Part shown: piece by piece, positions 1 to 62,959 of the stretch
How positions within the stretch are numbered: position 1 is the first letter of the stretch
Layout of the letters: the number at the start of each line of letters is the position of its first letter
NCBI GenBank assembly: GCA_031441465.1
Contig: JANOEP010000029.1
Coordinates: 1-62,959, forward strand
Direction of reading: 5' to 3'
Source of the DNA: a bacterium
GTDB taxonomy: Bacteria; Krumholzibacteriota; Krumholzibacteriia; LZORAL124-64-63
Length of the DNA: 62,959 nt
The notes under the pieces: generated by a model
Database searches by the model: none
Seen by the model: the letters and a program-made list of their open reading frames with translations, nothing else
What the model was told of the DNA's origin: nothing
Position numbers and translations under genes: made by a program

Positions 1-85
1 TATTGATAACGACCCAGAATTTTAATAGCATTAATCACTATTTGCAAACCCAGAGCCGGGCTAATCTAAGTGTCCTTCCGATTTT

Positions 86-515
86 ATGCTGATATCCGAA
101 CTTGGCAGTAAGACTTTTTATGATACCTGGAGGCCGGTGAATACAGAAGAGGATATGCAAAAATATATTAAAGATGATTTCAATCCTTTAAAAATTAAGA
201 TGGATATAGAAGCTTACGGAATCAATACATTCTTACTGGCTTTTTTTGGAAAAGATGCTATCGGTTATGTAAAACTACGGAGCGACCGCTTTTACGAAGA
301 ATTTAAAAATGAAAAGGCTCTGGAATTAGAGCGAATTTATGTTGTAAAAGAGTGGCAGGATAAAAAGGCGGGCAAAGCACTTATGGACCAAAGCTTGCAA
401 TTTGCAAAGGATAATAATTATTTATGGATTTGGCTTGGTGTTAATGTAGATAATATCAAAGCCATCGATTTTTATAAACGGTATGATTTTACTGTTTTTG
501 GTGAAAAATCTTTTA
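86..515 (+). pseudogene. GNAT (PaiA/spermidine N1-acetyltransferase-like) N-acetyltransferase fragment, AT-rich, truncated at a composition junction
   Basis: Motifs IGYVKL, LELERIYV..EWQDKKAGKALM (GNAT motif A) and WLGV...N.KAIDFYKRYDF. After VFGEKSF (~515) the ORF reads into the antisense of GC-rich carbamate kinase DNA. Confidence 0.8.
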
Positions 516-1155
516 CCGCGTCGATGCCCTCGATGCGGTCCTCCTCGCAGGTGACGACCGGCACGCCGCCGCCGCCCACCGCGACCACCAGCACGCCCGC
601 GTCGAGCATGCGGCGGATCACCTCGAACTCGATCACCTTGCGCGGCAGGGGGCTGGGCACGACGCGCCGCCAGCCGCGGCCGGCATCCTCCCGGACCGAC
701 CAGCCGAACTCCTGGGCGACCTTGCGGGCCTGCTCCTCGGTGTAATAGGGGCCGATGGGCTTGGTGGGCTTGGCGAACGCGGGGTCGTCGCGGTCCACGA
801 GCACCTGGGTGACGACGGTGGCCACCGGCGTGTCGATCCCGCGCAGGAACATCGCGTTCTGGAGGTTCTGCTGGATCATGTAGCCCAGCCCGCCCTGCGA
901 GTCCGCCCCGCACACGAACAGGGGCATCGGCACGATGCCGTGCAGCTGGTAACCCGCGTCGTTGCGCAGGAAGATGTTCCCGACCACCGGGCCGTTGCCG
1001 TGGGTGATCACGATCTGGTGCCCCGCGGCCGACAGCTCGGCCACCTGGGCCATCGTGCCCTTGGTGATCTGGTACTGCTCGAGGTAGGTCCCCTTGGTCC
1101 CCACCGGGATGATGGCGTTGCCGCCGAGCGCGATGACCATCCTGCGTCGATCCAT
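515..1155 (-). pseudogene. arcC: Carbamate kinase, C-terminally truncated
   Basis: VIALGGNA, ITHGNGPVVG, SQGGLGY, PTKPIGPYY, GWRRVVPSP, VGGGGVPV. It breaks at IEGIDAV, just before the canonical IDKD motif. Confidence 0.9.
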
Positions 1156-1235
1156 GTGGCACCTCCGCCGTCGCGGGCGGTCAAAGGGGCACCGCGCCCG
1201 GACGGCGAGCGCGGTGCCGCGGAACACCGTGAAGA

Positions 1236-2402
1236 TCAGCCCAACAGGTCCGCGCTCATCGCGCGCACGCGTTCCAGGGCCTTTCGGATCTGCGGCTGGC
1301 TGTTGGCGTAGCTGAAGCGCAGGTAACCCTCGCCGAAACTGCCGAAGGCCGTCCCGCTCAGGGCCGCCACGCCGTACTTGTCCAGCAGCAGCGTCGCGAT
1401 CTCCGCGCTCTTGCGCCCGAATTGCGAGACGTTCGGGAACACGTAGAAGGCGCCGTGCGGCTTGCGGCAGGTGATGCCGGGGATCGCGTTCAGCCCGTCG
1501 ACGAGCAGGTCGCGCCGCGCGCGGAACTCCGCGACCATCGCCAAGGCCGCGTCCTGGGGACCGGTCAGCGCCTCGACGCCCGCGAGCTGCGTGAACGAGG
1601 CCGTGCAGCTGTTGCAGTTGGTCTGCAGCATGGCGACGGCGTCGGCCAGTTCCCTGGGCATGACGCCGTAGCCCAGCCGCCAGCCGGTCATGGCGTAGGT
1701 CTTGGAGTGGCCGTCCAGGATGATCGTGCGCTCGAGCATGCCGGGGCGGGTGGCGATGGACTCGTGCGCACCCTCGTAGATGATCTTGCTGTAGATCTCG
1801 TCGCTCAGCACCCAGAAGTCGTGCTTCACCGCCAGACGGGCGATGGCGTCGAGGTCCGCGCCCGACAGCACGCCGCCGGTGGGGTTCTGGGGCGAGTTGA
1901 TGATCAGCAGCTTCGTGCGGTCGCCGACCAGGCGCTCGAGGTCGGCGATGTCGAAGGAGAAGTCCTTCGACTCGGACAGCTGCAGGGGCACCGCTTTGGC
2001 GCCCAGGAAGTTGATGACCGACTCGTAGATCGGGAACCCCGGGTTGGGGTAGACCACCTCGTCGCCTTCGTCGACCAGGGCCGTCATCACGAAGTACATG
2101 ATGGGCTTGCCGCCGGGTGTAACGACGATGTTCTCGGGGCCGACATCCAGGCCGCGATCGCGGGCGATGTACTCGGCGAACGCCTTGCGGACTTCGGGCT
2201 TGCCGGCCGCCGGGCCGTAGTGGGTCTCGCCGCCCTGCAGCGCCGCCACGGCCTTCGCCACGATGTTGGGCGGAGTGTCGAAGTCGGGCTCACCGATTTC
2301 GAGATGGACGATGTCGCGGCCCTGCGCCTCGAGCGCCTTGGCGCGGGCAAGGACGACGAAGGCCGTCTCGGTACCGAGTCTCTGCATGCGTTTCGCCAGC
2401 AT
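1236..2402 (-). CDS. PLP-dependent aminotransferase class I/II (aspartate aminotransferase-like)
   Basis: IGEPDF, NSPQNPTG, SDEIY, DGHSKTYAMTGWRLG (PLP lysine), GYLRFSYA. ATG at 2402 chosen. Confidence 0.93.
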   Translation of the reverse strand: MLAKRMQRLGTETAFVVLARAKALEAQGRDIVHLEIGEPDFDTPPNIVAKAVAALQGGETHYGPAAGKPEVRKAFAEYIARDRGLDVGPENIVVTPGGKPIMYFVMTALVDEGDEVVYPNPGFPIYESVINFLGAKAVPLQLSESKDFSFDIADLERLVGDRTKLLIINSPQNPTGGVLSGADLDAIARLAVKHDFWVLSDEIYSKIIYEGAHESIATRPGMLERTIILDGHSKTYAMTGWRLGYGVMPRELADAVAMLQTNCNSCTASFTQLAGVEALTGPQDAALAMVAEFRARRDLLVDGLNAIPGITCRKPHGAFYVFPNVSQFGRKSAEIATLLLDKYGVAALSGTAFGSFGEGYLRFSYANSQPQIRKALERVRAMSADLLG

Positions 2403-2464
2403 GATGGCTCCCTTGCCTCGGGTATCACGACGCGGCGGCGGGGGGCGACCGCCCACGGACGGAA

Positions 2465-2493
2465 AGTGTATGCGGACAGGGAAAGGATGTCAA
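2465..2493 (-). promoter_or_regulatory. sigma70-type promoter for the aminotransferase-arcC genes
   Basis: TTGACA-17 nt-TACACT on the minus strand. Confidence 0.7.
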
Positions 2494-2504
2494 AACCACG
2501 CCGG

Positions 2505-4106
2505 TCACCACCCCTGCCAACCCAGGACGGCGGCCGCCCGGAACTCGTAGTCGGCGGCCTCGCCCGGCAGCTGCGGGCGCCGGTAGGCGGCGCAGACCGA
2601 CGCCTGGGCTCCCGCACGCCGCCAGTGGACGCCGAGGGTGCGCTCGTCCCGCCAGCGCCCCCAATGCCGGGGCAGCAGCAGGCCCGGCGCCGGGGCCTCG
2701 ACGCTCACCAGATCGGCGCCCCCGCCCCAGGCCCAGACCTGGACGAAGCGCCAGCCCCACCCGACCGGCGGCGCGGCGCCCAGCGACAGCGACACGGCCG
2801 AACGGTCGTCATCGCCCGCAACCGTCCCGTCGTGGACGACGGTCCGCACCGTCCGCCAGACGAGCCGGCTCTGCCACGGACCGGACCCGGCCTCGACCCA
2901 GGATGCCGCGCGCCAGGTGTCTTGCGCCGACTCCCCAGCCGACGGCAACCAGGGCATGCGCCCGGCCCAGCCCCGTTGCACGACGGACCGTCCGCTCAGG
3001 CTCGCCCCCCATCGGCGGCGCGCGTCACCGCCGTCGGCGTCCAGCGACCAGCGCCGCACGGCGGTCAGGCGGGGCGCCCCCTCGGACCATCCGTCTTGCT
3101 CGGCCACGCCGTAGGCGGCGACCAACGACAGGGACTCGCGGCGCCTCTGCAACCGGATGAGCCAGCCGCGACCGACGTCGGCCGTGAGTGCCGCCGGACG
3201 TTGCGCCGAACGGGGAGCAGAGCCCGGTTGGGCGACGGCGACCTGCACTTCCGCCGAGGCGCGCCGACCGGCCCGCCAGCGGCCCGAGACGGCCCAGGCC
3301 GTGCGGCGAGGCCCGCCCGCCCGCTCGCTCCAGACCGAACTCTCCCCCGACAAGGCCAACGCGCCGCCCGCATGGTCACCACCCGCATCGGCGCCGCCCG
3401 TCCAAACGGCGGACAGCGAACCGCCGCGGCCGGCCGCCTCCGTCATGAAGGCCAGTGCGGTGTGCCCCCGTGCGCCGGCATGAGCCAGGGCCACACCCGT
3501 GCGCACCCCCGTCCCCGCGTCACGGGCGCGCCCCCGCCAAGCGATGATCTCGCCCGGCCCCGCGTTCAGCGCCGCGACGACCCCGCGCAGGGCCCGGCGC
3601 TCGGCGGCACCGGCGTGCAGCCCGGCCTGGATCCCGCCTTGGCCCCCGCCGGGAGACGACAGACCGGCCCAGCGACCGGCGCCCGAAAGAAGCAGACCGT
3701 ACCCCGCGTGCAGACCGACGTCGCCGACCAGGACACGGGCGCCTCCTGCCTCCAGCGAGGCGCCGCCGGACATCGCCGTTCGGTCGCCGCCGCGCAGGCG
3801 GACTTCGCTGTGCCCGTCCCGACGACCGAGGTCCCAGCGCCCTCCCGTCGCGGTCAGACGTGCGGCGCCTCGCCAGCGCCCGGCCCCACCGCCGAGAAAC
3901 CCGCCGCCGTTGGCATCGGTGTCCAGCCAGGCCAACGCCGCTGTCAGGTCGGCCGGTTCCAGGCGGTCGATGGCGGCGACGAGGCTGTCGGCCGGCTGCT
4001 CCTGCACGCCGGACGGGTCGTCGGGCGCGGCCTGCCCGCTCGCCGGCGGCAGGATGCACGCCGCCGCCGCCAGCGACCCCAGGAGAACGCGCAGCGGCCC
4101 GTTCAT
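2505..4106 (-). CDS. Secreted hypothetical protein, probable outer-membrane beta-barrel
   Basis: Signal peptide, Trp/Gly-rich amphipathic strands, C-terminal Trp. Overlaps the upstream gene by 4 nt. Confidence 0.55.
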   Translation of the reverse strand: MNGPLRVLLGSLAAAACILPPASGQAAPDDPSGVQEQPADSLVAAIDRLEPADLTAALAWLDTDANGGGFLGGGAGRWRGAARLTATGGRWDLGRRDGHSEVRLRGGDRTAMSGGASLEAGGARVLVGDVGLHAGYGLLLSGAGRWAGLSSPGGGQGGIQAGLHAGAAERRALRGVVAALNAGPGEIIAWRGRARDAGTGVRTGVALAHAGARGHTALAFMTEAAGRGGSLSAVWTGGADAGGDHAGGALALSGESSVWSERAGGPRRTAWAVSGRWRAGRRASAEVQVAVAQPGSAPRSAQRPAALTADVGRGWLIRLQRRRESLSLVAAYGVAEQDGWSEGAPRLTAVRRWSLDADGGDARRRWGASLSGRSVVQRGWAGRMPWLPSAGESAQDTWRAASWVEAGSGPWQSRLVWRTVRTVVHDGTVAGDDDRSAVSLSLGAAPPVGWGWRFVQVWAWGGGADLVSVEAPAPGLLLPRHWGRWRDERTLGVHWRRAGAQASVCAAYRRPQLPGEAADYEFRAAAVLGWQGW

Positions 4107-4936
4107 GATCCACCCGGGGGGAGCGCGAGCAGGTCCCAGCGGTGGGTCGGCCCCAACACGGGATGGACCAGGTGCGAGGACCGCACCAGCAGACGCCCGC
4201 GCCGCCAGGCGGTGGTCACGCCGACCGCGCCGCTGGCGCCGTCGGCGACGAGGCCCCAGCTGAACACCGCCCCCAACTTCAGGACGCCCTCCGCCCGCCA
4301 GCTGGAAACGCCGTGATCGGCGCGCCTCAGTTCACCAGCGGCGCTCCAGGCGCCGGCGTGCCAGCCGGCGGACAGCCAGGGGCGTGGGCCGGCGGCTTCC
4401 GCCCCGCGTCGCAGGATCAGGGGCACGACCTGGATCGCGCCCACGAGCCCCCCGCGGGCGATCCCGGCGACCGGTGCGACCTCCAGGGCGTCGCGCCCGG
4501 GGACGGACGCGTAGCTCGGCCGCCGCCAGCGCGTCGCCAATCCGCACCAGGCGCGGCTCGCGCCCGGACCGGAACCGTGGCCCCCGCGCACCGCCGACGA
4601 AGCGGCGGTGAAGGTGGTGCGCAGGTCCACCTGGTCCTCCCGCCAGACGCCCCCTCCCAGCATTTGCCACGACAGCGCGGCCGACCAGGACGCCGCACGC
4701 CGTCCCGCCGCCAGCCGCCGCAGCGGCAGTTCGGTCAGTCCGTAAAGCCGGGAGACGCCACAAGCCATCCAGACACCGTCGTGCGCAGCGCCGTCCAGCA
4801 GTTCGGCCGCCGCCGCCGGTTCGAGGCACCAGCCGTCGTCGAAGTCGCGGATACCCGCCGTCGCCGGCGTGGGCGCGCCGCCGAGGCCCAGGGTCGCGAC
4901 CAGACCGGCCACCATCGCGCCGCGGGGCGCCTTCAT
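4103..4936 (-). CDS. Secreted hypothetical protein, possible divergent PorV-like barrel
   Basis: Signal peptide; SRLYGLTEL, FG..WRE-like and C-terminal HPVLGPTH segments; translationally coupled to both neighbours. Confidence 0.5.
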   Translation of the reverse strand: MKAPRGAMVAGLVATLGLGGAPTPATAGIRDFDDGWCLEPAAAAELLDGAAHDGVWMACGVSRLYGLTELPLRRLAAGRRAASWSAALSWQMLGGGVWREDQVDLRTTFTAASSAVRGGHGSGPGASRAWCGLATRWRRPSYASVPGRDALEVAPVAGIARGGLVGAIQVVPLILRRGAEAAGPRPWLSAGWHAGAWSAAGELRRADHGVSSWRAEGVLKLGAVFSWGLVADGASGAVGVTTAWRRGRLLVRSSHLVHPVLGPTHRWDLLALPPGGS

Positions 4937-6672
4937 CGCTCATCCTGAGGCGCCGCCACGAGCAACAGGCGCTGGCGGTCGCACCGACTGCCGTCCGGAT
5001 CCAGCCCGCCCAGCACCGCGACGTAGGGACCGGGCGGCACGACCTCGCCGTGATCGTCCCTGCCGTCCCAAGCCACGTGGCGGCGGCCCGCACCGAGGTC
5101 GTCACCGCCGAGATCCCGCACCCGACGACCCCAGAGGTCCCACACCGAGAGCCGCCAGGCCGCCGCCGGCGCGGTGAGGTTCAACGTGAAACTGACCCCT
5201 TCGCCGCCGGCGATGAAGGTGCCGGGCGAGGCCGCCAGAGCGGCGGACGAAACCTGCCACGGTGATTCGAGGCTGTTGCGGCAGCCGGGCGTCGCGCCGG
5301 CCGCGGCCAGGCAGGTGCCCCAGAGATCGGCCGGGTCGCCCGCGGCGGCGCCGGCCCGGCGCTCGAGGCTTCGCCCGCGGGTCACGACCGTCCCGCGGGC
5401 ACCGAGCGTCGCATGGTCCCGCACCATCCCGTCCGCGCCGTGCAGCAGCAAACGCTCGGCATACGGCCGGCCGTCCCCGGGCGAGTTGTTCAGCGCGGGC
5501 CAGGTGCCTGGCAATTCGGCGAGCGGGGGCACCGCGGGCAGGCCGGGGCAGGGTGGCGGCGCGCCGGAATCCAACCGGTCCACCCACCAATCGCGGAAGG
5601 CGGCGGCGTCCTGGGCCAGCACCAGCCGTTCCCCCGGAAGCAGTTGCCAGGAGGGCAGCCTCAGGAGCGCACCGCCCGCCTCGGACAGGAAAAAGTCGGC
5701 GAGTTCGACGGGGCCGTCGGGGCCGGCGGCCAGTTCCAGCCACTCGCCGCTGCTGCCGTCGGGGTTGGCCATCACCTCCCAGACCGACAGCGACGACGGG
5801 CCGACGTGGAAACTCCCGAGCGCCAAAGTCTGCAGATCGACATCGGGCACATCGAGTTCCAAGCTGAGATTCATGTTCCCTAAGAACTGTGGTATCAGGA
5901 GAAAACCCAGGGCGGCGTCGGACTGCGGAGCGAGGTGTGGCCAGTCCGAGGTCGCGAGCGGCGCCCCTCCCGCATCGGTCAGCGTGGCGGATCCGGTCGG
6001 GATTGCGGCGAGGCCCGTGTTGCGCAGGGAAACGACGAACGCGACCTCGACGCCGGGCGCCGGGAGGCTGGGCGGTTCCACCGTGACGGAGAGGACCTGC
6101 AGACCGTAGGTCGGGAAGTTGGGTCGGCCCGGCGTGGGTTCGGCGCAGACGACCCAATCGCGATCGTTGCGGTCGGAGTCCACCCCGTCGGGACGACGGC
6201 CGAGGGACGCGGCGGCGGCTCCTGGATGCGGCGCGGTCTCGAACACGGACGGATCCGTGAGGTCGCCGTACCCGAGCAGGTCGAGCACGGTGTTGCCGCG
6301 CCGCAGTCGCACCGAGTCGGGACCATTCTGCAGGCGGAGTGAAATCAACACGTTGGGGACGATCGTTCCCGTCCAACCCGAATCCGCGATCAACCAGCGG
6401 GCGCCGGGCGCCAAGCTGTCGCCCACTGCCCCCTCCCAGCGCCGCTCCCAGACGGGCGCCGCTGCCCCGTTGGCGAACTCCAACCTCAGGCCGGCCAGAT
6501 CCAGCGTCACGGCGCCGGTGTTCAACAGTTCTACGAATTCCGCGCCGCCGTCCGCGCCCGGCGGGTCGTAGAGGACCTCGTTGAGGAGCGGATCGGCGAT
6601 TCCGGGTCGGGCGGCGAGCAACGAGGCGAACGTCACGACGGCCAGGACCGACGTGGGCGGGTGGGCAGGCAT
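4933..6672 (-). CDS. Lamin-tail-domain protein with a CARDB-like segment and C-terminal FlgD-Ig/T9SS-type sorting domain
   Basis: Two LTD starts (LNEVLYDP..GAEFVEL; WEVMANP...EWLEL) with PTPG/ATPG ends; C-terminal WDLWGRRVRDL..WDGRDDHG..PPGPY. Confidence 0.8.
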   Translation of the reverse strand: MPAHPPTSVLAVVTFASLLAARPGIADPLLNEVLYDPPGADGGAEFVELLNTGAVTLDLAGLRLEFANGAAAPVWERRWEGAVGDSLAPGARWLIADSGWTGTIVPNVLISLRLQNGPDSVRLRRGNTVLDLLGYGDLTDPSVFETAPHPGAAAASLGRRPDGVDSDRNDRDWVVCAEPTPGRPNFPTYGLQVLSVTVEPPSLPAPGVEVAFVVSLRNTGLAAIPTGSATLTDAGGAPLATSDWPHLAPQSDAALGFLLIPQFLGNMNLSLELDVPDVDLQTLALGSFHVGPSSLSVWEVMANPDGSSGEWLELAAGPDGPVELADFFLSEAGGALLRLPSWQLLPGERLVLAQDAAAFRDWWVDRLDSGAPPPCPGLPAVPPLAELPGTWPALNNSPGDGRPYAERLLLHGADGMVRDHATLGARGTVVTRGRSLERRAGAAAGDPADLWGTCLAAAGATPGCRNSLESPWQVSSAALAASPGTFIAGGEGVSFTLNLTAPAAAWRLSVWDLWGRRVRDLGGDDLGAGRRHVAWDGRDDHGEVVPPGPYVAVLGGLDPDGSRCDRQRLLLVAAPQDER

Positions 6673-6728
6673 CTGTGTCAGGGGACGATCCCGCTTCCGG
6701 GAGGAAAGCCGGGAGGCTCAGGCCGAAT

Positions 6729-8927
6729 CTAGAGCATGCCGCGCGAACGACGGACGGCCCATTCCGCCCCCAGCAGCAGCGTCGCGGCCGCGATCAGGTA
6801 CCAGCCGTGAACGAGACGGACCTCGGTCCTGCGCGCGACGGTGGCCGGTGTCCAGTCCGCGGTGTCCAGCACGGCGGTCAAGGCGCGGTCGGCGCCCGGG
6901 GCGTGCCCGTCCACATAGTGCCCGCCCCAGGCGGCGGCCAGGGCGCGCAGACGACGCCGGTCCTGGCGCACCTGCGCCTCCTCGGGCCGTGCGGCGACCA
7001 CGACGAATTCGCGTGCCGGCCCGAGCGCCGAATCCGTGCCGGCGGCGACGGGCCGGATGCGGTAGCGTCCCGGCGCCTGGGGAGGCAGCGTCACGCGGCC
7101 GCGGCCGACCTCGCCCGGCACCGCGGCCGGCGTGAACGACCGCGGGACCGCGGCCGGCGACTCGTCCCGCAGTTCGAGCGCGATCGCGCCCGGCGCCCCT
7201 TCCCCGCGCAGCCCGCGCACCTGGGTCTCCATCCGGATGGTTTCGCCCTCGCGGTAGAGCGTGCGGTGACCGGCGATCGTCACGCCGCCGAGTTCATCCC
7301 CGGCCGCCGTCCACACGAGCAGGTTGCGGACCAGACGCCGCACGGGATGCTCGGGCATCTCCCCGGCGCTGGCGGGCGGCTGCCAGAACGCCAGGGACCA
7401 CAGGTCGTCCGTGCCCAGCCAAGCGACCGTCCCCTCGCCGGCGGCGCCGATGGCGAGCAAGGGCGCCCGGTCGGCGCCGTCGCGACCGGGAACCGTCAGC
7501 AACACCTTCGCCTCGGGGCGCGCCCTTGCCGGCACGCTCGGGCCCAGGGGCGGCAGCCACGCCCAGGACGCGGCGTCGGCCGGCAGGCCGGACAGCAGGG
7601 AATGACCGGCCTCTTCACGCCGGACCTGCAGGGCCCCGCCCACGCTCCCGTGAACGCCGTCGCCGACGACCGGGAGCAGATCAGCCAGAACCTGTGGCAG
7701 GCCACCCTCAAGTGATCCGACCACCAGCAGCCCCAGGCCGTCGGTGACCGCTGCGGCCAGCCCGACGGCGTCCACGACGTCCGGTGGCGGCGCTCCCCCG
7801 ACGAGGATCACACCGTCCCAGGCCAGCCATCCCGCCGCACCGCGCGGAGGTGTCCAGGGCGCGCCGCCCAGCAGCGGCCCCCGCGCGCCCGGGTGGACCA
7901 CGTCGAGCGTCAGGCGGCGCTCGAGCGCGGCCGCCTGGGCGAACATGCGGACGTTCCAGTCGGGCCGGCCCGCGATCAGCAGCAGTTTCTCCCGGTCCTG
8001 CCGGACGGCCACGGCCAGGGACACTTCGTTGTTGGCGAGGTACCGCTCGTTGACCAGGGGGGCGACCAGCAGGCGCGCCACCTGGAGACCCGCCACGCGG
8101 GGAACGAAGGCGAGGTCGGCGCGCAGGGTCGCATCGTCGGGCCCGGCGGTCGCCGTGACCGCCGCCAGCGTGTCGGCGCCCTGGACCAGCGAGAGGCGCA
8201 GGCGCAGGCCGTCCCGGCGCGGCAGGCCGCGCAGGCCCACGACGGCTTCGACCACGACCTGGTCGCCGGCGAAGGCCGTCTCCGGGTAGCGCACGTCCAT
8301 GAGTTCGAGGTCGGCGGGGCCGGCGGGGTCGCCGACGCCGATCAGCACCGGCAGGGCGCCGTCGGTCGGCGTGACGGCTCCCTCGACGGAGGCCTGCGTC
8401 TCCTGACCGTCGGTGACGACGAACAGGGCCCGCAGGTTCCGGGCGGACCAGGCGCGCGCGGTTTCGGCGGCGAGACGGCCGAGGTCCGTGCCCACGGCCG
8501 CGGGCGGCGCGTCGCCGTCCAGGGCTCGGCTCGCTTCCAGGCCGTTCCCGCGCAGGACCGTCGTCCTGACCGGCGGCTCGCGCCGCGCCAGGAGGGACTC
8601 GACCTGGGCCGCCCACGCCTGCGCCTGCGCCCAGCGGTCGGGTTCTCCGGGCGCATCGTGCAGGCCCATGCTGGCGGAGTCCTCGACGATGATCACCGCC
8701 TCGGGCGGCTGCGCGACGTCGCCGGACCGCTGCCAACGCGGACCGGCGATCGCGACGAGCAGCAGCAGGACGGCGGCCGTGCGCAATCCCGCCAGGAGGC
8801 GGCGCACGCCGCGCGGCGCGAGGGGCTCGGTGGAACGGTAGTGGCGGCGGACCCAGAGGGCCGCCGCCACCGCGATCAGGGCCAGCAGCGGCAGCCAGGC
8901 CGCCGGGAGGGCCCAGGACAGGTTCAC
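6729..8927 (-). CDS. Membrane-anchored VWA-like plus glutamine-amidotransferase-like domain protein
   Basis: N-terminal TM helices; DSASM (DxSxS), GTDL and VTDG MIDAS-like motifs; C-terminal EWAVRRSRGML. Confidence 0.75.
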   Translation of the reverse strand: MNLSWALPAAWLPLLALIAVAAALWVRRHYRSTEPLAPRGVRRLLAGLRTAAVLLLLVAIAGPRWQRSGDVAQPPEAVIIVEDSASMGLHDAPGEPDRWAQAQAWAAQVESLLARREPPVRTTVLRGNGLEASRALDGDAPPAAVGTDLGRLAAETARAWSARNLRALFVVTDGQETQASVEGAVTPTDGALPVLIGVGDPAGPADLELMDVRYPETAFAGDQVVVEAVVGLRGLPRRDGLRLRLSLVQGADTLAAVTATAGPDDATLRADLAFVPRVAGLQVARLLVAPLVNERYLANNEVSLAVAVRQDREKLLLIAGRPDWNVRMFAQAAALERRLTLDVVHPGARGPLLGGAPWTPPRGAAGWLAWDGVILVGGAPPPDVVDAVGLAAAVTDGLGLLVVGSLEGGLPQVLADLLPVVGDGVHGSVGGALQVRREEAGHSLLSGLPADAASWAWLPPLGPSVPARARPEAKVLLTVPGRDGADRAPLLAIGAAGEGTVAWLGTDDLWSLAFWQPPASAGEMPEHPVRRLVRNLLVWTAAGDELGGVTIAGHRTLYREGETIRMETQVRGLRGEGAPGAIALELRDESPAAVPRSFTPAAVPGEVGRGRVTLPPQAPGRYRIRPVAAGTDSALGPAREFVVVAARPEEAQVRQDRRRLRALAAAWGGHYVDGHAPGADRALTAVLDTADWTPATVARRTEVRLVHGWYLIAAATLLLGAEWAVRRSRGML

Positions 8928-8928
8928 C

Positions 8929-11613
<2,685 letters not shown>

Positions 11614-11741
11614 CGTGCTTGCCTCCCTGTGTCTGCGATCCGGGCGCCCGGCGAGGGACCCCGTTGGTCTGCGGTGAAATGGCCCGGCGGCGGCGCCGGG
11701 CCAGAGAGAAGGATCCAGCGACGCCCCCTCGCGGGTCGACG

Positions 11742-14060
11742 TCAGCGGATGATCACGACCTTGCCGTAGAAATCCTCGCGCGCGGGCATCTCCACCTTGT
11801 AGATGTACACGTCGGAGGCGAGCAGGTCGCCCTGGCCGTTGCGGGTGACCCAGGGCATCAGGTTGTCGATCTGCGATTCGGGCCCGAGGTCGGCCACCTG
11901 ATCGCCGTCGAGCGTGAAGACCAGCACGCGGCTGCCCGGCGGCAGGTTCTTGAAGGTGACCTTCTCCCCTTCCGAACCGCTGAAGCCCGACGCCTGGCGC
12001 AGGGGGTTGGGGTAGGCGAAGATCTCCGGGCCGTCCACGGCGTCCGTCGCCGGCTGGGCCACGAAGAAGCGTCGCCGGTTGCCGTCGCCGCCGAACAGCG
12101 ACAGTTCGTCTCCCGGGTAACGGGTCGAATACAGCCGCTCGGAAGTCAGCGAGGACGGCGACGCTGTGGCGATGTTGCCGTAATCGAAGGTGGTGACGGC
12201 GTATTGGTAGTCGAACCCCTCGTAGACCGTGTCGTCGAAGAAGGTCACGGTCAGGGGGTCGGAGAAATCGAAGCAGGCGGCCCGCTTGTCGGCGTAACAG
12301 TTCGGCTCATAGCTGTAGCTGGTGTCGCCGCAGTAGCCTTCGATGCAGGTTTCGGGGTTGGACTTGTCGTAGAAGCCGATCAGCTGCATCTCGTCGGGGT
12401 CGCTGCCCTCGCTGCGCCACACCGCGTAGCCCTGGAAGTCCTGCGCCAGGAGTGAGAAGCTCGTCGAGTCGGCCACGGAGCCGGCGCCGAAGGAGATCGT
12501 GAGCCCGAAGTCGAGATCCTGGTATTCGAGATCCGTCTGGGCCTTCTTGATGGTGTCGGACAGGCGCAGCGGGGTGCCGGGGACGTAGATCCCGCCGCCG
12601 TAGGTGGCCAACCAGTAGCGCACGCCGGTTTGGGCGGCGTTGATCAGACGCATGAGGGACCGGTTGGCGGGCTGGGCCGACCCGTCCAGCGTCCAGACCG
12701 TGTCGTCCTGGGCGCAGGTCAACAGGCCGAAGCCGTCGGCGGTCGCCAGGTAGGTGCTGCGCACCGTGTCCAACACGAGCGAACTGATGGCGGGGCGCGA
12801 CGCGGGATCGGGCCAGGCGACGGACGCCCCGACCTGGTTCCAGACGCGGCCGCCGTTGCCCGACCACCAGAGGCCGGCGTCCGTCGTGCCGGCCATGATC
12901 TGCTGAGGGTCACTCGGATCGACGGCGAAATCCGTCACGGCGATCGGCAGCGCCCCGGGATCGAGCAACTCGTCCCAGATCCAGTCCCAGGAAACGCCGC
13001 CGTCGTCGCTGGCGTAGAGCCCGAAGGTGTTCACGCCCACGAACAGGCGCCCCCCCTGGTCGACGATCCGGTTGATGGTCGGCGTCGTGGTGCCGCCGCC
13101 GGTCGGGAAGTTCTGCGGCACGCGGAGCGTCGACAGGGCCGTGTAGGACGTGCCACGATCGGTGGAGACGAACAGGTCGAGGCTGCCGACGGCGACGTAG
13201 AGGGCGTCCGGGCGGTTCCAGACGAGGTCGGTCACCCGCCGCAGGCTCCAGGTGCCCGTGGGCGAGAATTCCGCCTGCTGCTGCGTGAAGGTCAGCCCGC
13301 CGTCGCGCGTGAGGTACACGCCGTTCTTGGTCGTGCCCACGACGAAGGTCAGGGCGTCGTCCGGCGCGAACACCAGGGCGGAGACTGCGGATTCGTTGAG
13401 CGCGCTGTCCGGGAAGAGGGCGGGGGCGAGCCGCCGCCAGTTGTTGCCGTCTCCCGGCTTGTACCACAGGCCGCGGTTCAGGCGATCGCTGAGGGCGGCC
13501 AGCAACGTCCCCGGCGCGGTCGGCGCTTCCGCCAGGACGTTCACGTCGACCTTGGAGAGGTAGGGGGGCAGCCCGCCGTTGACCTGCGCCCAAGCGCCGT
13601 CCTCCCCCATGGCCAGGATGCCGCCGTTGTTGCTGAGGTTGATTTCCCCGAGGATCCGGCCCGTGACCGACTGGTTGAGGTTGGACCAGGCGATCAGGAC
13701 GTTGTTCTCGGTGGCCGAGCCGACTTCGCCGCCGAAAAGGCTGTTGCAGAGCAGTTCGCGATCGAAGTCGTCCTTGTAGGCACCGTCCAGGGTCACCTGG
13801 AAACCGAGGCCGGCAGTATCGACCGGGACCGCGCACGTCGAGACGACGTCGTCGAGGGCGGGCCAGGAGATCTCGGCCCCGAACCTGCCCGTCGACGACA
13901 GCGCGATCTCGAGGGATTCCGGCGAAACCAGCCGGAGCGAGTCCAGGGCGCAGACGTCGTTGGGCGTCACGGCCGCCGCGGGCGACGCGCCGATCAGCAG
14001 CGATAGGACCGCACTCGCCAGAAATGCCCTCATGGTCATCATCGTCTCCGTGCTGCGCAT
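11742..14060 (-). CDS. Secreted BNR/Asp-box beta-propeller protein with C-terminal T9SS/FlgD-type sorting domain
   Basis: Signal peptide (MRAFLASAVLSLLIG..; start uncertain, 14033-14093); Asp boxes TRDGGLTF, STDRGTSY, SDDGGVSW, SGNGGRVW; C-terminal YPNP..LASDVYIY..GKVVIIR. Confidence 0.85.
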   Translation of the reverse strand: MRSTETMMTMRAFLASAVLSLLIGASPAAAVTPNDVCALDSLRLVSPESLEIALSSTGRFGAEISWPALDDVVSTCAVPVDTAGLGFQVTLDGAYKDDFDRELLCNSLFGGEVGSATENNVLIAWSNLNQSVTGRILGEINLSNNGGILAMGEDGAWAQVNGGLPPYLSKVDVNVLAEAPTAPGTLLAALSDRLNRGLWYKPGDGNNWRRLAPALFPDSALNESAVSALVFAPDDALTFVVGTTKNGVYLTRDGGLTFTQQQAEFSPTGTWSLRRVTDLVWNRPDALYVAVGSLDLFVSTDRGTSYTALSTLRVPQNFPTGGGTTTPTINRIVDQGGRLFVGVNTFGLYASDDGGVSWDWIWDELLDPGALPIAVTDFAVDPSDPQQIMAGTTDAGLWWSGNGGRVWNQVGASVAWPDPASRPAISSLVLDTVRSTYLATADGFGLLTCAQDDTVWTLDGSAQPANRSLMRLINAAQTGVRYWLATYGGGIYVPGTPLRLSDTIKKAQTDLEYQDLDFGLTISFGAGSVADSTSFSLLAQDFQGYAVWRSEGSDPDEMQLIGFYDKSNPETCIEGYCGDTSYSYEPNCYADKRAACFDFSDPLTVTFFDDTVYEGFDYQYAVTTFDYGNIATASPSSLTSERLYSTRYPGDELSLFGGDGNRRRFFVAQPATDAVDGPEIFAYPNPLRQASGFSGSEGEKVTFKNLPPGSRVLVFTLDGDQVADLGPESQIDNLMPWVTRNGQGDLLASDVYIYKVEMPAREDFYGKVVIIR

Positions 14061-14107
14061 CGTGCGGGACCAGCCGTCCGGCGCCCCCGTCACGACGCTG
14101 TCCCGGT

Positions 14108-16654
14108 TCAGGGCGTCATGGCCAGGCCGAAGTGGTCGTCGAGCACCCAGCGGATGGCCCGCTTCATCTGCGTGTGGTCGTACAGGTGCGGGTCGAAGCC
14201 CCAGACGACGTCGGCCCGTCCGCCCGGCTTGGTGGCGACGGTCTGGTAGCTGAACATGCCGATGGGCACGCCGTTCAGGACGGTGCGGCCCGTCGCCGAA
14301 TTGCGCGCGTAGAGCCCGCAGGGATTGTTCAACGGGTAGACGAAATCATCGTCGCCGTTGGCCAGGTGCAGGTCCAGGATCCAGTCGTAGCGGGGCAAGG
14401 CGCGCCACATGGTTTCGACGGCGGGGCGCCCGTCGGGCAGGGTCTGGGGCGACCAGACCGCGCGGCGGGCGGTCTCGTTGTGGTCGTAGTACTCGTCGCT
14501 CTGGCTGAAGCTGAACGGCGAGCCGGGGGCGGGGATGCCGCCGCCCGCGATGGTCGCGGCGTCGCTCCAGGCGATCTGGTCCCAGACGAAGATGGTGTCC
14601 GCGAAGGAGCCGGTCTGGACGTACTCGGCCTTGAAGTCGGGGTCGAGCATGATCGCCTTGGTCCCCACGCAGTTCTGCTTGCGGTGCGTGGTGCCGCTGC
14701 CGCAGAGGGTCGGCGAGTAGTAGAAGCTCGCCGGCGTGAACATCGACGACACGGCGAGGCCCAGCCCCCGGTAGGGGTACTGCAGCGTGCCGAACACGGT
14801 CTGGGTGCCGTCTTCCTCCTCGCGGACGCCGAAGCTCATGCCCTTTTCCTCGCCGCTGCACTGGAAGGATTCGTCGTCGTTGTTGTAGATGATCGGGTAG
14901 AGCCACGGGACGTTGTTGTACACGAAGTGGAAATTCTGCACGATGCCGGAACCCGCCAGCAGGACGTTGCCGACGTTCCGCTGGTAGGCCTCGAGCCAGA
15001 CGTAGGCCTCGGTCGGGATCCGCCGGTCCGAACCCTGCGGGGTGAAGAGGCTCGGCTGGAAGGACGAGGCGAGGTAACTGAGCGAATTGCGGCGAGCGGA
15101 CCAGATCAGGCTCTTGTAGCGCACGATGTCGCGGTAGCCCCAGTTGCCGATGAGCCGCTCGTTGTCGATCACGTCGCGGTCGCTGCTGAAGCGCGACACG
15201 CCGCCGCTGGAGGCCAGGACATCGTCCCAGAACGCATCCCGCTGGATGTCTTCGTCATAGCTGACCGATCCGGAGCTGTTCGGCCAGCCGTTGCTCGTGC
15301 GGTCGGGCACGTCGTCGATCAGGACCAGCGGCAGGCGGTCGACCTCTTCGGGGACGGGCACGACCGAGAGGAAGTACTGGATGCGCGTCAGCAGGCCACT
15401 GTTGTCTACACACTCGACGGTGAAGACGTGCAGGCCCTGGGGGAAGGAGCGCACTTCGGAAGAGAGGTTCGCCTCCGAGAGGCCGAACTGGACCACCCAG
15501 CCGGGATCGTTGTCATCGGCGAGGTCCTGCACGTCCCAGCCGTACCGGTAGGCCGTGATCTCGCCGCCGTAGTCGGCGGCGCTGCCGAACCACTCGAACT
15601 GGAGCGGCTGGTCCTGGGCGATGTACTTCTCCAACCGGGCGATCCCGGTGCCGATGTCGGTCCCCAGGTACCGCTCGCGCAGGATCAACAGGGGCGTCTG
15701 CGAGTCGTCGACGCGGAAGTTGGCGACGGAAGTGAAGTACCCGCGGTCGAGGCTGACCGCGCCGGCGATGTCCTGCGCCTGGAGCGCGAACAGATAATAG
15801 ATGATGTTGTTGTTCGCGTCGCGCTTGCTCCCCTCGAAAATCTGACGCCGCGACGCAGGACTGAGTTCGTAAGGGATCCAATCGCTCCACTGGGGATCGT
15901 CGAAGGTGACCAGGGAATCCACAACCTGGTCGTACTCGTACTTCGTGTAGACGTAGTGGCTGCCCACACCCGAAGTGTTGGCGACCTCGGACGTCTTGAA
16001 CAGATAGCGGACACGCGTGGGATTCCCGAGTTCGTAATCCGGGTCGGTGCCCGTCCAGCCGACGATGAATCGGGGCGGCACGGTCTGGGCCTCGGTGCGG
16101 CTGCCGAGCAGCGTCGGGGGCGACGTCAGGCGGATGCTCGGCGACAGGGTCGTCGCCGTGAACGTGATCATCGCCGGCGTGGGGTCGACGCCGCCGTGAT
16201 CGTCCAACGCCCTCACGATCAGCGTGTGCGGCTGGTAGAAGCGCTGCATGGGTTCGGGCAGGATGACGTCGTCGTCGAATCCCTGGCGGTCGGCCGTCAC
16301 GACGAAGGTCGAGTCGCTGGCCGTCGTGAACCGCCACGGGTTGATGGTGTCGCCGGTGGCCGGGTCGACGGTCAGGGTGTCGCGGATGCTGATGCCGTCG
16401 TCGCCGTTGGACGTCATCTTCCACTGGTAACCGCGGACCCGCCCGTCGGGGTCGCTGCCGGTCCAGTAGAACTGCACGGTGTAATCGGTGTCGCGCAGGT
16501 ACGGCGGCGTGCCGGTGATGCGGGTGTCCGGCAGGGCGTTGATGAGTTGCACGCCCCCGAGTTCCGAATCCGGACCGCAGCCGTTCACGACCGCCAGCAG
16601 CAGGACGGGGGCCATCGCCAGCGCCAGCGCCGCCGTCTTGGTGATTTTCAGCAC
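14108..16654 (-). CDS. Large lipoprotein with tandem Ig/Fn3-like modules and a C-terminal alpha/beta domain
   Basis: Lipobox-like VVNGC at residue 26; repeated W.G.D.DG...VRALD..G modules. Confidence 0.8.
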   Translation of the reverse strand: MLKITKTAALALAMAPVLLLAVVNGCGPDSELGGVQLINALPDTRITGTPPYLRDTDYTVQFYWTGSDPDGRVRGYQWKMTSNGDDGISIRDTLTVDPATGDTINPWRFTTASDSTFVVTADRQGFDDDVILPEPMQRFYQPHTLIVRALDDHGGVDPTPAMITFTATTLSPSIRLTSPPTLLGSRTEAQTVPPRFIVGWTGTDPDYELGNPTRVRYLFKTSEVANTSGVGSHYVYTKYEYDQVVDSLVTFDDPQWSDWIPYELSPASRRQIFEGSKRDANNNIIYYLFALQAQDIAGAVSLDRGYFTSVANFRVDDSQTPLLILRERYLGTDIGTGIARLEKYIAQDQPLQFEWFGSAADYGGEITAYRYGWDVQDLADDNDPGWVVQFGLSEANLSSEVRSFPQGLHVFTVECVDNSGLLTRIQYFLSVVPVPEEVDRLPLVLIDDVPDRTSNGWPNSSGSVSYDEDIQRDAFWDDVLASSGGVSRFSSDRDVIDNERLIGNWGYRDIVRYKSLIWSARRNSLSYLASSFQPSLFTPQGSDRRIPTEAYVWLEAYQRNVGNVLLAGSGIVQNFHFVYNNVPWLYPIIYNNDDESFQCSGEEKGMSFGVREEEDGTQTVFGTLQYPYRGLGLAVSSMFTPASFYYSPTLCGSGTTHRKQNCVGTKAIMLDPDFKAEYVQTGSFADTIFVWDQIAWSDAATIAGGGIPAPGSPFSFSQSDEYYDHNETARRAVWSPQTLPDGRPAVETMWRALPRYDWILDLHLANGDDDFVYPLNNPCGLYARNSATGRTVLNGVPIGMFSYQTVATKPGGRADVVWGFDPHLYDHTQMKRAIRWVLDDHFGLAMTP

Positions 16655-16697
16655 GTTCGACCTCCCGGTCCGCTGCCTCGATCCGCAGCCGCCTCGG

Positions 16698-19088
16698 TTA
16701 GTATCCGGGCGGGTAGGCGCTCCCCGTCTGGGTGTAGGCCTTGACCAAGTACTGCTTCGTGAACGTCTCGCTCTCGAGGCAGAAATCGTTGAATCTCAGG
16801 CGCGCCGCCACGCCGTCGCCCGGGACGACGTCGCAACCCTCGTTGTGGGGGGTCGGCACGCGCAGGCCGCTGTAGTAGGCGTAGGCGCAGCGCTCGGGGC
16901 GGTAGACGCTGCTGCTCGCGTCGCGGACCACGACCCGCGCTGTGTTCAGGCCGAGCTGGCGGGTCGTCAGGTCGATGGCGCGGTCGACGGTGCTCGGGGT
17001 CCAGTCCGGGTGCTGCGAAGCCAGGAAGCCGCGGTAGACCGCGTCGCCGGCGTTCAGCAGCAGCTGCGGCACGAACACCTCGACCCGCAGGCGCCAGACG
17101 CCGTTGTCGTCGTAGTTCAGGTTGTAGGAGTCGGGTTCGTTGAAGGTGTAGGACACCTGGGTCAGGTCGTCCGAACCCCCGCCCTCGCGGATGACGTTGG
17201 CCAGCGAGTCCCGATGCGAGACGATCTTGTAGCGCCACGACATGGCGCGGTCGATCGGGTCGCCGTAGGTCATCGGGTCGAGCGGGCTCTGCCGGGGCAG
17301 GAACAGACGCTCGTCTTCCTGATCCTCCGCGTACAGCAGCAGCGTGTACTCGTAGAAGTATCCCTGGACGGAGGCCAGGCCGGTGATGTCCGCCGGTTCC
17401 TCGTACCAGACCGAGTTGGTCGCCGGGTTGAAGTAGACGGTGCGCGGCACGGCGTAGACCTGCTGCAGCCGCGTCCAGGTGGGGTTGGGAGCGACGGAAC
17501 CGGTCAAGGCGCAGTAGTAGGTCTTCAACTCGTCGCTGCAGCTGCCTTCGGGATACCCGCTAGGGGCGTTGTTCGTAACAACTTCCACGCACTGGACTTC
17601 CGGATGGAAGTTCCCGAAGAATGCGAAGACGTCCGGGGTGCCGTCGCGGCGCTCGTGCTCGTCCAGGGCGCGCATGCTGACCCGGTAGTCGAAGGAACCG
17701 ACCACGAAGCTGATCGTGTCGGAACTGCCGATGGCCGTGTTGTCGAAATCATCCCAGACGCTGTTCTGGAGGCTGCTGTACTGGGTCGCGAAGCGGAACA
17801 GCGAGTTCTCGCCGCCGAGGAAGCGGCCCACGGCGTCGAACTTGCCCTGGAAGCGCAGCCCGTAGCCGGGCGGCGTCTGCCCCGGTATGTCGCGCAGCCG
17901 CGTGTCGCGGTGGTCGTCCCAGCCGATGGCCTTGAAGTGGACGACGGCCCGCTGGGGCACGCGGGCGCCCTCCGTGAAGGCGCTCGTCGTGACGGTGCCG
18001 TCCGGGCGGTACACCTCGAAATAGGGGTAATCGTTGGTGTCCCCGGGGTAGAAGGGGTCGCTGACGTACGAGAGCTGCTCGCCGGGCTCGACCGTGCCGT
18101 CGCCGTCCACATCGTGCGGCTTGGCGTGGCCCAGGATCATCGTCTCCGGGTCGTAGTTGTGGACGAAGTTGAGGTCCTGGCTGTCGGCCTGGATCTCGAC
18201 GCCCGCCACGTCGATGGCGTTGACCAGCAGGGTGTGGACTCCCTGGGTCAGCAGTCGCCGAGAGACGTCCTCGCCCGAGGCGTCGTTGCTGAACTCGAGG
18301 CTGTTGACGTCGCTGAAGTAGGAAGCCAGCCGGTTCGTGGCCGGGTCGAAGCGCCGCGGATTCCAGCAATCCTCGCTCGTCGCGTCGCAGTCGACGTCCA
18401 GCGGCATGCGGTACTTGAAACCGAACAGGCCGTCCAGAGGCGGCACGGTATCGCGGTCGGCCAGGAGTTCGGGGGTGAAGGAGTGGATGTTCGGCGTGGT
18501 CCCCCGCCAGGTGAACCGGAAGGGCAGAGCGTAGGCGATCGTGTCGAAGTCGGCGAACTGCGACGCCGCGGTCTGCTCGTCGCCGAGATAGAACTGGATG
18601 GCGGGCTGCCCCAGGGCGTTGCTGAGGAAATAGAGCCGGGCCGGCGTGCGGTCGTAGTCCCCCCGGTCGTCCACGGCCACGATGTGGAACGTCAAGTCCG
18701 CCGAGGTGGTCGATCCCTCGTTGATCTGGAAATCGAAGATCGAGTCGGTCCGGGTCGTGTAGTGCCCGATCTGCAGCGTGGTGATGTTCTCGGCCGGGTT
18801 GAAGCGGAGGTCTTCCTCGTCGTCGTCGGTTTCCGGATCCTGGACCGTGCCGGCGGTCAACGCCCAGATGTACCGATCGACGCGGCCGTCGCTGTCGGCT
18901 CCGTACCAGAACAGGTGGTGGTGGAACTGCCCGCCCCCCCCGCCCTGCGGCCCGCCGGTCACGTAGGTCTCGGGCGCATGGTTGACGATGACGGTCTCCG
19001 GCTCGAAGGCGCGGCAGCCGAACAGCACGAGCAGCGCCGCCGATAGCAGCGCCGGCACCCAGATCCGGACTTGTCGGAGGACTCGCAT
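16698..19088 (-). CDS. Large lipoprotein, N-terminally paralogous to 14108..16654
   Basis: MRVLRQ..LLVLFGC lipobox; NHAPETYVTGGP..FWYGADSDGRVDRYIW; repeated AVDD.G..D.TP modules. Confidence 0.8.
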   Translation of the reverse strand: MRVLRQVRIWVPALLSAALLVLFGCRAFEPETVIVNHAPETYVTGGPQGGGGGQFHHHLFWYGADSDGRVDRYIWALTAGTVQDPETDDDEEDLRFNPAENITTLQIGHYTTRTDSIFDFQINEGSTTSADLTFHIVAVDDRGDYDRTPARLYFLSNALGQPAIQFYLGDEQTAASQFADFDTIAYALPFRFTWRGTTPNIHSFTPELLADRDTVPPLDGLFGFKYRMPLDVDCDATSEDCWNPRRFDPATNRLASYFSDVNSLEFSNDASGEDVSRRLLTQGVHTLLVNAIDVAGVEIQADSQDLNFVHNYDPETMILGHAKPHDVDGDGTVEPGEQLSYVSDPFYPGDTNDYPYFEVYRPDGTVTTSAFTEGARVPQRAVVHFKAIGWDDHRDTRLRDIPGQTPPGYGLRFQGKFDAVGRFLGGENSLFRFATQYSSLQNSVWDDFDNTAIGSSDTISFVVGSFDYRVSMRALDEHERRDGTPDVFAFFGNFHPEVQCVEVVTNNAPSGYPEGSCSDELKTYYCALTGSVAPNPTWTRLQQVYAVPRTVYFNPATNSVWYEEPADITGLASVQGYFYEYTLLLYAEDQEDERLFLPRQSPLDPMTYGDPIDRAMSWRYKIVSHRDSLANVIREGGGSDDLTQVSYTFNEPDSYNLNYDDNGVWRLRVEVFVPQLLLNAGDAVYRGFLASQHPDWTPSTVDRAIDLTTRQLGLNTARVVVRDASSSVYRPERCAYAYYSGLRVPTPHNEGCDVVPGDGVAARLRFNDFCLESETFTKQYLVKAYTQTGSAYPPGY

Positions 19089-19222
19089 GATGGGTCTCGC
19101 CTTTCCAGCACGGCACCAAGGACCGGGCGGGCACGGCCGTTTGTCCATGGGCGACAGACCGGCCAGAACAACGCGGAAACACGCCGTTTCCGCGCCGAGG
19201 AGCGGTTGCGAGCTGCTTGGGA

Positions 19223-19252
19223 AATATAGGGATCACCACACGGAAGTGTCAA
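19223..19252 (-). promoter_or_regulatory. sigma70-type promoter for the lipoprotein-lipoprotein-propeller operon
   Basis: TTGACA-18 nt-TATATT. Confidence 0.65.
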
Positions 19253-19357
19253 CTTCTAGTTTCCCCGCCGCCGCCCCGAACTCCCTACCGGCATTGCGGT
19301 TCCGCACGCCGTACTCCGGGACGGCGCGGTTCGCCCGGGTCCCGGCTACCCCAAGCA

Positions 19358-19385
19358 GGAGGGCGGCCCTTGCGGACCGCCCTCC
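19358..19385 (-). terminator. 3' hairpin (terminator or stabiliser) after the 1026-aa secreted protein gene
   Basis: GGAGGGCGGUCC-GCAA-GGGCCGCCCUCC, GNRA loop; weak U tract. Confidence 0.65.
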
Positions 19386-19416
19386 CTCGGACGCCGACCC
19401 GTGAAGTGACTTCGAG

Positions 19417-22400
19417 TTACTTCACGAGCGCCATCTTGTTGACCGTCACGTTGTCGCCGGAGCGCACTTCGTAGAAGTACACGCCGGAGGCCACGTCGCG
19501 GCCGCTGTCGGTGGTGCCGTTCCACTCCGCGACGCCGCTCTGCGCAGCAGAGAAGCCGTCGTGCAGGGTGCGGACCAGCTCGCCCTTCACGTTGAAGACC
19601 TTGATGGACAGATCGCCGGCGCGCGGGATCGACCACTCAATCTTCGTGACGGGGTTGAAGGGGTTCGGGAAGTTCTTCGCGAAGAACACACCGCTGCTCG
19701 GGGTCGGCGTGGTGCCGAAGCTCGGCGTGTAGCCGAACCACACCAGGATCTCGCCGAGGACCTGAGTACGGGCGGCGAAAGGAGCGGGATCGTCCTTGGC
19801 CGACGCGTACGGGGTGTACCAGACGCCGAAGTCGGTCGCGGAAGTCACGATCTTCGACCCGACGTCCGTGCGGTGGTTGGAGACCATCGCCGCGTAGGTC
19901 GGGTATGCCGGAGTCGTGGTACCCGCAGCCGTGAACGAGCCGACCTTGGTCGAGTATCCGAACGGCGAGGCGTACACGCCGATGCCGTTGAACACGCGGA
20001 AGGTCGGGCACGAGCCGTAAGCAACGAACGGCGTGTTGAAGCCGACCACGTTGCCGGCAACCGGGACGACCAGCGGAGCAGCCTGGCCGCCGATGAGCGC
20101 GCGCACGTCCGTGGCCAGCCGGGTGCAGCCCAGCCAGTTCTGAACGAACGCCGCGCCGCCGGCGACAGTGCTGGAACCGGTCGCGACGGGCACGCGGTCG
20201 CCAGTCACGAGCAGGTTCTTGCCGGTGCCCAGCCAAGCCGACAGACGACCGACGTCGTCACCCTTGTCGCCCGAGTTGCCCGGGGCGATGGCGGGGCCGG
20301 TGAGCGGCGAGCCGGCCAGGGTGCCGGCGCCGTACAGGATCGTCTCGTAGCCGGCCAGGGCGACCGCGGACGCGTTGGCGCCCAGGCCGTTGCCGACGTT
20401 CGAGGACGGAGCCTGCGTGAAGTAGATGTCGTAATCGACGTTCTCGACGAGGCCCAACTGAGCGAGAGAGAGCTTCCACTCGTTGTAGCCGCCGCCGAAG
20501 GCGCCGAAGTCGTGCCAGAACAGGATGTCGGGCTGCGTGCCGGCGACATCGGTCACCGACGGCAGTCCGCGCCAGATCCACTCGAACGGCCACTGGAACT
20601 CGACGTAACCGAGATCGCCCGGGAACACGCCGAACCCGTCGAGAAGCCGCGGGTAGGTCGTGGTGCCGTCGGTGCCGGGGTCGCCGTTCACGCGGTCGGT
20701 CGCGGTGATGTACCAGTGCATCTGGTCACCCGGGAACAGCAGGCCGTTGTCGTCCAGGTCGAACGCCCAACGCCACTGGACCAGGATGCCGGAGGACGTG
20801 TAGACGCTGTCCGCGTCGACGTCGCCCTCGATGAAGCCGCCCACCGGCGCCACGTTGCGCACGCCGTTGAACAGCGGGTTGCACTTGATCTTGTAGTGCA
20901 TCCGCGGCAGAGCCGTCAGCTCGGCGCCGGGGCGCACGGGCTGCACATTGAGCACGATCGAGTCGCCGTGCACGATGTTCGGGCTCGTGGTGTCCAGCAG
21001 GTCCTGGCACATGTCGAAGCGCAGGGCGTTGCTGGCCAGGTTGCCCAGGTCCAGGTTCTTCGCGAACTGGTCGTTGGGCAGGTCCCAGGCGCCGCTGATG
21101 GAGATCGCCGGGCCACCGAAGCCGTAGACGTAGAACGCCACGTTATCGAAGTACGACGCGGGCGTGCCGTCGGTCCCGATGTTGTAGCGCGCGTCTTCCA
21201 TCAGACCCAGCGCGACCTGGACGTGCGTCGTGCCGGGCTCGAGCAGGTCCGTGACCACGAACGTGTTGCGGCCGTACAGGCCCTGGGCGCTGTAGTAGAT
21301 CGTGTTGCGATCTGCCCAGCCGTACCAGGTGTTGCCGCCGTCGGTCGAGCAGCGGACGTGCCAGACCTGGAAGACGCCGTCGAAGGTCGGCGTGCCGTAA
21401 GGCGAGTGGATGTACGCGCCGAACGTCAGCGCGGCCGCGACGTAGTTGCCGGCGGGCCAGGCGAGGGGCGGCGACCAGATCTCGTTGCCGAGAACGTTGT
21501 CGTCGATGTTCGCGCCCAGGGCGCCGCCGGTGCAGTTACGGGAGTAACCGCTGGGGCCGTAGGTGTACAGGGTGTTCGAGGACGGGCCGACGCCGGGGAC
21601 GACGAGGCCGTCATCGATGAAGCCGAACTGCGGGGTCTCGTTGGTCACGCAAGGATCGAGATCCTCGAGCAGCGGCCAGACCTTCGAGAAGTCGCCGTAG
21701 CCCTGGGGCACCACGGTGAACCAGTTCGGGCCCATGCCCGCCTGGAAGTTGTCGAACGTCTGCAGGACGCCGCCGAAGTACACGCTGATGTTGTCGATCT
21801 GGCTGTGACCCACGGACGGGTACAGGCAGTCGCTGTCGGACCAGGCGCCGTCGGCGTCCGCCTGCCAGCGCAGGTGGACCTGATTGCCGTTGACGTAATC
21901 AGCGGCAGTCACGGTGAACGTCTGGTCGAAGGCGACGGCGACCTGGGAGCCGGAGAACGCCCACTGCTCCACCATACCCGCGGGGGTATCGTAGCGCAGC
22001 GACAAGAAGTCGTACCCGGGCTCGGAGTCCTGGCTGATGATCGCCGTGACCCTGACGGTCGTGTCGGCGAGCGGGTTGGCCACGGTGCCGACCCAGTCCA
22101 GGTACTCGAGGAAGCTGTTCGAGTAGCCGCTGAAGTCGCCGGTGCCGCAGTCGTTGGGGAAGTTCTCACCGGCCCAGACCGCGGGTGTGCCGGTCGGGCT
22201 GTTGTAGGTGGAAACATTCCAACGGGAGAACGCCGGCGCGGTCAGGTCCATGCCGACCCAGCCTTCCGCGTCGGGAAGGTTGGGGTTCACGTTGTTCTGG
22301 AACTTGCCGTCGTTGCGGACGGGGCCGCCGAGCAGGTAAATGGTATCCTGCTTGGCGGTCGAGCCGCCGGCCGTCAGTTCCATGGTATTGGTGACGTCGA

Positions 22401-22497
22401 CCAGGTTGTAGTCGGCGAAGCGCTGGGAGCTGCCGACGGCGAAGGCGGAGCCAGCCGTCAAAAGCAGGGCCAAGCACACGAGAGTGAGTTTCCTCAT
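19417..22497 (-). CDS. 1026-aa secreted protein with FlgD-Ig/T9SS type-A C-terminal domain; candidate major surface protein
   Basis: Signal peptide MRKLTLVCLALLLTAGSAFA; DSEPGYDF jelly-roll-like motif; C-terminal NFPNPFNP.TKI..VFNVKGELVRTL..WNG..SG..VASGVYFY..KMALVK. Confidence 0.9.
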   Translation of the reverse strand: MRKLTLVCLALLLTAGSAFAVGSSQRFADYNLVDVTNTMELTAGGSTAKQDTIYLLGGPVRNDGKFQNNVNPNLPDAEGWVGMDLTAPAFSRWNVSTYNSPTGTPAVWAGENFPNDCGTGDFSGYSNSFLEYLDWVGTVANPLADTTVRVTAIISQDSEPGYDFLSLRYDTPAGMVEQWAFSGSQVAVAFDQTFTVTAADYVNGNQVHLRWQADADGAWSDSDCLYPSVGHSQIDNISVYFGGVLQTFDNFQAGMGPNWFTVVPQGYGDFSKVWPLLEDLDPCVTNETPQFGFIDDGLVVPGVGPSSNTLYTYGPSGYSRNCTGGALGANIDDNVLGNEIWSPPLAWPAGNYVAAALTFGAYIHSPYGTPTFDGVFQVWHVRCSTDGGNTWYGWADRNTIYYSAQGLYGRNTFVVTDLLEPGTTHVQVALGLMEDARYNIGTDGTPASYFDNVAFYVYGFGGPAISISGAWDLPNDQFAKNLDLGNLASNALRFDMCQDLLDTTSPNIVHGDSIVLNVQPVRPGAELTALPRMHYKIKCNPLFNGVRNVAPVGGFIEGDVDADSVYTSSGILVQWRWAFDLDDNGLLFPGDQMHWYITATDRVNGDPGTDGTTTYPRLLDGFGVFPGDLGYVEFQWPFEWIWRGLPSVTDVAGTQPDILFWHDFGAFGGGYNEWKLSLAQLGLVENVDYDIYFTQAPSSNVGNGLGANASAVALAGYETILYGAGTLAGSPLTGPAIAPGNSGDKGDDVGRLSAWLGTGKNLLVTGDRVPVATGSSTVAGGAAFVQNWLGCTRLATDVRALIGGQAAPLVVPVAGNVVGFNTPFVAYGSCPTFRVFNGIGVYASPFGYSTKVGSFTAAGTTTPAYPTYAAMVSNHRTDVGSKIVTSATDFGVWYTPYASAKDDPAPFAARTQVLGEILVWFGYTPSFGTTPTPSSGVFFAKNFPNPFNPVTKIEWSIPRAGDLSIKVFNVKGELVRTLHDGFSAAQSGVAEWNGTTDSGRDVASGVYFYEVRSGDNVTVNKMALVK

Positions 22498-22774
22498 ACT
22501 TTCCCCCCATCGTTGAACAAGTCAACAAATGGTGCAGGTGAAAGGCATTACCTTCGAGTTCCCGAAGGAAGATCGAAGGCTCCAGCAGTGCAGGCAAAAG
22601 CTCTTCCAGTCACTGGCCTCAGGGGGCTTGCTGTGAAGGGGTCTTTTCCTCTGTGACCGTGACAGTTCGACTCGCGAATCAAGCAAGCGTGTCAAGTTAA
22701 TAGGGACTTACTTGGAGTGGAGTCGGGCGCAACGTCACGTCGGAAAAGGCTTTTGCCCTTGAGTCGCACGCGTG

Positions 22775-22803
22775 AGCATACCCAAGGCCCCCTGCCAAGT
22801 CAA
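22775..22803 (-). promoter_or_regulatory. sigma70-type promoter giving a ~270-nt leader to the 1026-aa protein gene
   Basis: TTGACT-17 nt-TATGCT immediately after the glyS terminator. Confidence 0.65.
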
Positions 22804-22814
22804 TAGCATATGTC

Positions 22815-22849
22815 AAAAAGACCGGGAGCCCCCCGCGAGGCTCCCGGTC
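22815..22849 (-). terminator. Rho-independent terminator of the glyQS operon
   Basis: GACCGGGAGCC-loop-GGCUCCCGGUC followed by UUUUU. Confidence 0.85.
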
Positions 22850-22869
22850 GGGAAATGCCGAATCCAGGG

Positions 22870-25044
22870 TCAGGTCGTCGATTCCAGGGGCGCCACCTCG
22901 CTGAAGTCGGCGAACTGGGCGAACAGGCCGTAGACCTCGCGCAGGAAGGCGTGGCGCAGTTCCCGCAGCTCGGCCTGGTCGGCGTTGACCCGGACCGACT
23001 CGAAGAACCCATCGATGGCCGGCCCCAGGCTCGAAAGCGCGCGGAAGACGCCGGTATAGTCCCCCGCGTCCCTGAGCGCGAGCAGGCCCGGCACGGCGGC
23101 GGCCACCGCACCGGCCAGGGCGACCTCGGCCGGTTCGGGCAGCCCGTCGAACCCGCGACCCTCGGGGGTGCCGCCACCCTCCCGCCAGCGGGCCGCGCAG
23201 CCGGCGAGTGCCTCCGCCTCGAGCGTGCGGCCCTCCAGGATGTTGCGGCAGCGCTTGAATCCCTTGGCGAGCAACAGGAAATCCGCCTGCTCCCGGAAGC
23301 CGTCCAGGGCGCGGGCCCAAGCGGCCGCATCGGTCGGGTCGTTCCCGTGCGCGGGCAGGACCGCCCGGACCGCCTCTTGCGAGACGCCGGCGGCGACCAG
23401 GAGCCCTTCCAGCCGGGTGCGGGCGAAGGCGAGGATCTCGCCGAGCGCCAGGGCTCGGCGGGCCTCGTCGGCCAGCGCCGCGTAGCCGTCGAGGGCCCCC
23501 GCCACGACGGCGGCGAGGTCCAGGCGCGCGCCGCGGTCGATCAGGATGCGCAGCACGGCCAGGGTGTGGCGACGCAATGCGTAGGGATCCTTGGCGCCGG
23601 TCGGGACGAAGCCGGCCAGCCAGCAGCCCGCCAGGGAGTCCAGGCGGTCGGCCGCAGCCAGCGTGGCGGCGGCCGCGCCGGCGGGCAACCCGTCCGCGGC
23701 GGAACGGGGGCGATAGTATTCCTCGAGCAGCGAGCACACGGCCGGGGACTCCCCCGCCGCCGCGGCGTAGCGCGCGCCGATGGTCCCTTCGAGCTTCGTG
23801 AACTCCTTGCCGTCGCGGATCATCTCGGTGACGAGGTCGAACTTGCAGATCCGCGCGGCTCGCACCAGTTCCGGCGGCGGCGCGCCGCCGTCGCCCAGGC
23901 CCGCGGCCCAGAGGCGATCCACCAGACGGCCCATGCGGTCGACTTTGTCCAGCACCGAACCGTAGCCCTCGAGCCAGGTCACGTCGGCGAGGCGGGCGGT
24001 GTGCTGGTCCGGCGAGAGCCGCAGGTCGCAGCGCCAGTAGAACAGGGCGTCGTTGAGCCGCGCGTTGAGCACCTTCTCGTTGCCGCGGATCACCTTGTCC
24101 AGCGCGTGGCGGTCGCCGTCGCGGACGGCGAAGAAGACCGGCAGCAGGCCGCCGCCGTCGGCGCGCCGCACCGCGAAGTAGCGCTGGTGCGACTTGAGCG
24201 CCGTGATGATCACCTCGTCCGGCAGGGCGAAGTAGGACTCGGGGATGGCGCCGAGGAAGGGTGTGGGATGCTCCAGGAGGTCGGTGACCTCCTGCAGCAG
24301 TTCCTCGTCCTCGACGATCCGGCCGCCGGCCGCGCTCGCCAGCTGGGTCGCACCTTCGCGCACCACGCGCCGGCGTTCGTCCTGGTCGGGCTCGACGCCG
24401 TGGGCGCGCATCGACGCGAGGTACGCGCCGGGTTCGGGGATCTCGACCGGAGCGCCTTCGGCCAGGGTGCGGTGGCCCCGCGAGACGCGTCCCGCGCGCA
24501 GGCCGGCCATCTCCAGGGGCAGCACCTCATCGCCGAGGAGGGCCACGAGCCACTGGATCGGCCGCGCGTACTCGAAGTCGGAAGCCCCCCAGTGCATCGT
24601 CTTGGGGAAGGGGATCGACTGCAGCAGCCCCGGCAGGCGTTCGGCCAGCAGTTCCGCGGCGGGCCGACCCGCGAGCGTCTTGCGCACGCCCAGGAACGCA
24701 CCGCCCTTGCCGTCGTTCAACTCCAGGCAGTCCTCGATCCCGACGTTGTTCTTGCGGGCGAAACCCAGCGCGGCCGGCGAGGGCGCACCGTCGGGCCCGC
24801 GCGCCGCCGTCAACGGCGGACCCTTGACCTCGACGGTGCGGTCGGCCTGGCGCTCGGCGAGGGCCTCGACCAGCACGGCGAGTCGTCGCGGCGTGGCGAG
24901 CACGCGCAACCCGCGGTGCTCCAGCGACAACTCGGCGAGCAGGGCCGCGAAGCCCCCGGCCACGTGCTGCCGTTCGACGGGCAGGAAGCGGGCGGGCAGC
25001 TCGTCGGTGCCGATCTCGAACAGGAACGGGCGCATCCCGGTCAT
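22870..25044 (-). CDS. glyS: Glycine--tRNA ligase beta subunit
   Basis: [51 protein letters not shown]; start overlaps the glyQ stop. Confidence 0.96.
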
Positions 25045-25928
25045 CGGGTCCCCTCCTCGCGGTGCAGCAGGGGGAAGCCCATGGCCTCCCGCTTCTCCAG
25101 GTAGGCCTGCGCGACGCGGCGCGACAGGACGCGCACGCGCTTGATGAAACCGGTCCGCTCGGTGACCGAGATGGCGCCGCGCGCTTCGAGCAGGTTGAAG
25201 AGGTGGCTGCACTTGATCACCGAGTCGTAGGCGGGGTAGACCAGGCCGGCGTCGACCAGTCGCAGCGCCTCGGCTTCACGGTCGTCGAAATGGCGGCGGT
25301 ACATCTCGACGTTGGCGTGCTCGAAGTTGAAGGCGGAGAACTCCTGCTCGAACTGCCCCTGGACGTCGCCCCAGGTGAGGCCCCCGCCCCACAGCAGCTC
25401 CTTCACGTGGCCGACGCCCTGGATGTACATGGCCAACCGCAGCAGCCCGTAGGTCAACTCGACCGACACCGGGTTGAGGCGCAGCCCGCCCACCTGCTGG
25501 AAGTATGTGAACTGCGAGATCTCCATGCCGTCGATCCAGACCTCCCACCCCAGCCCGCTGGCGCCGAGGGTGGGCGACTCCCAGTCGTCCTCCACGAAGC
25601 GGATGTCGTGCTCGCGCGGCTCGATCCCGATGGCCCGCAGCGATTCCAGGTACAGCCCCTGCGAGTCCGCGGGATTCGGCTTCAGGACGACCTGGTACTG
25701 CAGGAACTGCTGGACGCGGTTCGGATTTTCCAGGTAGCGGCCGTCCTTGGGGCGCCGGCTCGGCTCGACGTAGGCGACCTTCCATGGTTCCGGTCCGAGG
25801 CAGCGCAGGAAGGTGGCCGGGTTGAAGGTGCCGGCGCCCACCTCGGAGTTGTAGGGCTGGATAATGACGCAGCCCTGATCCATCCAGAACCTCTGCAGCC
25901 CGGCGATCATCTCCTGGTAGCTCAGCAT
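25041..25928 (-). CDS. glyQ: Glycine--tRNA ligase alpha subunit
   Basis: [51 protein letters not shown]. Confidence 0.98.
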
Positions 25929-26722
25929 GGCTCGTCGTCCTTTGCGGCCGCGGCCGCGGCGTCGGCGCTCCGCGCCGCGCGGAGCAGGTCCAGGCCCGCG
26001 GGCAGGCGGTACTCCGGCAGGTGATAGATCAGGAAGCGGTGCAGCAGGATCCCCGTCTCCCGGGAGGTCCGCCGCGAGGACCGGGCCGGCGTCGCGCCGC
26101 CCAGCGTCCGCAGAGCCGCCAGCGTCTCGGGCGCGAGCGGCCGGTCGGCCGTCTCAGCGCACGCCTCGCAGACCGCCCCGCCGGCGGCGGGGCTGAAACG
26201 GCAACCGGGCGCCGCCAGACCGCCGCCGCAGGCGGCGCAGGCCGACAGTTCCGGTGCGATCCCCTGCAATTCCAGCAGCGCCGTCTCGAAGGCGTAAAAA
26301 AGCGGGGCCTCGTCCCCCGCCGCGACCGATGATAGCATCTCCAGGTAGCGGCGGCAAAGTCCAAACAGGCCCGCCTCGCGAACGCCGCTGGGCCGGCAGC
26401 GGTCGGCCAGTTCCAGCGCCGCGAGCGTGTAGGCGGTGCGTTCGAGACTGTTGCCGTCGAGCAGGGGATCCAGCAGGAGGCTGCCGCCCTTGAGGTACTG
26501 CAGGTCGCGGTCCGGGCTCCAGCCGAACTCCACCTCGACGAGCCGCCCCGGCCCGACCAGGGGCTGCAGGCGGGACAGCCCGTTGCGCGCCCCCTTGCCG
26601 ATGACCCGCACGTAACCCCGCGCCTCGGTCAGCAGCGAGGCGACCACGCTGGTCTCGCCGCTGGGCCAGGCCCTCAGCACCACGGCGCGGGTGGAGACGA
26701 CGGGTTGCGGCAGGACCGTCAC
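25922..26722 (-). CDS. recO: DNA repair protein RecO
   Basis: GTG start; AVVLR..PSGETS..LLT...G....IGKGAR; zinc finger CAAC...GGAVCEAC; canonical position next to glyQ. Confidence 0.9.
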
Positions 26723-26733
26723 TTCCCCCCCTG

Positions 26734-28149
26734 TCAGCGGATGAGCAGGGACGCCATGCCCAGATAGATCATCACGGCGATGAAGTCGTTCGACATGGTG
26801 ATGAACGGCCCGGTGGCGATGGCCGGGTCCGCGCCGGCCCGGTAGAGCAGCAGCGGCATGGTCGTGCCGATCATGGCCGCGCTGAGGATCACGGTCATCA
26901 TGGCGATCGTCAGCACGATCGCCACTTCCATGTCCCCCAGCAGCAACCGGGCGGCGATCATGACGCAGATCGAGATCAGGCCGCCGGTCAGCAGGGCCGT
27001 CCCCAGTTCGCGCAGCAGGTAGCGTCCGATGCGGTAGATGCTGACCTCGCCGGTGGCCAGCCCGCGCACCACCACCGAAGAGGTCTGGATGCCGGTGTTG
27101 CCGCCCATGGCCATGATCGCCGGCAGGAAGAAGGTCAGCGCGACGGTCGTGGTGATGGTCGCCTGGTAGTGCCTCATGATCTGCATGGTCGCCATCTCGC
27201 CGGCCAGGGCGCCCAGCAGCCAGGGCAGGCGGGCGCGGGCGACGCGCACGGGCGAGGTCTCGCCCAGCTCCTCGCTGGTGCCCGCGAGCCGGGAGTAGTC
27301 CTCGGTGGCCTCCTCCTCCAGGACGTCGATGACGTCGTCGGCCTGGATCACGCCCACCAGCCGGCCGTCGGCGTCGACCACCGGCAGGGTGACCAGGTCG
27401 TGCGTCTGCACGTAGAGGGCCACGTCCTCCTGGTCGAGGTCCACCGAGACGCGCAGGGGGTCCCGTTCCATGATCGCGTCGACCGGCGTGGACCAGGGCT
27501 GCAGCAGCATCGTCACCAGCGGGATGCGGCCGGTGGGGCAGCCGTCGCCGTCGACCACGAACACGAAGTGCAGCCCCTCGCGGTCGTCCTCCTCGACGGC
27601 GCGCACCGCGTCGACCGCCTGCATGATCGTGGCGTCCTGCAGCACCGCGATGAACTCCTTGGCCATCAGGCCGCCGGCGGTGTCCGTCTCGTAGCGGAGC
27701 AGGTCGGTGACGTCCTCGCGCTCGGCGGGCTCCATCGCCGCGAGGATCTCGCGGGCCTGGTCGTCCTCCAGCTCGCCGACGATGTCGGCCGCCTCGTCCG
27801 AGGGCATCTCTTCGATGAGATCGGCGATGGCCTCGATGTCCAGCAGCTGCAGCAGGGCCGAGACGCTGTACTGGTCGATCTCGGCCAGCACGTCGGCGGC
27901 GAGGTCGTGGGGCAGCAACTGCAGCAGGCGCGCGGTGTCGTCGACGCTGAGGTAGCGCAGGCTCTCCGAAAGATCGCCGGGAGAGAGGGCGGCGGCCGTG
28001 CGGCGCAACTCGTCCTGGTGGCCGTCGCGCAGCAACCGCTCGAACAGTTCGGCGTAGGCGTGCCACTGCTCCTCGAGCTTGCTGGCGTCGAGCAGGGTCT
28101 CCTCGCCCTCGGCCGTTTCGGCTCCTGGTTCGAGCGTCGGGTCGCTCAT
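26734..28149 (-). CDS. mgtE: Magnesium transporter MgtE
   Basis: EMPSDEAADI, TAGGLM CBS pair, ARLPWL, MGGNTGIQT, DPAIATGPFITMSND. Confidence 0.95.
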   Translation of the reverse strand: MSDPTLEPGAETAEGEETLLDASKLEEQWHAYAELFERLLRDGHQDELRRTAAALSPGDLSESLRYLSVDDTARLLQLLPHDLAADVLAEIDQYSVSALLQLLDIEAIADLIEEMPSDEAADIVGELEDDQAREILAAMEPAEREDVTDLLRYETDTAGGLMAKEFIAVLQDATIMQAVDAVRAVEEDDREGLHFVFVVDGDGCPTGRIPLVTMLLQPWSTPVDAIMERDPLRVSVDLDQEDVALYVQTHDLVTLPVVDADGRLVGVIQADDVIDVLEEEATEDYSRLAGTSEELGETSPVRVARARLPWLLGALAGEMATMQIMRHYQATITTTVALTFFLPAIMAMGGNTGIQTSSVVVRGLATGEVSIYRIGRYLLRELGTALLTGGLISICVMIAARLLLGDMEVAIVLTIAMMTVILSAAMIGTTMPLLLYRAGADPAIATGPFITMSNDFIAVMIYLGMASLLIR

Positions 28150-28207
28150 GGCGCCTCGCCTCCTTCCCCGCGGCACCGCGCCTCGGCGGGGCCGGCCGCG
28201 CGCCCCG

Positions 28208-29515
28208 TCATTCCGGCGCCTCTGGCGGGTGGCGGCCCGGCAACGGGGCCGTCGACGCCAGGCGGACCTGCATGATGCGCCGGTCCTCGACCCGCTCGAC
28301 CTCGATGTCGAGCCCGGCGATGGCCACGCGGTCGCCCTGCGCGGGCACCCGGCCCGCGGCTTCGTAGATCAGGCCCGCCAGCGTCTCGCTGCCCTCGCCC
28401 AGGGGCAGCTCGATCCCGAGCACGTCCTGCAGGTCCTCCAGGTTGATCTTGGGATCGACGCGCAGCGAACGGTCGTCGAGCCAGGTGAAGAGCGACTCCT
28501 CCTCGTCGAACTCGTCCTCGATCTCGCCCACGATCTCCTCGAGCACGTCCTCGAGCGTCACGAGCCCGGCGGTGCCGCCGTACTCGTCGATGACCACGGC
28601 CATGTGGATGCGCTGGGAACGGAATTCCGCCAGCACCTCGTCGAGCCGCTTGCTCTCGGGGATGAAATAGGCGGGTCGCGCCAGACCGCCGACCTTGCGG
28701 TCGCCGTCGCGCATGCCGGCGTCGTCGACCAGCGACAGCAGGTCCTTGGCGTAGAGCAGCCCGACGACGCGGTCGATGCCGCCCTCGTAGAGGGGGATGC
28801 GCGAGTGGCGGCACTCCTCGATCGCGCGCACGGCCTCGCGGACCGGGCAGCCGGCGTCCAGGGCGACCATGTCGATGCGCGGGACCATGATCTCCCGCAC
28901 CGCCGTCTCCCGGAAGTCGAAAATGCTCTGGATCATCTCGCGCTCGTCGTGCTCGAGACTGACCCCGTCCTGCTGGTCGTCGATCAGGCTGCGGATCTCG
29001 CCGGCGCTCAGCTGGGAGCCGGCGTCGGCCCCGGGCAGCGTGTCCTCGGGACGGGAGCCCAGCACCATCAGCAGCGACGTCCACGGGCGCAGCAGCCAGA
29101 CCGCCGGCGCCATGACCCTCACCTGCAGCCGCGCGGCCGCCACGCCGGCGCCCCGGGCCGCCCAGCGGGCCACGGCGGCGCCCAGGGACCAGACGACGGC
29201 CACGACCAGCGCGACCGTCGCGTAGTAGCGGGCGCCGGTCAGGTCGGGCCAGGACGCGGCCGCCCAACGGCCGGCCGCGAGGCAGCCCACGGCGGTCGCC
29301 GCCAGGTGCAGCGTGCCCGCGGTGGCGGCCAGCCGCTGGGGCACTTCCAGGCTGCGCTGCAGGCCCGGTCCCAGCGATTCCGGCGCCAGCAGCCCGTTGC
29401 GGTAGAGACCGACCACGCGCGAGTAGGCCGCGAGCAGGCCCACCATCAGCATGGCGAACGCATAGGCGACCGCGAAGACCAGCACCTCCGCCAGACCGCC
29501 TTCACCGGCTAACAT
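28208..29515 (-). CDS. Hemolysin/CorC (CNNM-CBS-CorC) family protein
   Basis: TM N-terminus; REIMVPR, HSRIPLY, HMAVVIDEYGGTAGLVTLEDVLEEIVGEI. Confidence 0.93.
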   Translation of the reverse strand: MLAGEGGLAEVLVFAVAYAFAMLMVGLLAAYSRVVGLYRNGLLAPESLGPGLQRSLEVPQRLAATAGTLHLAATAVGCLAAGRWAAASWPDLTGARYYATVALVVAVVWSLGAAVARWAARGAGVAAARLQVRVMAPAVWLLRPWTSLLMVLGSRPEDTLPGADAGSQLSAGEIRSLIDDQQDGVSLEHDEREMIQSIFDFRETAVREIMVPRIDMVALDAGCPVREAVRAIEECRHSRIPLYEGGIDRVVGLLYAKDLLSLVDDAGMRDGDRKVGGLARPAYFIPESKRLDEVLAEFRSQRIHMAVVIDEYGGTAGLVTLEDVLEEIVGEIEDEFDEEESLFTWLDDRSLRVDPKINLEDLQDVLGIELPLGEGSETLAGLIYEAAGRVPAQGDRVAIAGLDIEVERVEDRRIMQVRLASTAPLPGRHPPEAPE

Positions 29516-30053
29516 CGTCCGTCTCCTTCCCCGTCAGCGGATGCGGCCAGCCGCGCCGGGCCAGCAGATCCTGCTCCCGGGCGCGCATGGCCGTCGCCTC
29601 GGGCGGCGTCACGTGATCCCAACCCAACAAGTGCAGGGCGCCGTGGACCGTCAGCAGCGCGAATTCCGTCGCGACGTCCCAGCCGTGGAGCTCGCAGCGT
29701 CGTCGCACGAAACCCGGTGCGATCACGATCGCGCCCGCATCGCCCAGCCCGTTGTCCGCGTCGCCGCCGACGCCGTCCCACCAAAGGTCGCACCGGGCGT
29801 GACCCTCGCCCGCGCGCACGGCGGGGGGGCCGCCGCCTTCGGCGACCAGGTTCCCGAACGACAGCACGTCGGTCGGCTCCGGCTTGTCCCGGTAGAGCCC
29901 GTTCAGACGGGCCATCTCCGTGTCGTCGACCCAGACCTGCTCGGCGGTCCAGCCGTCCAGTCCGACGGGCTCGGCCAGGGCCGCCAGCTCGCGCCGCGCC
30001 GCGAGGTCGGGCGCCGCGCCGTCGGCGAGCCGCATCACCGTCAGCAGCTTCAT
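29502..30053 (-). CDS. ybeY: rRNA maturation endoribonuclease YbeY
   Basis: LN..YRDK..PTDVLSF; HGALHLLGWDH metal motif. Confidence 0.92.
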   Translation of the reverse strand: MKLLTVMRLADGAAPDLAARRELAALAEPVGLDGWTAEQVWVDDTEMARLNGLYRDKPEPTDVLSFGNLVAEGGGPPAVRAGEGHARCDLWWDGVGGDADNGLGDAGAIVIAPGFVRRRCELHGWDVATEFALLTVHGALHLLGWDHVTPPEATAMRAREQDLLARRGWPHPLTGKETDDVSR

Positions 30054-32311
30054 GTCCAGTCCCGGCCGTGGAGCGTCTCGGCGTGCTCGCGGTGGCCCGG
30101 GTAGGGGATGCGGGCGTGGTGGATCCCCGACAGCAGCGGCACGAAAGCCTCGCGCACGGCGGTGATGTCCTTCAGCGTCAGGCCGCAGTGGTCGAGTTCG
30201 CCGCAGAGCATGCGCTCGTCGGCGATCTGCTTGACCACCTCGCGGATGCGCCCCGGAGTGGGCTTGGCCAGCGCGCGTGTGGCGGCTTCCACGGCGTCGG
30301 CGAGCATCAGGATCGCCGTCTCGCGGCTCTGCGGTTTGGGGCCGGGATAACGGAAGTCGTCGACCTTGACCGTCTCGTTGCTCTCGTTCTGCAGGGCCTT
30401 GTGGTAGAAGAACTTCATCACGTGCGTGCCGTGGTGCTCGGGGATGAAGGAGACCACGGCTTCCGGCAGCCGCCACTGCCGCGCCAGCGCGATGCCGTCC
30501 TTCACGTGGGAGGCGACCACCAGGGCGCTGAGGCTCGGGCTCAGCTCGTCGTGCTTGTTCGGGCCGCCCCCCTGGTTCTCGACGAAGTACTCCGGCTTGT
30601 TCAGCTTGCCGATGTCGTGGAACAGCGCGCCGACGCGCGTGAGCAGGGAGTTCGCGCCCACCGCCCGGGCCGCGTTCTCGGCCAGCTGGGCCACGACCTG
30701 GCTGTGGTGGAAGGTGCCCTGGGACTCCAGCGCCATCCGCTTGAGCAAGGGATGGTTGAGGTCCGACAACTCGATCAGCGTCAGGTCACTGCACACGCCG
30801 ACCCGCGGCTCGACGATCGGCAGCAGGAACAGGCCGAGCGCCACCGAAGCCACGGGCGAAAGGGCGGCCACCAGCGCTTCGTGCAGGAAGCCCACAGCCT
30901 GCGCCCCGCCGGCGGCGCGTTCCAGCCCGACCAGCAGCACCCCCGCCGCGGCGAGGATCGCGATCGCCTGGTAGAACTGGCCCCGCTGGCGGATGCGCCG
31001 CATGAAGGTCACCGCCAGCAACCCCATGACCAGCCACACCACCGTCGCGGCCCCTGCGGCGGCCGTGTGGAAGGAAAGCAGTCCGGCCGCCAGCAGCGTC
31101 ATCGCGTAGCCCACGCGGTCGCGGAACAGCACCGTGGCCAGCATGCCGAGCAGGGTGAACGGCACCGCGTACGGCCCCAGTTCGGGACGCGCGAGACAGA
31201 CCGCGCCGGCGACCAGCACCACGCCCAGCAGCAGGGCCGCGGTGACGAGCCGCCGCGGCGCGCGCAGCAGCTGCGGGAAGTACAACGAGGCGACCCAGCC
31301 GAACAGCAGCAGCAGCCCCAGGACCAGCGCCGACCGCGCGGTCTGCCGCCAGAACCGCGATCCGCCTCCCGGCTCGCCCCGGGTCGTGAGGTGGGCCTGG
31401 AGCGCGTCGAGGTCGAGCGCGTCCTGCGCGGTCAGGCGCACGCCCTTCTCGACCACGCGCTCGCCCGCGAGGAACGCGCGCTCGACCGGCACGGCCTGGC
31501 GGGCGGCGAGGCGCCGCACCCGCGTGTCCTCGTCGCTGTAGACCAGGTTGGGCAACACTAGTGGGCGCAGCAGCAGCCCCCCCCAGGCTGCCGGCTCGGG
31601 GTCGAGACCCGCGGCGGACAAGGCCTGCTGGAGTCGTGCCGCCACGTCGTCCTGCGCCGTCAGCGTCGAGGCGTCGGCCACCGTCTCGCCGGCGGCGCCG
31701 ACGATCCGGACCTGGCGGTAGGTGCCCGGCGGCAGGACGTCCACCACACCGTCGTCCAGGACGAGCCGCAACGCGTTCTCCGCCGCGGCGAAGAAACCGA
31801 TCGGGTCGGGCAGGGCCAGGGCCCGCGCCGCGTCCTGCGCCGCGAGTTCGGGGAAGAGCAGGCCCACGAGGTCCGCGCGCTGCTCCAGCGAGATCTCCGT
31901 CTGCCCGGCCCGCCGCACGATCGCGTCGCGCCAGGACGCGAGCCGGTCGAGCGCGCCCCGGCGCGGGTTGCCCAGCCGCCGCAGAACCGGCGGTTCGGCC
32001 ATCATGGCCTGCATCTGGCGCATCTCGATGTCCTGGGCGAGCATCGGCGCGGAGAAGGGCAGCGGCGCGAGGATGTCGCGGTCGGCGATCGCGCCGGCGT
32101 CCGGAAAATCGGCGTCGATGCGCGGCACCACGGGCATCAACTGCGCCTGCAGCAACACCAGCGCCGCCGCCGTCGCCGCGGGCCAGGCCCACCGGCGCCA
32201 GCCGGAAACGGGGGCCCGCCGCAGCAACCGGCGGCTGCCCGCAGCGAGACGGGACGAGCGGCCCCCCTCGCGGGGCGCCTTCATCCAGCCGATGCCCGGC
32301 CACCTGATCAC
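30050..32311 (-). CDS. 7TM-HD (HDIG) membrane phosphohydrolase, PgpH-like
   Basis: Extracellular domain plus 7TM; GTFHHS, FHDIGK..KPEYFVENQ, EHHGT, FRYPGPKPQSRE..ILMLAD. Confidence 0.93.
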   Translation of the reverse strand: MIRWPGIGWMKAPREGGRSSRLAAGSRRLLRRAPVSGWRRWAWPAATAAALVLLQAQLMPVVPRIDADFPDAGAIADRDILAPLPFSAPMLAQDIEMRQMQAMMAEPPVLRRLGNPRRGALDRLASWRDAIVRRAGQTEISLEQRADLVGLLFPELAAQDAARALALPDPIGFFAAAENALRLVLDDGVVDVLPPGTYRQVRIVGAAGETVADASTLTAQDDVAARLQQALSAAGLDPEPAAWGGLLLRPLVLPNLVYSDEDTRVRRLAARQAVPVERAFLAGERVVEKGVRLTAQDALDLDALQAHLTTRGEPGGGSRFWRQTARSALVLGLLLLFGWVASLYFPQLLRAPRRLVTAALLLGVVLVAGAVCLARPELGPYAVPFTLLGMLATVLFRDRVGYAMTLLAAGLLSFHTAAAGAATVVWLVMGLLAVTFMRRIRQRGQFYQAIAILAAAGVLLVGLERAAGGAQAVGFLHEALVAALSPVASVALGLFLLPIVEPRVGVCSDLTLIELSDLNHPLLKRMALESQGTFHHSQVVAQLAENAARAVGANSLLTRVGALFHDIGKLNKPEYFVENQGGGPNKHDELSPSLSALVVASHVKDGIALARQWRLPEAVVSFIPEHHGTHVMKFFYHKALQNESNETVKVDDFRYPGPKPQSRETAILMLADAVEAATRALAKPTPGRIREVVKQIADERMLCGELDHCGLTLKDITAVREAFVPLLSGIHHARIPYPGHREHAETLHGRDWT

Positions 32312-32329
32312 GCCGTCCCCCTCACGTCG

Positions 32330-33328
32330 TCACTTCTTTCCCCCGCCGCGTTCCTCCGCTTCGCGGAACGCCTCCACGATGCGCCGCACCAGCGGGTGCC
32401 GCACGACGTCCCGCTGGGTCAGTTCCACGAAGGCGATGCCTTCGGTCGCGGCCAGGATGTCGCGGACGCGCACCAGGCCGGAATCCTTGCCCGGCGCCAG
32501 GTCGATCTGCGTGACGTCGCCCGTGATGACGGCCTTCGACTGGTGGCCCAGCCTGGTCAGGAACATCTTCATCTGGCCGAGCGTCGTGTTCTGGGCTTCG
32601 TCCAGGATGACGAAGGCCTGGTTGAGGGTGCGCCCGCGCATGTAGGCCAGCGGCGCGGCCTCGATCACCCCGCTGCTCATGTAGCGCTGGATGCGGCCGG
32701 GACCCACCGTGTCGCCCAACGCGTCGTGGAGCGGCCGCAGGTAGGGATCGATCTTCTCCTGCAGGTCCCCGGGCAGGAATCCCAGCTGCTCGCCGGCCTC
32801 GACCGCCGGCCGCACCAGGATGATGCGCTCGACCAGGCCGCGCTTGAGGTAGTCCATCGCCATGACCACGGCCAGGTACGTCTTGCCGGTGCCGGCCGGC
32901 CCGATGGCGAAGACCACGTCGTGGGCGCGGATGGCTTCGATATAGGACTGCTGTCCCGCGGTCTTGACGCGGATGGCGCGGCGGTTCCCGGCCACCAGCA
33001 GCGTCTCGCCCACCGGCTCGGGTTCGCCGTCCTGCGGCCGCAGGTGCTGCTCGAGCACGTAGTGGACGCTCACGGTGTCGAGGGCCTTCTCCCGCTCCAG
33101 CAGTTCGATCAGCCGGCAGACCACCCGCGCCATCGTCTCGGTCTCGGCGGGTTCGCCGCGCAGGACCACGGCGTCTCCGCGCACCGAGATGCTGCCCCCG
33201 TAGTGCTCCTCCAGAACGCGCAGGTTGGCGTCGTGCCAGCCCAGCAGGGCGAACTGGTCGATGCCCGCGAGGTCGATCGCCGCCTCGCCCGGCGCCGCCG
33301 TGCTCAACCTGTCGACGGTGCCGCTCAT
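32330..33328 (-). CDS. phoH: PhoH-family ATPase
   Basis: [53 protein letters not shown]. Confidence 0.95.
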
Positions 33329-35103
33329 CCGCGCTCCTCTTCGGCCACGACCCTGATGTGCAGCTCCGCCAGCTGGGCGGGGCTGATGTCGCCCGGCGAA
33401 TCGTCCAGGGGCGAGGAGGCCAGGTAGGTCTTCGGGAACGCGATCACGTCGCGCAGCGAGGAGCTGCCGGTCAGCAGCATCGCGATCCGGTCCAGGCCCA
33501 GGGCGATGCCGCCGTGGGGCGGCGCGCCGTACTCCAGGGCATCCAGGAAGAAGCCGAACTTGTCGCGCGATTCCTGCTCGGTCATGCCGACCACCCGGAA
33601 GACCGCCTCCTGGAGCGCGCGGCGGTGGATGCGGATGCTGCCCGAGCCCAGCTCGACCCCGTTGCAGACCAGGTCGTAGAGCTGGCCATGGCACGCGCCG
33701 GGGTCGCTCTCGATCACGGGCTCGCTCGCGGCGTCGGGCATGGTGAACATGTGGTGGCAGGCCGACCAGCCGCCCGTCTTCTCGTCGCGCTCGAACAGGG
33801 GGAAGTTGCGCACCCAGGCGAAGGCCCAGGCGCCCTCGGGGATCCAGGCCCGCTGCGCGGCCAGTTCCAATCGCACGGCGCCCAGCGCCGCGCCGACGGT
33901 CGCCGCCGGTCCGGCGCCGAACAGGACCAGGTCGCCTTCGCGCAGCGCGAGCCGTTCGCGCAGCGCCGACTGGAAGGGCGCCGACATGAACTTCGCGATC
34001 CCGCCGTCGAACCCGTCGGCGGTCGCCTTCACGAAGGCCATGCCGCGGGCGCCGCGCTTGCGGGCGACCTCTTCGAGGTCGGTGATCTGCTTGCGGCTGT
34101 AGCCGGCGCAGCCCTCGGCGGCGAGGCAGCGCACGACGCCCCCCTCGTCGACAGCCGTCGTGAAGACGCCGAACCCGCTGTCCGCCGCCAGGTCGCTCAC
34201 GTCGCGGATCGGGCAGCCGAAGCGCAGGTCGGGCTTGTCGGACCCGTAGAGGTCCATGGCCTCGGCGTAGGAGAGCCGGGGGAACGGCGTGGGCAGTTCG
34301 ATGCCGGCGGCCTCGCGGAACAGCGTCGCCACCATCCCCTCCACGAGCTCGAAGATCTCCGGTTCGGTCACGAAGCTCATCTCGAGGTCGATCTGGGTAT
34401 GCTCGGGCTGACGGTCCTTGCGCAGGTCCTCGTCCCGCAGGCAGCGCGGCAGTTGGTAGTAGCGGTCCACGCCCGAGACCATCAGGATCTGCTTGTACAG
34501 CTGGGGCGACTGCGGCAGCGCGTAGAAACGCCCCGGGTGGATGCGGCTGGGCACGACGTAGTCGCGCGCGCCCTCGGGCGTCGTCTTGATGAGCAGCGGC
34601 GTCTCGACCTCCAGGAAGTCGCGCTCCCCGAGGTAGCGCCGCACCGCCTGCGCGGCCCGGTGGCGCACCATGAGGTTGTTCATCATCTCGGGGCGGCGCA
34701 GGTCGACGTAGCGGTACTTCAAGCGCAGCTCGTCCGCGGCCTGGGCCGCCTGGTCGAGCTGGAAGGGCAACGGCTTGCTGGGGTTCAGCACCTCGAGCTC
34801 CGCCACCGCCACTTCGACGGCGCCGGTGGCCATCGTCGGGTTGACCATGCCCTCGGGCCGGGGGCGGACGCGCCCGGACACCGCGATCACCGATTCGAGC
34901 TTCACCAGACCGCCGCGTGCGGGCAGGTCGCCGTCCTCGCAGACCACCTGGACGGTGCCGTAGCGGTCCCGCAGGTCGATGAAGGTGACGCCGCCCATGT
35001 CGCGGATCTTCGCGGCCCAGCCCGCCATCCGGACGGTCTCCCCCACGCGCGCGGTGTCGATGTCGCAGCAACGGTGGGTCCGGATCAGTTTCACGTCGCT
35101 CAC
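33325..35103 (-). CDS. aspS: Aspartate--tRNA ligase
   Basis: GTG start overlapping the hisS stop; [54 protein letters not shown]. Confidence 0.98.
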
Positions 35104-36374
35104 AAGCCAAGCACCTCCCGCACCGCCGCGAGCAGGCCGTCGCCCGCCACCTCGCGCTGGTGCCCGTCGTTCAGGTCCTTCATCTGGAAATTCCCGGCGG
35201 CGAGTTCCTCGTCCCCGGCGATCAGCACGAGCCTCGCGCCCCGCGAGTGGGCGCCCTTCATCTGGGTCTTGATCCCGCGGCCGGTCGTGTCCACCTCGAC
35301 GCGGCACACGCCGCGCAGGAGTTCGGCGTGGGCCAGGGCATGGATCTGCGCCGGTTGGCCGAGGCAGGCCATGTAGACGTCCACCGGCGACTGGCGGCTG
35401 AGCTGCGGGTCGAACTCCTCGGGGTACAGGTGCCGCATCGTCCGCTCGATGCCCAGCGAGAAGCCCACGGCCGGCGTCGGCGGTCCGCCGCACTCCTCCA
35501 CCAGACCGTCGTACCGCCCGCCGCCGCACAGCGCGCTCTGACGCAGGTCCTGGCGCGCGGAGATCTCGAACGTCGTGCGGGTGTAGTAGTCGAGGCCGCG
35601 GACCAGCGACGGGTCCTCCGTGACGGCCACGTCCATGGCGGTCAGGGATGTCCGCAACGCGGCGTGATGGTCGCGGCAGGCCCCGCAAACCGCGTCGCTG
35701 ATCGGCCGCATGCCGCCGAGCAGCTCGCGGCAGGACTCGACCTTGCAGTCGAAGAGACGCAGCGGGTTCACTTCGAGGCGCGACCGACAGTTTTCGCAGA
35801 AGCCCTCCGCGCGTTCGCGCGCCCAGGCCTGCAACTCCGCCACGTAACCGGGCCGGCACTCCGGGCAGCCGATCGTGTTGATCTGGACGGACAACCCCTC
35901 GGCGTCGACGGCCTCGAACAGCGCCAGGGCGGTGCGGATCACCTCGGCGTCCAGGACCGGCGACGGCGAACCGATGGCCTCGACCCCCACCTGATGGAAC
36001 TGGCGGTACCGCCCCGCCTGCGGCCGGTCGTAGCGGAACATGGGCCCGAGGTAATAGAACTTCATGGTGCCCGGCTGCCGGGTCAGGCCGTTCTCCAGGT
36101 AGGCCCTGACGACCGACGCGGTCGCCTCGGGTCTCAGGGAGATCGGCTCCCCGCCCTTGGTCTCGAAGGAGTACATCTCCTTGTCGACGATGTCGGTCCC
36201 CGAACCCACCGCGCGCGTGAACAGCTCCGTCGACTCGATCAGCGGCGTGCGGATCTCGCCGAAGCCGTAGCGCTCCAGCACCTCGCGCCAGCGCTCCTCG
36301 CACCAGCGCCAGCGCTCCATCTCCTCGAGCAGGACGTCCCGGGTGCCCCGGGGTCGCCTGTACTTGATCTCCAT
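35100..36374 (-). CDS. hisS: Histidine--tRNA ligase
   Basis: [45 protein letters not shown]. Confidence 0.98.
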
Positions 36375-36410
36375 GCGCTTCCTCCGCTCCTCGGTCCGGG
36401 ATCCCGGCGG

Positions 36411-37334
36411 TCAGGGCCGCCTGGCGCGTCCGCCGACCACGATCATGACCTCCGGCGGCGAGAGCGCCACGAGGCTGCAGGCTGCGGGGAGCCGCACGTC
36501 GGGCCGCACGGTGTGGGCGCCCGGGCCGAACCCCTCGGCGGCGACCGTCAGGGCGACGGCGTCGTCCGCCAAGGCGGCGAGCGCCACGGCGGGCCCGCGA
36601 ACCTCGACGTCCGCCACGGGGGGAAAAACCTCGACGCGAAGGCCCCCGCTGTCAAGCCGGGGCACCAGCGGGACGCGCGCGAAGAGCCGCCGGCCCGCTT
36701 CGGCCACGACCGCCGTGACGCGCACCTCCCGCGGCACGGTCCAGAGCTGCGGCCGCGGCGAGTGCACGGCCCGCATGATCTCGAGGCGCCCCGTCGCCCG
36801 GCCGACCGCGACCGGGTCCGTGCGGGGCCTGCCCGCTCCCGGCAGGAAGCGGGACGGTCCGACCAACTGGACGGTGGCCGGCGAGGCGGACGGCGGCGCG
36901 GTCAGCACGTGGTCTGCGGACGCGCTCCCGGCGACCGGCACCTCGACCGGGACGGTGACCGAATCGACCCGGTCCACGTAGAACTCGAGCCGCGCGGGAG
37001 CCGTCACGAGGATGTCCACCAGCATGCCGCCCCGGCCGTCGACCACCACGTCCCGCTCGACCACGCTGCCGGGCTCCGCCCCGCCGAGATCGACCACCGC
37101 CTCGCCGAGGTCGCGCCCGAAGTACCGGTTCAGGAAGAAATTCAATTTCGTGCCCCCAGCCTGGACCCGCACCACGTCCGGCACCTGGTTGCCCGCGAGC
37201 GTGCAGCCGCGGGCCAGACCGGTCACGCGCAGCGGCACTTCCACCTCGCGGGTGACCTGGCGGTTGGCGGCGACCTGGATCCACAGCAGGATCGAGACGG
37301 CCAGGCAGAAGATCTTCAGCAGGTGCCGGTTCAT
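36411..37334 (-). CDS. YbbR/CdaR-like membrane-anchored protein
   Basis: N-terminal [15 protein letters not shown] anchor and three YbbR-like beta repeats ([23 protein letters not shown]). Confidence 0.75.
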
Positions 37335-37369
37335 GACGCGCTCGCCTTTCGAGACTTGACGATGCCGGG

Positions 37370-38848
37370 TCAGGGCAGCAGCAGCTTCTGGCCGACCAGC
37401 ACCCGGTCGGTCTTGAGCCGGTTGCGGTCCTTGATCGCCTTGATCGTCGTGCGGTGCCGCAGCGCCAGCGCCGAGAGCGAGTCGCCCCGCCGCACCACGT
37501 AGCGGGTCTGCCAGTCGGCGGCCTTCACGACGGGAGCCAGCGGCCGCTCGCCGCGCCACGCGAAGATGCCGTCGCACAGGATTCGGGCCAGTTTGCGCCG
37601 CCCCTCGGCCGACTCGAGCAGCTCGCGGTCGGTCCGGTTCGAGAGGTAGGCCACCTCGACCAGGACCGAGGGCATCGCGAGCGTGCGCAGCACCTGGAAA
37701 CCCGCCTGCTTGACCTTTTTGGCCGCGACCACGCGCGACCGTCGCGCCTCCTGCAGCAGGTGCTCGGCGAGCCGGTTCGACTGGGTCAGCACCTGGCTGA
37801 GCCGCAGGTCCATCAGGATGGTCAGCACGTCGTCGTCGTCGCGTTCCTGAGGCGCCAGCCCCACCAGGTCGGCGGCGTTTTCCTTGTTCGCCAGTTCACG
37901 CGCCTCGCGGTCGGTCGCCTTCTGCTGTGAGAGCAGGTAGACCTCCATGCCGTTGATCCCGCTGTTGCGGTGCGTGTTCGCATGGACCGAGACGAACAGA
38001 TCGCCGCCGGAATCCTTGGCGATGCTCACGCGGTCGGCGAGGCTGACGAAGTAGTCGCCCTTGCGCGTCAGCACGGCGCGGTAGCCGTCGCGCGCATCGA
38101 TGAGCCGGGCCAACTCCAGCGAGATCGCCAGCACCGCGTCCTTCTCCCGCAAACCCTTGCGGATCGCGCCGGGGTCCATGCCCCCGTGGCCGGCGTCGAT
38201 CACGACGGTCACCGGACGCGACGCGGACCGGTCCTGCGGGGAGCGCTGGCCGGCGCCCGCGTCCGCCGGCACGGCCGGCAAGGAATCGACAGTCGTCCCG
38301 GTCGGTTTGTCGCCGGGATCGACCGCGGGCGTCTCGATGGGTGTCTGTTCGGCGTGCATCGCTTCGGTGCGCGCCCCATCGACGGGCATCGCTTCGGCGA
38401 GCGTCACCTTGGCGGGCGCGGCGCCGGCCGCGCGGAAGACGTCGATCACGATGCGATCGGGCCGGTCGCCGGCGGCCTTCAGCGCGAAATGCCGGAACTT
38501 CAGATCGCCGGCCAGGTCCAGCACGATCTGGGCTCGTCCCGACAGGGCGTTCTTGCGCACGCGCAGCAGGGTGCCGTCGCCGACCTCGAGCGTGGCCATA
38601 TCGCGGAATCGGGCCGCGGCGATGTTGACCGAGATCCGGTCGGGGCCGGTCACGCGGCGCAGGTCGTAGTCGGCGGATCCCGACAGGTCCAGGACGATGC
38701 GGGTATGGTCGGGCGCAGTCCAGAACCGGACCTGATCGATCACGACACCCGCGCGCGCGGCCGGAACGATCCCCAGGAGCAGGAACACGACGAGCCGCGC
38801 CGCGGCGGCGCCTCGCGGCCGGGCGTTGACTTCGGAATTGGGCCTCAT
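37370..38848 (-). CDS. N-acetylmuramoyl-L-alanine amidase (AMIN + Amidase_3 + LysM)
   Basis: VRFWTAPDHTRIVLD; VIDAGHGG.DPGA, LFVSVHAN, MPSVLVE; C-terminal YVVRRGDSL..LA LysM. Confidence 0.95.
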   Translation of the reverse strand: MRPNSEVNARPRGAAAARLVVFLLLGIVPAARAGVVIDQVRFWTAPDHTRIVLDLSGSADYDLRRVTGPDRISVNIAAARFRDMATLEVGDGTLLRVRKNALSGRAQIVLDLAGDLKFRHFALKAAGDRPDRIVIDVFRAAGAAPAKVTLAEAMPVDGARTEAMHAEQTPIETPAVDPGDKPTGTTVDSLPAVPADAGAGQRSPQDRSASRPVTVVIDAGHGGMDPGAIRKGLREKDAVLAISLELARLIDARDGYRAVLTRKGDYFVSLADRVSIAKDSGGDLFVSVHANTHRNSGINGMEVYLLSQQKATDREARELANKENAADLVGLAPQERDDDDVLTILMDLRLSQVLTQSNRLAEHLLQEARRSRVVAAKKVKQAGFQVLRTLAMPSVLVEVAYLSNRTDRELLESAEGRRKLARILCDGIFAWRGERPLAPVVKAADWQTRYVVRRGDSLSALALRHRTTIKAIKDRNRLKTDRVLVGQKLLLP

Positions 38849-38954
38849 GCCGGGTGCGCGCTCCTCTTCCCGGGATAACGGATCACGGGCGGGCGGACCA
38901 TAGCACAAGGCCGCTGGACGCGCCAACAGGAGAACCCGGCCGGATCGGCCGGGG

Positions 38955-39803
38955 TCAGGCGTAATCGCGCAGCAGCACGCGGCCGGCCGACTGGCGCATC
39001 TTGCGCAGGGCCTTCTCCTTGATCTGGCGGATGCGCTCGCGGGTGAGTCCCAGCCGGTTCCCGATCACTTCGAGCGTGAGCGCCTCGTCGTCGTCCAGCC
39101 CGTAGTAGAGCACGATGACCATCGCTTCGCGGTCGGTGAGCGCAGACAGACTGCGGCGGACATCCTCGCGCATGACGCGTTCCAGGAGCCGGGCGTCGGC
39201 CAGGGGCTGGTCGTCGTCGGTGAGCGTCTCGCTCAGGGGACGGTCCCCCGCCTCGACATCGTCCAGGGCGACTTCGGCGCCACCGAGTTCCAGGCTGCGG
39301 CGCACGTCATCGGTGCCCAGCCCGAGAACCGTGCCGATCTGTTCGGCCGTGGGATTTTCCTGACCACCGCTTTGCAGTTGCGTGCGGGCCCGGTTGACCT
39401 TCAGCAGCTGCGCCGTCTGGTTCTGGGGCAGGCGCACCAGACGCGAGTGATCGAGCAGCGCCTGCAGGATCGACTGGCGGATCCACCACACGGCGTAGGA
39501 AATGAATTTGAAGCCCCGGGTCTCGTCGAAGCGGTCGGCCGCCTTGAGCAGCCCGAGGTTGCCCTCGTTGATCAGGTCCGCGAGCGTCAGCCCCTGGTGG
39601 ACGTAGCGCTTGGCCACCGTCACCACGAACCGCAGGTTCGCGTTGACCAGGCTCTGGAGGGCGTCGCGGTCGCCGGCGCGGCTACGCCGGGCGAAGTCCG
39701 CCTCCTGCTCACGCGTCAGCAGGGCGTAGCGGTTGATCTCCCGGAAGTAGACTTCCAGGCTTTTTTCGTGCATGGGGGGCACGATCGATGGTCTGTTCGC
39801 CAT
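38955..39803 (-). CDS. RNA polymerase sigma-70 factor (RpoD/RpoS family, no region 1.1)
   Basis: ANLRFVVTVAKRY, DLINEGNLGL, GFKFISYAVWWIRQSI, LTRERIRQIKEKAL. Confidence 0.95.
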   Translation of the reverse strand: MANRPSIVPPMHEKSLEVYFREINRYALLTREQEADFARRSRAGDRDALQSLVNANLRFVVTVAKRYVHQGLTLADLINEGNLGLLKAADRFDETRGFKFISYAVWWIRQSILQALLDHSRLVRLPQNQTAQLLKVNRARTQLQSGGQENPTAEQIGTVLGLGTDDVRRSLELGGAEVALDDVEAGDRPLSETLTDDDQPLADARLLERVMREDVRRSLSALTDREAMVIVLYYGLDDDEALTLEVIGNRLGLTRERIRQIKEKALRKMRQSAGRVLLRDYA

Positions 39804-39869
39804 GACGTCCTCCTCATCTCCAGTCAGTGCCTGCGATCGACCGTTCCGGGACGCCGCCGGGGATGTCGG

Positions 39870-41324
39870 CTAGCCTTCCCTCGACTCCTGCTTCCGTTCG
39901 ATCAGTCGGTAGCTCTCCACGCCGCCCGAGACGATCAGCAGCATGACGGGGCCCTCGCCGCCGGCGGCTTCCTGCTGCAGGCGGCGCCACGTCGCGGCGC
40001 CGTCGGCTGGCTGCCCGTCGACCTCCAGGACCACGTCGCCCGGGTGCAGACCCGCCTCGGCGGCGGCGCTCCCCGGTTCGACCACGACGATCATCATGCC
40101 CTTGCCGGCCGGGACGCCCAGCGCGTCCCGCAGTCGGACGACCCGCGGGGCGTCCCCGTCGACGGGCTCCGCGACGATGCCGAGCCACGCGCCGCCGTCG
40201 GGTCCGGCGCCGGGGGCGGCGGCGCTCTCCTCGGACGGGGTGACCGACAGCGCCATCTCCCGCCCGCCGCGTTGGACAAGGCAGGCGGCGGCGCGCCCGA
40301 CGGCGGCGTCGCCCACCAGGAACTGCAGGTCCCGGTCGCCGGCCACGGACCGGCCGCCGAACTCCACGACGACGTCGCCGGGCTGCAGGCCGGCTTCCGC
40401 GGCGGGAGTGCCGGGCAGCACCGCTTCGACCAGCGCGCCCCGGACCCGACCAGCGCTGACGAAATCGCTGGTGACCGCGCCGAGGTAGCCGCGGACGACG
40501 CGGCCGTGCGCGGCGATCTGTTCGAAGACGCGGCGGGCGTAGTTGCTCGGGATGGCGAAGCCGATCCCCTGGCCGGCGCTGTTGATGGCCGTGTTGACGC
40601 CGATCACGCGCCCGGCGAGATCCAGCAGGGGCCCGCCGCTGTTGCCGAAATTGATGGCGGCGTCGGTCTGCAGAAAGTCCTGGTAGCGGGGCGCCCCCCC
40701 GTGGATGGCCAGATCCCGCCGTCCTTTGGCGCTGACGACGCCCACGGTGAGGCTGCCCTCGAGGTTGCCGAAGGGGTTGCCCACCGCGATCGCCCAGTCG
40801 CCCACGCGGACGCGGTCGGAGTCGCCGAAGACCAGCGGGGTCAGACCGGCGCGGCCGATCTTCAGCACGGCGAGGTCGCTTGCGGGATCGGTCCCGACAA
40901 CCTCCGCGACGACCGCCTGCTGCTCCCCGCTCAGCCGCACGGTCACCAGATCGGCGCCGGCGATCACGTGGTTGTTGGTCAGGATATGACCCGCCTCGCT
41001 GACGACGAAGCCGGTGCCGCTGCCGGGAGGCGCGAAGGGCGTCCCCTCCCCCGGGCCGCCGGGGAAGAACTCCCGGTACATCTCCTGCATCGGATCGAGG
41101 TCCAGGCCGCCGCGGGGGTCCCGTTCGACGCGGATGTTGACGACCGACGGTCGCACGCGGTCCGCCACGGCCGTGAACGGCGAGTCCGGGGGCGGCCCGG
41201 CGTCCAGGCGCGACAGCGCGCGGTCCTGCGCCGCCGCCCGGCCGCACGGTGAAACCGGCAAGCAAGACAGGAGCACCCCGGCGAGGACGCCGATCAGGAC
41301 TCTGGGGTGTCGGTTGGCGTACAC
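39870..41324 (-). CDS. degP: Periplasmic Do/DegP/DegQ serine protease with two PDZ domains
   Basis: GSGTGFVV, TNNHV, DLAVL, QTDAAINFGNSGGPL catalytic triad motifs; GTG start with GGGAG RBS. Confidence 0.93.
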   Translation of the reverse strand: MYANRHPRVLIGVLAGVLLSCLPVSPCGRAAAQDRALSRLDAGPPPDSPFTAVADRVRPSVVNIRVERDPRGGLDLDPMQEMYREFFPGGPGEGTPFAPPGSGTGFVVSEAGHILTNNHVIAGADLVTVRLSGEQQAVVAEVVGTDPASDLAVLKIGRAGLTPLVFGDSDRVRVGDWAIAVGNPFGNLEGSLTVGVVSAKGRRDLAIHGGAPRYQDFLQTDAAINFGNSGGPLLDLAGRVIGVNTAINSAGQGIGFAIPSNYARRVFEQIAAHGRVVRGYLGAVTSDFVSAGRVRGALVEAVLPGTPAAEAGLQPGDVVVEFGGRSVAGDRDLQFLVGDAAVGRAAACLVQRGGREMALSVTPSEESAAAPGAGPDGGAWLGIVAEPVDGDAPRVVRLRDALGVPAGKGMMIVVVEPGSAAAEAGLHPGDVVLEVDGQPADGAATWRRLQQEAAGGEGPVMLLIVSGGVESYRLIERKQESREG

Positions 41325-41469
41325 GCGGGCTCCCGGGCTGCAAGGACACCGCGGGCCGCTGGTGCGGACCGCAGAACGCGGCAGAGCCGGTCGCTTCGTG
41401 GGGGGAGCGGCTGGGTGGGACCAGGGTCGGCCGGTCGCCGAGCGACCAGCCTGTTGCAGGGATGAACCG

Positions 41470-41499
41470 ATCTTAGAGCAACAGGATCGGCGCGGTCAA
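41470..41499 (-). promoter_or_regulatory. sigma70-type promoter upstream of the degP leader
   Basis: TTGACC-18 nt-TAAGAT. Confidence 0.55.
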
Positions 41500-41515
41500 G
41501 CGTTTTCGCAACTGC

Positions 41516-41917
41516 TCAATATGGTCGGGGATCCTCGTCGTCGTCGTACCGGCCGGCGGGAGCGTCACGGCGGTCCTCGCGGTTCCGGCGCCTCTCGGCC
41601 TCCAGGGCTCCCGGACGCCGGCTTTCGCTGGCGCGGATCGCCTCGATCTCCAGCCGCTTCGCCTCCAGATCGGCCTCGAGCTTCTGAATCCGGCCGACGA
41701 GGTCCAGCACCGCGGGGTCCGCACCGAAGTCGGTCCGGCCCTGCAGGATGCCCTCGTGGACGAGTTTGCCGATCTCGCTGTAGTGGCGCTCGATTTCGCG
41801 GCCGATCCCGAAGATGTCGTAGCGGCGCGACCCGACCCGCGCCATCTCCCCGGTCTTCTCGGCCGCGGTATCGTACCACGCGCCCATGCTCTTGCGGAGG
41901 TCGTCCCAGAGGCCCAT
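41516..41917 (-). CDS. Small coiled-coil hypothetical protein
   Basis: GGGAG RBS before ATG; helical, heptad-like charged sequence. Confidence 0.75.
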   Translation of the reverse strand: MGLWDDLRKSMGAWYDTAAEKTGEMARVGSRRYDIFGIGREIERHYSEIGKLVHEGILQGRTDFGADPAVLDLVGRIQKLEADLEAKRLEIEAIRASESRRPGALEAERRRNREDRRDAPAGRYDDDEDPRPY

Positions 41918-41986
41918 CGCGTTCTCCCGTGCTGCGGTCGAAAACACCTTGCCGCGACCGCGCCATTCATATACTAACATCCGACC

Positions 41987-42769
41987 ATGTTCAAGAACGA
42001 CCAGCACACGATCCTGATCGCCGGCGACACGCACTTCAAACTGCGGCCCGACCCCGCCGAGGTCCGCCGCCGCGACCTCTTCCTATCCTTCCTCGAGGTG
42101 GCCCGGGGCGCCGACGAACTGGTCCTGCTCGGCGACGTCTTCGATTTCTGGTTCGACTACCCCCACTTCCGACTGCGGGGCTACGAAGAGCTGCTCGCCG
42201 CCCTCGACGGCGTGCGCGACGCCGGCGTCCGGCTGCACTTCGTGGGCGGCAATCACGACATCTGGGCCGCACGCTACCTGCACGAGCGTTACGGCACCTC
42301 GCTGCAGGGGGATCCGTTCACCATGAACGCGGACGGCCTCCGCATCCGGTTCGTCCACGGCGACGGCCTACTCGCCCGCGACTGGATCTACTCGTCGTTC
42401 CGCCGCCTCGTGCGGCAACGCGGCGGCGTCCTCTTCGCGAAATCCCTCCACCCGGAGTTGCTCTACGCCTTCTCGCAGTGGCTGAGCCACACCAGCCGCC
42501 AGGCCTCGCGCGACGAACGCCACCTGATCGAGAAGCGCGCGCGCCGGCATCTGGCCAGCGCGCGCGGCGATTGGGACCTGCTGCTGATCGGGCACGTCCA
42601 CCACGCCTTCCGCATCGCACAGGGTGGACGGGAAATGGCGGCGCTGGGCAGCTGGTTCGCGGGTGAGGCGAGCTACGCGATCGTGCGGGGGGGCCGGTTC
42701 GAGCTGCGCGACTTCGCCGCCGACCCCCGTCCTCCGGTCGGGAACCCTCAATTCGGGATCACTCAGTAA
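41987..42769 (+). CDS. lpxH: UDP-2,3-diacylglucosamine diphosphatase
   Basis: GDTH, LLGDVFDFWFDY, GGNHD, VHGDG, GHVH, LGSW metallophosphoesterase motifs. Confidence 0.88.
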   Translation: MFKNDQHTILIAGDTHFKLRPDPAEVRRRDLFLSFLEVARGADELVLLGDVFDFWFDYPHFRLRGYEELLAALDGVRDAGVRLHFVGGNHDIWAARYLHERYGTSLQGDPFTMNADGLRIRFVHGDGLLARDWIYSSFRRLVRQRGGVLFAKSLHPELLYAFSQWLSHTSRQASRDERHLIEKRARRHLASARGDWDLLLIGHVHHAFRIAQGGREMAALGSWFAGEASYAIVRGGRFELRDFAADPRPPVGNPQFGITQ

Positions 42770-43707
42770 CCGGAACCACCCAACGCCAGTTCCAAGGCGA
42801 AACGGTGCCAGTCGCCCAGGTCGTTGGTGGCCTGCTCGAAGGCGTACCCCAGGGTCAAGGGGCCGCGGGTGAAGCCGGCACCCCAGGTGTAGCCCTGGGA
42901 CTCGTAGTTGATCCGCGTGCCCAGGCGCAGGGCCAGGGCCGGCACCAGCCGGTATTCGCCGCCGACGTGCGCCTTCTCGTTGCCGTCGTTCGGGAACAGG
43001 ACGTCCGCGGCCAGCGTCAGCTTGCCCGAGAAGAAGTCCTGCTGGGGATCGTAGGCCAAGCCCAGCCTGCCGGCCTGCGGCAGGGCGAAGGGCTCCTCGT
43101 TGAGGTTGAGGTCGGGCCCGACGTTGGTGAGCGAAGCGCCGAACCACAAGCCGGGGACCTCGGCGCGATGCGCGATGAACAGGTCGTAGGCCAGCCCCGT
43201 GTCGCCGTACACGTCGATCTCGGTGTGCAGGAGCTTGACGCCGACGCCAACCGCGAAGACCTCGCCGATCATCCGCGCGTAATTGACGCCGAGCGCCACC
43301 TCGTACGGGCGGAACGTGCCCAGCGGCACGCCGACGCCGTCCTCCTCGTAGCGTTCGATCTCGTCGGCATAGAGGCCGGAGAAGATGAAGCCCAGCGTAC
43401 CGTACGGCGTGCGGTGGGCGACGACGGCCGTCTCCTTGTCGAACAGCCCCCACAGCCGCTGGTGCTGGAGCAGCAGGTCCGTGCCTTCCTGCGTGAAGGC
43501 GAGGCGCGCCGGGTTCCAGTACACGGCCGACGCCCCGTCGGCCGAAGCCACGCCGGCACCGCCCATGGCGGCCTCGCGCGCGCCCACGGGGTTGCGCAGG
43601 GACAGGAAGCCCGAGGTCCCCGGGGTTCCGGCGGCGGCGGCTCCCGCGAGCAGCAGGACGGCGAGGAGCGCGGCGTGCGCGCGGCGGCGCGGCGGAGCAG
43701 ACATCAT
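42763..43707 (-). CDS. PorV/PorQ-family outer-membrane beta-barrel
   Basis: Signal peptide then FLSL..PVGAREAAMGGA.VA.ADGASAVYWNPA; C-terminal LG..HRF. Confidence 0.9.
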   Translation of the reverse strand: MMSAPPRRRAHAALLAVLLLAGAAAAGTPGTSGFLSLRNPVGAREAAMGGAGVASADGASAVYWNPARLAFTQEGTDLLLQHQRLWGLFDKETAVVAHRTPYGTLGFIFSGLYADEIERYEEDGVGVPLGTFRPYEVALGVNYARMIGEVFAVGVGVKLLHTEIDVYGDTGLAYDLFIAHRAEVPGLWFGASLTNVGPDLNLNEEPFALPQAGRLGLAYDPQQDFFSGKLTLAADVLFPNDGNEKAHVGGEYRLVPALALRLGTRINYESQGYTWGAGFTRGPLTLGYAFEQATNDLGDWHRFALELALGGSGY

Positions 43708-43765
43708 GTCGATCCTTTCCGGCGCGACCGGCGCGCCCAGACCCGCGGACGGCGACCGCGGCGGC

Positions 43766-46700
43766 TCATCGTGAGACGGCCACCGGCACGACGCTCGTTT
43801 CGGAACGGCCGCTTCCCTCGGCGACCAGTCGGCAGACATACAGACCCGAAGCGAGTTGCGGCAGGTCCAGCCGGACCTCCACGGGTTCGCCCGCGCGGGC
43901 GGCGGTGCTGGCCGCGACCGCCACCACCTCCCCCTCCAGATTGTACAGGAAGACCCGGACACCGCAATCCCGCAAGACGTCGGCGCGCACGCGCAGCACC
44001 GTGCCCGTCAGCGGCGACGGGTAGCAGACGTGGCTGCCGGCGACGAACAGGCCCGTGCCCGTCGGACCGGCGGGGGGCGCCGGGAGCCACGACGAGCCGT
44101 CGGCGCTCCCGCCGTACATCGGCCAGACCGGCACGGCATCCGCGGTGCCGTGCAGGCTCCAGACCGCCAGGCGGGACACTGGCTCGCCGTCGAATCCTCC
44201 GTCCACCGCGACGCCCGCGATCCGCTCGAAGCTGCCGGCGGCGACCAGTTCGAGGCCCGGCGCAGCGTCGAGATCCAGCAGCAAGGGCGTGCCGGCTGCC
44301 GCGCCCGCCCCGGCCAGCGGCCAGCCGGGAATCAGGACGCCATCCTGGCCGTACAGGAACATGCGACCGTCGGCGAGTGTGAAGAGGTACTGCCGGGACG
44401 CGCCGACTTCGAATGCCAATGGCTGCGGTTCTGTCCCGGGGGCGGCGGCCACGGCGCCGGTTGCCGGCCGCTGAGGCCAGCCGACGCGGGGCGCACCCGT
44501 GCTGCCTGTACAGGCGAACGCGCCGTCGCGGGTGCCGTGAGCCAAGTCGGGTCCGAAGGGCGTCGCCACCGCCGCCCCCACCGGCCAGAACACGGGAGCC
44601 TGGAAATCCGGCAGGATCATGGCGCCGCCGTCCTTCGTCGCGACCGCCAGCGCGTACTCGCGATCCACAAAACCGACGAAGTCGGCGCCGACTTCGGGTA
44701 TCTGCCAGATCTGCGGCCTGATCGCGGCCGGCTCCGCCGGCAGGACGCGCACGGGATCGAACCCGCCACCGTCATGCCGGATCACCTGTTCCCACCGCTC
44801 GTCGACCTGGTTGTGCACCAGCAGGACGAGACTCGCCGCGTCGAGGTGCAGCACCGGCGGCGCCACCACGCGGCACTGTTCCTGCGGCAGATCGACGACG
44901 GCGCCACCCGGCCAGACCCGCAGCCGGCTGCGGGCGCCGTCCTCCCAGGTTTCGACAACGACGACATCGGCGGTTCCCACGACGGGTGGCCAATCGCAAC
45001 CCGTCAACGCCAGCGCGAGCCCGTAGCTGACGGGATCCGCATCGCCATCGACGGCTTCGGTGCCGTCCTCGCCGTTGAAGACGAACAGGCCGGTGGGCGC
45101 CGAGAGCACGATCTCCGGCCGGCCGTCGTCATCGACGTCCGCCACCAGCAGCGGTCCCGTCCAGGCGGCCGTCGTGCCGTCGGCGTTGCGTCCGACGGCG
45201 AGCAGGCCGGGCTCGAGGGTGGTCTCGTGGAAGTCCGACAGGTCGCTGCGGAAGGCCAGGACGCGGCCGCCGTCGGCGGCGGTCACGATCTCGAGCGTGC
45301 CGTCGGCGGGCCAGTCCAGATCGGCGGCGATCAGGTGCATGCCGCGCAGGTCGCGGCCCGGCAACTCGCGTACCGCCGCCGGTTCGGCGTCCCCGAGGGA
45401 CTCGCGCGAACAGCTGAACTCCAGCCAGGGCGCGTAGACGATCACGGCCGCTGTGTCGCCGGGCGCCACGTAGGCGGAATCCAGGACGACGTGGCTGAAG
45501 GCGTCCAGCACGATCCCGGTCGGCTGGCCGGCCGCGGTGACGGTCGCCGGCCGTGTGTCCGGCCCGAACCTCGCCGCACCCTCGCCGCGGAAGCTGTCGT
45601 GATCGCCGCCCAGGAACCAGGCGCTCGGCGTGCCGGAATCGAGATCCTGGATGCCGTCGGCCTCCTCGAGGTCCACGGACTTGTGGGCGGGGTCCGCGTT
45701 GTAGAGGTTGCCTTCGGCGCCCGCCGAGGCGCGAATCACCGACTCGTCGATGTGCCAGACGTAGAGCCCGCTGCCGGCGCCCTTGACGCCTGGTGCACGG
45801 GCCTGGTTCTCGCTCATGAAGAAATCGAACTCGCCGCCGTCGAGCCACTCCCGCTGGTCGGTCGCGGGATCGAACCAGCTCGTGGGCGTGCCGTCGAGGG
45901 AATCGGAATCGGCGTCGTAGAAATCGGGGACGCCGTTGCCATTCAGGTCGCCCGGAAACGAGAATTTACGGTTGCCGTCGGGATCCTGCCGGCGGTATTC
46001 GACCAGCCAATACTCCTGGGGCGCGATCTCCACGCGCGCCAGGGTTGAATCCGCGGCCGGATGCTCGGCGGGATACAGCCGCAGGACGCCGCTCGCGTCG
46101 GGGTCCACGCTGTACGGCTCGAGCCAGCCCATGAGCATCTTGTTGAACGCGCAGGGAAGCGCCGGGATGTAGCCCGCGGCCGTGAACAGCCCGTAACCCA
46201 TCAAGCAGAACTCGCCGACGCCTTGGCTGTCCGGTCGGCCGGCGGGCGTGAAGTCGCTCAGCGAGAGCATGCCCAGGCGTAATCCCACTTCGAAGCAGTA
46301 GACGCCGAGCGAGCCGAAATAGCCCAGGAAGCTCCCGATCGGATCCTGGAACTCGTTTTCCGGCAGGATGAGCACGTGGTCGATCAGGGCGAAGCCCCCG
46401 CCGGGCAGCTGATCGTCCGTGAGCAACCCCGGCTCCTGCAGGAGGCCCTCTTCGACGGCGAGCGCGAAGTCCTCGGGTCCCAGATAGCCGCTGTAGATCT
46501 GCTCGGGCGAATCGCCCAGGATGTCGGTCTCCTCGCCGGCGCCGGCGTGGACGATCACCACCGTGTCGTAGCGCGAGAAGTCGACGTCGGCATCCAGCGC
46601 CGCGACGGCGTCGCGCGCCAGCAACACCTTCTGCTCCCCCTCGTCGGGGTGGTTCCCGTACCAGGCCATGGGGGACGCCAGGTTGGCCACCTCGGGGTGG

Positions 46701-47221
46701 ACCCGGTAGCGGAACTCGAAGCGCTCGCCGCTGGCCACACGGAAATAGGACCGCACGTCGGCGAACTGATGAGCGAAATAAAGCGAGTCGTGGGCCGTGT
46801 AGTAGGGATCGCTCTGTCGTGGCAGCGGAAAGCCCTCCAGTTCATGCCCGTAGAAGAGGCTGTCGGCGAAGTCGCACATCAGGATCGCAGCCACCAAGCT
46901 GTCCGGGGCCGCCCGGCCGGCCAGGCGTGCGGCCTGCAGGGCCGGCGAGCCGTCGCGGGCCAGCCGCGCCACCTTGTCGCCGAGAAGTCGATCCACACCG
47001 GACCGGCCGGCCATCCGCGCCGCCGCGGCCTCGCGTGACGGAACGGCGGTGGGCAGGGGTCCTGCATCTGCTGCTCGAGCCGGCGACACCGACAAGCTGC
47101 CGGCCCCGACAAAGACGTGCCATGCCAGGCAACCGCACAGCAACGCCCGGGACACACGGCCCGAGGGGCCGGCGGTGGCGAGGCGGTCGGCGGCCTGGTT
47201 CATGTCGTTCGGCTTTCGCAT
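43766..47221 (-). CDS. Secreted M6 (immune inhibitor A)-like metallopeptidase-fold protein with FG-GAP repeats and T9SS-type CTD; zinc motif degenerate
   Basis: IVHAGAGEE, VGEFCLMGYG, KMLMGW, EYWLVEYR, SGLYVWHIDE, VDLEEADG; ADLD/ADVDDDG repeats; YPSP..LASGLY. Start set downstream of the promoter (47221 or 47203). Confidence 0.88.
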   Translation of the reverse strand: MRKPNDMNQAADRLATAGPSGRVSRALLCGCLAWHVFVGAGSLSVSPARAADAGPLPTAVPSREAAAARMAGRSGVDRLLGDKVARLARDGSPALQAARLAGRAAPDSLVAAILMCDFADSLFYGHELEGFPLPRQSDPYYTAHDSLYFAHQFADVRSYFRVASGERFEFRYRVHPEVANLASPMAWYGNHPDEGEQKVLLARDAVAALDADVDFSRYDTVVIVHAGAGEETDILGDSPEQIYSGYLGPEDFALAVEEGLLQEPGLLTDDQLPGGGFALIDHVLILPENEFQDPIGSFLGYFGSLGVYCFEVGLRLGMLSLSDFTPAGRPDSQGVGEFCLMGYGLFTAAGYIPALPCAFNKMLMGWLEPYSVDPDASGVLRLYPAEHPAADSTLARVEIAPQEYWLVEYRRQDPDGNRKFSFPGDLNGNGVPDFYDADSDSLDGTPTSWFDPATDQREWLDGGEFDFFMSENQARAPGVKGAGSGLYVWHIDESVIRASAGAEGNLYNADPAHKSVDLEEADGIQDLDSGTPSAWFLGGDHDSFRGEGAARFGPDTRPATVTAAGQPTGIVLDAFSHVVLDSAYVAPGDTAAVIVYAPWLEFSCSRESLGDAEPAAVRELPGRDLRGMHLIAADLDWPADGTLEIVTAADGGRVLAFRSDLSDFHETTLEPGLLAVGRNADGTTAAWTGPLLVADVDDDGRPEIVLSAPTGLFVFNGEDGTEAVDGDADPVSYGLALALTGCDWPPVVGTADVVVVETWEDGARSRLRVWPGGAVVDLPQEQCRVVAPPVLHLDAASLVLLVHNQVDERWEQVIRHDGGGFDPVRVLPAEPAAIRPQIWQIPEVGADFVGFVDREYALAVATKDGGAMILPDFQAPVFWPVGAAVATPFGPDLAHGTRDGAFACTGSTGAPRVGWPQRPATGAVAAAPGTEPQPLAFEVGASRQYLFTLADGRMFLYGQDGVLIPGWPLAGAGAAAGTPLLLDLDAAPGLELVAAGSFERIAGVAVDGGFDGEPVSRLAVWSLHGTADAVPVWPMYGGSADGSSWLPAPPAGPTGTGLFVAGSHVCYPSPLTGTVLRVRADVLRDCGVRVFLYNLEGEVVAVAASTAARAGEPVEVRLDLPQLASGLYVCRLVAEGSGRSETSVVPVAVSR

Positions 47222-47263
47222 GCGGTTTCGCTCCGGGAGCCGGCATCGCCGGCGGAAACGACG

Positions 47264-47292
47264 AGTATAGGTGCGCGTCCCACGATCGTCAA
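47264..47292 (-). promoter_or_regulatory. sigma70-type promoter for the M6-like/PorV pair
   Basis: TTGACG-17 nt-TATACT. Confidence 0.7.
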
Positions 47293-47296
47293 CGAA

Positions 47297-47324
47297 CGGC
47301 CCCGCCGAAAACACGGCGGGGCCG
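47297..47324 (-). terminator. Terminator-like hairpin
   Basis: Perfect 11-bp stem CGGCCCCGCCG-6 nt-CGGCGGGGCCG; weak U tract (UUCGUU). Confidence 0.6.
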
Positions 47325-47510
47325 GGGATCGAACGCCGCCACCCCTGATTGGCATCGTCTTCACCCCTGCCCCGCCGTTCGACGTCGGTGATCATCGGCT
47401 GACCGGCTCGGCTTCCCGTTCCCCGACAGGTGCCAACCTCTTCAAGGATCAGGCCCTCGCCGGTCCGCCAACACGATGGGGGGATCAGATCACCTCCGAC
47501 ATCATGGGGC
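47325..47510 (-). ncRNA. Candidate structured RNA element in the 3' region of the DUF4384 gene
   Basis: Nested pairings GCCCC/GGGGC, GAUGUCGG/CCGACGUC, GUGAUC/GAUCAC, GACCGGC/GCCGGUC around an unpaired UCCCCCCAUCGU. Confidence 0.4.
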
Positions 47511-47511
47511 G

Positions 47512-49293
47512 TCAGCGCCCCTTGCTCCGAGACTTGCTCGATTGCCCGGACTGGCCCGACGATCCGCTGCGCGAGCCGTTGTCGCCGCCGCTCTGCTGCG
47601 TGCCAGACCGAGTGTCTTGGCTTTCGCGAGTGGAACGCGACTGCACGCTGCCCGAGTCGCGGGAACCCTCATTGCTCTTGCCCGCCGGGCGCTCCTTGAC
47701 CGCCGGTGGCGGCTCGGACCGGCCCCCGCTCGATCGCGGCGTGACGGCGGAGGCCGGCCTATCGGGTGCCTTGTGCTCCTCGCTGCGGCCGCCGCTCCAC
47801 AGGCGCGGTCCCTTCGTGCGGGGCTCGACCGGGCGAACCGTTCCCGGGCCGGAGTCGCCCTGATCGCGACGCGGCACCGGCCGGACCGCCCGGTCGCCGC
47901 TTTCGCCACCCTTGCCGCGCTCCGGAGGCGCCGGCCTGACTTCACCGGCCGTGCGGCCGCTCCGCCCGGCCTGGGGCCGCACTTGGGTGCCGGTCGTGCC
48001 GCCCGTCGACGCTCCTGGCCTGGTCACAGCTTCCCCGCGGCTGCCCGCCGTGACGCCGGAACGGCCCGGCACACGGATCCCGGGGGTGCGATCTTCACGA
48101 GTCGGAGGTGCGAAGGTCTGGGACGAGCGCTGCACCTGCGGGACGTCGCGGAATCGAGTCCGCTCCTGGTCCCGGTCGCCATCGCGCACCGCCGCCGAGC
48201 GGGAGGCCATCCGGTCGCTCACCTCGCGGGCGGGCCGCGGATTCTTCACCAGACCGGCAGGGTGATGCTGGCTGTCCTCGCCCTCGCCCCGCTTCATGCG
48301 CTGGTCCTTGCCGAGCGGCCGGTATCGGCGCTCGCCGTCCTTGTACCGCGTCCAGACGTCGCCCCGCCCGCGGGGGGAATAGTTCCAGACGTAGCAGTCG
48401 TGATCCCAGCCCCAGCCATGGTGCTCGGGCCACGAATACCAGGGACGGTACCAGTAGTTGATCCAGGGATTCGAGGTCCAGGGATCGACGTAGTAGTAGA
48501 CGGGGTAGTAGTAGGCCGGGTAGTAGCCGTAACGAACGTACCAGTCGTTGTCCCAGCGGTAATCGTGGTGGATGGTGACCGCGCAGGTGTCCCGGTACGG
48601 CTCGTAGCTCTGCCCGCCGTCGTGGCACTGGTTGCAGAGGTAACGCGGGTGGTCGACGCGCCGGTGGACGTACCAGCTGATGTAGTTCGTGGCGACATAG
48701 TCCTCGGGGTTCTCCAGGCCCGTGACGGCGAAATTCACCTCGTTCATCGCCAGGAAGGGGTCGCCGGCGACGTAGTACGCGAAGTCCCGCGCGCGCTCCG
48801 ACTCGTGATGGAAGTCGACTTCGAGATCGCGCAGATCGAACGGGTAGGCGGAGACGACAGCCTCGACGTACTCGACGCCTTCGTCGTCGGCCGCGAGGAT
48901 CCGCGGCGAACCCGGACCCGGCAGGTTGTAGGTATGGGTGCCGAACACGAAACCGTCGTCCAGTCGGCTCCGCGGCCAGAGAATCGAAACCAGGCCGTCG
49001 GTGTCGATACGGTAGACGACGACGTACGCGTCCTGGTTCGTCTCGAAGTGGACGCGCACCGACTCGCCGCGCTTGTAGACCTCGTCCTGCTGACGGTCGT
49101 GCCAGACGTTCACTCGCAGCGGTTGCTGGTCGTACCCCTGCCAGCCGTCGGCGACCGCCGGTTGCTGAGCGCGGGCCGTGGCGAAGCCGAGTGCGAGCGC
49201 CAACGCCCCGAGCAGCCAGCCGACCGCCAAACGATGGGCGCGGTCCTGTCGCGCCGCCGTCCGCACGCCCGTGTTCTTTGTCTTGTAAGTCAT
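47512..49293 (-). CDS. DUF4384-domain secreted protein with CxxCH motif, Tyr/Trp-rich segment and disordered basic tail
   Basis: Hydrophobic signal; VY.RGE.VRVHF..NQDAYVVVYRIDTDG.V.ILWP (DUF4384-like); CNQCH; R/G/S-rich tail. Confidence 0.8.
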   Translation of the reverse strand: MTYKTKNTGVRTAARQDRAHRLAVGWLLGALALALGFATARAQQPAVADGWQGYDQQPLRVNVWHDRQQDEVYKRGESVRVHFETNQDAYVVVYRIDTDGLVSILWPRSRLDDGFVFGTHTYNLPGPGSPRILAADDEGVEYVEAVVSAYPFDLRDLEVDFHHESERARDFAYYVAGDPFLAMNEVNFAVTGLENPEDYVATNYISWYVHRRVDHPRYLCNQCHDGGQSYEPYRDTCAVTIHHDYRWDNDWYVRYGYYPAYYYPVYYYVDPWTSNPWINYWYRPWYSWPEHHGWGWDHDCYVWNYSPRGRGDVWTRYKDGERRYRPLGKDQRMKRGEGEDSQHHPAGLVKNPRPAREVSDRMASRSAAVRDGDRDQERTRFRDVPQVQRSSQTFAPPTREDRTPGIRVPGRSGVTAGSRGEAVTRPGASTGGTTGTQVRPQAGRSGRTAGEVRPAPPERGKGGESGDRAVRPVPRRDQGDSGPGTVRPVEPRTKGPRLWSGGRSEEHKAPDRPASAVTPRSSGGRSEPPPAVKERPAGKSNEGSRDSGSVQSRSTRESQDTRSGTQQSGGDNGSRSGSSGQSGQSSKSRSKGR

Positions 49294-49321
49294 GACCGGA
49301 CCTCCTTTCGGGTCAGCGCCA

Positions 49322-50230
49322 CTAGAAACGGATCAGTTCGCTGCGGGGCGCACCGGTGACACGCTCGTCCGCGACGACCTTCAGTTCCGGATTTCCCTCG
49401 TCGAACTGGTAAGCCCAGTCGATCTCGACCATCCCCGCCGAGATCGCGTAGACGTAGAACTTCGCGTAATGGACGTCGTTCTCGGGATCCACGACGATCG
49501 CCACGGCGTAGGTATGGCCCTCGATCAATTCCGCGACGCCGATGGCGGAGTACCCGGACGTCGGGGCCTCGTCGACCGCGGCGAAGGCAACGGTCCCGAG
49601 ATCCTGCAGGTAGACGACGCCGAACCTCGCCGAGTAGACGAAGGGCACGCCCCCGACGAAGGCCAGGTAGACGTCGGCGGTCGGGTCGTCCCATTCCATC
49701 CGCCCGTTGTCCAAACGGCTGAAATCGAAGCCGCTGCGCTCGGGGTGATCCCCGTAACGGTCATAGAGCAGGAGTTCGTAGCCTTCGGGCCGCGGCGTGT
49801 CATCGACCGTCTCCCAACTCAAGGAGCTTTCGTTCCCGCTCGTGTCGTAGGAAAGCACCGCATAGTAATAGGTCTGCCCGTCCACGAGGTCTTCGTCGTC
49901 GAACCAGTGGAGTAGGCTGACCTCGTCGAAATTCTCGTCCCAGGCGACATCGCCCAACCAGTGGTAGCGGCCGTCCAGGGGGTCGTTCCCGTCATGCCGG
50001 TAGACGGCATAGCCGGCGAGATCGGACTGGTCCAGGTCGTTCCAGTAGACGGAGACGACACCCTCGCCGGTGACCGTGAAAACTCCGGTCGGAACCGCCG
50101 GGGCCTGAGTGTCGACCGGGTCGTCGTCGCAGCCCGGCAGAGGAACCAGGAGCGCCAGGACGAGAACTGTCGCGATGGCCTGCATCGCCACGTTCAAGTG
50201 ATGTCGATTCTCGGTAAGTATCCGGTTCAT
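49322..50230 (-). CDS. Lipoprotein with a fibronectin type III-like domain
   Basis: GGAGG RBS; LLVPLPGC lipobox-like; PAVPTG....GEG.VSVYW..DLAGYAVYR..YYYAV.SYD..GNES. Confidence 0.85.
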   Translation of the reverse strand: MNRILTENRHHLNVAMQAIATVLVLALLVPLPGCDDDPVDTQAPAVPTGVFTVTGEGVVSVYWNDLDQSDLAGYAVYRHDGNDPLDGRYHWLGDVAWDENFDEVSLLHWFDDEDLVDGQTYYYAVLSYDTSGNESSLSWETVDDTPRPEGYELLLYDRYGDHPERSGFDFSRLDNGRMEWDDPTADVYLAFVGGVPFVYSARFGVVYLQDLGTVAFAAVDEAPTSGYSAIGVAELIEGHTYAVAIVVDPENDVHYAKFYVYAISAGMVEIDWAYQFDEGNPELKVVADERVTGAPRSELIRF

Positions 50231-50280
50231 GGCCCCACCTCCCTCGAGCCGGCGTCACGCCGACCCGCAGGCTCTCCAAG

Positions 50281-50295
50281 GCAGGAGGCATGCCA
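50281..50295 (-). promoter_or_regulatory. sigma54 (-24/-12) promoter for the lipoprotein-DUF4384 operon
   Basis: TGGCATGCCTCCTGC (GG-N10-GC) ~50 nt upstream of ATG 50230, with an AT-rich tract just upstream. Confidence 0.7.
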
Positions 50296-50411
50296 CGCTA
50301 CTTCCCGACGGCCGATTCCGGCGTTTTGAAATGTATTTTACAATTAGGCATGCAGTTACAGAGACGAAAGAAGAATCTGGGCGAGGATGGGTTGCTGAGC
50401 GGGAGCGGCTT

Positions 50412-51640
50412 TAGTGTCCCCCGCAAAGTCCATAGCATCCCCAAAAGGAGACGGGTTCTGGCTGTGAAATTGTCCCTGGCGCGGTCGTTGCCGCGCCAGG
50501 GACATGACCACCAACACCCCCGGCTGGCAACCGCCCCACTGCCCCAACCCGGACTGCCAGTTCCACCAACAGGTTACCCCCGCCTGGCGCTTCAAACGCA
50601 AGGGCTACTTCTCCCGCCGCTGCACACCCACCCGTATCCAGCGGTTCACATGCCTCTACTGCGGACGCAACTTCAGCACACAGACCTTCTCCACCTCCTA
50701 CTGGCAGAAACGCCCCGAGTTGATGTCCCGGCTGTTCATGCTGCTGGTCGGCTCGATGTGCAACCGACAAGCGGCCAGAGCCGATCGGGTTGCCCCGGCA
50801 ACCATCCAGCACCAGGCCTCCCGCCTCGGACGTCATTGCCTGCTGTTCCACGCCAAGCAGATACAGCAGCTCGGCCCGACCCCCGAGGTCGTCGTCGACG
50901 GCTTCGAGACCTTCGAGTGGAGCCAGTACTTCCCCTTCCACCACAACCTGGCCGTCGACCCTGAGACCGGCTACTTCCTCTACCACACCGACAGCCCGCT
51001 GCGCCGCAAGGGGCGCATGACCGACCACCAGAAGCAGCGCCGAGCCGAACTGGAAGCGACCCTGGGCCGCCCGGACCCGAAGGCCGTCCGCAAGGGCATG
51101 GCGGAGCTGTTCGAGGTGGTGACCCAGGGTGCCGGCAAGGTGGTGGTCCGTAGCGATGATCACCCGGCGTACCCGCGAGCCATGGCACACCTGGAATGTG
51201 AGGTCGAGCACCGGATCACCTCGGGGAAGGAGCACCGCGACCAGCACAACTCGCTGTGGGAGGTGAACCTGCTGATCCGCCACGGCACAGCGGCGCACAG
51301 GCGCGAGACGATCGCCTAGGCGAAGCGGCGGCAGGCGTCGGCGGAGAAGCTGGCGGTGCTGCAGGTGTGGCGCAACAACATCAAGCGGCGGTGGGAGAAC
51401 GGGCATTCGGTGACGCCGGCGATGCTGCGGGGGGCGACAGGCCGGGTGTTGACGGTGCGGGACGTGTTGTGCGAGCGGCTGTTCCGCACGCGGATCGCAC
51501 TGCCGCCGAGCTGGAATCGGTACTACGAGCGCAGCGTGGAGACGACGGCGCTGGCGGTGAACCGGCGGCACCGGCTGAAGTACGCGTTCTGAGGAGACGG
51601 CAGAGGCGAGGCCGCCGGGCCGCGCACCCGTCAGGGACAA
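50412..51640 (+). mobile_element. IS1-family-like insertion sequence, ends approximate
   Basis: Contains the transposase gene; only short inverted ends visible (TGTCCC at ~50415, GGGACA at ~51634); no clear target-site duplication. Confidence 0.6.
50504..51592 (+). pseudogene. IS1-like DDE transposase with a premature TAG at 51317-51319
   Basis: Zinc finger CPNPDC..RFTCLYC; VVVDGFETF, VRSDD..AY, RRETIA; the same frame resumes after TAG (AKRRQ...LKYAF). Confidence 0.8.
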
Positions 51641-51649
51641 TCATGTGGC

Positions 51650-51975
51650 CAGAACCAAAGAGAAAAGAGCCAGCGGTCCTGGAGTAGACCGAGGATCCCG
51701 AGTCTCGCCTCTGCGGGATCTGCTGGCTCTTTCTCTGGTCTTTCGGAGTGGGCCGGGTGATCGGAGGGGACCTGAACCACGTTTTTCATCACCCGTTGTC
51801 CGGCTGGTTCGGAACCCCACATTCCTTGCCGACCACCACGGGCCTAGTCGTTGAAAAACACTCCCAGCTCGCCGGTAGGCGCTGAAAGCTGTGGATCCAG
51901 TTCCCCTTCCGAAGTTTCGGCTTCACTGACGGGTTGGTCCAGGTTCATCCCTGCAACTGGTCCCACCCACGTTCA
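51650..51975 (-). ncRNA. Candidate sigma54-dependent structured sRNA (~320 nt)
   Basis: Starts at the predicted +1 of the sigma54 promoter. Stems GUUUUUCA/UGAAAAAC and CCCGU/ACGGG (51780-51860). Ends in the long hairpin AGAGCCAGC..GCUGGCUCU plus UUUCUCUUU. No convincing ORF. Confidence 0.6.
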
Positions 51976-51986
51976 GTTCGATGATT

Positions 51987-52001
51987 GCAGTCGACATGCC
52001 A
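51987..52001 (-). promoter_or_regulatory. sigma54 (-24/-12) promoter
   Basis: TGGCATGTCGACTGC followed by A, close to the TGGCACG-N4-TTGCW consensus. Confidence 0.75.
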
Positions 52002-52019
52002 GATGGCCGCAGGCACTTC

Positions 52020-52180
52020 CTTGTGATTAACTTGCTGAATTTTAATAGGTTATAATTATTTATGAATCCGGCTCCTCATCCGGAGGCCTCACGGGAGGCA
52101 AGTCCGTTGCCCACTCATCGCGTCGAATTCCTATTCCGTTGTAAAATAAGTTGTTACGATGGCAATAACTTTAATAGCGA
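52020..52180. promoter_or_regulatory. AT-rich IHF-like and enhancer (UAS)-like zone
   Basis: TAACTTGCTGAAT (IHF-like); imperfect palindromes GTAA-N9-TTAC and GTTGTTAC-N4-GCAATAAC. Confidence 0.45.
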
Positions 52181-52233
52181 CGATGCTGGAAAGAACATCC
52201 ATTGACACACCGGCAGCATCGAGCCGCCGGACA

Positions 52234-55200
52234 TCAGTCGACTTCGGGATCGTAGATCCGAATTTTCTTCAAGAGATTGGGATAGCTGATGCCGAGCAAG
52301 CGTGAGGCCGCCGCCTTGTTGCCGCCGGTCGCCACCAGCGCGCGCGCGATCTCACGGGCTTCGACGGCCCCGAGCACCTCGCGCAGGGTCGACGGGTTGC
52401 GGGCCGCCACGGTATCGCCGTTGGCGGGGACGATCTCCGCCGGGAGGTGGTCCGGGCGCAGCATCGGTTCGCCGTGGGCCAGGACGATGGCGCGGTTGAT
52501 GGCCTTGACCAGTTCCCGCACGTTTCCGGGCCAGGCATGACACGACAGGGCGTCCATGAACGCCGCCGTGTAGCCGGGCGGCGTGATGCCGCGCGCCGCG
52601 GCGTAGCGGGCGATGAAGTGCGGGACGAGCAGGCCGATGTCCTCGCGACGTTCGCGCAGCGGCGGCACCGAGAGCGGAAAATCCAGCAGCCGGTAGTAAA
52701 GATCTTCGAGGAACTCGCCCCGCGCGACCTTGCCCTTCAGGTCGCTCTTGGTCGCGCAGATGATGCGCACGTCGATGACCTGGTCGACGTTGGCGCCGAC
52801 GGGCCGGATGGTCATCGAATCCAGGAACAGCAGGATCTTGCCCTGCATCCCGAGCGGGAGCTTGCCGATCTCGTCGAGGAACACCGTGCCGCCGGCGGCT
52901 TCGGCCAGGAGGCCTTTCTTGTCGCCGTAGGCGCCCGTGAAACTGCCCCTGACGTGGCCGAACAACTCGCTCTCGAGAAGCGCCTCGGGAATGGCGGCGC
53001 AATTGATGGCGAGGTACTTCCTGCCGGCACGACCGCTGAGGTCGTGGATCGCCCGCGCGAACAGACCCTTGCCGGTGCCGGTCTCGCCTTGAAGCAGCAC
53101 GAGCAGGTCGCTGGCGGCGACCTTGCGAACCACATCCAGGAGTCGGAGCATGTCCGGGTGACCGGTGATGATGCCGGACAGAGCACTCTCCCGCTCCGGG
53201 GTCGCCAACGCGGCGGCAGCGGGTCGGTCGCGTTCAAGTTCGGCCACGTTCATCGCGAGGAAGCCTGACGCCGTGGAGAGGAACTCCAACGCCGGCCTGA
53301 AGACAGCCGTGCCGGGATTGCCCGGGCAACCCGAGAGGTAGAGCAGGCCGTAGAGCTTGTCGGGCAGGGCGATCGGCACGAACAAACTGATGTCCATGGC
53401 GCAGGGCAGCCCGGCGAGGATCTTCGCGACGGCTGTGCCTGGCTCGGGCCGCGAAATCAGGCGGGGTGACGGCGAGCCGCCGTAGAGCTTGTCGGTGAAC
53501 CAGGTGGTGAGTTTCCGGGCGACCGCCGCCGGCACGCCGCGGCTGGTCACGACCTGATCTGAGACCGGGTAGTCGGCCAACGGCGTCAGAGCAGCGAACC
53601 CTTCCTTGGCGCCCGTACGAGCGAGGGCCGCTTCCAGCAGTCCCCGCAGGGCGGCATGGACCGCCTCGGTACGATCACCGGCGCCGCGGATCGCGAGCCG
53701 TTGCGGATCCAAGAGAGGCTGTTCGCCCACCAAGGCTCGTTCCAGCCGGGTACGCAGTGCCGTGGCTTGCCCCGCCAGTTCGGGCGCGTCGAGCGCCGCC
53801 AGGACCCGGTCCAGCTCACCCAGGGCGATCAGGACCTCGTCGTGTTCACCGAGCAGCAACAGGACCTCGGCGAAACCCTGCAACAAGCGGCCGTAGAGGT
53901 GCTCGTCCTCGCGCACCGCGTCGCACTCGACCGCCTCGCCGAGCGAGCGGCGCAGGGCGACCAGTTCCTCACGGGGAAAGACACCGGCGCCTTCCCCGAG
54001 GTGGGCCAGGACGGCGCGCGCGGCTTGGACCGGCAACTGCTGGGTTCGGAACGTGCGTACTGCGAGCCTGAAGTGCTCGGAGCCGCCCTTCCCGTCGCCG
54101 AGGCGTGTCAGCGCCTGGCCGAGAACCTGATGGCAGAAGCCGATTTCGAACAGCTCACCGCAGGTGAGGCAAATCTGCAGCGCCGCCTCGGCGCTCGCGA
54201 GGGCTTCGCGCCAGTTCTGCTGACCGGCCCGGGCCTCGGCGATCCGGCGCAGCAACTCGCCCTCGAGATCGGTGGACTTGCCGATCCCGCGAGCCTTCGC
54301 CAGCCCCAGCTCGTAATTGTAGAGCGCGCGGTCCCACTCGCCGCGGTGTGCCTGGATGTCGCCCATGTATTCGTCGGCGATCGCGGCCTCGCGCGAGTAC
54401 CCGGCCTGTTCGGCGAGGTGCTGGCCCTCCATCACCAGTTCCTCGGCCCGCAACAGGCGGCCCTCGAGCAGATCGAGCTGGCCGAGCGCGAGGCAGGCCT
54501 TGGTCCGACGATCGAGGTCGCCGAGGCTCGTCGCCAGGCGCAGGCACTTCTCGAAGCTGGCGCGGGCCTCGCCGCGCCGTTCGGACTTGCGCAGGACGAT
54601 GCCTTCGTTCAGGTGGAGGCGCGCCATCAGATGGGTGGCGCCGTGCGCCGCGGCCAGTTCGAGGGACCGGTGCTGGAAGTCGAGGGCGCGGTGCCAGCGG
54701 CAGGCGTTCTTCTGCAGTAGAGCCAAGTTGTTGTAGAGGATGGCCATGCCGAGGTCGTCGCCGACCCGGCGGAAGGTCGCCAGCGCGTCGGTATAGAACT
54801 CCTCCGCCTTGTCCAGGCGGCCGAGTCGATGGTGGCAAACCCCCATCGTCACCTGGAGGTTGGCGACTTCGGTGTGATTGTCGGTGACGGCCAGGACGGC
54901 GAAGGCCCGCTTGCAAAGCAGCAGCGCATCCGCGTAGGCGCCCCGTTGCACACGGAGGCTTGCTTCGCGGCCCAGCAAGGGGGCGGCGAGCAGGCGTCTT
55001 GCCGAATCGGGCAACCCGACCGCATCCTGCACCTGCGACTGCGCCCGGTTCAGGAGTTCCTGAGCCAGGGTGAGGTCGCCCAGATTCAGGGCCGCGTCGA
55101 CGGTCTTGCGCTGGAGGGCGACGGCGTGCTCGAGATCGAGACCGTCGAGCGCGTGGCCGTCGAGGATGCGCTGATAGTATTCGAGGGCTGAAGAGTAGGC

Positions 55201-55323
55201 ACTGGCTTCGAAGTGGAGATCGCCGATCTCTTCCAAACGCACGAAATCGCCCCGTACCGGACTCCGGTGGGTGCCTGACTCGTGGCGGCGTTCCTCGCGC
55301 CGATGTCTGGAATCACGATCCAT
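52234..55323 (-). CDS. sigma54 enhancer-binding protein with a large N-terminal TPR region, GAF-like segment, AAA+ domain and Fis-type HTH
   Basis: Multiple TPRs (MGVCHHRLGRLDKAEEFY, NNLALL); GETGTGKG, INCAAIPE.LLESELFGH.RGSFTGA, FLDEIG, WPGNVREL, GNKAAASRLLGISY; no receiver domain. Confidence 0.95.
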   Translation of the reverse strand: MDRDSRHRREERRHESGTHRSPVRGDFVRLEEIGDLHFEASAYSSALEYYQRILDGHALDGLDLEHAVALQRKTVDAALNLGDLTLAQELLNRAQSQVQDAVGLPDSARRLLAAPLLGREASLRVQRGAYADALLLCKRAFAVLAVTDNHTEVANLQVTMGVCHHRLGRLDKAEEFYTDALATFRRVGDDLGMAILYNNLALLQKNACRWHRALDFQHRSLELAAAHGATHLMARLHLNEGIVLRKSERRGEARASFEKCLRLATSLGDLDRRTKACLALGQLDLLEGRLLRAEELVMEGQHLAEQAGYSREAAIADEYMGDIQAHRGEWDRALYNYELGLAKARGIGKSTDLEGELLRRIAEARAGQQNWREALASAEAALQICLTCGELFEIGFCHQVLGQALTRLGDGKGGSEHFRLAVRTFRTQQLPVQAARAVLAHLGEGAGVFPREELVALRRSLGEAVECDAVREDEHLYGRLLQGFAEVLLLLGEHDEVLIALGELDRVLAALDAPELAGQATALRTRLERALVGEQPLLDPQRLAIRGAGDRTEAVHAALRGLLEAALARTGAKEGFAALTPLADYPVSDQVVTSRGVPAAVARKLTTWFTDKLYGGSPSPRLISRPEPGTAVAKILAGLPCAMDISLFVPIALPDKLYGLLYLSGCPGNPGTAVFRPALEFLSTASGFLAMNVAELERDRPAAAALATPERESALSGIITGHPDMLRLLDVVRKVAASDLLVLLQGETGTGKGLFARAIHDLSGRAGRKYLAINCAAIPEALLESELFGHVRGSFTGAYGDKKGLLAEAAGGTVFLDEIGKLPLGMQGKILLFLDSMTIRPVGANVDQVIDVRIICATKSDLKGKVARGEFLEDLYYRLLDFPLSVPPLRERREDIGLLVPHFIARYAAARGITPPGYTAAFMDALSCHAWPGNVRELVKAINRAIVLAHGEPMLRPDHLPAEIVPANGDTVAARNPSTLREVLGAVEAREIARALVATGGNKAAASRLLGISYPNLLKKIRIYDPEVD

Positions 55324-55438
55324 CGAATGAGTCCCCTGGCGAGAAAGTGGGCTATTCGAACTGGACTCCCCTCACCCCTTCACTGCACACGCCTGCGTGG
55401 TGCGGCGCCGGTCGCTCTCCAGGCGATCGGCGTCGGTT

Positions 55439-55744
55439 CTACTGGACGACGGTCGCGAACACCGCCAACAACCAAGAGGCCAATGCGGCCGGCGACAGCA
55501 CCGATCCGGGCGGCGTGACGATCGGCGACCCGGTGAGGACGCTGTTGCCCCGATTCCCCGTGATGGCGTCGTCGGGATCGCCATACTGGTGGACCAGGTC
55601 GTTCGCAGGTGGCGTGGTGGGTGCTTCCAACACGACGACGGTCCCGGAAGTCGACACCATCGTCCCGGACTGAGATGTCGCCTGGGCCGACAAGGCCGAG
55701 ACGAGGATCAGCAACAACACCACCGAGTGCATGGCCCTTTTCAT
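55439..55744 (-). CDS. 101-aa secreted peptide/propeptide
   Basis: GGAGAG RBS; Sec signal MKRAMHSVVLLLILVSALSAQA; acidic core YGDPDDAITG; hydrophobic C-terminus LASWLLAVF; own promoter. Confidence 0.75.
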   Translation of the reverse strand: MKRAMHSVVLLLILVSALSAQATSQSGTMVSTSGTVVVLEAPTTPPANDLVHQYGDPDDAITGNRGNSVLTGSPIVTPPGSVLSPAALASWLLAVFATVVQ

Positions 55745-55862
55745 GGTCTCTCCACTTCACTGTTGTCCGGCAACGAACGCTACCGGGCAGACCGGAGACT
55801 CGAATTCGCTGTGCGTCAGGGCCGGCGCCAACCGGCGTCCAGGCCCAAACCTTGACTACAGT

Positions 55863-57254
<1,392 letters not shown>

Positions 57255-57404
57255 GTGGCCCTCCGCGGGCGGCCGGCTTGCGCCCGGCGCGCAGGTGGTG
57301 TAACTCTGGGACTCGGTTCGATCCTAACACGATGAGAGCGATCCCGACCGGGTGTCAAGACCGGATCGTCCGCCGGTCACGGCCGACCGCCACGCAGGAG
57401 CGCC

Positions 57405-58472
57405 ATGGACCACGTACTCCCACCGCTGATCCGCGACGTCCCCGTCGCCGGCCTGCGCGCCCTGCTGGAAGGACTTGGCGCCCCTTCGTACCGGGGCGAC
57501 CAGCTCGCCGGTTGGCTCTACGCCCGAGACGCCGCGGCCTGGAACGAGATGACCGACCTGCCCGTCGACCTGAGGGACGAACTGGCTGCGCGCTGGGACC
57601 TGGACGGTCTGGCCGTGCGCGACCGTCAGGTCTCGCAGGATGGCACCCGTAAGCACCTGTTCTCGCTGCGCGACGGGCACGCCATCGAAAGCGTGACCAT
57701 CCCCATGGAACAGCACCTGACGTTCTGCCTTTCGTCGCAGGTGGGTTGCGCGATGGCGTGCAGCTTCTGCGCCACGGCGCGCGGCGGTCTGGTGCGCAAC
57801 CTAGGTGCGGGGGAGATCATCGAACAAGTGCTCCGCCTGCGCCGCGACGCCGCTGGCGAGACCGTGCCCGGTTGCGCCGAACGGGCCTTCAACCTGGTTT
57901 TCATGGGGATGGGCGAACCGCTGGACAACTTCGCCGCGCTCGCCCAGGCCATCGATACCTTCACGTCGCCCGCGGGGCTGGGCATGTCGCCGCGACGGAT
58001 CACCGTCTCGACTTCGGGTCACGCCGAGGGGATGCGGCGGCTGTTGGAACTGCCCCAAGCCGTGGGCCTCACCGTCTCGGTCAACAGCACCGACTCCTCG
58101 CTGCGCCGTCGCCTGATGCCCGTGCCCGGGCGCACTCCCTTGCCCGAGGTGCTCGACCTCGCGCAGGAATACGCCCGCCGCCGGCAGCGGCGCGTAACGA
58201 TCGCCTATGTGCTGATCGATGCCGTGAACGACGGCGACCAGGAGGCCGCCTCTCTGGCGAAGCTCGTCCGCAATCGCCCCTTCAAGGTCAACCTGATTCC
58301 CATGAACCGCATCGACGAGCGCTTCGGCCCGCCGGACGCGGCGCGGTTGTTGGGTTTCCAGGACGTGCTGCGGCGGGCGAGAGTGGAAGCGTACATCAGG
58401 ATCAGCGGCGGCGACGACATCGCGGCCGCCTGCGGGCAGTTGCGGGAAAAGCACGCCGGGAAAGCGTCCTGA
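57405..58472 (+). CDS. rlmN: 23S rRNA/tRNA adenine C2-methyltransferase
   Basis: SSQVGCAMACSFCAT (radical SAM), FMGMGEPL.N, ITVST.G, KVNLIP.N, DIAAACGQL. Confidence 0.95.
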   Translation: MDHVLPPLIRDVPVAGLRALLEGLGAPSYRGDQLAGWLYARDAAAWNEMTDLPVDLRDELAARWDLDGLAVRDRQVSQDGTRKHLFSLRDGHAIESVTIPMEQHLTFCLSSQVGCAMACSFCATARGGLVRNLGAGEIIEQVLRLRRDAAGETVPGCAERAFNLVFMGMGEPLDNFAALAQAIDTFTSPAGLGMSPRRITVSTSGHAEGMRRLLELPQAVGLTVSVNSTDSSLRRRLMPVPGRTPLPEVLDLAQEYARRRQRRVTIAYVLIDAVNDGDQEAASLAKLVRNRPFKVNLIPMNRIDERFGPPDAARLLGFQDVLRRARVEAYIRISGGDDIAAACGQLREKHAGKAS

Positions 58473-58510
58473 GCGCTCGCTTCGCGAAAGTTCGGGCCTG
58501 GAGCGCGGGC

Positions 58511-58909
58511 TCAGACCAAGTCGGCAAGCGTCGTCTTCTCGAGGGCCTCGGTGAGCGCCGTCTGGGCCTTTTCCCAGACGCGGTTCATCTTGCACTCGTC
58601 GGTGCGACAGCAGGGATCGACCTTGCGCAGGCAGTGGTTCAGGGCGATGCCCCCCTCGCAGATCTCCACGATCTCGCGCAGGTTGATCTGCGCTTTCTCG
58701 CGGCCGAGCGAGAAACCGCCCTTCACGCCGCGGTGCGACTTGACGACGTTGTGCTGGGACAGCATCTGGAAAATCTTGGCCAGGAACGCCTCGGACACCT
58801 CGCAGGCTTCCGCGATCGCCTTGAGGCGGACAGGGGTGCCGTTGTCCCGCTCCGCCAGTTCCATCAGGCCGCGGATGGCGTATTCGGTCTGGCGTGTGAT
58901 CTGAAGCAT
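58511..58909 (-). CDS. Rrf2-family transcriptional regulator with Cys ligands (IscR/NsrR-like)
   Basis: ITRQTEYAIR, FLAKIFQML, VKSHRGVKGGF; NHC....PCC....C. Confidence 0.92.
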   Translation of the reverse strand: MLQITRQTEYAIRGLMELAERDNGTPVRLKAIAEACEVSEAFLAKIFQMLSQHNVVKSHRGVKGGFSLGREKAQINLREIVEICEGGIALNHCLRKVDPCCRTDECKMNRVWEKAQTALTEALEKTTLADLV

Positions 58910-58992
58910 GATCGGTCCACCCTTCTGGCGCGTCGTGCGGCGGTTGCGGCTGCGTGGTCGTCCCTCCGGGACATGGAGCGCCGCTGGTCAGA

Positions 58993-59021
58993 ATGATGGA
59001 AAAGCGGACACGTTAAGTCAA
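58993..59021 (-). promoter_or_regulatory. sigma70-type promoter of the Rrf2 gene
   Basis: TTGACT-17 nt-CATCAT. Confidence 0.5.
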
Positions 59022-60181
59022 ATCTCAATCGTGACGCCGGCGCGGCGCAGGGCCTTGTGCGCCAGCGAACTCCAGGGAATCGCCGCCAGGCGTTCCGGGC
59101 CGCAGCGGACCCAGGGTGTGGGCGGGGACCACCCCGGCCCCACCGTCGCGGCGAAGACCTCCACGCGCAGGCGGTAGCGGGTGATCGCGTGCCGCACGCT
59201 CCCCCTGGACTCCGGCTCGGCCACCCCGTCCCCCAGGGTCCCACGCCAGGCGGCGACGAAGGCCTCGAGAGGAGGCACCGCCCCCGCCGGGTACCACGGA
59301 GTCGACGGCAATCCCCAGAGTCCCTCGTAGAGGCCGGCAAACCCATCGCGAACCGGCTCGCCCAAGCTGGGACAGCGAACGTCGTTCGCCACCCCCGGGG
59401 GGACGGCGACCAAGCCCCGCCCTGAGCGGACCACGAGGAGCGACAGGGCCACCGCGGTGGTCCCCGGTCCGGCGCGTCGGCCGGCGCCCGCCGACGGTTC
59501 GCCGCCGCGTCGCGCCCGGCCGCCGCCCGCGCGCGGGCAAACGCCGCAGGACGGCGCCGCCGGGGTGCAGACCGCGGCGCCGAGGTCCATGAGCGCCTGG
59601 TTCCAGTCCCCCGGCCGCTCGGGGTCCACGAGGTCCCCGGCGAGACGGGCCAGCGCCGCACCGGTCAGGGCTCCGGCGTCGGCGGCGTCGCGGCAGTGCA
59701 GGCGCCTGAGCACGCGGGCGACGTTGGTGTCCACGGCGGCCACGCGCAGGCCGTAGGCCATGCTCGCCACGGCGCCGGCCGTGTAGGGGCCGACGCCGGG
59801 CAGCGCCCGCCAACCGGCGACGTCGTGCGGGAGTTCGCCGCCCTCCCCCATGACCGCGCGCGCCGCCTCGTGCAGAGCGCGCGCCCGCCGGTAGTAGCCC
59901 AAGCCGCTCCAGGCCGCCAGCACGTCTTCGAGCGGGGCGGCGGCCAGCACGGCCTGATCGGGGAAACGCTCGACGAACACGCGCCAGCGCGTCATGACCG
60001 TCGCGACGGTCGTCTGCTGGAGCATGATCTCCGAGATCCAGATACCGTAGGCCGACGGCCGCTCCCGCCAGGGAAGCGGCCGTCGTTCGTGGTCGTACCA
60101 AGCCAAGAGGTCGCGACGCAGCGTCCCGGCGGGGGGCGCCGCCTCGCGCTCAGTGCTGACGCTTCTCGTGCTGACGGTCAA
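59018..60181 (-). CDS. mutY: A/G-specific adenine DNA glycosylase
   Basis: RPLPWR, WISEIMLQQT, WSGLGYYRRAR, LPGVGPYTAGA, VDTNVARV, NQALMDLGA; start uncertain. Confidence 0.92.
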   Translation of the reverse strand: MTVSTRSVSTEREAAPPAGTLRRDLLAWYDHERRPLPWRERPSAYGIWISEIMLQQTTVATVMTRWRVFVERFPDQAVLAAAPLEDVLAAWSGLGYYRRARALHEAARAVMGEGGELPHDVAGWRALPGVGPYTAGAVASMAYGLRVAAVDTNVARVLRRLHCRDAADAGALTGAALARLAGDLVDPERPGDWNQALMDLGAAVCTPAAPSCGVCPRAGGGRARRGGEPSAGAGRRAGPGTTAVALSLLVVRSGRGLVAVPPGVANDVRCPSLGEPVRDGFAGLYEGLWGLPSTPWYPAGAVPPLEAFVAAWRGTLGDGVAEPESRGSVRHAITRYRLRVEVFAATVGPGWSPPTPWVRCGPERLAAIPWSSLAHKALRRAGVTIEI

Positions 60182-60917
60182 CCTTCTTCTCGCAGATGCG
60201 GATGTTCTCGCGGGCCTCGACCTTGTACTGGGCGTCGTTCGGATCGGTGTCCGGGAGGGCCAGCGCCGACTCGAACTCGACGATCGCCGCGTCGAACTGC
60301 TTCATCTCCATGTACGTGATCCCGAGTTCGAGATGGTGGTTCACGTGCTGGGGGTTGATGCGGATGGCCTCCTTGAACTCGGCCACCGCCTTCTCGTCGC
60401 TGGCGCCCTGCGGCACACCGCCGTAGACGACCTTGGCCGCCAGCTTCAGCACGGGGCTCAGGTGCGCCACCTCGCGGTTCCAGCGACCCAGGATGTGGTG
60501 GGATCGGTCGTTGTTCGCGTCGCAGGCGATGGCCTTCTCGGCCTCGGCCCGCACTTCCTTCGAGAGTTCGATCTTCTGCTTGCCGCCGACCGTCAGCGCC
60601 AGCTTGCCGACCGAGGCCGCCAGGTAGTGGTGACCCCAGGTGTCGCCGGGTTCGAGGGCGACGGCGGCGCGGGCGTGGGTCACCGCTTCCTCGTAAAGGG
60701 CCTGCTTCCTGCCGCTGTCCGCTTCCAGGTTGCCGAGGTCGATCAGGACGCGCGCCAGGTTCCACTGCGCGGGGTAGTCGCCGGGATTCGCCTGCACGGC
60801 GACCGCGAGGGAGGCCTTCTCGGCCGCGAGGTCGCCCGAGGCGGTGGCAGGAGTGACGAAGGCGAGCGCGCTGCACAGCGCGCACGTCAGGACGAGGAAC
60901 GAGGTACGGCTTCGCAT
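60150..60917 (-). CDS. Secreted TPR protein (RMDN-like)
   Basis: GGAGG RBS; signal peptide; TPR helices; HILGRW..EVA.LS...K.AAK..YG..P. Confidence 0.8.
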   Translation of the reverse strand: MRSRTSFLVLTCALCSALAFVTPATASGDLAAEKASLAVAVQANPGDYPAQWNLARVLIDLGNLEADSGRKQALYEEAVTHARAAVALEPGDTWGHHYLAASVGKLALTVGGKQKIELSKEVRAEAEKAIACDANNDRSHHILGRWNREVAHLSPVLKLAAKVVYGGVPQGASDEKAVAEFKEAIRINPQHVNHHLELGITYMEMKQFDAAIVEFESALALPDTDPNDAQYKVEARENIRICEKKVDRQHEKRQH

Positions 60918-60951
60918 GCTGCCTCCTGTGGGTCGCTGCGGGTCGAATGGC

Positions 60952-60989
60952 GTTGACACAGGCTGGAGCCGCTGCTACAGGTTGTCAAC
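60952..60989. promoter_or_regulatory. Overlapping divergent sigma70-type promoters
   Basis: GTTGACA...TGTCAAC inverted -35 boxes; TACAGG (+) and CAGCCT (-) each lie 17 nt downstream of their -35. Confidence 0.5.
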
Positions 60990-61029
60990 TGCGAATCCAT
61001 GCAGCTATCTCCGACGATGAGGAGCGGGC

Positions 61030-62832
61030 ATGTCCGCGAACACCATCCCCGGGCTGTTCCTGGCCGCCGTGGCCGAACACCCGCGCCCCGACTGCTTTTC
61101 CCACAAGGGTCCGGACGGCGCGTACATCGACGTCTCGAGCGCCGAAGCCCTGCAGAGGGTGCGCGCGCTGCGGGCCGGCCTGCTCTCGCTCGGCGTCGGC
61201 CGCGGCGACCGGGTCGCGATCCTGTCGGAGAACAGGCTGGAGTGGGCGCTGACCGACCTGGCCGTGCTCTCCCTGGGCGCCGTGGACGTGCCGATCTACC
61301 CCACCCTGCTGCCGGACACCATCGAGTTCATCCTGCGGGACTGCCAGCCCGTCGCCATGTTCGTTTCGACGCGGGAGCAGGCGGAGAAGGTGCGGGGGAT
61401 CCGGAGCCGGCTGCCCTTCCTCACCCACGTCTTCGCCTACGACGAACTGGGCCTGCCCGGCGTGGCGTACCTGCCCGACCTGGAACAAGCGGGCCGCGAC
61501 CTGCTCGCACGGGATCCGACGGCCGCCGGCGACGACGAGGGGCCGGCGCAACCGCACGACCTCTGCAGCATCATCTACACCAGCGGCACCACCGGCGACC
61601 CCAAGGGCGTGATGTTGTCGCACGCCAACTTCGTCTCGAACGTATTGGCCAGCGCCTCGCTGATCGACATCGGGCCGCGCGACAAGGTGCTGTCCTTCCT
61701 GCCGCTGTCCCACGTCCTGGAGCGGATGGCCGGGTTCTACATCATGATGGCGGTCGGCACGGGCATCGCCTACGCGAGCAGCGTGGAATCCGTCGCCGAC
61801 GACATGCGCTTGGTGAAACCGACGGTGATGATCAGCGTGCCCCGGCTGTACGAAAAGATCTACGCCCGGGTCACGGCGGCGGCCATGTCCGGCGGCCACG
61901 CCAAGCGCCTGATCTTCGATTGGGCCCGCGGCGTGGGCCAGGAATGGGGCCGCCGCGTGCGCGCGGGCGAGAAGGTCTCCCCAGGCCTCGCGTTCCAGCG
62001 GCGGCTCGCGGACCGCCTGGTCTTCTCGAAGCTGCGTGCCCGCACCGGCGACCGCCTGCGCTTCTTCGTCTCGGGCGGCGCGCCGCTGGCGCCTCACATC
62101 AACGAGTTCTTCTACGCCGCCGGCATGATCATCCTGGAGGGCTACGGCCTGACCGAGACCTCGCCGGTGATCTCGGTGAACAGCTTCGAGCACTTCCGGG
62201 TCGGCAGCGTCGGCAAGGTGGTCCCCGGCGTCGAGGTGCGGATCGCCGAGGACGGCGAGATCATCACCCGCGGCCCCAACGTCATGCTCGGCTACTACAA
62301 CAACCCGATCGCCACCAGCGAGGTGATGACCGGGGACGGCTGGCTGCTGACCGGCGACATCGGGCACTTCGACCAGGACGGCTACCTGTACATCACCGAC
62401 CGCAAGAAGGACCTGATCGTCACGGCCGGCGGCAAGAACGTCGCGCCGCAGCCGCTGGAAAACGCCTTCAAGAAGAACAAGTTCATCAGCCAGGTGGTCG
62501 TCCTGGGCGACCACCGGCCCTACCTCACCTGCCTGATCGTGCCGAACTTCGAGGAGTTGGCGGCGTGGGCCGCGCTGCACAAGCTGGCGACGGACGACCG
62601 GGCCGCGCTGCTGCGCGAGCCAGCCGTGCTGGAGAAGTACCAGCGCGGGCTCGACCGCACCAACAGCAAGTTCCCCGGCTTCGGGACCGTCAAGAAGTTC
62701 GCCCTGCTCGAGAACGAGCTGACCCTGGAGAACGACGAATTGACGCCCACCCTGAAGGTGAGGCGCCGGGTGATCCAGAAGCACTATTCGGCCGTCATCG
62801 ACGGGATGTACGGCGAAGCGGCGCACATCTGA
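61030..62832 (+). CDS. fadD: Long-chain-fatty-acid--CoA ligase
   Basis: IYTSGTTGDPKGVML, LPLSH, SGGAPL, EGYGLTET, TGDIG, DRKKDL..TAGGKNVAP, ELTPTLK. Confidence 0.95.
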   Translation: MSANTIPGLFLAAVAEHPRPDCFSHKGPDGAYIDVSSAEALQRVRALRAGLLSLGVGRGDRVAILSENRLEWALTDLAVLSLGAVDVPIYPTLLPDTIEFILRDCQPVAMFVSTREQAEKVRGIRSRLPFLTHVFAYDELGLPGVAYLPDLEQAGRDLLARDPTAAGDDEGPAQPHDLCSIIYTSGTTGDPKGVMLSHANFVSNVLASASLIDIGPRDKVLSFLPLSHVLERMAGFYIMMAVGTGIAYASSVESVADDMRLVKPTVMISVPRLYEKIYARVTAAAMSGGHAKRLIFDWARGVGQEWGRRVRAGEKVSPGLAFQRRLADRLVFSKLRARTGDRLRFFVSGGAPLAPHINEFFYAAGMIILEGYGLTETSPVISVNSFEHFRVGSVGKVVPGVEVRIAEDGEIITRGPNVMLGYYNNPIATSEVMTGDGWLLTGDIGHFDQDGYLYITDRKKDLIVTAGGKNVAPQPLENAFKKNKFISQVVVLGDHRPYLTCLIVPNFEELAAWAALHKLATDDRAALLREPAVLEKYQRGLDRTNSKFPGFGTVKKFALLENELTLENDELTPTLKVRRRVIQKHYSAVIDGMYGEAAHI

Positions 62833-62844
62833 CCCGCAGCGCGG

Positions 62845-62958
62845 TCAGCGGGGCCGTACGCGCAGCGTGACGGCGAACTCCCGGGGCGCGCCGTCGCGCA
62901 CGACCGTCACGGTGACGGTTTCGCCCGCGCCGTGCGCCTGCAGCAGGGCGGTGAGCCC
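62845..62958 (-). CDS. C-terminal PDZ-like end of a gene running off the window
   Basis: GLTALLQAHGAGETVTVTVVRDGAPREFAVTL..* typical of a PDZ C-terminus. Confidence 0.65.
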   Translation of the reverse strand, partial: GLTALLQAHGAGETVTVTVVRDGAPREFAVTLRVRPR

Positions 62959-62959
62959 C

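Follow-up and report, generated by a model that had tools for sequence, protein, structure and literature searches.

A conserved sigma54-linked RNA and its probable pairing with the htrA/degP leader in an envelope-related gene cluster

The window analyzed here, that is, the whole stretch of 62,959 nt under study, belongs to a 3.49-Mb draft genome (96.8% complete) of an uncultured, diderm FCB-type lineage, and it carries a conserved envelope-related regulatory module. On the minus strand, the order is a sigma70 promoter, a gene for a 101-aa protein, a sigma54 activator gene, a sigma54 promoter, a noncoding RNA of ~320 nt with its own terminator, a second sigma54 promoter, and an envelope operon. 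The module as a whole is probably explained by a sigma54-dependent RNA that acts in trans on the htrA/degP mRNA. Its anatomy, its conservation, the structure of the RNA, and the co-variation of the RNA with its partner are established parts of this explanation. If the pairing acts as proposed, the module adds a new example of envelope control by an RNA. The elements that a first-pass annotation had listed for this locus were all recovered, each at the coordinates given or only a few bases away.

The conserved gene cluster spans 17 kb. Its first gene (55863..57254, minus strand) encodes a receiver-type (NtrC-like) sigma54 activator with the Pfam domains Response_reg, Sigma54_activat, AAA_lid_14, and HTH_8, and is syntenic in 21/21 family loci. 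A promoter scan identified the anticipated sigma70-type promoter, TTGACA-17-TAAACT (10/12 matches), at 55860..55888 (minus strand). It belongs to the following small ORF and probably also to the second activator gene, and, by eye, most of 28 loci inspected show a TTGAC-type promoter-like pair in the equivalent position. The small ORF (55439..55744, minus strand) had been described as a secreted peptide gene, and its 101-aa translation does begin with a signal-peptide-like segment. Further along it has the conserved motif GDPDDAITGNRGN and, at the C terminus, a hydrophobic/amphipathic helix. In the alignment of this protein (A4), G55 and D56 are invariant and G63 is nearly so, forming a GDPDD-x-I-x-GN-type motif amid variable sequence. 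Searches of Pfam and NCBIfam returned no family match for it.

The second activator, a bEBP of 1029 aa (52234..55323, minus strand), has a TPR-GAF-AAA+-HTH architecture and no receiver domain, as the first-pass annotation had read it. Pfam matches comprise TPR_12/TPR_2, Sigma54_activat (199.5 bits), AAA_lid_14, and HTH_8, with no Response_reg. A GSFTGA loop and the Walker A motif GETGTGKG can be read in the sequence. The host genome encodes the sigma factor too (rpoN; Sigma54_DBD, 214.5 bits), in addition to this AAA+ activator with its loop of GAFTGA type. Full-length orthologues of the activator occur in 35/41 genomes. Its GAF domain gave no Pfam match even at E<=5; the assignment comes from an AlphaFold2 model of residues 552-715 (mean pLDDT 83), for which the top Foldseek matches in the PDB are the GAF domains of DosS/DosT (E 3e-5, probability 1.00, TM 0.52-0.56), then those of NifA and Nlh1. 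The segment is thus predicted to adopt a GAF fold.

Two sigma54 promoters had been proposed and were recovered on the minus strand. P1, TGGCATgtcgaCTGCA (TGGCAT-N5-CTGCA, 51986..52001), has a predicted start near 51975 and a counterpart in 21/21 family loci, with the -12 GC kept in 20/21. P2, TGGCATgcctcCTGCC (50280..50295), lies before the envelope operon, and a P2-type promoter stands 5' of the first operon gene in 29/29 loci. Both have the -24 GG/-12 GC spacing of TGGCAC-N5-TTGCW. Synthesis of the RNA presumably depends on sigma54 RNA polymerase and on either or both of the adjacent activators, and the receiver-type activator could equally drive P1 and P2. Related contigs occur in one RNA library, of a kind that does not resolve transcript starts or ends. 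The AT-rich, IHF-like stretch that had been suggested upstream of P1 exists (52030..52112, minus strand) and contains, ~110 nt 5' of P1, the partial palindrome GGCAAcggacTTGCC. Because this palindrome is kept in only part of the genus and not throughout the wider family, it is a candidate enhancer only; a search for a family-wide conserved enhancer found none.

The transcript following P1 is, on comparative sequence evidence, a real and new structured RNA family. It occupies 51657..51977 (minus strand) and is predicted to fold into three parts: a hairpin at the 5' end, a central domain, and a terminator domain at the 3' end. nhmmer located it in 21/21 family loci, in each case in syntenic position and with unchanged orientation, with 19 matches at E<=7e-8 and two weak ones (E 0.009 and 0.027). 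The RNA is single-copy, is present in 39/43 genomes of its own family and 9/10 of a second, and every copy found sits just 3' of the activator gene. RNA, promoter, and position are kept over about 20 genera; the synteny check proposed earlier shows that activator, P1, RNA motif, P2, and small-protein gene co-occur across relatives.

RNAalifold on eight sequences gave 89 pairs, 22 of them compensatory. The central domain (51780..51878, minus strand; model R1), which carries an invariant GGUGGGGU loop, had 89.7% of cells paired compared with 38-52% in slid controls. Both sides had changed in 14/18 of its pairs, and 0/500 shuffles matched the observed values. The 3' domain (51657..51736, minus strand) is predicted to be the terminator, a long stem around a hairpin with a conserved GGCGAGA loop and then a U-rich tail, and was unlisted in a simple terminator scan with a loop limit of 3-8. 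No conserved ORF was found within the RNA. Rfam 15 gave no match to 51657-51977 at E<=1, so that neither Qrr, CrcZ, GlmY, Pxr, nor any other Rfam family accounts for it at this threshold; a scan of 40000-57000 returned only two unrelated weak matches, both outside the RNA.

The proposed target is a serine protease gene at 39870..41324 (minus strand). A trypsin-like domain (Trypsin_2, 116 bits) followed by two PDZ domains assigns the predicted product to the HtrA/DegP family, with a score of 347 bits against the NCBIfam Do-family model, below its cut-off of 416. The gene 5' of degP ends at 41516, not at 41473 as first annotated, and the intervening stretch holds a sigma70-type promoter, TTGACC-18-TAAGAT (promoter scan; 41470..41499, minus strand), with a counterpart in 18/18 family loci holding degP. 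Downstream, 66 nt 3' of degP, lies a gene for a sigma70-family sigma factor with regions 1.2, 2, 3, and 4 (38955..39803, minus strand). It is syntenic in 17/21 loci, the remainder being cut by contig ends. Inspection by eye found no hairpin-plus-T-run in the gap, and the two genes probably share one transcript.

The complementarity between the 5' end of the RNA and the degP leader, pointed out in the first-pass annotation, is real, though interrupted. The complement GGGTGGGACCAG plus TTGCAGGGATGAACC is contiguous at 51968-51942 on the minus strand and split by 29 nt at 41413-41468 on the plus strand. degP being a minus-strand ORF, the repeat lies in its 5' leader, antisense to the RNA. The 5' hairpin of the RNA thereby faces the first ~60 nt of an mRNA encoded 10 kb away in two blocks, of 16 and 13 nt. 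Within the pairing region of the RNA (51942..51969, minus strand), which is identical across all six genus sequences, site A, TGGGTGGGACCAG (51969-51957), forms the 5' arm of the hairpin and site B, GTTGCAGGGATGAACC (51957-51942), its loop. At the 5' end of the leader (41412..41468, minus strand), a hairpin separates B', GGTTCATCCCTGCAAC (41468-41453), from A', CTGGTCCCACCCA (41424-41412), which lies 3' of it. This geometry is fixed: in 17/18 loci, B' occupies -2..+8 relative to the predicted start, and A' occupies +42..+59.

For the 15-mer at <=2 mismatches, 0.08 occurrences are expected in the window and 2 were observed; 1/100 shuffles gave 2. The whole 3.49-Mb genome holds no exact copies beyond these two places, and it offers the RNA no long complement other than the degP leader. 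Across 14 genus representatives, the two-block scores of RNAs with their own leaders sum to 261, against 193 +/- 9.4 with permuted leaders (maximum 239), and 0/100,000 leader permutations reach 261. In 10/14 representatives the RNA scores highest with its own leader, alone or in a tie, and the degP leader is the best site of the ~20-kb locus, both strands included, in 9/14. Cofolding in the window predicts a net gain of -26.9 kcal/mol (z -6.4) with both blocks paired to the leader, and in 9/14 representatives 0/100 shuffled leaders reach the observed gain. In the other 5/14, complementarity is no better than the locus background, and 5-7/100 shuffled leaders fold equally well. In a sister family the RNA uses a different seed, GUCGUCCAGU; in 3/3 loci it matches the respective degP leader, with lengths of 11, 16, and 13 nt and flanks that co-vary, whereas in a third family only 9-11 nt match, in 2/3 loci and via another part of the RNA. 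Target complementarity thus co-varies between lineages, as for a trans-acting base-pairing sRNA, and is weaker in 5/14 genera. Through this comparative conservation and co-variation, the predicted output half of the circuit, from activator gene to adjacent sigma54 sRNA to pairing with the degP leader, is well supported. Hfq gave no match at E<=0.001 in the 96.8%-complete draft, an absence that is no proof in a draft genome but fits long perfect pairing. RNase E/G is present in the genome.

According to the proposed mechanism, the sigma70 promoter would supply the small exported protein and the cytoplasmic TPR-GAF-AAA+-HTH activator; P1 would yield the ~320-nt RNA ending at its own terminator, and P2 the operon for surface and outer-membrane proteins. 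The RNA would then act in trans on the sigma70-made htrA/degP mRNA, 10 kb off, which probably carries the sigma-factor gene too. First contact would be made between the hairpin loop (site B) and the initial ~15 nt of the mRNA, which are single-stranded. Site A, the 5' arm, could subsequently swap its imperfect own partner for a perfect one ~45 nt further down the leader, giving a three-way junction around the leader hairpin.

We infer that this pairing alters the output of HtrA and of the sigma factor, and lean slightly toward a positive rather than a negative effect on HtrA. In the positive case, the duplex would protect the start of the mRNA against decay of the RNase E type, some genera would also have the Shine-Dalgarno sequence held by site A' freed, and the supply of HtrA would rise together with the sigma54-driven envelope operon. 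The universal feature, pairing at the extreme 5' end (17/18 loci), argues for this sign, as such pairing reportedly stabilizes the mRNA in RoxS-yflS and FasX-ska. The RNA would also release a predicted anti-Shine-Dalgarno segment with which A' overlaps in 4-6 genera. A negative sign is a possible, more tentative reading, in which the mRNA is destabilized by its 16+13-bp duplex, through recruitment of a double-strand-specific RNase or in another way, so that HtrA, and with it the sigma factor, falls as the sigma54 operon turns on, for example sparing newly exported surface proteins. Double-strand RNases use duplexes of about this length, and the long near-perfect duplexes seen here would suit them. 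Moreover, blocking A' and B' clearly raises predicted Shine-Dalgarno accessibility in only 4/18 leaders; no rise is predicted in at least 12/18, and in the genus of the window the value is 0.34 before and 0.31 after blocking.

Most of the 320 nt are dispensable for degP pairing, which hints at a further function. We consider it rather unlikely that the main job of the RNA lies elsewhere, for example in binding or titrating a protein like CrcZ, with the degP pairing minor or limited to some lineages. This reading draws on the ~270 of 320 nt outside the pairing region, which hold the most conserved and co-varying parts (the GGUGGGGU and GGCGAGA loops), on the shift of the pairing seed between families, and on families without degP, where CCCCACC stands in the leader of the sigma-factor gene, opposite the invariant loop. 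Against it, degP pairing is kept with fixed geometry over about 14 genera, no candidate protein partner was identified, and protein binding and degP pairing can coexist.

The first-pass annotation had joined these elements into a circuit running from secreted peptide to TPR activator, sigma54 sRNA, and degP leader. Its output half stands on the conserved RNA, the covariation within it, the co-variation of the leader, and P2 in 29/29 loci, whereas its input half is hypothetical and draws on a conserved adjacency and one weak complex prediction. A small-protein counterpart lies directly 5' of the TPR activator in 28/28 loci and in 5/5 further ones, i.e., 33/33 across six families. The complex prediction that had been suggested for the TPR region, run with sensor residues 1-715 and small-protein residues 23-101, scored 0.59 (runs 0.58, 0.59, and 0.62) against 0.00 for the best of three controls. 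Between runs, at least 34% of contacts coincide, and the partner has a pLDDT of 39-40. The mark for this score is reached by 116/157 solved complexes and 2/215 mismatched pairs, but scores at the mark and <=0.60 comprise only 18/157 solved complexes and both passing mismatches. By the predictor's own assessment, a pass of this kind is wrong in more than half of cases, unless the pair was already a probable one.

A three-step circuit, in which the small protein is read by the TPR-GAF sensor (after re-import or before export), a dedicated RNA is made, and the 5' end of the htrA-sigma factor mRNA is seized, appears unlikely in full, though conceivable. The RNA would in this case grip the mRNA 5' end via a toehold-like hairpin. 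If true, this class-wide circuit would unite the sensing of a peptide or of export with sigma54 and with RNA-based control of both envelope proteolysis and an alternative sigma factor, all in one conserved cluster.

It is improbable that the exported protein is processed and a fragment re-imported to bind the activator TPRs by RRNPP logic and switch on RNA and operon. The 33/33 adjacency, the signal peptide, the short conserved motif in an otherwise variable protein, and the weak complex score would agree with such a peptide. RRNPP pro-peptides are short, however, whereas the product here has ~80 residues and a conserved C-terminal amphipathic helix. The Pfam search returned only generic TPR families, sigma54 AAA+, and HTH_8 for the activator, which does not place it in the RRNPP family; its output is an AAA+ sigma54 module rather than the HTH or phosphatase output of RRNPP receptors, which have no AAA+ module, its GAF domain could take a small-molecule signal, and the cluster includes a receiver-type activator. 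We give an equally low weight to the idea that the small protein is bound by the activator while still in the cytoplasm, prior to its export, so that the activity of the activator reports the state of export or secretion. Re-import is then not needed because both partners meet in the cytoplasm; adjacency and complex prediction apply equally, and envelope proteins and a periplasmic protease would be apt outputs. This partner-switch logic, likened to FlgM-sigma28 and IpgC-MxiE, is pure inference, and Sec substrates normally leave fast. We know of no partner-switch case with a sigma54 activator.

Finally, the shared motif could be a DNA operator, in that a reverse-complement copy is the same double-stranded site, readable by one protein at the RNA gene and the degP promoter, and the degP copy overlaps the predicted start, a typical repressor position; this is highly improbable, since both copies change in step between genera (the protein specificity would have to drift too), the half-sites are contiguous at one locus but 29-45 bp apart at the other with a spacer that always folds as a hairpin, and the sister family has a quite different shared sequence.

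Among known systems, CbrB-CrcZ is the closest in architecture, and LuxO-Qrr and Pxr are also apt. In Pseudomonas, crcZ reportedly lies just 3' of cbrB. CbrB, a sigma54 activator, directly activates CrcZ, a regulatory RNA of several hundred nt, with the help of IHF (PMC6296734). The order of activator gene and RNA gene is the same as here. In contrast, CbrB is receiver-type, CrcZ sequesters Crc/Hfq and does not base-pair, no Hfq was found here, and the two RNAs share no sequence or structure likeness (no Rfam match). The Qrr RNAs of Vibrio, under LuxO, are sigma54-dependent base-pairing sRNAs controlled by an NtrC-type activator; Pxr of Myxococcus, under PxrR, is another such RNA. These RNAs are short (~100 nt), and the Vibrio ones are Hfq-dependent with several targets. 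The module here differs in its 320-nt RNA, the lack of a detected Hfq, a TPR-GAF sensor in place of the receiver, and one dominant target within the cluster. GlrR-GlmY of enterobacteria reportedly has a sigma54-dependent sRNA gene beside the activator genes and an envelope output, but GlmY acts as a decoy for the protein RapZ and is not known to pair with an mRNA leader.

On the target side, the 5'-terminal B' resembles the sites in RoxS-yflS and FasX-ska. DsrA, RprA, and ArcZ are said to pair within the long rpoS leader and open an inhibitory fold, and the position of A' over the anti-Shine-Dalgarno segment in some genera is similar, as is the sigma-factor gene in the same probable transcript. 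Unlike all of these, the proposed pairing uses two blocks on either side of a leader hairpin, and both lineage and RNA family are unrelated. The RRNPP systems (Rap, NprR, PlcR, PrgX) share the arrangement of a cytoplasmic TPR protein gene adjoining a gene for a small exported product, found here at 33/33 loci; the module differs from them in its sigma54 AAA+ output, its GAF domain, and its larger small protein with a conserved C-terminal helix.

The envelope operon behind P2 (42763..50230, minus strand) has four genes according to Pfam and NCBIfam. They encode a lipoprotein (302 aa), a DUF4384 protein (593 aa), an M6-like metalloprotease homologue with FG-GAP repeats and a weak T9SS tail (1209 aa), and a PorV/PorQ-family outer-membrane protein (399 aa; NF033709, 132.7 bits, cut-off 90). 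The operon is syntenic in every family locus of sufficient length. The stretch between the RNA and P2, earlier taken to be ORF-poor, holds an IS1-like insertion (50454..51656, plus strand) that is missing from 5/5 same-genus relatives. Its transposase match is weak (22.5 bits, cut-off 100) and the transposase frame is broken by a TAG. Inverted ends are visible as terminal repeats of ~25 nt, and two ORFs can be read (50504-51319 and 51256-51687).

A conserved non-coding RNA of approximately 320 nt (51657..51977, minus strand) is encoded behind a sigma54 activator gene, and its 5' end is complementary to the leader of degP (htrA). The region has a G+C content of about 70% and, read along the minus strand, begins with a receiver-type sigma54 activator gene (55863-57254). 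A sigma70-type promoter identified by promoter scan (55888-55860) precedes a small ORF of 101 aa with a signal-peptide-like start (55439-55744). This is followed by the TPR activator (52234-55323; 1029 aa), which contains TPR repeats, a sigma54 AAA+ module, and a Fis-type HTH, and lacks a receiver domain. After an AT-rich stretch come the sigma54 promoter P1, TGGCATgtcgaCTGCA (52001-51986), and the RNA, whose 3' end at 51657 is formed by a long stem followed by a U-rich tail. A second sigma54 promoter, P2 (50295-50280, minus strand), precedes four envelope genes. The first two encode a lipoprotein and a DUF4384 protein; the third product is an M6-like metalloprotease homologue that carries FG-GAP repeats and has a weak T9SS tail, and the fourth belongs to the PorV/PorQ family. 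An lpxH-like gene (41987-42769, plus strand) and a 172-aa ORF separate these genes from the degP promoter (sigma70-type by promoter scan, 41499-41470, minus strand), degP itself (39870-41324, minus strand), and a sigma70-family sigma factor gene (38955-39803, minus strand) that starts 66 nt past degP. The genome also encodes rpoN.

This order, namely rlmN, receiver activator, small ORF, TPR activator, RNA, four envelope genes, lpxH-like gene, 172-aa ORF, degP, and sigma factor, was found in every family locus of sufficient length. degP is present in 18 of the 21 family loci, and the remaining three stop at contig ends. The lpxH-like metallophosphoesterase scores under the family cut-off, and its opposite orientation is kept in all sufficiently long loci. 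An IS1-like element (50454-51656) lies exactly between the RNA terminator and the conserved block upstream of P2. It has inverted ends of about 25 nt (GGTTCTGGC...ATTGTCCCTG), its plus-strand transposase frame is broken by an in-frame TAG, and it is missing from all five same-genus relatives.

Comparison with related genomes shows that the RNA is real and conserved. From promoter to terminator, the sequence is 81-87% identical in 5/5 same-genus genomes, and the first ~35 transcribed bases are identical across all six sequences of the genus. With a profile built from eight sequences, the RNA was located 250-400 nt downstream of the activator gene and on the same strand in 21/21 loci from 19 genera, two of these matches being weak (E 0.009 and 0.027). 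Each of the 21 loci carries a (T/C)GG(C/T)A(C/T)-N5-NTGC promoter, one of them with GA instead of GC at -12. In the RNAalifold fold of the eight sequences, a large central domain lies between a 5' hairpin and a 3' terminator domain (89 pairs, 22 of them compensatory), and with 19 sequences 26 of 39 pairs were compensatory. In the central domain, 89.7% of cells are paired, compared to 38-52% when the partners are slid, both partners change in 14 of 18 pairs, and none of 500 shuffles reached any of the observed measures. No conserved ORF was found in the RNA, as the starts of open frames differ between genera, and the RNA has no match in Rfam 15 at E<=1. In the 3' domain (51657-51736), the hairpin loop GGCGAGA is invariant across the family.

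A covariance model of 98 positions, R1, which covers the central domain only, found exactly one match per genome in 39/43 further genomes of the family and in 9/10 genomes of a second family, and no match among 97 genomes from seven other families in the class (E<=0.001). Four families without an R1 match still have a sigma54 promoter together with GGUGGGGU or GGCGAGA motifs in the corresponding position. In one aquifer metatranscriptome, 7% of the sampled words were present; the contigs were those of relatives and extended past the terminator on one side, with ends and strand not readable.

The RNA gene and the degP leader share a repeat. Two pieces, GGGTGGGACCAG then TTGCAGGGATGAACC, are contiguous at 51968-51942 (minus strand) and recur 29 nt apart at 41413-41468 (plus strand). 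No further exact copies of both pieces exist in the 3.49-Mb genome, where the frequency of other 11-13-mers is close to that expected by chance. As degP is on the minus strand, an RNA that starts at 51975 and runs toward lower coordinates is complementary to the leader of degP, and the antisense complementarity noted in the first-pass annotation was thus confirmed in the form of two separate pieces. A DNA inversion switch or transposon ends as the source of the inverted repeat were considered and rejected: the flanks show no visible target duplication, no recombinase other than that of the IS lies nearby, and different genera keep the same arrangement.

All 18 degP genes are preceded by a TTGAC(A/C)-N17/18-TAnnnT promoter. 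The loop (site B) and the 5' arm (site A) of the 5' hairpin of the RNA have complements in the leader, B' and A'. B' starts between -2 and +8 relative to the predicted start and A' lies at +42 to +59 (17/18 loci). For most of the 17 leaders that were folded, the intervening stretch forms a hairpin. RNA and leader sequences differ between genera in step: GTTGTAGGGAAC in the RNA is accompanied by GTTCCCTACAAC in the leader, CTAACAGGGAT by ATCCCTGTTAG, GGTGAAGGGGTG by CACCCCTTCACC, and GAAGAGG by CCTCTT.

For quantitative pairing tests, one representative per genus was used (n=14) and four extra same-genus rows were dropped. RNAduplex energies (50 nt against 272-nt leaders) were dominated by the GC-rich background and did not distinguish own leaders, so exact two-block matching and cofolding were used instead. 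The summed two-block match of own pairs was 261, compared to 193 +/- 9.4 with leaders permuted (maximum 239), and none of 100,000 leader permutations reached 261. The own leader was best or tied best in 10/14 representatives, and the degP leader was the top site on both strands of the ~20-kb locus in 9/14. When the first 60 nt of the RNA were cofolded with leader positions 1-88, the pair in the window gained -26.9 kcal/mol over separate folds (z -6.4; 0/100 dinucleotide-shuffled leaders as good). No shuffled leader out of 100 was as good in 9/14 representatives, and 5-7 were in the other five. The complex predicted by cofolding is a three-way junction. A better match within than between genomes is what co-evolution predicts, unlike independent drift; as the genera are related, the independent events are fewer than the genera counted.

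Complementarity to degP also extends beyond the family. In the sister family (L062, L064, and L065), the central domain is kept and the 5' seed is GUCGUCCAGU. All three loci have this other RNA 5' sequence, GGTCGTCCAGT(A/G)AGG, which matches their own degP leaders over 11, 16, and 13 nt, and the flanks of the match co-vary. This seed pairs in the middle of the leader and not at its 5' end. The seed has thus moved between sister families with the target constant. In a third family, no match of at least 8 nt was found between the first 90 nt of the RNA and the leader; matches of 9 and 11 nt connect an RNA region near position 120 with the 5'-proximal leader hairpin in 2/3 loci. Two families without degP (loci L061 and L071) have the same promoter type and a long leader directly before the sigma factor gene. 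The L071 leader carries CCCCACCTTAA opposite the invariant GGUGGGG loop of the RNA (11 nt), and the L061 leader carries 9 nt and CCCCACC. The matches in the third family and in the degP-less families are treated as leads.

In the proposed mechanism, the loop of the 5' hairpin (site B) would make the first contact with the leader. Site A has two mismatches with its own partner arm, whereas its partner in the leader is perfect, a layout that would suit loop-initiated strand exchange. After loop contact, arm exchange would come next, and the outcome would be a three-way junction at the mRNA's extreme 5' terminus. A duplex in that position is expected to hinder 5'-end-dependent decay. An RNase E/G homologue is encoded in the genome, and neither RNase J nor Hfq was found (genome 96.8% complete). 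Release of an anti-Shine-Dalgarno structure was also considered. In MFE folds of the leader by itself, base pairing of A' with the Shine-Dalgarno region is seen only in L041, L050, L051, L052, and L054, which represent five genera. With some start codons uncertain in this comparison, blocking the sites clearly raised Shine-Dalgarno accessibility in 4/18 leaders only, and in the window genus it changed from 0.34 to 0.31; as a general model this release was therefore dropped. Together, the 5'-end duplex and Shine-Dalgarno release in some genera tip the balance slightly toward a positive effect of the RNA on HtrA. The RNA may also control the sigma factor, because its gene comes 66 nt after degP. 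No hairpin followed by a T run was seen by eye in this gap, from which co-transcription of the two genes is inferred. The sigma factor has regions 1.2-4 with RpoS/RpoH-like scores, and its order with the 66-nt gap is found in all sufficiently long loci.

The first-pass annotation had proposed a full circuit, in which a secreted peptide acts on the TPR activator, which drives the RNA against the degP leader. Its output half is supported by the conserved RNA and the co-varying pairing, and its input half is hypothetical. A counterpart of the small ORF lies directly upstream of the TPR activator in 28/28 loci (a count that leaves out L035) and in a further 5/5; four of these five carry a motif variant, PGDDD-x-PNR, which was read by eye as the script pattern missed it. 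Common to all counterparts are a signal peptide, a low-complexity stretch of variable sequence, a conserved GD(P/A)(D/G)(D/G)-type motif, and a C-terminal amphipathic helix. In a protein atlas, the best score for the small protein (0.86) was to an unnamed 105-aa cluster from Candidatus Eiseniibacteriota, which is a lead only. Complex prediction for sensor residues 1-715 with residues 23-101 of the small protein gave a score of 0.59, compared to 0.00 for the best of three controls. The runs share at least 34% of contacts, with a partner pLDDT of at least 39. The mark is reached by 116/157 solved complexes and 2/215 mismatches; of those that reach it, just 18 solved complexes (of the 157) but both mismatches scored no more than 0.60. 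The prediction therefore weakly suggests a direct link between the small protein and the sensor.

Alternatively, the input may come through the GAF domain or the adjoining receiver-type activator. The GAF domain noted in the first-pass annotation is not visible to Pfam, and it was recovered from a structure model of residues 552-715 (pLDDT 83), for which GAF domains ranked first in the PDB (DosS/DosT, E 3e-5, TM 0.52-0.56), followed by NifA and Nlh1. No family-wide enhancer was found. A partial palindrome of the form GGCAA-N-TTGCC, GGCAAcggacTTGCC (52097-52112), lies about 110 nt upstream of P1. It is a candidate enhancer only, being intact in 3/6 sequences of the genus and found neither across the family nor at P2.

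Sigma54 activator genes that lie next to a sigma54-dependent regulatory RNA are already known as a kind of system, for example GlrR-GlmY and Pxr. LuxO-Qrr and CbrB-CrcZ (the latter in PMC6296734) are further examples. New are the RNA family itself and the lineage, the TPR-GAF sensor with a constant small exported partner, the htrA leader as a target, and the bipartite 5'-terminal pairing geometry. In the openly accessible main-text literature, no description was found of a sigma54-dependent sRNA that targets degP/htrA, nor of an sRNA that accompanies a TPR-type activator. An uncultured, little-known lineage thereby gains a regulatory RNA with a named target from sequence co-variation alone, and the few sigma54-dependent sRNAs gain a large, Hfq-independent member with an unusual pairing design. 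A moved seed with a constant target bears on the evolution of sRNA-target pairs. Sigma54 control of surface proteins would be tied to HtrA-type quality control and possibly to an alternative sigma factor, and the small exported protein with its TPR-GAF activator is a testable candidate for peptide or export sensing outside Firmicutes.

The same-genus MAG records (L055-L060) carry conflicting taxon labels, namely "bacterium", Candidatus Latescibacterota, Fibrobacter sp., and Gemmatimonas sp. The strict sigma54 consensus has 24 matches genome-wide, with 17 sigma54-activator-like matches in the genome, and a third strict consensus in the window, TGGCACgtccgCTGCT, lies at 21363 (minus strand).

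Follow-up and report, generated by a model that had tools for sequence, protein, structure and literature searches.

A structured RNA with a sigma54-type promoter is predicted to pair in trans with the first ∼55 nt of the degP/htrA mRNA, both encoded in the window (the whole stretch of 62,959 nt that was analyzed). From comparison of the two loci across related genomes, it is judged very likely that this RNA-RNA pairing is real and that it regulates degP. The pair would constitute a bipartite, junction-forming sRNA-mRNA contact at an mRNA 5′ end in a lineage without Hfq. In uncultured phyla, regulatory RNAs and their targets are almost unknown, as genetics and RNA-seq to find them are lacking. 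Here, sequence comparison alone yields an sRNA gene, its promoter class, a probable activator and a direct target, and the support includes a successful prediction in genomes outside those that framed the idea. The features discussed below are collected in Table 1.

Table 1. Features of the RNA and degP loci, with coordinates in the window
Feature	Coordinates	Strand	Remarks
sigma54 enhancer-binding protein, 1029 aa	52234..55323	-	Pfam and NCBIfam; directly upstream of the RNA gene
Candidate UAS, inverted repeat TGGGCAAC..N..TTGCC, then AT-rich stretch	52097..52113	-	putative role
sigma54-type promoter TGGCATGTCGACTGCA (GG-N10-GC)	51986..52001	-	motif
Structured non-coding RNA, ∼320 nt	51655..51975	-	start near 51975 predicted from promoter geometry
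5′ stem-loop SL1	51930..51969	-	covarying stem pairs: CG to GC; UA to CG in G088
T1, hairpin and U-run	51853..51891	-	5 covarying pairs
T2, terminal hairpin, A-tract and U-rich tail	51655..51736	-	covarying pairs 249/330, 250/329, 271/287
Second sigma54-type motif TGGCATGCCTCCTGC	50281..50295	-	∼50 nt upstream of the 302-aa gene heading the envelope operon
degP sigma70-like promoter TTGACC, 18 nt, TAAGAT	41470..41499	-	1 found vs 0.0 expected in promoter scan
Leader site A GGUUCAUCCCUGCAAC	41453..41468	-	extreme 5′ end of the predicted degP mRNA; complementary to the SL1 loop
Spacer hairpin, 10-bp stem, loop UCG	41425..41452	-	third arm of the predicted junction
Leader site B CUGGUCCCACCCA	41412..41424	-	complementary to the SL1 5′ arm; resembles SL1's own 3′ arm
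Remaining conserved degP 5′ UTR	41325..41411	-	long invariant stretches within the genus
degP/htrA, Do-family serine protease, two PDZ domains, GTG start	39870..41324	-	Pfam
Alternative sigma-70-family factor, 282 aa	38955..39803	-	66 nt downstream of degP; Pfam and NCBIfam

An inverted bipartite match between two loci

The plus strand at 51942-51969 reads GGTTCATCCCTGCAACTGGTCCCACCCA, a 28-mer. On the minus strand, positions 41468-41453 read GGTTCATCCCTGCAAC; 28 nt follow (41452-41425), and then CTGGTCCCACCCA at 41424-41412. The matched length is 28 nt because the halves of 16 and 13 nt have one C in common. The first-pass annotation had described an inverted 28-mer split by a self-folding hairpin, a description borne out by both strand readouts and by the fold of the spacer, in which 41451-41442 pairs with 41438-41429 with one G-U pair and a 3-nt loop.

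The statistical background was set too low in that annotation, which had allowed for about one chance inverted 16-mer per 63 kb. The window contains 11 exact inverted 16-mer pairs, against 1-6 in 20 dinucleotide shuffles, and 330 inverted pairs at looser settings, at a GC content of 70%. With up to 2 mismatches allowed, 2 matches to the 16-mer occur in the window where 0.04 are expected, and 3 to the 13-mer alone where 2.01 are expected, a number reached in 28 of 100 shuffles. The accompanying claim that a colinear second half exceeds chance is upheld: the bipartite match occurs once in the window and in none of 20 dinucleotide shuffles.

The frequency of inverted 16-mers in such a GC-rich window and the background-level occurrence of the 13-mer would be compatible with a chance match or with the remnants of a dispersed repeat. 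This explanation is extremely improbable, given the result of the shuffles and given that the match is conserved and co-varies in 20 genomes. Exact copies of the 16-mer and the 13-mer exist at only two places in the assembly (3,492,914 bases, 74 contigs), which excludes a dispersed repeat; the high-copy motif that had been considered at the outset is thus replaced by 2 copies in 3.49 Mb.

A sigma54-type promoter precedes a structured RNA

The contiguous copy of the match lies ∼6 nt downstream of the transcription start predicted from the sigma54 promoter. This promoter motif is found in all 20 RNA loci: 14 of 15 were recognized by regular expression, the one in G048 (TGGCAC-N5-TTGC) by eye, and 5 of 5 in additional genera. 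On this motif evidence, the RNA has a promoter of its own, 10.5 kb from degP and separate from it. An element resembling GGGCAAC...TTGCC/TTGTC is located upstream of the RNA in six genomes of the same genus.

The match falls in the 5′ stem-loop SL1. Its 5′ arm is UGGGUGGGACCAG (51969-51957), whose partner is leader site B; its 14-nt loop is UUGCAGGGAUGAAC, whose partner is leader site A, with the complement of site A spanning 51957-51942; and its 3′ arm is CUGGACCAACCC. Three hairpins make up the first 140 nt of the RNA (SL1, a small one, and one that leads into a U-run), and 5 pairs of this fold covary. Sequence conservation continues for ∼190 nt beyond this point, and RNAalifold on the 11-sequence alignment A6 gave 88 pairs, 25 of them with compensatory changes. 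In the consensus fold, a 20-bp long-range helix encloses the first hairpin and U-run; next come a second domain and, last, a terminal hairpin that ends in a U-rich tail. The RNA is therefore probably ∼320 nt long (∼51975 to ∼51655) with a second structured domain, which corrects an earlier reading of it as the ∼125-nt form only.

T1 is either an internal terminator that yields a short isoform or an internal hairpin. A short isoform could be ∼125 nt long, ending at the U-run 51858-51854. In the long form, this U-run (alignment columns 124-129) pairs with a downstream GAAAA (columns 195-200), and T2 is the probable 3′ end. Neither T1 nor T2 was called by a simple terminator scan.

BLAST detected the RNA in 7 of 41 relatives (the window's genome counted in) and a covariance model in 15 of 91 genomes of the family, spread over four genera; none of 107 genomes from other families of the class gave a hit with this model. 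Rfam 15 gave no match in the window at the gathering threshold, and at E values up to 10 nothing came near the gathering score over the 5′ domain of the RNA or the degP leader. A search of the literature on sigma54-dependent sRNAs, htrA, Krumholzibacteri and Bacteroidota found no description of this RNA. By these searches, the RNA is a putative new sRNA family, previously undescribed.

The degP leader carries two sites around a hairpin

The -10 hexamer of the degP promoter places the start of the match 1 nt downstream of it, and therefore at the extreme 5′ end of a ∼140-nt 5′ UTR. The same promoter architecture is present in 20 of 20 leaders (15/15, and 5/5 in further relatives), and site A begins 1-10 nt past the -10 hexamer in 15 of 15, the transcription start being predicted. 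The first-pass annotation had cautioned that a transcript beginning near 41463 would carry ∼11 of the 16 nt of site A; this caution holds, because the -10 hexamer ends at 41470, which puts the start near 41463.

In folds of the free leader, site A is a single-stranded 5′ tail before the stable spacer hairpin. Within the genus, this hairpin shows compensatory changes (two changed pairs in G004, U-A to C-G in G003), and other genera have a hairpin of unrelated sequence at the same position of the leader. A MAFFT and alifold alignment of all 15 leaders was too divergent, and its consensus was limited to one hairpin. Further downstream in the 5′ UTR lie a hairpin whose loop is C-rich (41409-41392) and a Shine-Dalgarno sequence, GGGAG (41334-41330); sites A and B lie 90-140 nt upstream of the degP start codon.

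The degP product matches NCBIfam TIGR02037 with an E value of 1.3e-103, below the curated cut-off. The sigma-factor gene behind it is possibly co-transcribed with degP, and the terminator scan called no minus-strand terminator between the two genes. A full-length RpoD is encoded elsewhere in the same genome. The nearest outside relatives of the sigma factor are Bacteroidota and other FCB-group records, at ∼50% identity.

The predicted contact is a three-way junction

As both promoters are read from the minus strand, transcripts from them would be complementary to each other. Co-folding was performed with the first 90 nt of the leader and the 5′ domain of the RNA, with 100 shuffled RNAs per genome. 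The minimum-energy dimer is a three-way junction, formed by the site A helix, the leader hairpin and the site B helix, in G000, G049 and G007. Across 13 genomes, binding is favored by -15 to -32 kcal/mol, whereas shuffled RNAs average -7 to -14 kcal/mol, and 0-9 of 100 shuffles per genome reach the observed gain. On these energies, SL1 is predicted to give way to the intermolecular structure. The proposal that two minus-strand RNAs pair over ∼28 bp around a looped-out hairpin is accordingly strengthened by conserved promoters, compensatory changes and co-folding.

A plausible order of events can be outlined. The 14-nt loop of SL1 would first contact the single-stranded mRNA 5′ end at site A. 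Leader site B would then displace the SL1 3′ arm, which it resembles, and pair with the SL1 5′ arm as the helix grows. The leader hairpin would remain folded, giving a three-way junction of ∼28 bp in this genus and of 17-26 bp in others. The outcome would be an altered fate of the degP mRNA and possibly also of the downstream sigma-factor gene.

Pairing outside these two sites was also sought. Whole-sequence RNAduplex of leader and RNA gave indiscriminate pairing throughout, both RNAs being GC-rich. A third site, between the conserved UCGGAAGGGGAAC stretch of the RNA and the degP leader, yielded nothing consistent; this stretch pairs within the RNA's own long-range helix. The genome has 10 further 12-mer matches to the RNA 5′ domain, against a rough chance estimate of ∼7, and no second target is proposed because this number is about the chance level.

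Co-variation of the RNA and the leader across lineages

Compensatory changes in relatives, which had been suggested as a check, are present at both loci across 9 genera. In the 15 genomes found by the covariance model, site A retains 10-19 perfect Watson-Crick pairs in every case despite lineage-specific substitutions, and site B retains 7-13 pairs (6 + 6 with a bulge in G048). The RNA and leader versions are, respectively, GGGAUGAACC and GGUUCAUCCC in genus g1, GGGAUGGA and UCCAUCCC in G085 and G087, GGGACA and UGUCCC in G015, GGGAAC and GUUCCC in G017, and GUCGCAGGGAC and GUCCCUGCGAC in G048. At site B of G088, the RNA reads GGGCGGGA and the leader UCCCGCCC: a U-to-C change in the RNA 5′ arm is matched by A to G in the leader and also by the SL1 3′ arm. 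Genus g1 by itself is without co-variation because both sites are invariant there, while its promoters and spacer vary.

Cognate pairs of RNA and leader fit each other best overall. For seven lineage representatives, no other arrangement among 5040 permutations attains the summed cognate site length of 151. For 12 lineages, the cognate sum is 243, whereas permuted sums average 165 and peak at 220; 0 of 200,000 permutations reach 243, although such counts overstate independence because the genomes are related. Pairing is poorer in some lineages: site A of G018 contains an internal A-C mismatch, and in G015, G013 and G012, the RNA of a close relative scores marginally above the cognate one.

A prediction test was performed in five genera missed by the covariance model. 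These genera keep the degP promoter, a related 5′ motif and the hairpin; the RNA sequence was predicted from each leader and sought at the syntenic position. All five have a sigma54 motif downstream of the activator gene, and the 5′ part of the RNA that follows it is complementary to the cognate leader. Site A comprises 12 perfect nt in G106, 11 nt in G013 and only 9 nt each in G012 and G023. In G007, 13 nt (one G-U) are joined by a perfect site B of 13 nt; the two abut on the RNA, whereas 42 nt separate them in the leader.

Gene conversion would likewise make two DNA copies co-vary, and the copies are inverted repeats 10.5 kb apart. They might therefore be a DNA-level feature, either operators for one protein or recombination sites of an invertible 10.5-kb segment, kept alike by selection or by gene conversion. 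The internal non-Watson-Crick positions (G-U 7, A-C 6, other 6), which show no preference for wobble, are compatible with this explanation. Such a feature is nevertheless very unlikely. In 20 of 20 genomes, the RNA copy is contiguous and the leader copy is split by a lineage-specific hairpin of 28-45 nt, unlike a shared site for a protein or recombinase; the half-sites are not palindromic, and SL1 itself also compensates for the G088 change within its stem. The two loci keep one relative orientation in all 19 genomes that have both on one contig, and recombinase families were not found among the proteins scanned in and around the segment. A search for sequencing runs containing this DNA returned two DNA runs, both of one freshwater-sediment study, and no RNA run; the metagenome contigs from these two are colinear, without an inversion joint at either site, though contigs drop rare variants. 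The same contigs contain one unrelated low-support joint, from 45365 to 50880 (side 23). Pairing at the RNA level is preferred because of the split copy, the fixed positions of the sites relative to the promoters, the three-way co-variation in G088 and the lack of any sign of inversion.

The sequence of the SL1 loop raises another alternative, in which the main role of the RNA is to sequester a protein such as CsrA with GGA motifs exposed in loops, and the 5′ end of the degP leader acts as a sponge or competitor for that loop, so that regulation would run from the mRNA to the RNA. The genome encodes CsrA. Hfq (PF17209) had no match in this genome, which is 96.8% complete, with control matches in 5 reference genomes; because Hfq was not found, no known chaperone was identified. 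The loop core AGGGA occurs in 18 of 20 RNAs, the exceptions being G012 (CAGGAGG) and G023 (an unclear loop), and the loop GCAGGGAUGA presumably resembles the CsrA SELEX consensus. The conserved GGA-rich stretch mentioned above, which is without a partner in the degP leader, could serve as a second binding site, but it is paired inside the long-range helix of the 320-nt form. The nucleotides flanking the GGA vary and co-vary with the leader, as base pairing predicts and unlike a protein site. Titration as the main role is considered unlikely, and regulation of degP by pairing remains the preferred interpretation.

Genomic neighborhood analysis points to a probable envelope circuit

The enhancer-binding protein next to the RNA gene combines TPR repeats, an AAA+ sigma54-interaction domain and a Fis-type HTH. 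An ortholog adjoins the RNA locus in two sets of distant genomes, 9/9 and 5/5. All genomes examined share one gene order: activator, RNA, envelope operon, an LpxH-like gene on the other strand, degP and the sigma factor. The envelope operon, downstream of the RNA on the same strand, encodes a 302-aa conserved protein, a DUF4384 protein, an M6-like cargo protein of the T9SS and a PorV/PorQ-family barrel. The cargo is a 1209-aa T9SS-dependent M6-like inactivated metalloprotease with a sorting tail.

In each of 5 distant genomes, an equivalent of the second sigma54 motif follows the RNA promoter at ∼600 nt. The position of this motif before the 302-aa gene indicates that the activator probably drives both the RNA and the envelope operon, an arrangement which suggests that the RNA may couple DegP supply to the neighboring envelope operon. 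Because degP encodes the main periplasmic protease for quality control and is followed by an alternative sigma-factor gene, the RNA probably belongs to an envelope-stress or secretion circuit.

A fuller model is offered only tentatively. In an Hfq-less, uncultured FCB-group lineage, the RNA may act post-transcriptionally within a small sigma54 regulon, in which the TPR-containing activator would drive the envelope operon together with a ∼320-nt two-domain riboregulator. A strand-exchange junction at the degP 5′ end would then tie the supply of the protease-chaperone and of the co-transcribed sigma factor to the cargo, with the mimicry of site B acting as a strand-displacement switch. Which isoform arises may depend on the second domain and on the internal terminator-like hairpin.

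Direction of regulation

The analysis leans slightly toward activation of degP by the pairing. Activation is favored because a single-stranded 5′ tail precedes a stable hairpin, because RNase E/G is encoded in the genome and because there are stabilizing precedents at mRNA 5′ ends. Pairing might mask the exposed tail from the 5′-end-dependent RNase E/G pathway, remodel the leader, or both.

Folding of the leader gives mixed support to a model in which the ribosome-binding site is released (anti-antisense). In partition-function calculations, pairing of the Shine-Dalgarno sequence with site A or B has a probability of at least 0.27 in 6 of 15 genomes and of at most 0.14 in the 9 others. When both sites are blocked, accessibility of the Shine-Dalgarno sequence increases in 4 of 15 genomes (G085, G015, G048 and G017), falls from 0.38 to 0.03 in G000 and changes by no more than 0.10 in the other 10.

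The decrease in G000 would fit repression by the same pairing, which is the main alternative, though less probable than activation. The duplex or junction could be cut by RNase III or recruit RNase E, or transcription could terminate prematurely in the C-rich leader. DegP and the downstream sigma factor would then be lowered when the activator is on, for example sparing secreted cargo in transit. Two stacked helices of ∼28 bp in this genus are long for a trans-acting sRNA, and antisense pairs of such length are usually degraded. In other genera, however, the helices are only 9-13 bp, short for RNase III, and the folding trends are inconsistent across genomes. The sites also lie beyond the ribosome footprint, which makes direct occlusion of the ribosome unlikely.

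Comparison with known systems

Judged by its sequence features, the predicted contact with degP is an sRNA-target pair of an already known type, of which the family and the target are new. Qrr1-4 with LuxO, GlmY-GlmZ with GlrR, CrcZ with CbrB, and Pxr of Myxococcus are sRNAs with -24/-12 promoters under an enhancer-binding protein, and in several of them the activator gene is adjacent. The layout of promoter and activator is alike in the present case; target, structure and lineage differ.

DsrA, RprA and ArcZ are anti-antisense activators that pair far upstream in the long structured rpoS leader. The far-upstream position is shared, and pairing between a site and the Shine-Dalgarno sequence is predicted for site A in G085 (0.77) and G089 (0.78) and for site B in G015 (1.0). 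Unlike in rpoS, the inhibitory helix is inconsistent here, with a probability of ∼0 in 5 of 6 genomes of the window's genus. CopA-CopT, a plasmid antisense pair, starts from a loop contact, after which the helix propagates into a stable junction. A loop-initiated junction, rather than a full duplex, is likewise predicted here. CopA is cis-encoded and fully complementary to its target, whereas the present RNA is trans-encoded, 10 kb away, with complementarity kept by co-evolution.

Two further precedents concern the mRNA 5′ end itself. In one, a trans-acting sRNA pairs with the extreme 5′ terminus of its target mRNA, stabilizes this mRNA and enhances ribosome binding (PMC5419742). RoxS-yflS resembles the present pair in this terminal position, distant from the start codon. 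There, RNase J1 is blocked; RNase J was not found in the present genome, in which RNase E/G is present, so the RoxS mechanism is not literally applicable. RoxS uses a C-rich region and a single site, whereas the RNA described here would use a G-rich loop and a stem arm at two sites around a hairpin.

In Listeria monocytogenes, the hly 3′ UTR pairs with the prsA2 5′ UTR and stabilizes this envelope-chaperone mRNA, which couples the supply of substrate and chaperone (PMC8722363). The likeness lies in pairing at the 5′ end of an mRNA for envelope quality control, with a coupling that would be analogous here. There, the regulator is part of the substrate mRNA; the present RNA would instead be transcribed independently from a sigma54 promoter of its own, next to an operon that carries a second sigma54 motif.

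A second sigma54-type promoter motif recurs downstream of the RNA gene

The operon that starts with the 302-aa gene and continues with a DUF4384 protein, a T9SS M6-like cargo protein and a PorV-family protein has a sigma54-type promoter motif of its own, the second at this locus. A motif of the same type is found ∼600 nt downstream of the RNA promoter at each of the syntenic RNA loci in five distant genera (L138-L142). The adjoining gene for a sigma54 enhancer-binding activator therefore probably governs two promoters, that of the sigma54 RNA and that of the envelope operon.

Features at the sigma54 RNA and degP loci
Feature	Window positions	Strand	Remark
Second sigma54-type promoter motif	50281-50295	minus	ahead of the 302-aa gene operon
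Genome-specific insertion	50296-51655		1.36 kb; repeated core ∼50453-51655
Second domain of the sigma54 RNA	51655-51850	minus	kept in two genera
Remainder of the degP 5' UTR	41325-41411	minus	

A genome-specific insertion with a multi-copy core separates the RNA from the envelope operon

The insertion occupies the interval from the 3' end of the sigma54 RNA to the sigma54 motif that precedes the 302-aa gene, and is missing at the equivalent site in all five same-genus relatives. Its core is multi-copy: copies of 88-94% identity, several of them located at contig ends, occur on contigs C64, C72, C67, C50 and C30, and C11, C39 and C55 carry more distant ones. In the metagenome contigs the depth over the core is raised 2-3 fold, and its 409-aa ORF has no Pfam match. 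The element probably represents an undescribed or divergent type of insertion sequence.

Conserved structure in the sigma54 RNA and the degP leader

The RNA's second domain, conserved in two genera, has a hairpin with an invariant loop region, GUGGGGUCC, as well as a predicted helix that joins GAAAA to the U-run of the first hairpin. The domain may set the balance between the short (∼125 nt) and long (∼320 nt) isoforms.

In the same-genus relative G005, the degP leader is present twice, on contigs C257 and C430; the copies have diverged, sharing 80% and 76% identity with the window, and both lie near contig ends. The sigma54 RNA has no match in this 540-contig assembly. Strain mixture or assembly fragmentation is the likely source of this pattern.

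A search of the genome holding the window (96.8% complete) found neither Hfq nor RNase J; CsrA and RNase E/G are present.

Within the genus, conservation of the remainder of the degP 5' UTR exceeds that of both the promoter and the beginning of the coding sequence. A C-rich-loop hairpin in this stretch, CGCU-CCCCCCACGA-AGCG, is retained across genera; this region could serve as a protein contact, an RNA contact or a Rho-binding region.

Follow-up and report, generated by a model that had tools for sequence, protein, structure and literature searches.

A conserved, structured RNA gene with a predicted sigma-54 promoter beside an enhancer-binding protein gene in Krumholzibacteriota carries loops matching the ribosome-binding region of the activator mRNA

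What is encoded between the gene of an enhancer-binding protein (EBP) and the surface-protein operon that follows it on the minus strand of contig JANOEP010000029.1 (assembly GCA_031441465.1), of which the whole stretch of 62,959 nt analysed here is called the window? A sequence-only reading had placed here, directly downstream of the EBP gene, a structured RNA of about 320 nt transcribed from a sigma-54 promoter. The neighbouring gene (52234..55323, minus strand; 1029 aa) indeed encodes an EBP with an N-terminal TPR region, a sigma-54 AAA+ domain and an HTH_8 domain (Pfam TPR_12, 8.4e-20; Sigma54_activat, 3.9e-59; HTH_8, 3.7e-08), and the RNA gene adjoins it. With predicted ends at 51975 and 51657 on the minus strand, the RNA measures ∼319 nt, in agreement with the proposed size, but the boundary first drawn at 51650 lies 7 nt inside an insertion sequence (IS). 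This 1.2 kb element (50454..51656), delimited by its boundaries and inverted repeats, is not part of the RNA; it has 18 matches in its own genome, several of them at contig ends, and only in this genome is it inserted between the terminator of the RNA and the enhancer of the downstream gene, designated gene X.

Both the sigma-54 −24/−12 promoter TGGCATgtcgaCTGCA (51986..52001, minus strand; GG at 52000-51999, GC at 51988-51987) and the predicted transcription start near 51975 were found in the sequence, and the 5′ end quoted earlier was reproduced. As the promoter pattern alone gave three matches in one window against 1.37 expected, which is not significant, the case for the promoter is based on its conservation: a strict GG-N10-GC pattern recovered it from the corresponding position in 51 of the 55 non-redundant loci, missing L067, L085, L080 and L081. 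Some 120 nt upstream of the start, TGGGCAAcggacTTGCCtccc (52093..52113, minus strand) is a candidate enhancer site with partial conservation inside the genus, separated from the promoter by AT-rich DNA (∼52020..52075; GC content down to 0.445 at 52000-52199). The genome carries one rpoN gene. Two EBP genes neighbour the RNA promoter, which would most likely be driven by the TPR-domain EBP encoded just upstream, and transcription of the RNA gene is very likely to be sigma-54 dependent. Five sequencing runs contained small shares of the sampled words, and contigs of four of them, from relatives, were compared with the locus. Contigs from three RNA runs of two studies covered 51658-51911 at a likeness of at least 82% and a depth of 2-6, and those of a fourth run, of uncertain type, covered only 51658-51737; as contigs also run past the terminator and the promoter, this coverage speaks neither for nor against a discrete transcript.

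A covariance model was built for the 5′ 210 nt, the 3′ hairpin being analysed apart. In the window it matched 51760..51969 (188-226 bits), and exactly one full-length match per genome was obtained in 79 of 91 family genomes (53 of 55 high-quality genomes; 26 of 28 genera), with scores of 188-209 bits in sense as opposed to 20-26 bits in antisense orientation. Hints of a second copy at L011 and L012 turned out to be chance matches within coding DNA. Scanning the genome contigs for an exact pattern returned no genomes beyond seven that had been identified before. Compensatory changes on both sides were found in 52 of 60 base pairs, a number reached by none of 500 shuffles, and 88.8% of the cells were paired compared with 31.6-51.4% when the partners were slid; an alignment of eight sequences that had not been fitted to the model gave 22 compensatory pairs out of 89. 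Covariation thus supports the folded structure that had been proposed. The conserved block runs from the promoter to the terminator and ends there. The expectation that the RNA would be found downstream of orthologous activators was likewise confirmed, with an EBP orthologue upstream in 54 of 55 loci and, in two locus sets, in 30 of 30 and 30 of 31 (the single miss being a contig end), counts in which related genomes are not independent samples; the adjacency to an activator gene extends to six other families, where 11 of the 16 loci sampled show it. We are highly confident that the RNA gene is real.

This folded RNA gene of about 320 bases is previously undescribed. Comparison with Rfam 15 by cmscan gave no family match, the RNA region 51657-51975 being free of hits; between 50000 and 54000, with E-values up to 10, three weak hits were obtained, all outside that region and far below the gathering scores, and eight loci of other families gave no hits at E-values up to 1. 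Full-text search of the literature found no description of the ∼319 nt RNA.

The predicted fold has an energy of −146.6 kcal/mol (z = −4.55), and none of 100 shuffled sequences folded as well. All of its parts lie on the minus strand. The 5′ hairpin P1 (51931..51968), with nine of ten pairs changed on both sides, carries the invariant loop GUUGCAGGGA (51957..51948); the idea that its UUGCA mimics the fork junction of a sigma-54 promoter was rejected, since the P1 stem covaries and contains no −24-like sequence. The central domain (51760..51913), corresponding to helices 3-9 of the covariation analysis and containing invariant motifs, has the long-range helix P2 (51913..51891 with 51780..51760) as its closing stem and encloses P3 (51890..51860; loop ACCGGC, 51876..51871), the junction UUUUCAAC (51859..51847) and the P4-P5 arm (51844..51791; loop GUGGGG, 51820..51815). 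The junction strands UUUUCAAC and GAAA are invariant. After a variable linker without conservation (51737..51759), the RNA ends in a Y-shaped intrinsic terminator (51657..51736) with an A-rich/U-rich outer stem. Arm 1, in which seven of eight pairs have changed on both sides, is capped by an invariant loop, GGCGAGA (51709..51703), arm 2 varies, and the U-rich tail abuts the IS element. Covariation of the outer stem was recognized by eye (AGAGCC/GGCUCU, GGAACC/GGUUCC, GGUCGCC/GGCGACC), and when the 3′ hairpins were aligned with MAFFT, which misaligned the outer-stem registers, RNAalifold recovered arm 1 alone. The branched terminator of the window escaped a terminator scanner that allows loops of at most 8 nt.

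Several structural details of the earlier reading are refined by this fold. The CGCC-UACC-GGCG hairpin exists (∼51880..51869), but its conservation is confined to the ACCGGC loop; the stem domain placed at 51780-51860 consists of the P4-P5 arm plus the junction; the C-rich stretch UCCCCUCC (51770..51763) is present, not as a free linker but as the 3′ strand of P2; and the terminal hairpin with its U-rich tail is 80 nt long (51736..51657) rather than ∼95 nt, and Y-shaped.

A possible function was suggested by the translation start of the EBP gene (ATG at 55323, minus strand). Predicted folds and a consensus structure place a conserved hairpin there (55323..55360), in which Box 1 (GCCCAC, 55352..55347) would pair with the Shine-Dalgarno (SD) sequence GGGGA (55336..55332) and Box 2 (UCUCGCC, 55344..55338) would lie in the loop, so that the EBP mRNA is predicted to conceal its own SD sequence. 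The motif CUCGCC stands immediately 5′ of the SD sequence in the window and in 20 of 20 family relatives, representing ten genera. The G residues of the SD sequence and the C residues of Box 1 can form standard C-G pairs in 15 to 21 of the 21 sequences, or in 20 to 21 when G-U pairs are allowed, and the closing pairs of the hairpin covary.

The two parts of this hairpin are complementary to two invariant loops of the RNA in all 21 family genomes examined, the loop motif CUCGCC to the RNA loop GGCGAG and the anti-SD strand CCCACC to the RNA loop GGUGGGG. Six to eight base pairs are possible between the terminator-arm loop GGCGAG(A) and the EBP start loop, and duplexes calculated loop by loop had energies of −10.7 to −17.2 kcal/mol. 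Among 16 six-letter words complementary to invariant single-stranded motifs of the RNA, CTCGCC was present in 21 of 21 EBP 5′ regions, TCTCGC in 12 and CCCACC in nine, and the remaining words in 0-6. RNAduplex with the whole RNA against the EBP start region gave energies no better than those with shuffled targets, a calculation that is uninformative in GC-rich sequence. In the 3.49 Mb genome CTCGCCRGGGGA occurs twice, once at the EBP start site; the second genomic occurrence, CTCGCCGGGGGA, was rejected as another target, as the stretch is open in several frames and neither a Box 1 nor a nearby start was seen. True trans covariation is scarce because hardly any variation is seen in the loops and boxes, and the change at one loop-box position in the genus of the window, from G-C to U.U, is not compensatory. 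For the invariant motifs GUUGCAGGGA, ACCGGC and UUUUCAAC, no partner was found in the EBP 5′ regions or the gene X leader.

Judged from these sequence matches, the RNA probably pairs with the EBP mRNA, and the match of its loops to the ribosome-binding region of the activator mRNA suggests a feedback loop. The reading that we prefer, with somewhat better than even confidence, is that of a trans-acting RNA with its own gene and Y-shaped terminator that feeds back on the translation of its activator. Active EBP would cause sigma-54 RNA polymerase to transcribe the ∼319 nt RNA up to its own terminator. The EBP start would meanwhile fold shut, with the SD sequence GGGGA paired to a C-rich box (CCCACC or CCCGCC) and CUCGCC displayed in the loop; the terminator-arm loop GGCGAG(A) would kiss this loop, and the P5 loop GGUGGGG, as an SD mimic, would pair with the C-rich box, completing a circuit from EBP to RNA to EBP translation. 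The RNA could in this way free an SD sequence that is closed by default, in the manner of an anti-antisense activator; such activation of EBP translation is slightly favoured, if only tentatively. Alternatively, the RNA could occlude the ribosome site, and the resulting repression of EBP translation is considered somewhat less likely than activation.

The distribution of the complementary motifs was followed in further families of the phylum, numbered f2 to f9, f1 being the family of the window. Conserved complementarity between the RNA and the activator start, as in Qrr-type regulation, was found where the RNA itself carries the GGCGAG hairpin, with the CUCGCC box in 21/21 of f1, 5/5 of f6 and 1/1 of f2. 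Where the locus contains no GGCGAG hairpin the box was absent as well (0/3 in f4, 0/2 in f8). The GGCGAGA loop is borne by a free-standing sRNA in f7, f9 and one genome of f8, although the EBP start there has no CUCGCC (0/3), and in f3 the EBP start reads UUCGCC, so that a wobble pair is needed for the fit (2/2). Model R2, run on the other families with filters off, gave weak local matches only (E-values 0.00076-0.03). As a speculative generalization, a sigma-54 RNA might across the phylum open the closed ribosome-binding site of its activator by a kissing loop and an SD-mimic loop and so place a T9SS-type surface-protein programme under an RNA-mediated switch with positive feedback; in this view the kissing hairpin would be movable, that is, fused to the terminator in f1, f6 and f2 and free-standing as a sigma-70-type sRNA in f3, f7 and f9.

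The programme concerned would be the surface-protein/PorV operon downstream (42763..50230, minus strand), which comprises the lipoprotein-like gene X (49322..50230), detected in 140 of the 151 genomes sampled from the class, followed by genes for a DUF4384 protein (47512..49293), an M6-like protein of 1209 aa (43766..47395) and a PorV/PorQ-family barrel (42763..43962). Gene X is preceded by a second sigma-54 promoter, TGGCATgcctcCTGCC (50280..50295, minus strand), whose pattern was found in 54 of 55 loci as well as in the window beyond the IS element. A conserved palindromic hairpin element, CGUCUCC-UUUU-GGGGAUG...GGGACAC (50414..50453, minus strand), is likely the enhancer of this promoter, and GTCCCC/GGGGAC words are enriched upstream of it. 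The second promoter is probably fired by the same EBP system. The gene X leader was rejected as a target of the RNA, since complements of the invariant loops are not enriched in it, their frequencies (1-10 of 55 loci) being reached by shuffles too, and the resemblance of the gene X SD sequence GGAGGUGGGG to a copy of the P5 loop holds inside this genus only.

Among the alternatives, the one that survives best, improbable as we consider it, is that the RNA sequesters a protein, its invariant G-rich loops serving as decoys in the manner of CsrB/RsmZ for CsrA or of CrcZ for Hfq/Crc, with the EBP mRNA as the natural target of that protein. The RNA recalls CrcZ and CsrB in its size and multi-hairpin build, its P1 loop GCAGGGAUG is similar to the consensus CsrA site, csrA is present in the genome, and three invariant motifs have no RNA partner; a sequestering RNA dependent on sigma-N, CbrB and IHF has a precedent in CrcZ (PMC6296734). 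Against this, each of the four invariant loops has a sequence of its own, without the repeated motif of a CsrB/RsmZ-type sponge, and ∼11 GGA in 329 nt, where roughly 8 would be expected, do not make up an array of repeated sites. Furthermore, csrA adjoins fliW, and where the two genes are arranged in this way CsrA is antagonised by a protein rather than by an RNA. Finally, the loops are complementary, not identical, to the mRNA boxes, whereas a decoy would copy the mRNA site.

It is still less probable that the RNA acts in cis, as leader or insulator for the operon of gene X, either as a regulated attenuator with read-through or through its transcription modulating the enhancer of the second promoter. 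In 59 of 61 loci the RNA does sit between the EBP gene and gene X with no change of strand, and its terminator ends within ∼50 nt of the conserved enhancer-like element. Gene X, however, has its own sigma-54 promoter rather than the dependence on read-through of a gene behind a riboswitch or attenuator, no loop complement is enriched in its leader, and in other families further transcription units lie between the RNA and gene X. In the window the two are split by the 1.2 kb IS element with a convergent ORF, and the RNA is intact beside it.

Equally doubtful is a structured RNA whose function does not involve pairing, such as a ligand or protein sensor, a scaffold or a catalyst, with the loop-mRNA match being secondary. 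The conserved multi-helix junction with its invariant strands and loops, as in folds of riboswitch size, and the part of the invariant sequence left unexplained would be in line with such a role. No Rfam family matches, however, and whereas a catalytic or ligand-binding core would be fixed, the overall architecture changes across the phylum, the GUGGGG hairpin being the sole part shared with f2-f4 and f7-f9.

The weak ORFs noticed before do exist (51631..51822, 63 aa; 51844..51966, 40 aa from a GTG, earlier given as 34 aa) and the IS element does abut the 3′ end of the RNA, but a small protein gene or an IS end in place of an RNA gene can be dismissed as extremely improbable, as the position, frame and length of the ORFs differ among homologues, even inside the genus and with single-base indels, three of 24 homologues contain no sense ORF of at least 25 aa, all relatives keep the RNA without the IS, and copies of the IS elsewhere in the genome are not accompanied by the RNA.

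With its covarying pairs and one copy in each genome, the RNA defines a new structured RNA family of ∼320 nt in a phylum for which metagenomes are the only source, and its covariance model would annotate a 0.8-1.1 kb gap that otherwise appears empty in these genomes. Sigma-54 has long been linked to the cell exterior (PMC3162934), and is here tied to a T9SS-type outer-membrane operon. The families also point to modular evolution, with a regulatory hairpin that is either free-standing or fused into the terminator of another RNA. The proposed path from activator to RNA to activator translation forms a concrete circuit, testable by mutation.

Among known systems, the anti-antisense activators (DsrA, RprA and ArcZ on rpoS, Qrr on aphA) resemble the present case in that a start region is closed by its own upstream strand, and the kissing-loop antisense RNAs (CopA-CopT, RNAI-RNAII) in that an RNA loop is complementary to a hairpin loop or closing strand; those systems are experimentally proven, whereas the pairing and its direction are predictions here. 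Pxr with PxrR/Nla19 in Myxococcus and GlmY/GlmZ with GlrR in Enterobacteria are sigma-54/EBP-dependent sRNAs, some encoded beside their regulator, but are unrelated in sequence and fold (no Rfam match) and have other targets. The crcZ gene lies just downstream of cbrB. Like the RNA described here, CrcZ/CrcY of Pseudomonas are RNAs of a few hundred nucleotides, and they have an EBP-activated sigma-N promoter, as is predicted here, in the case of CrcZ activated directly by CbrB with IHF (PMC6296734). CrcZ, however, sequesters Crc/Hfq on repeated A-rich motifs, whereas the RNA of the window shows no repeated motif and has no Rfam match.

The Qrr1-5 sRNAs of Vibrio are a further close system, and qrr1 adjoins luxO. 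The analogy drawn by the sequence-only reading is in fact closer than was claimed, because the RNA loops are complementary to the translation start region of the activator itself: Qrr sRNAs, made by LuxO and sigma-54, act on luxO by sequestration, which represses its translation, and on aphA as activators (PMC3730234). Shared features are thus sigma-54 with an EBP and feedback on the activator mRNA, both of them predicted in our case. In contrast to the Qrr sRNAs, which are ∼100 nt long, Hfq-dependent and often present in several copies, the RNA is ∼319 nt long and single-copy with a covarying multi-helix core, shows no similarity to them in sequence or structure (no Rfam match at E-values up to 10), and is found in a genome (96.8% complete) in which neither the Hfq family nor, with it, the Qrr-type dependence on Hfq was found; moreover, it would contact its target, a structured start region, through two separate apical loops. 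If this is true, the logic of Qrr/LuxO would extend to an RNA unrelated to Qrr, acting in a bacterium in which no Hfq was found and recognizing a structured start site by two loops.

Comparative sequence analysis indicates that the stretch downstream of the gene for a TPR-domain enhancer-binding protein (EBP) is a conserved, structured, non-coding RNA. The EBP gene (52234..55323, minus strand) encodes 1029 amino acids with a TPR N-terminus, a sigma-54 AAA+ domain and HTH_8. The gap 3' of it is AT-rich, with GC down to 0.445, and a candidate enhancer, GGCAA-N5-TTGCC (52113..52093, minus), is conserved within the genus only. The sigma-54 promoter TGGCATgtcgaCTGCA was recognized as a sequence pattern at 52001..51986 (minus), and the minus strand from ~51975 to 51657 folds with −146.6 kcal/mol (z −4.55; equalled by 0 of 100 shuffles), the reverse strand of this stretch giving a z of −3.5. 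All on the minus strand, the fold comprises the hairpin P1 (51968..51931; loop GUUGCAGGGA), a central domain that helix P2 closes (51913..51891 with 51780..51760) and that contains arm P3 (loop ACCGGC), junction UUUUCAAC and arm P4-P5, whose 7-nt loop reads (G/U)GUGGGG, then a variable linker, and a terminator in Y shape (51736..51657) with the loop GGCGAG(A) on its arm 1. The invariant letters of the RNA sit in these loops and junctions; GGCGAG was found downstream of the RNA core in 53 of 55 loci, and seven of the eight pairs of terminator arm 1 covary. Every element listed for this locus in the sequence-only reading could be located; the C-rich UCCCCUCC, taken there for a linker, instead forms one side of a long-range helix, and the terminal hairpin, put at ~95 nt, is present as a branched structure of 80 nt.

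A DNA search recovered the RNA stretch in five of six other genomes of the genus (86-88% identity), with weaker matches in three other genera. When eight species were aligned, the conserved block ran from the promoter to the U-rich tail, with single-base indels within the RNA, and neither the gap after the EBP stop nor the downstream flank was conserved; from this MAFFT alignment RNAalifold derived 89 predicted pairs, of which 22 show compensatory changes. With a covariance model (R1) built on the first 210 nt, 37 of the 91 genomes of the family each gave one full-length match, and a second model (R2), rebuilt from 30 of these matched sequences, gave exactly one match in 79 of 91 genomes and in 26 of 28 genera (53 of the 55 genomes with completeness >=90% and contamination <=5%). 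In the 30-sequence alignment, which was fitted to the covariance model, 88.8% of cells were paired as against 68.9% after shuffling and 31.6-51.4% with slid partners, and 52 of 60 pairs had changes on both sides, values attained in 0 of 500 shuffles. Sense sequences scored 188-209 bits, whereas antisense sequences scored 20-26 bits. The position, frame and length of sense ORFs of at least 25 aa vary even inside the genus, and three of 24 homologues have none. The Rfam search that the sequence-only reading had proposed yielded no match at the RNA at E up to 10. Contigs from RNA libraries of relatives cover the RNA at low depth and also extend past its promoter and terminator.

The predicted sigma-54 promoter and the neighbouring EBP gene recur across relatives: of 55 non-redundant loci, 51 have a strict GG-N10-GC just ahead of the RNA's conserved 5' terminus, and an orthologous EBP gene in the same orientation stops 260-330 nt upstream in 30/30 and 30/31 loci, the sole miss being a contig end. 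The genome has one rpoN gene and 24 above-cut-off matches to the sigma-54 activator domain, 18 of them at E 1e-30 or better, two of these 18 being halves of one split gene. A second EBP, an NtrC-type response regulator, is adjacent (55863..57254), so that either of the two may fire the RNA promoter, and between the two EBP genes lies a 101-aa ORF (55439..55744, minus) with a signal-peptide-like N-terminus.

The EBP start codon in the window is preceded by GCCCAC-UU-UCUCGCC-A-GGGGA (55352..55332), and the order CCC(A/G)CC (the C-rich Box 1), few bases, CUCGCC (Box 2), (A/G)GGGGA is kept in 20 of 20 relatives, representing 10 genera, these and all other box counts coming from related, non-independent genomes. 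This region is predicted to fold as a hairpin with CUCGCC in the loop; its closing pairs covary, and the Shine-Dalgarno (SD) G's are paired with the C-rich box (15 to 21 of 21 as standard C-G, 20 to 21 of 21 including G-U). The terminator arm's invariant loop, GGCGAG, complements CUCGCC exactly, and the P5 loop GGUGGG complements the C-rich box, one position being U-A or U.G; calculated loop by loop, the duplex energies of this predicted trans pairing, which rests on nearly invariant letters, are −10.7 to −17.2 kcal/mol. As a control, 16 six-letter complements of the invariant single-stranded motifs of the RNA were scored in 21 EBP 5' regions, where CTCGCC recurred in all 21, TCTCGC in 12, CCCACC in nine and the others in 0-6. 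Box 2 with an SD occurs twice in the 3.49 Mb genome, the second copy lying in a stretch open in several frames, where neither Box 1 nor a nearby start was found.

Because its loops complement the conserved hairpin at the EBP start, the RNA would form a post-transcriptional arm of the EBP circuit, feeding back on translation of the EBP itself. Activation by strand displacement appears slightly more likely than occlusion, since the default state predicted for the start region is closed, and the P5 loop mimics an SD. It is possible that the conserved core has another function, as GUUGCAGGGA, ACCGGC and UUUUCAAC are without a partner in the EBP 5' region and in the leader of gene X, the lipoprotein-like gene downstream. 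A role as a CsrA-type sponge is unlikely: csrA adjoins fliW in the genome, the RNA carries no repeated loop motif, and its loops complement the mRNA site and do not copy it. Since csrA and fliW are adjacent (G000:C46:10058-10794), CsrA control here is of the protein-antagonist type, and the organism probably has flagella.

Gene X (~300 aa) lies downstream of the RNA on the same strand in 28/30 and 31/31 loci and has a sigma-54 promoter of its own in 54 of 55, matched by pattern in the window as TGGCATgcctcCTGCC (50295..50280, minus). About 130 nt upstream of this promoter, within 50280..50453 (minus), a conserved palindromic hairpin element, CGUCUCC-U4-GGGGAUG...GGGACAC, is probably an enhancer; its motif is unlike that upstream of the RNA promoter. 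With this separate promoter, and with an IS element separating the two in the window, the RNA is unlikely to be a cis-acting leader of gene X. The IS element (50454..51656; 1203 bp; 25-nt imperfect terminal inverted repeats) sits between the RNA terminator and the gene X enhancer in the window's genome only and leaves the RNA intact. A TAG at 51317-51319 interrupts its plus-strand ORF (50504..51592) in frame; an intact copy of 365 aa is present elsewhere (L051:1558-2655, minus), and the genome carries several further copies, several at contig ends. The IS protein had no match in Pfam, and the IS1/ISL3-like similarity of its N-terminus was weak and below cut-offs. The RNA was also considered as the end of a known mobile element, which was rejected since all relatives have the RNA without the IS. 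After gene X follow genes for a DUF4384 protein, a 1209-aa M6-like protein and a PorV/PorQ-family barrel (42763..49293, minus); the barrel scored above its model cut-off, and the 1209-aa protein matched the NCBIfam model 'T9SS-dependent M6-like inactivated metalloprotease' below cut-off (E 6e-51). Taken together, these genes look like a sigma-54-controlled T9SS-type surface module with phylum-wide conservation.

The order contains only the window's family (f1), and the class and phylum samples hold the same nine families. In these samples R2 matched 59 of 66 genomes in f1, nine of ten in f6 and, marginally, two of nine in f8, with no match in f2, f3, f4, f5, f7 and f9. Gene X was found in 140 of 151 genomes, and the EBP-gene X locus is older than the R2-matched distribution. 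Of 16 loci sampled from f2, f3, f4, f7, f8 and f9, 11 have gene X preceded by a full-length TPR-EBP gene at a distance of 800-1100 nt; all 11 gaps contain GTGGGGT, and pattern-level sigma-54 promoters number two in seven, one in two and none in two. On the f2-f4 and f7-f9 loci, R2 with filters off gave weak local matches only and Rfam gave none. The sigma-54 RNA of f4 and f8 (L091, L092, L093, L103, L105; first promoter to ~+330) has a different 5' hairpin, whose C-rich loop CAUCCCGUGCG approximately complements the G-rich loop of P1 in f1, and has the GUGGGG hairpin inside the terminator stem.

A free-standing Y-shaped sRNA of ~100 nt occurs in the gap in f3 (23/28), f7 (4/4), f9 (1/1) and f8 (2/9). 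It has a sigma-70-like promoter and a terminator, its loops GGAAUGGCGAGAUCC and GGACAUCCCCUCCGGUG are invariant, GGACAUCCCCUCCGGUG being anti-SD-like, and it had no Rfam match. It separates the sigma-54 RNA from gene X (L094:3804-3941, L095:1192-1329, L102:1170-1307, L104:1225-1362, L106:1084-1221), and its GGCGAG hairpin is in f1 part of the terminator of the sigma-54 RNA. Families whose locus RNA has the GGCGAG hairpin carry the CUCGCC box (f6 5/5, f2 1/1), and those without the hairpin at the locus lack it (f4 0/3, f8 0/2). With the free-standing sRNA, f3 has the wobble-compatible UUCGCC at the EBP start (2/2); f7, f9 and one f8 genome, however, carry that sRNA too but lack the box (0/3).

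No description of this RNA was found in the literature searched, and Rfam was likewise without a match. What is new is the RNA family, its size and fold, the proposed recognition by two loops of a start site that is itself structured, and the hairpin module that is either fused or free. The kind is already known, namely a sigma-54-dependent regulatory RNA beside its activator, with feedback. According to PMC3730234, Qrr acts back on the translation of luxO, as is proposed here for the RNA and the EBP.
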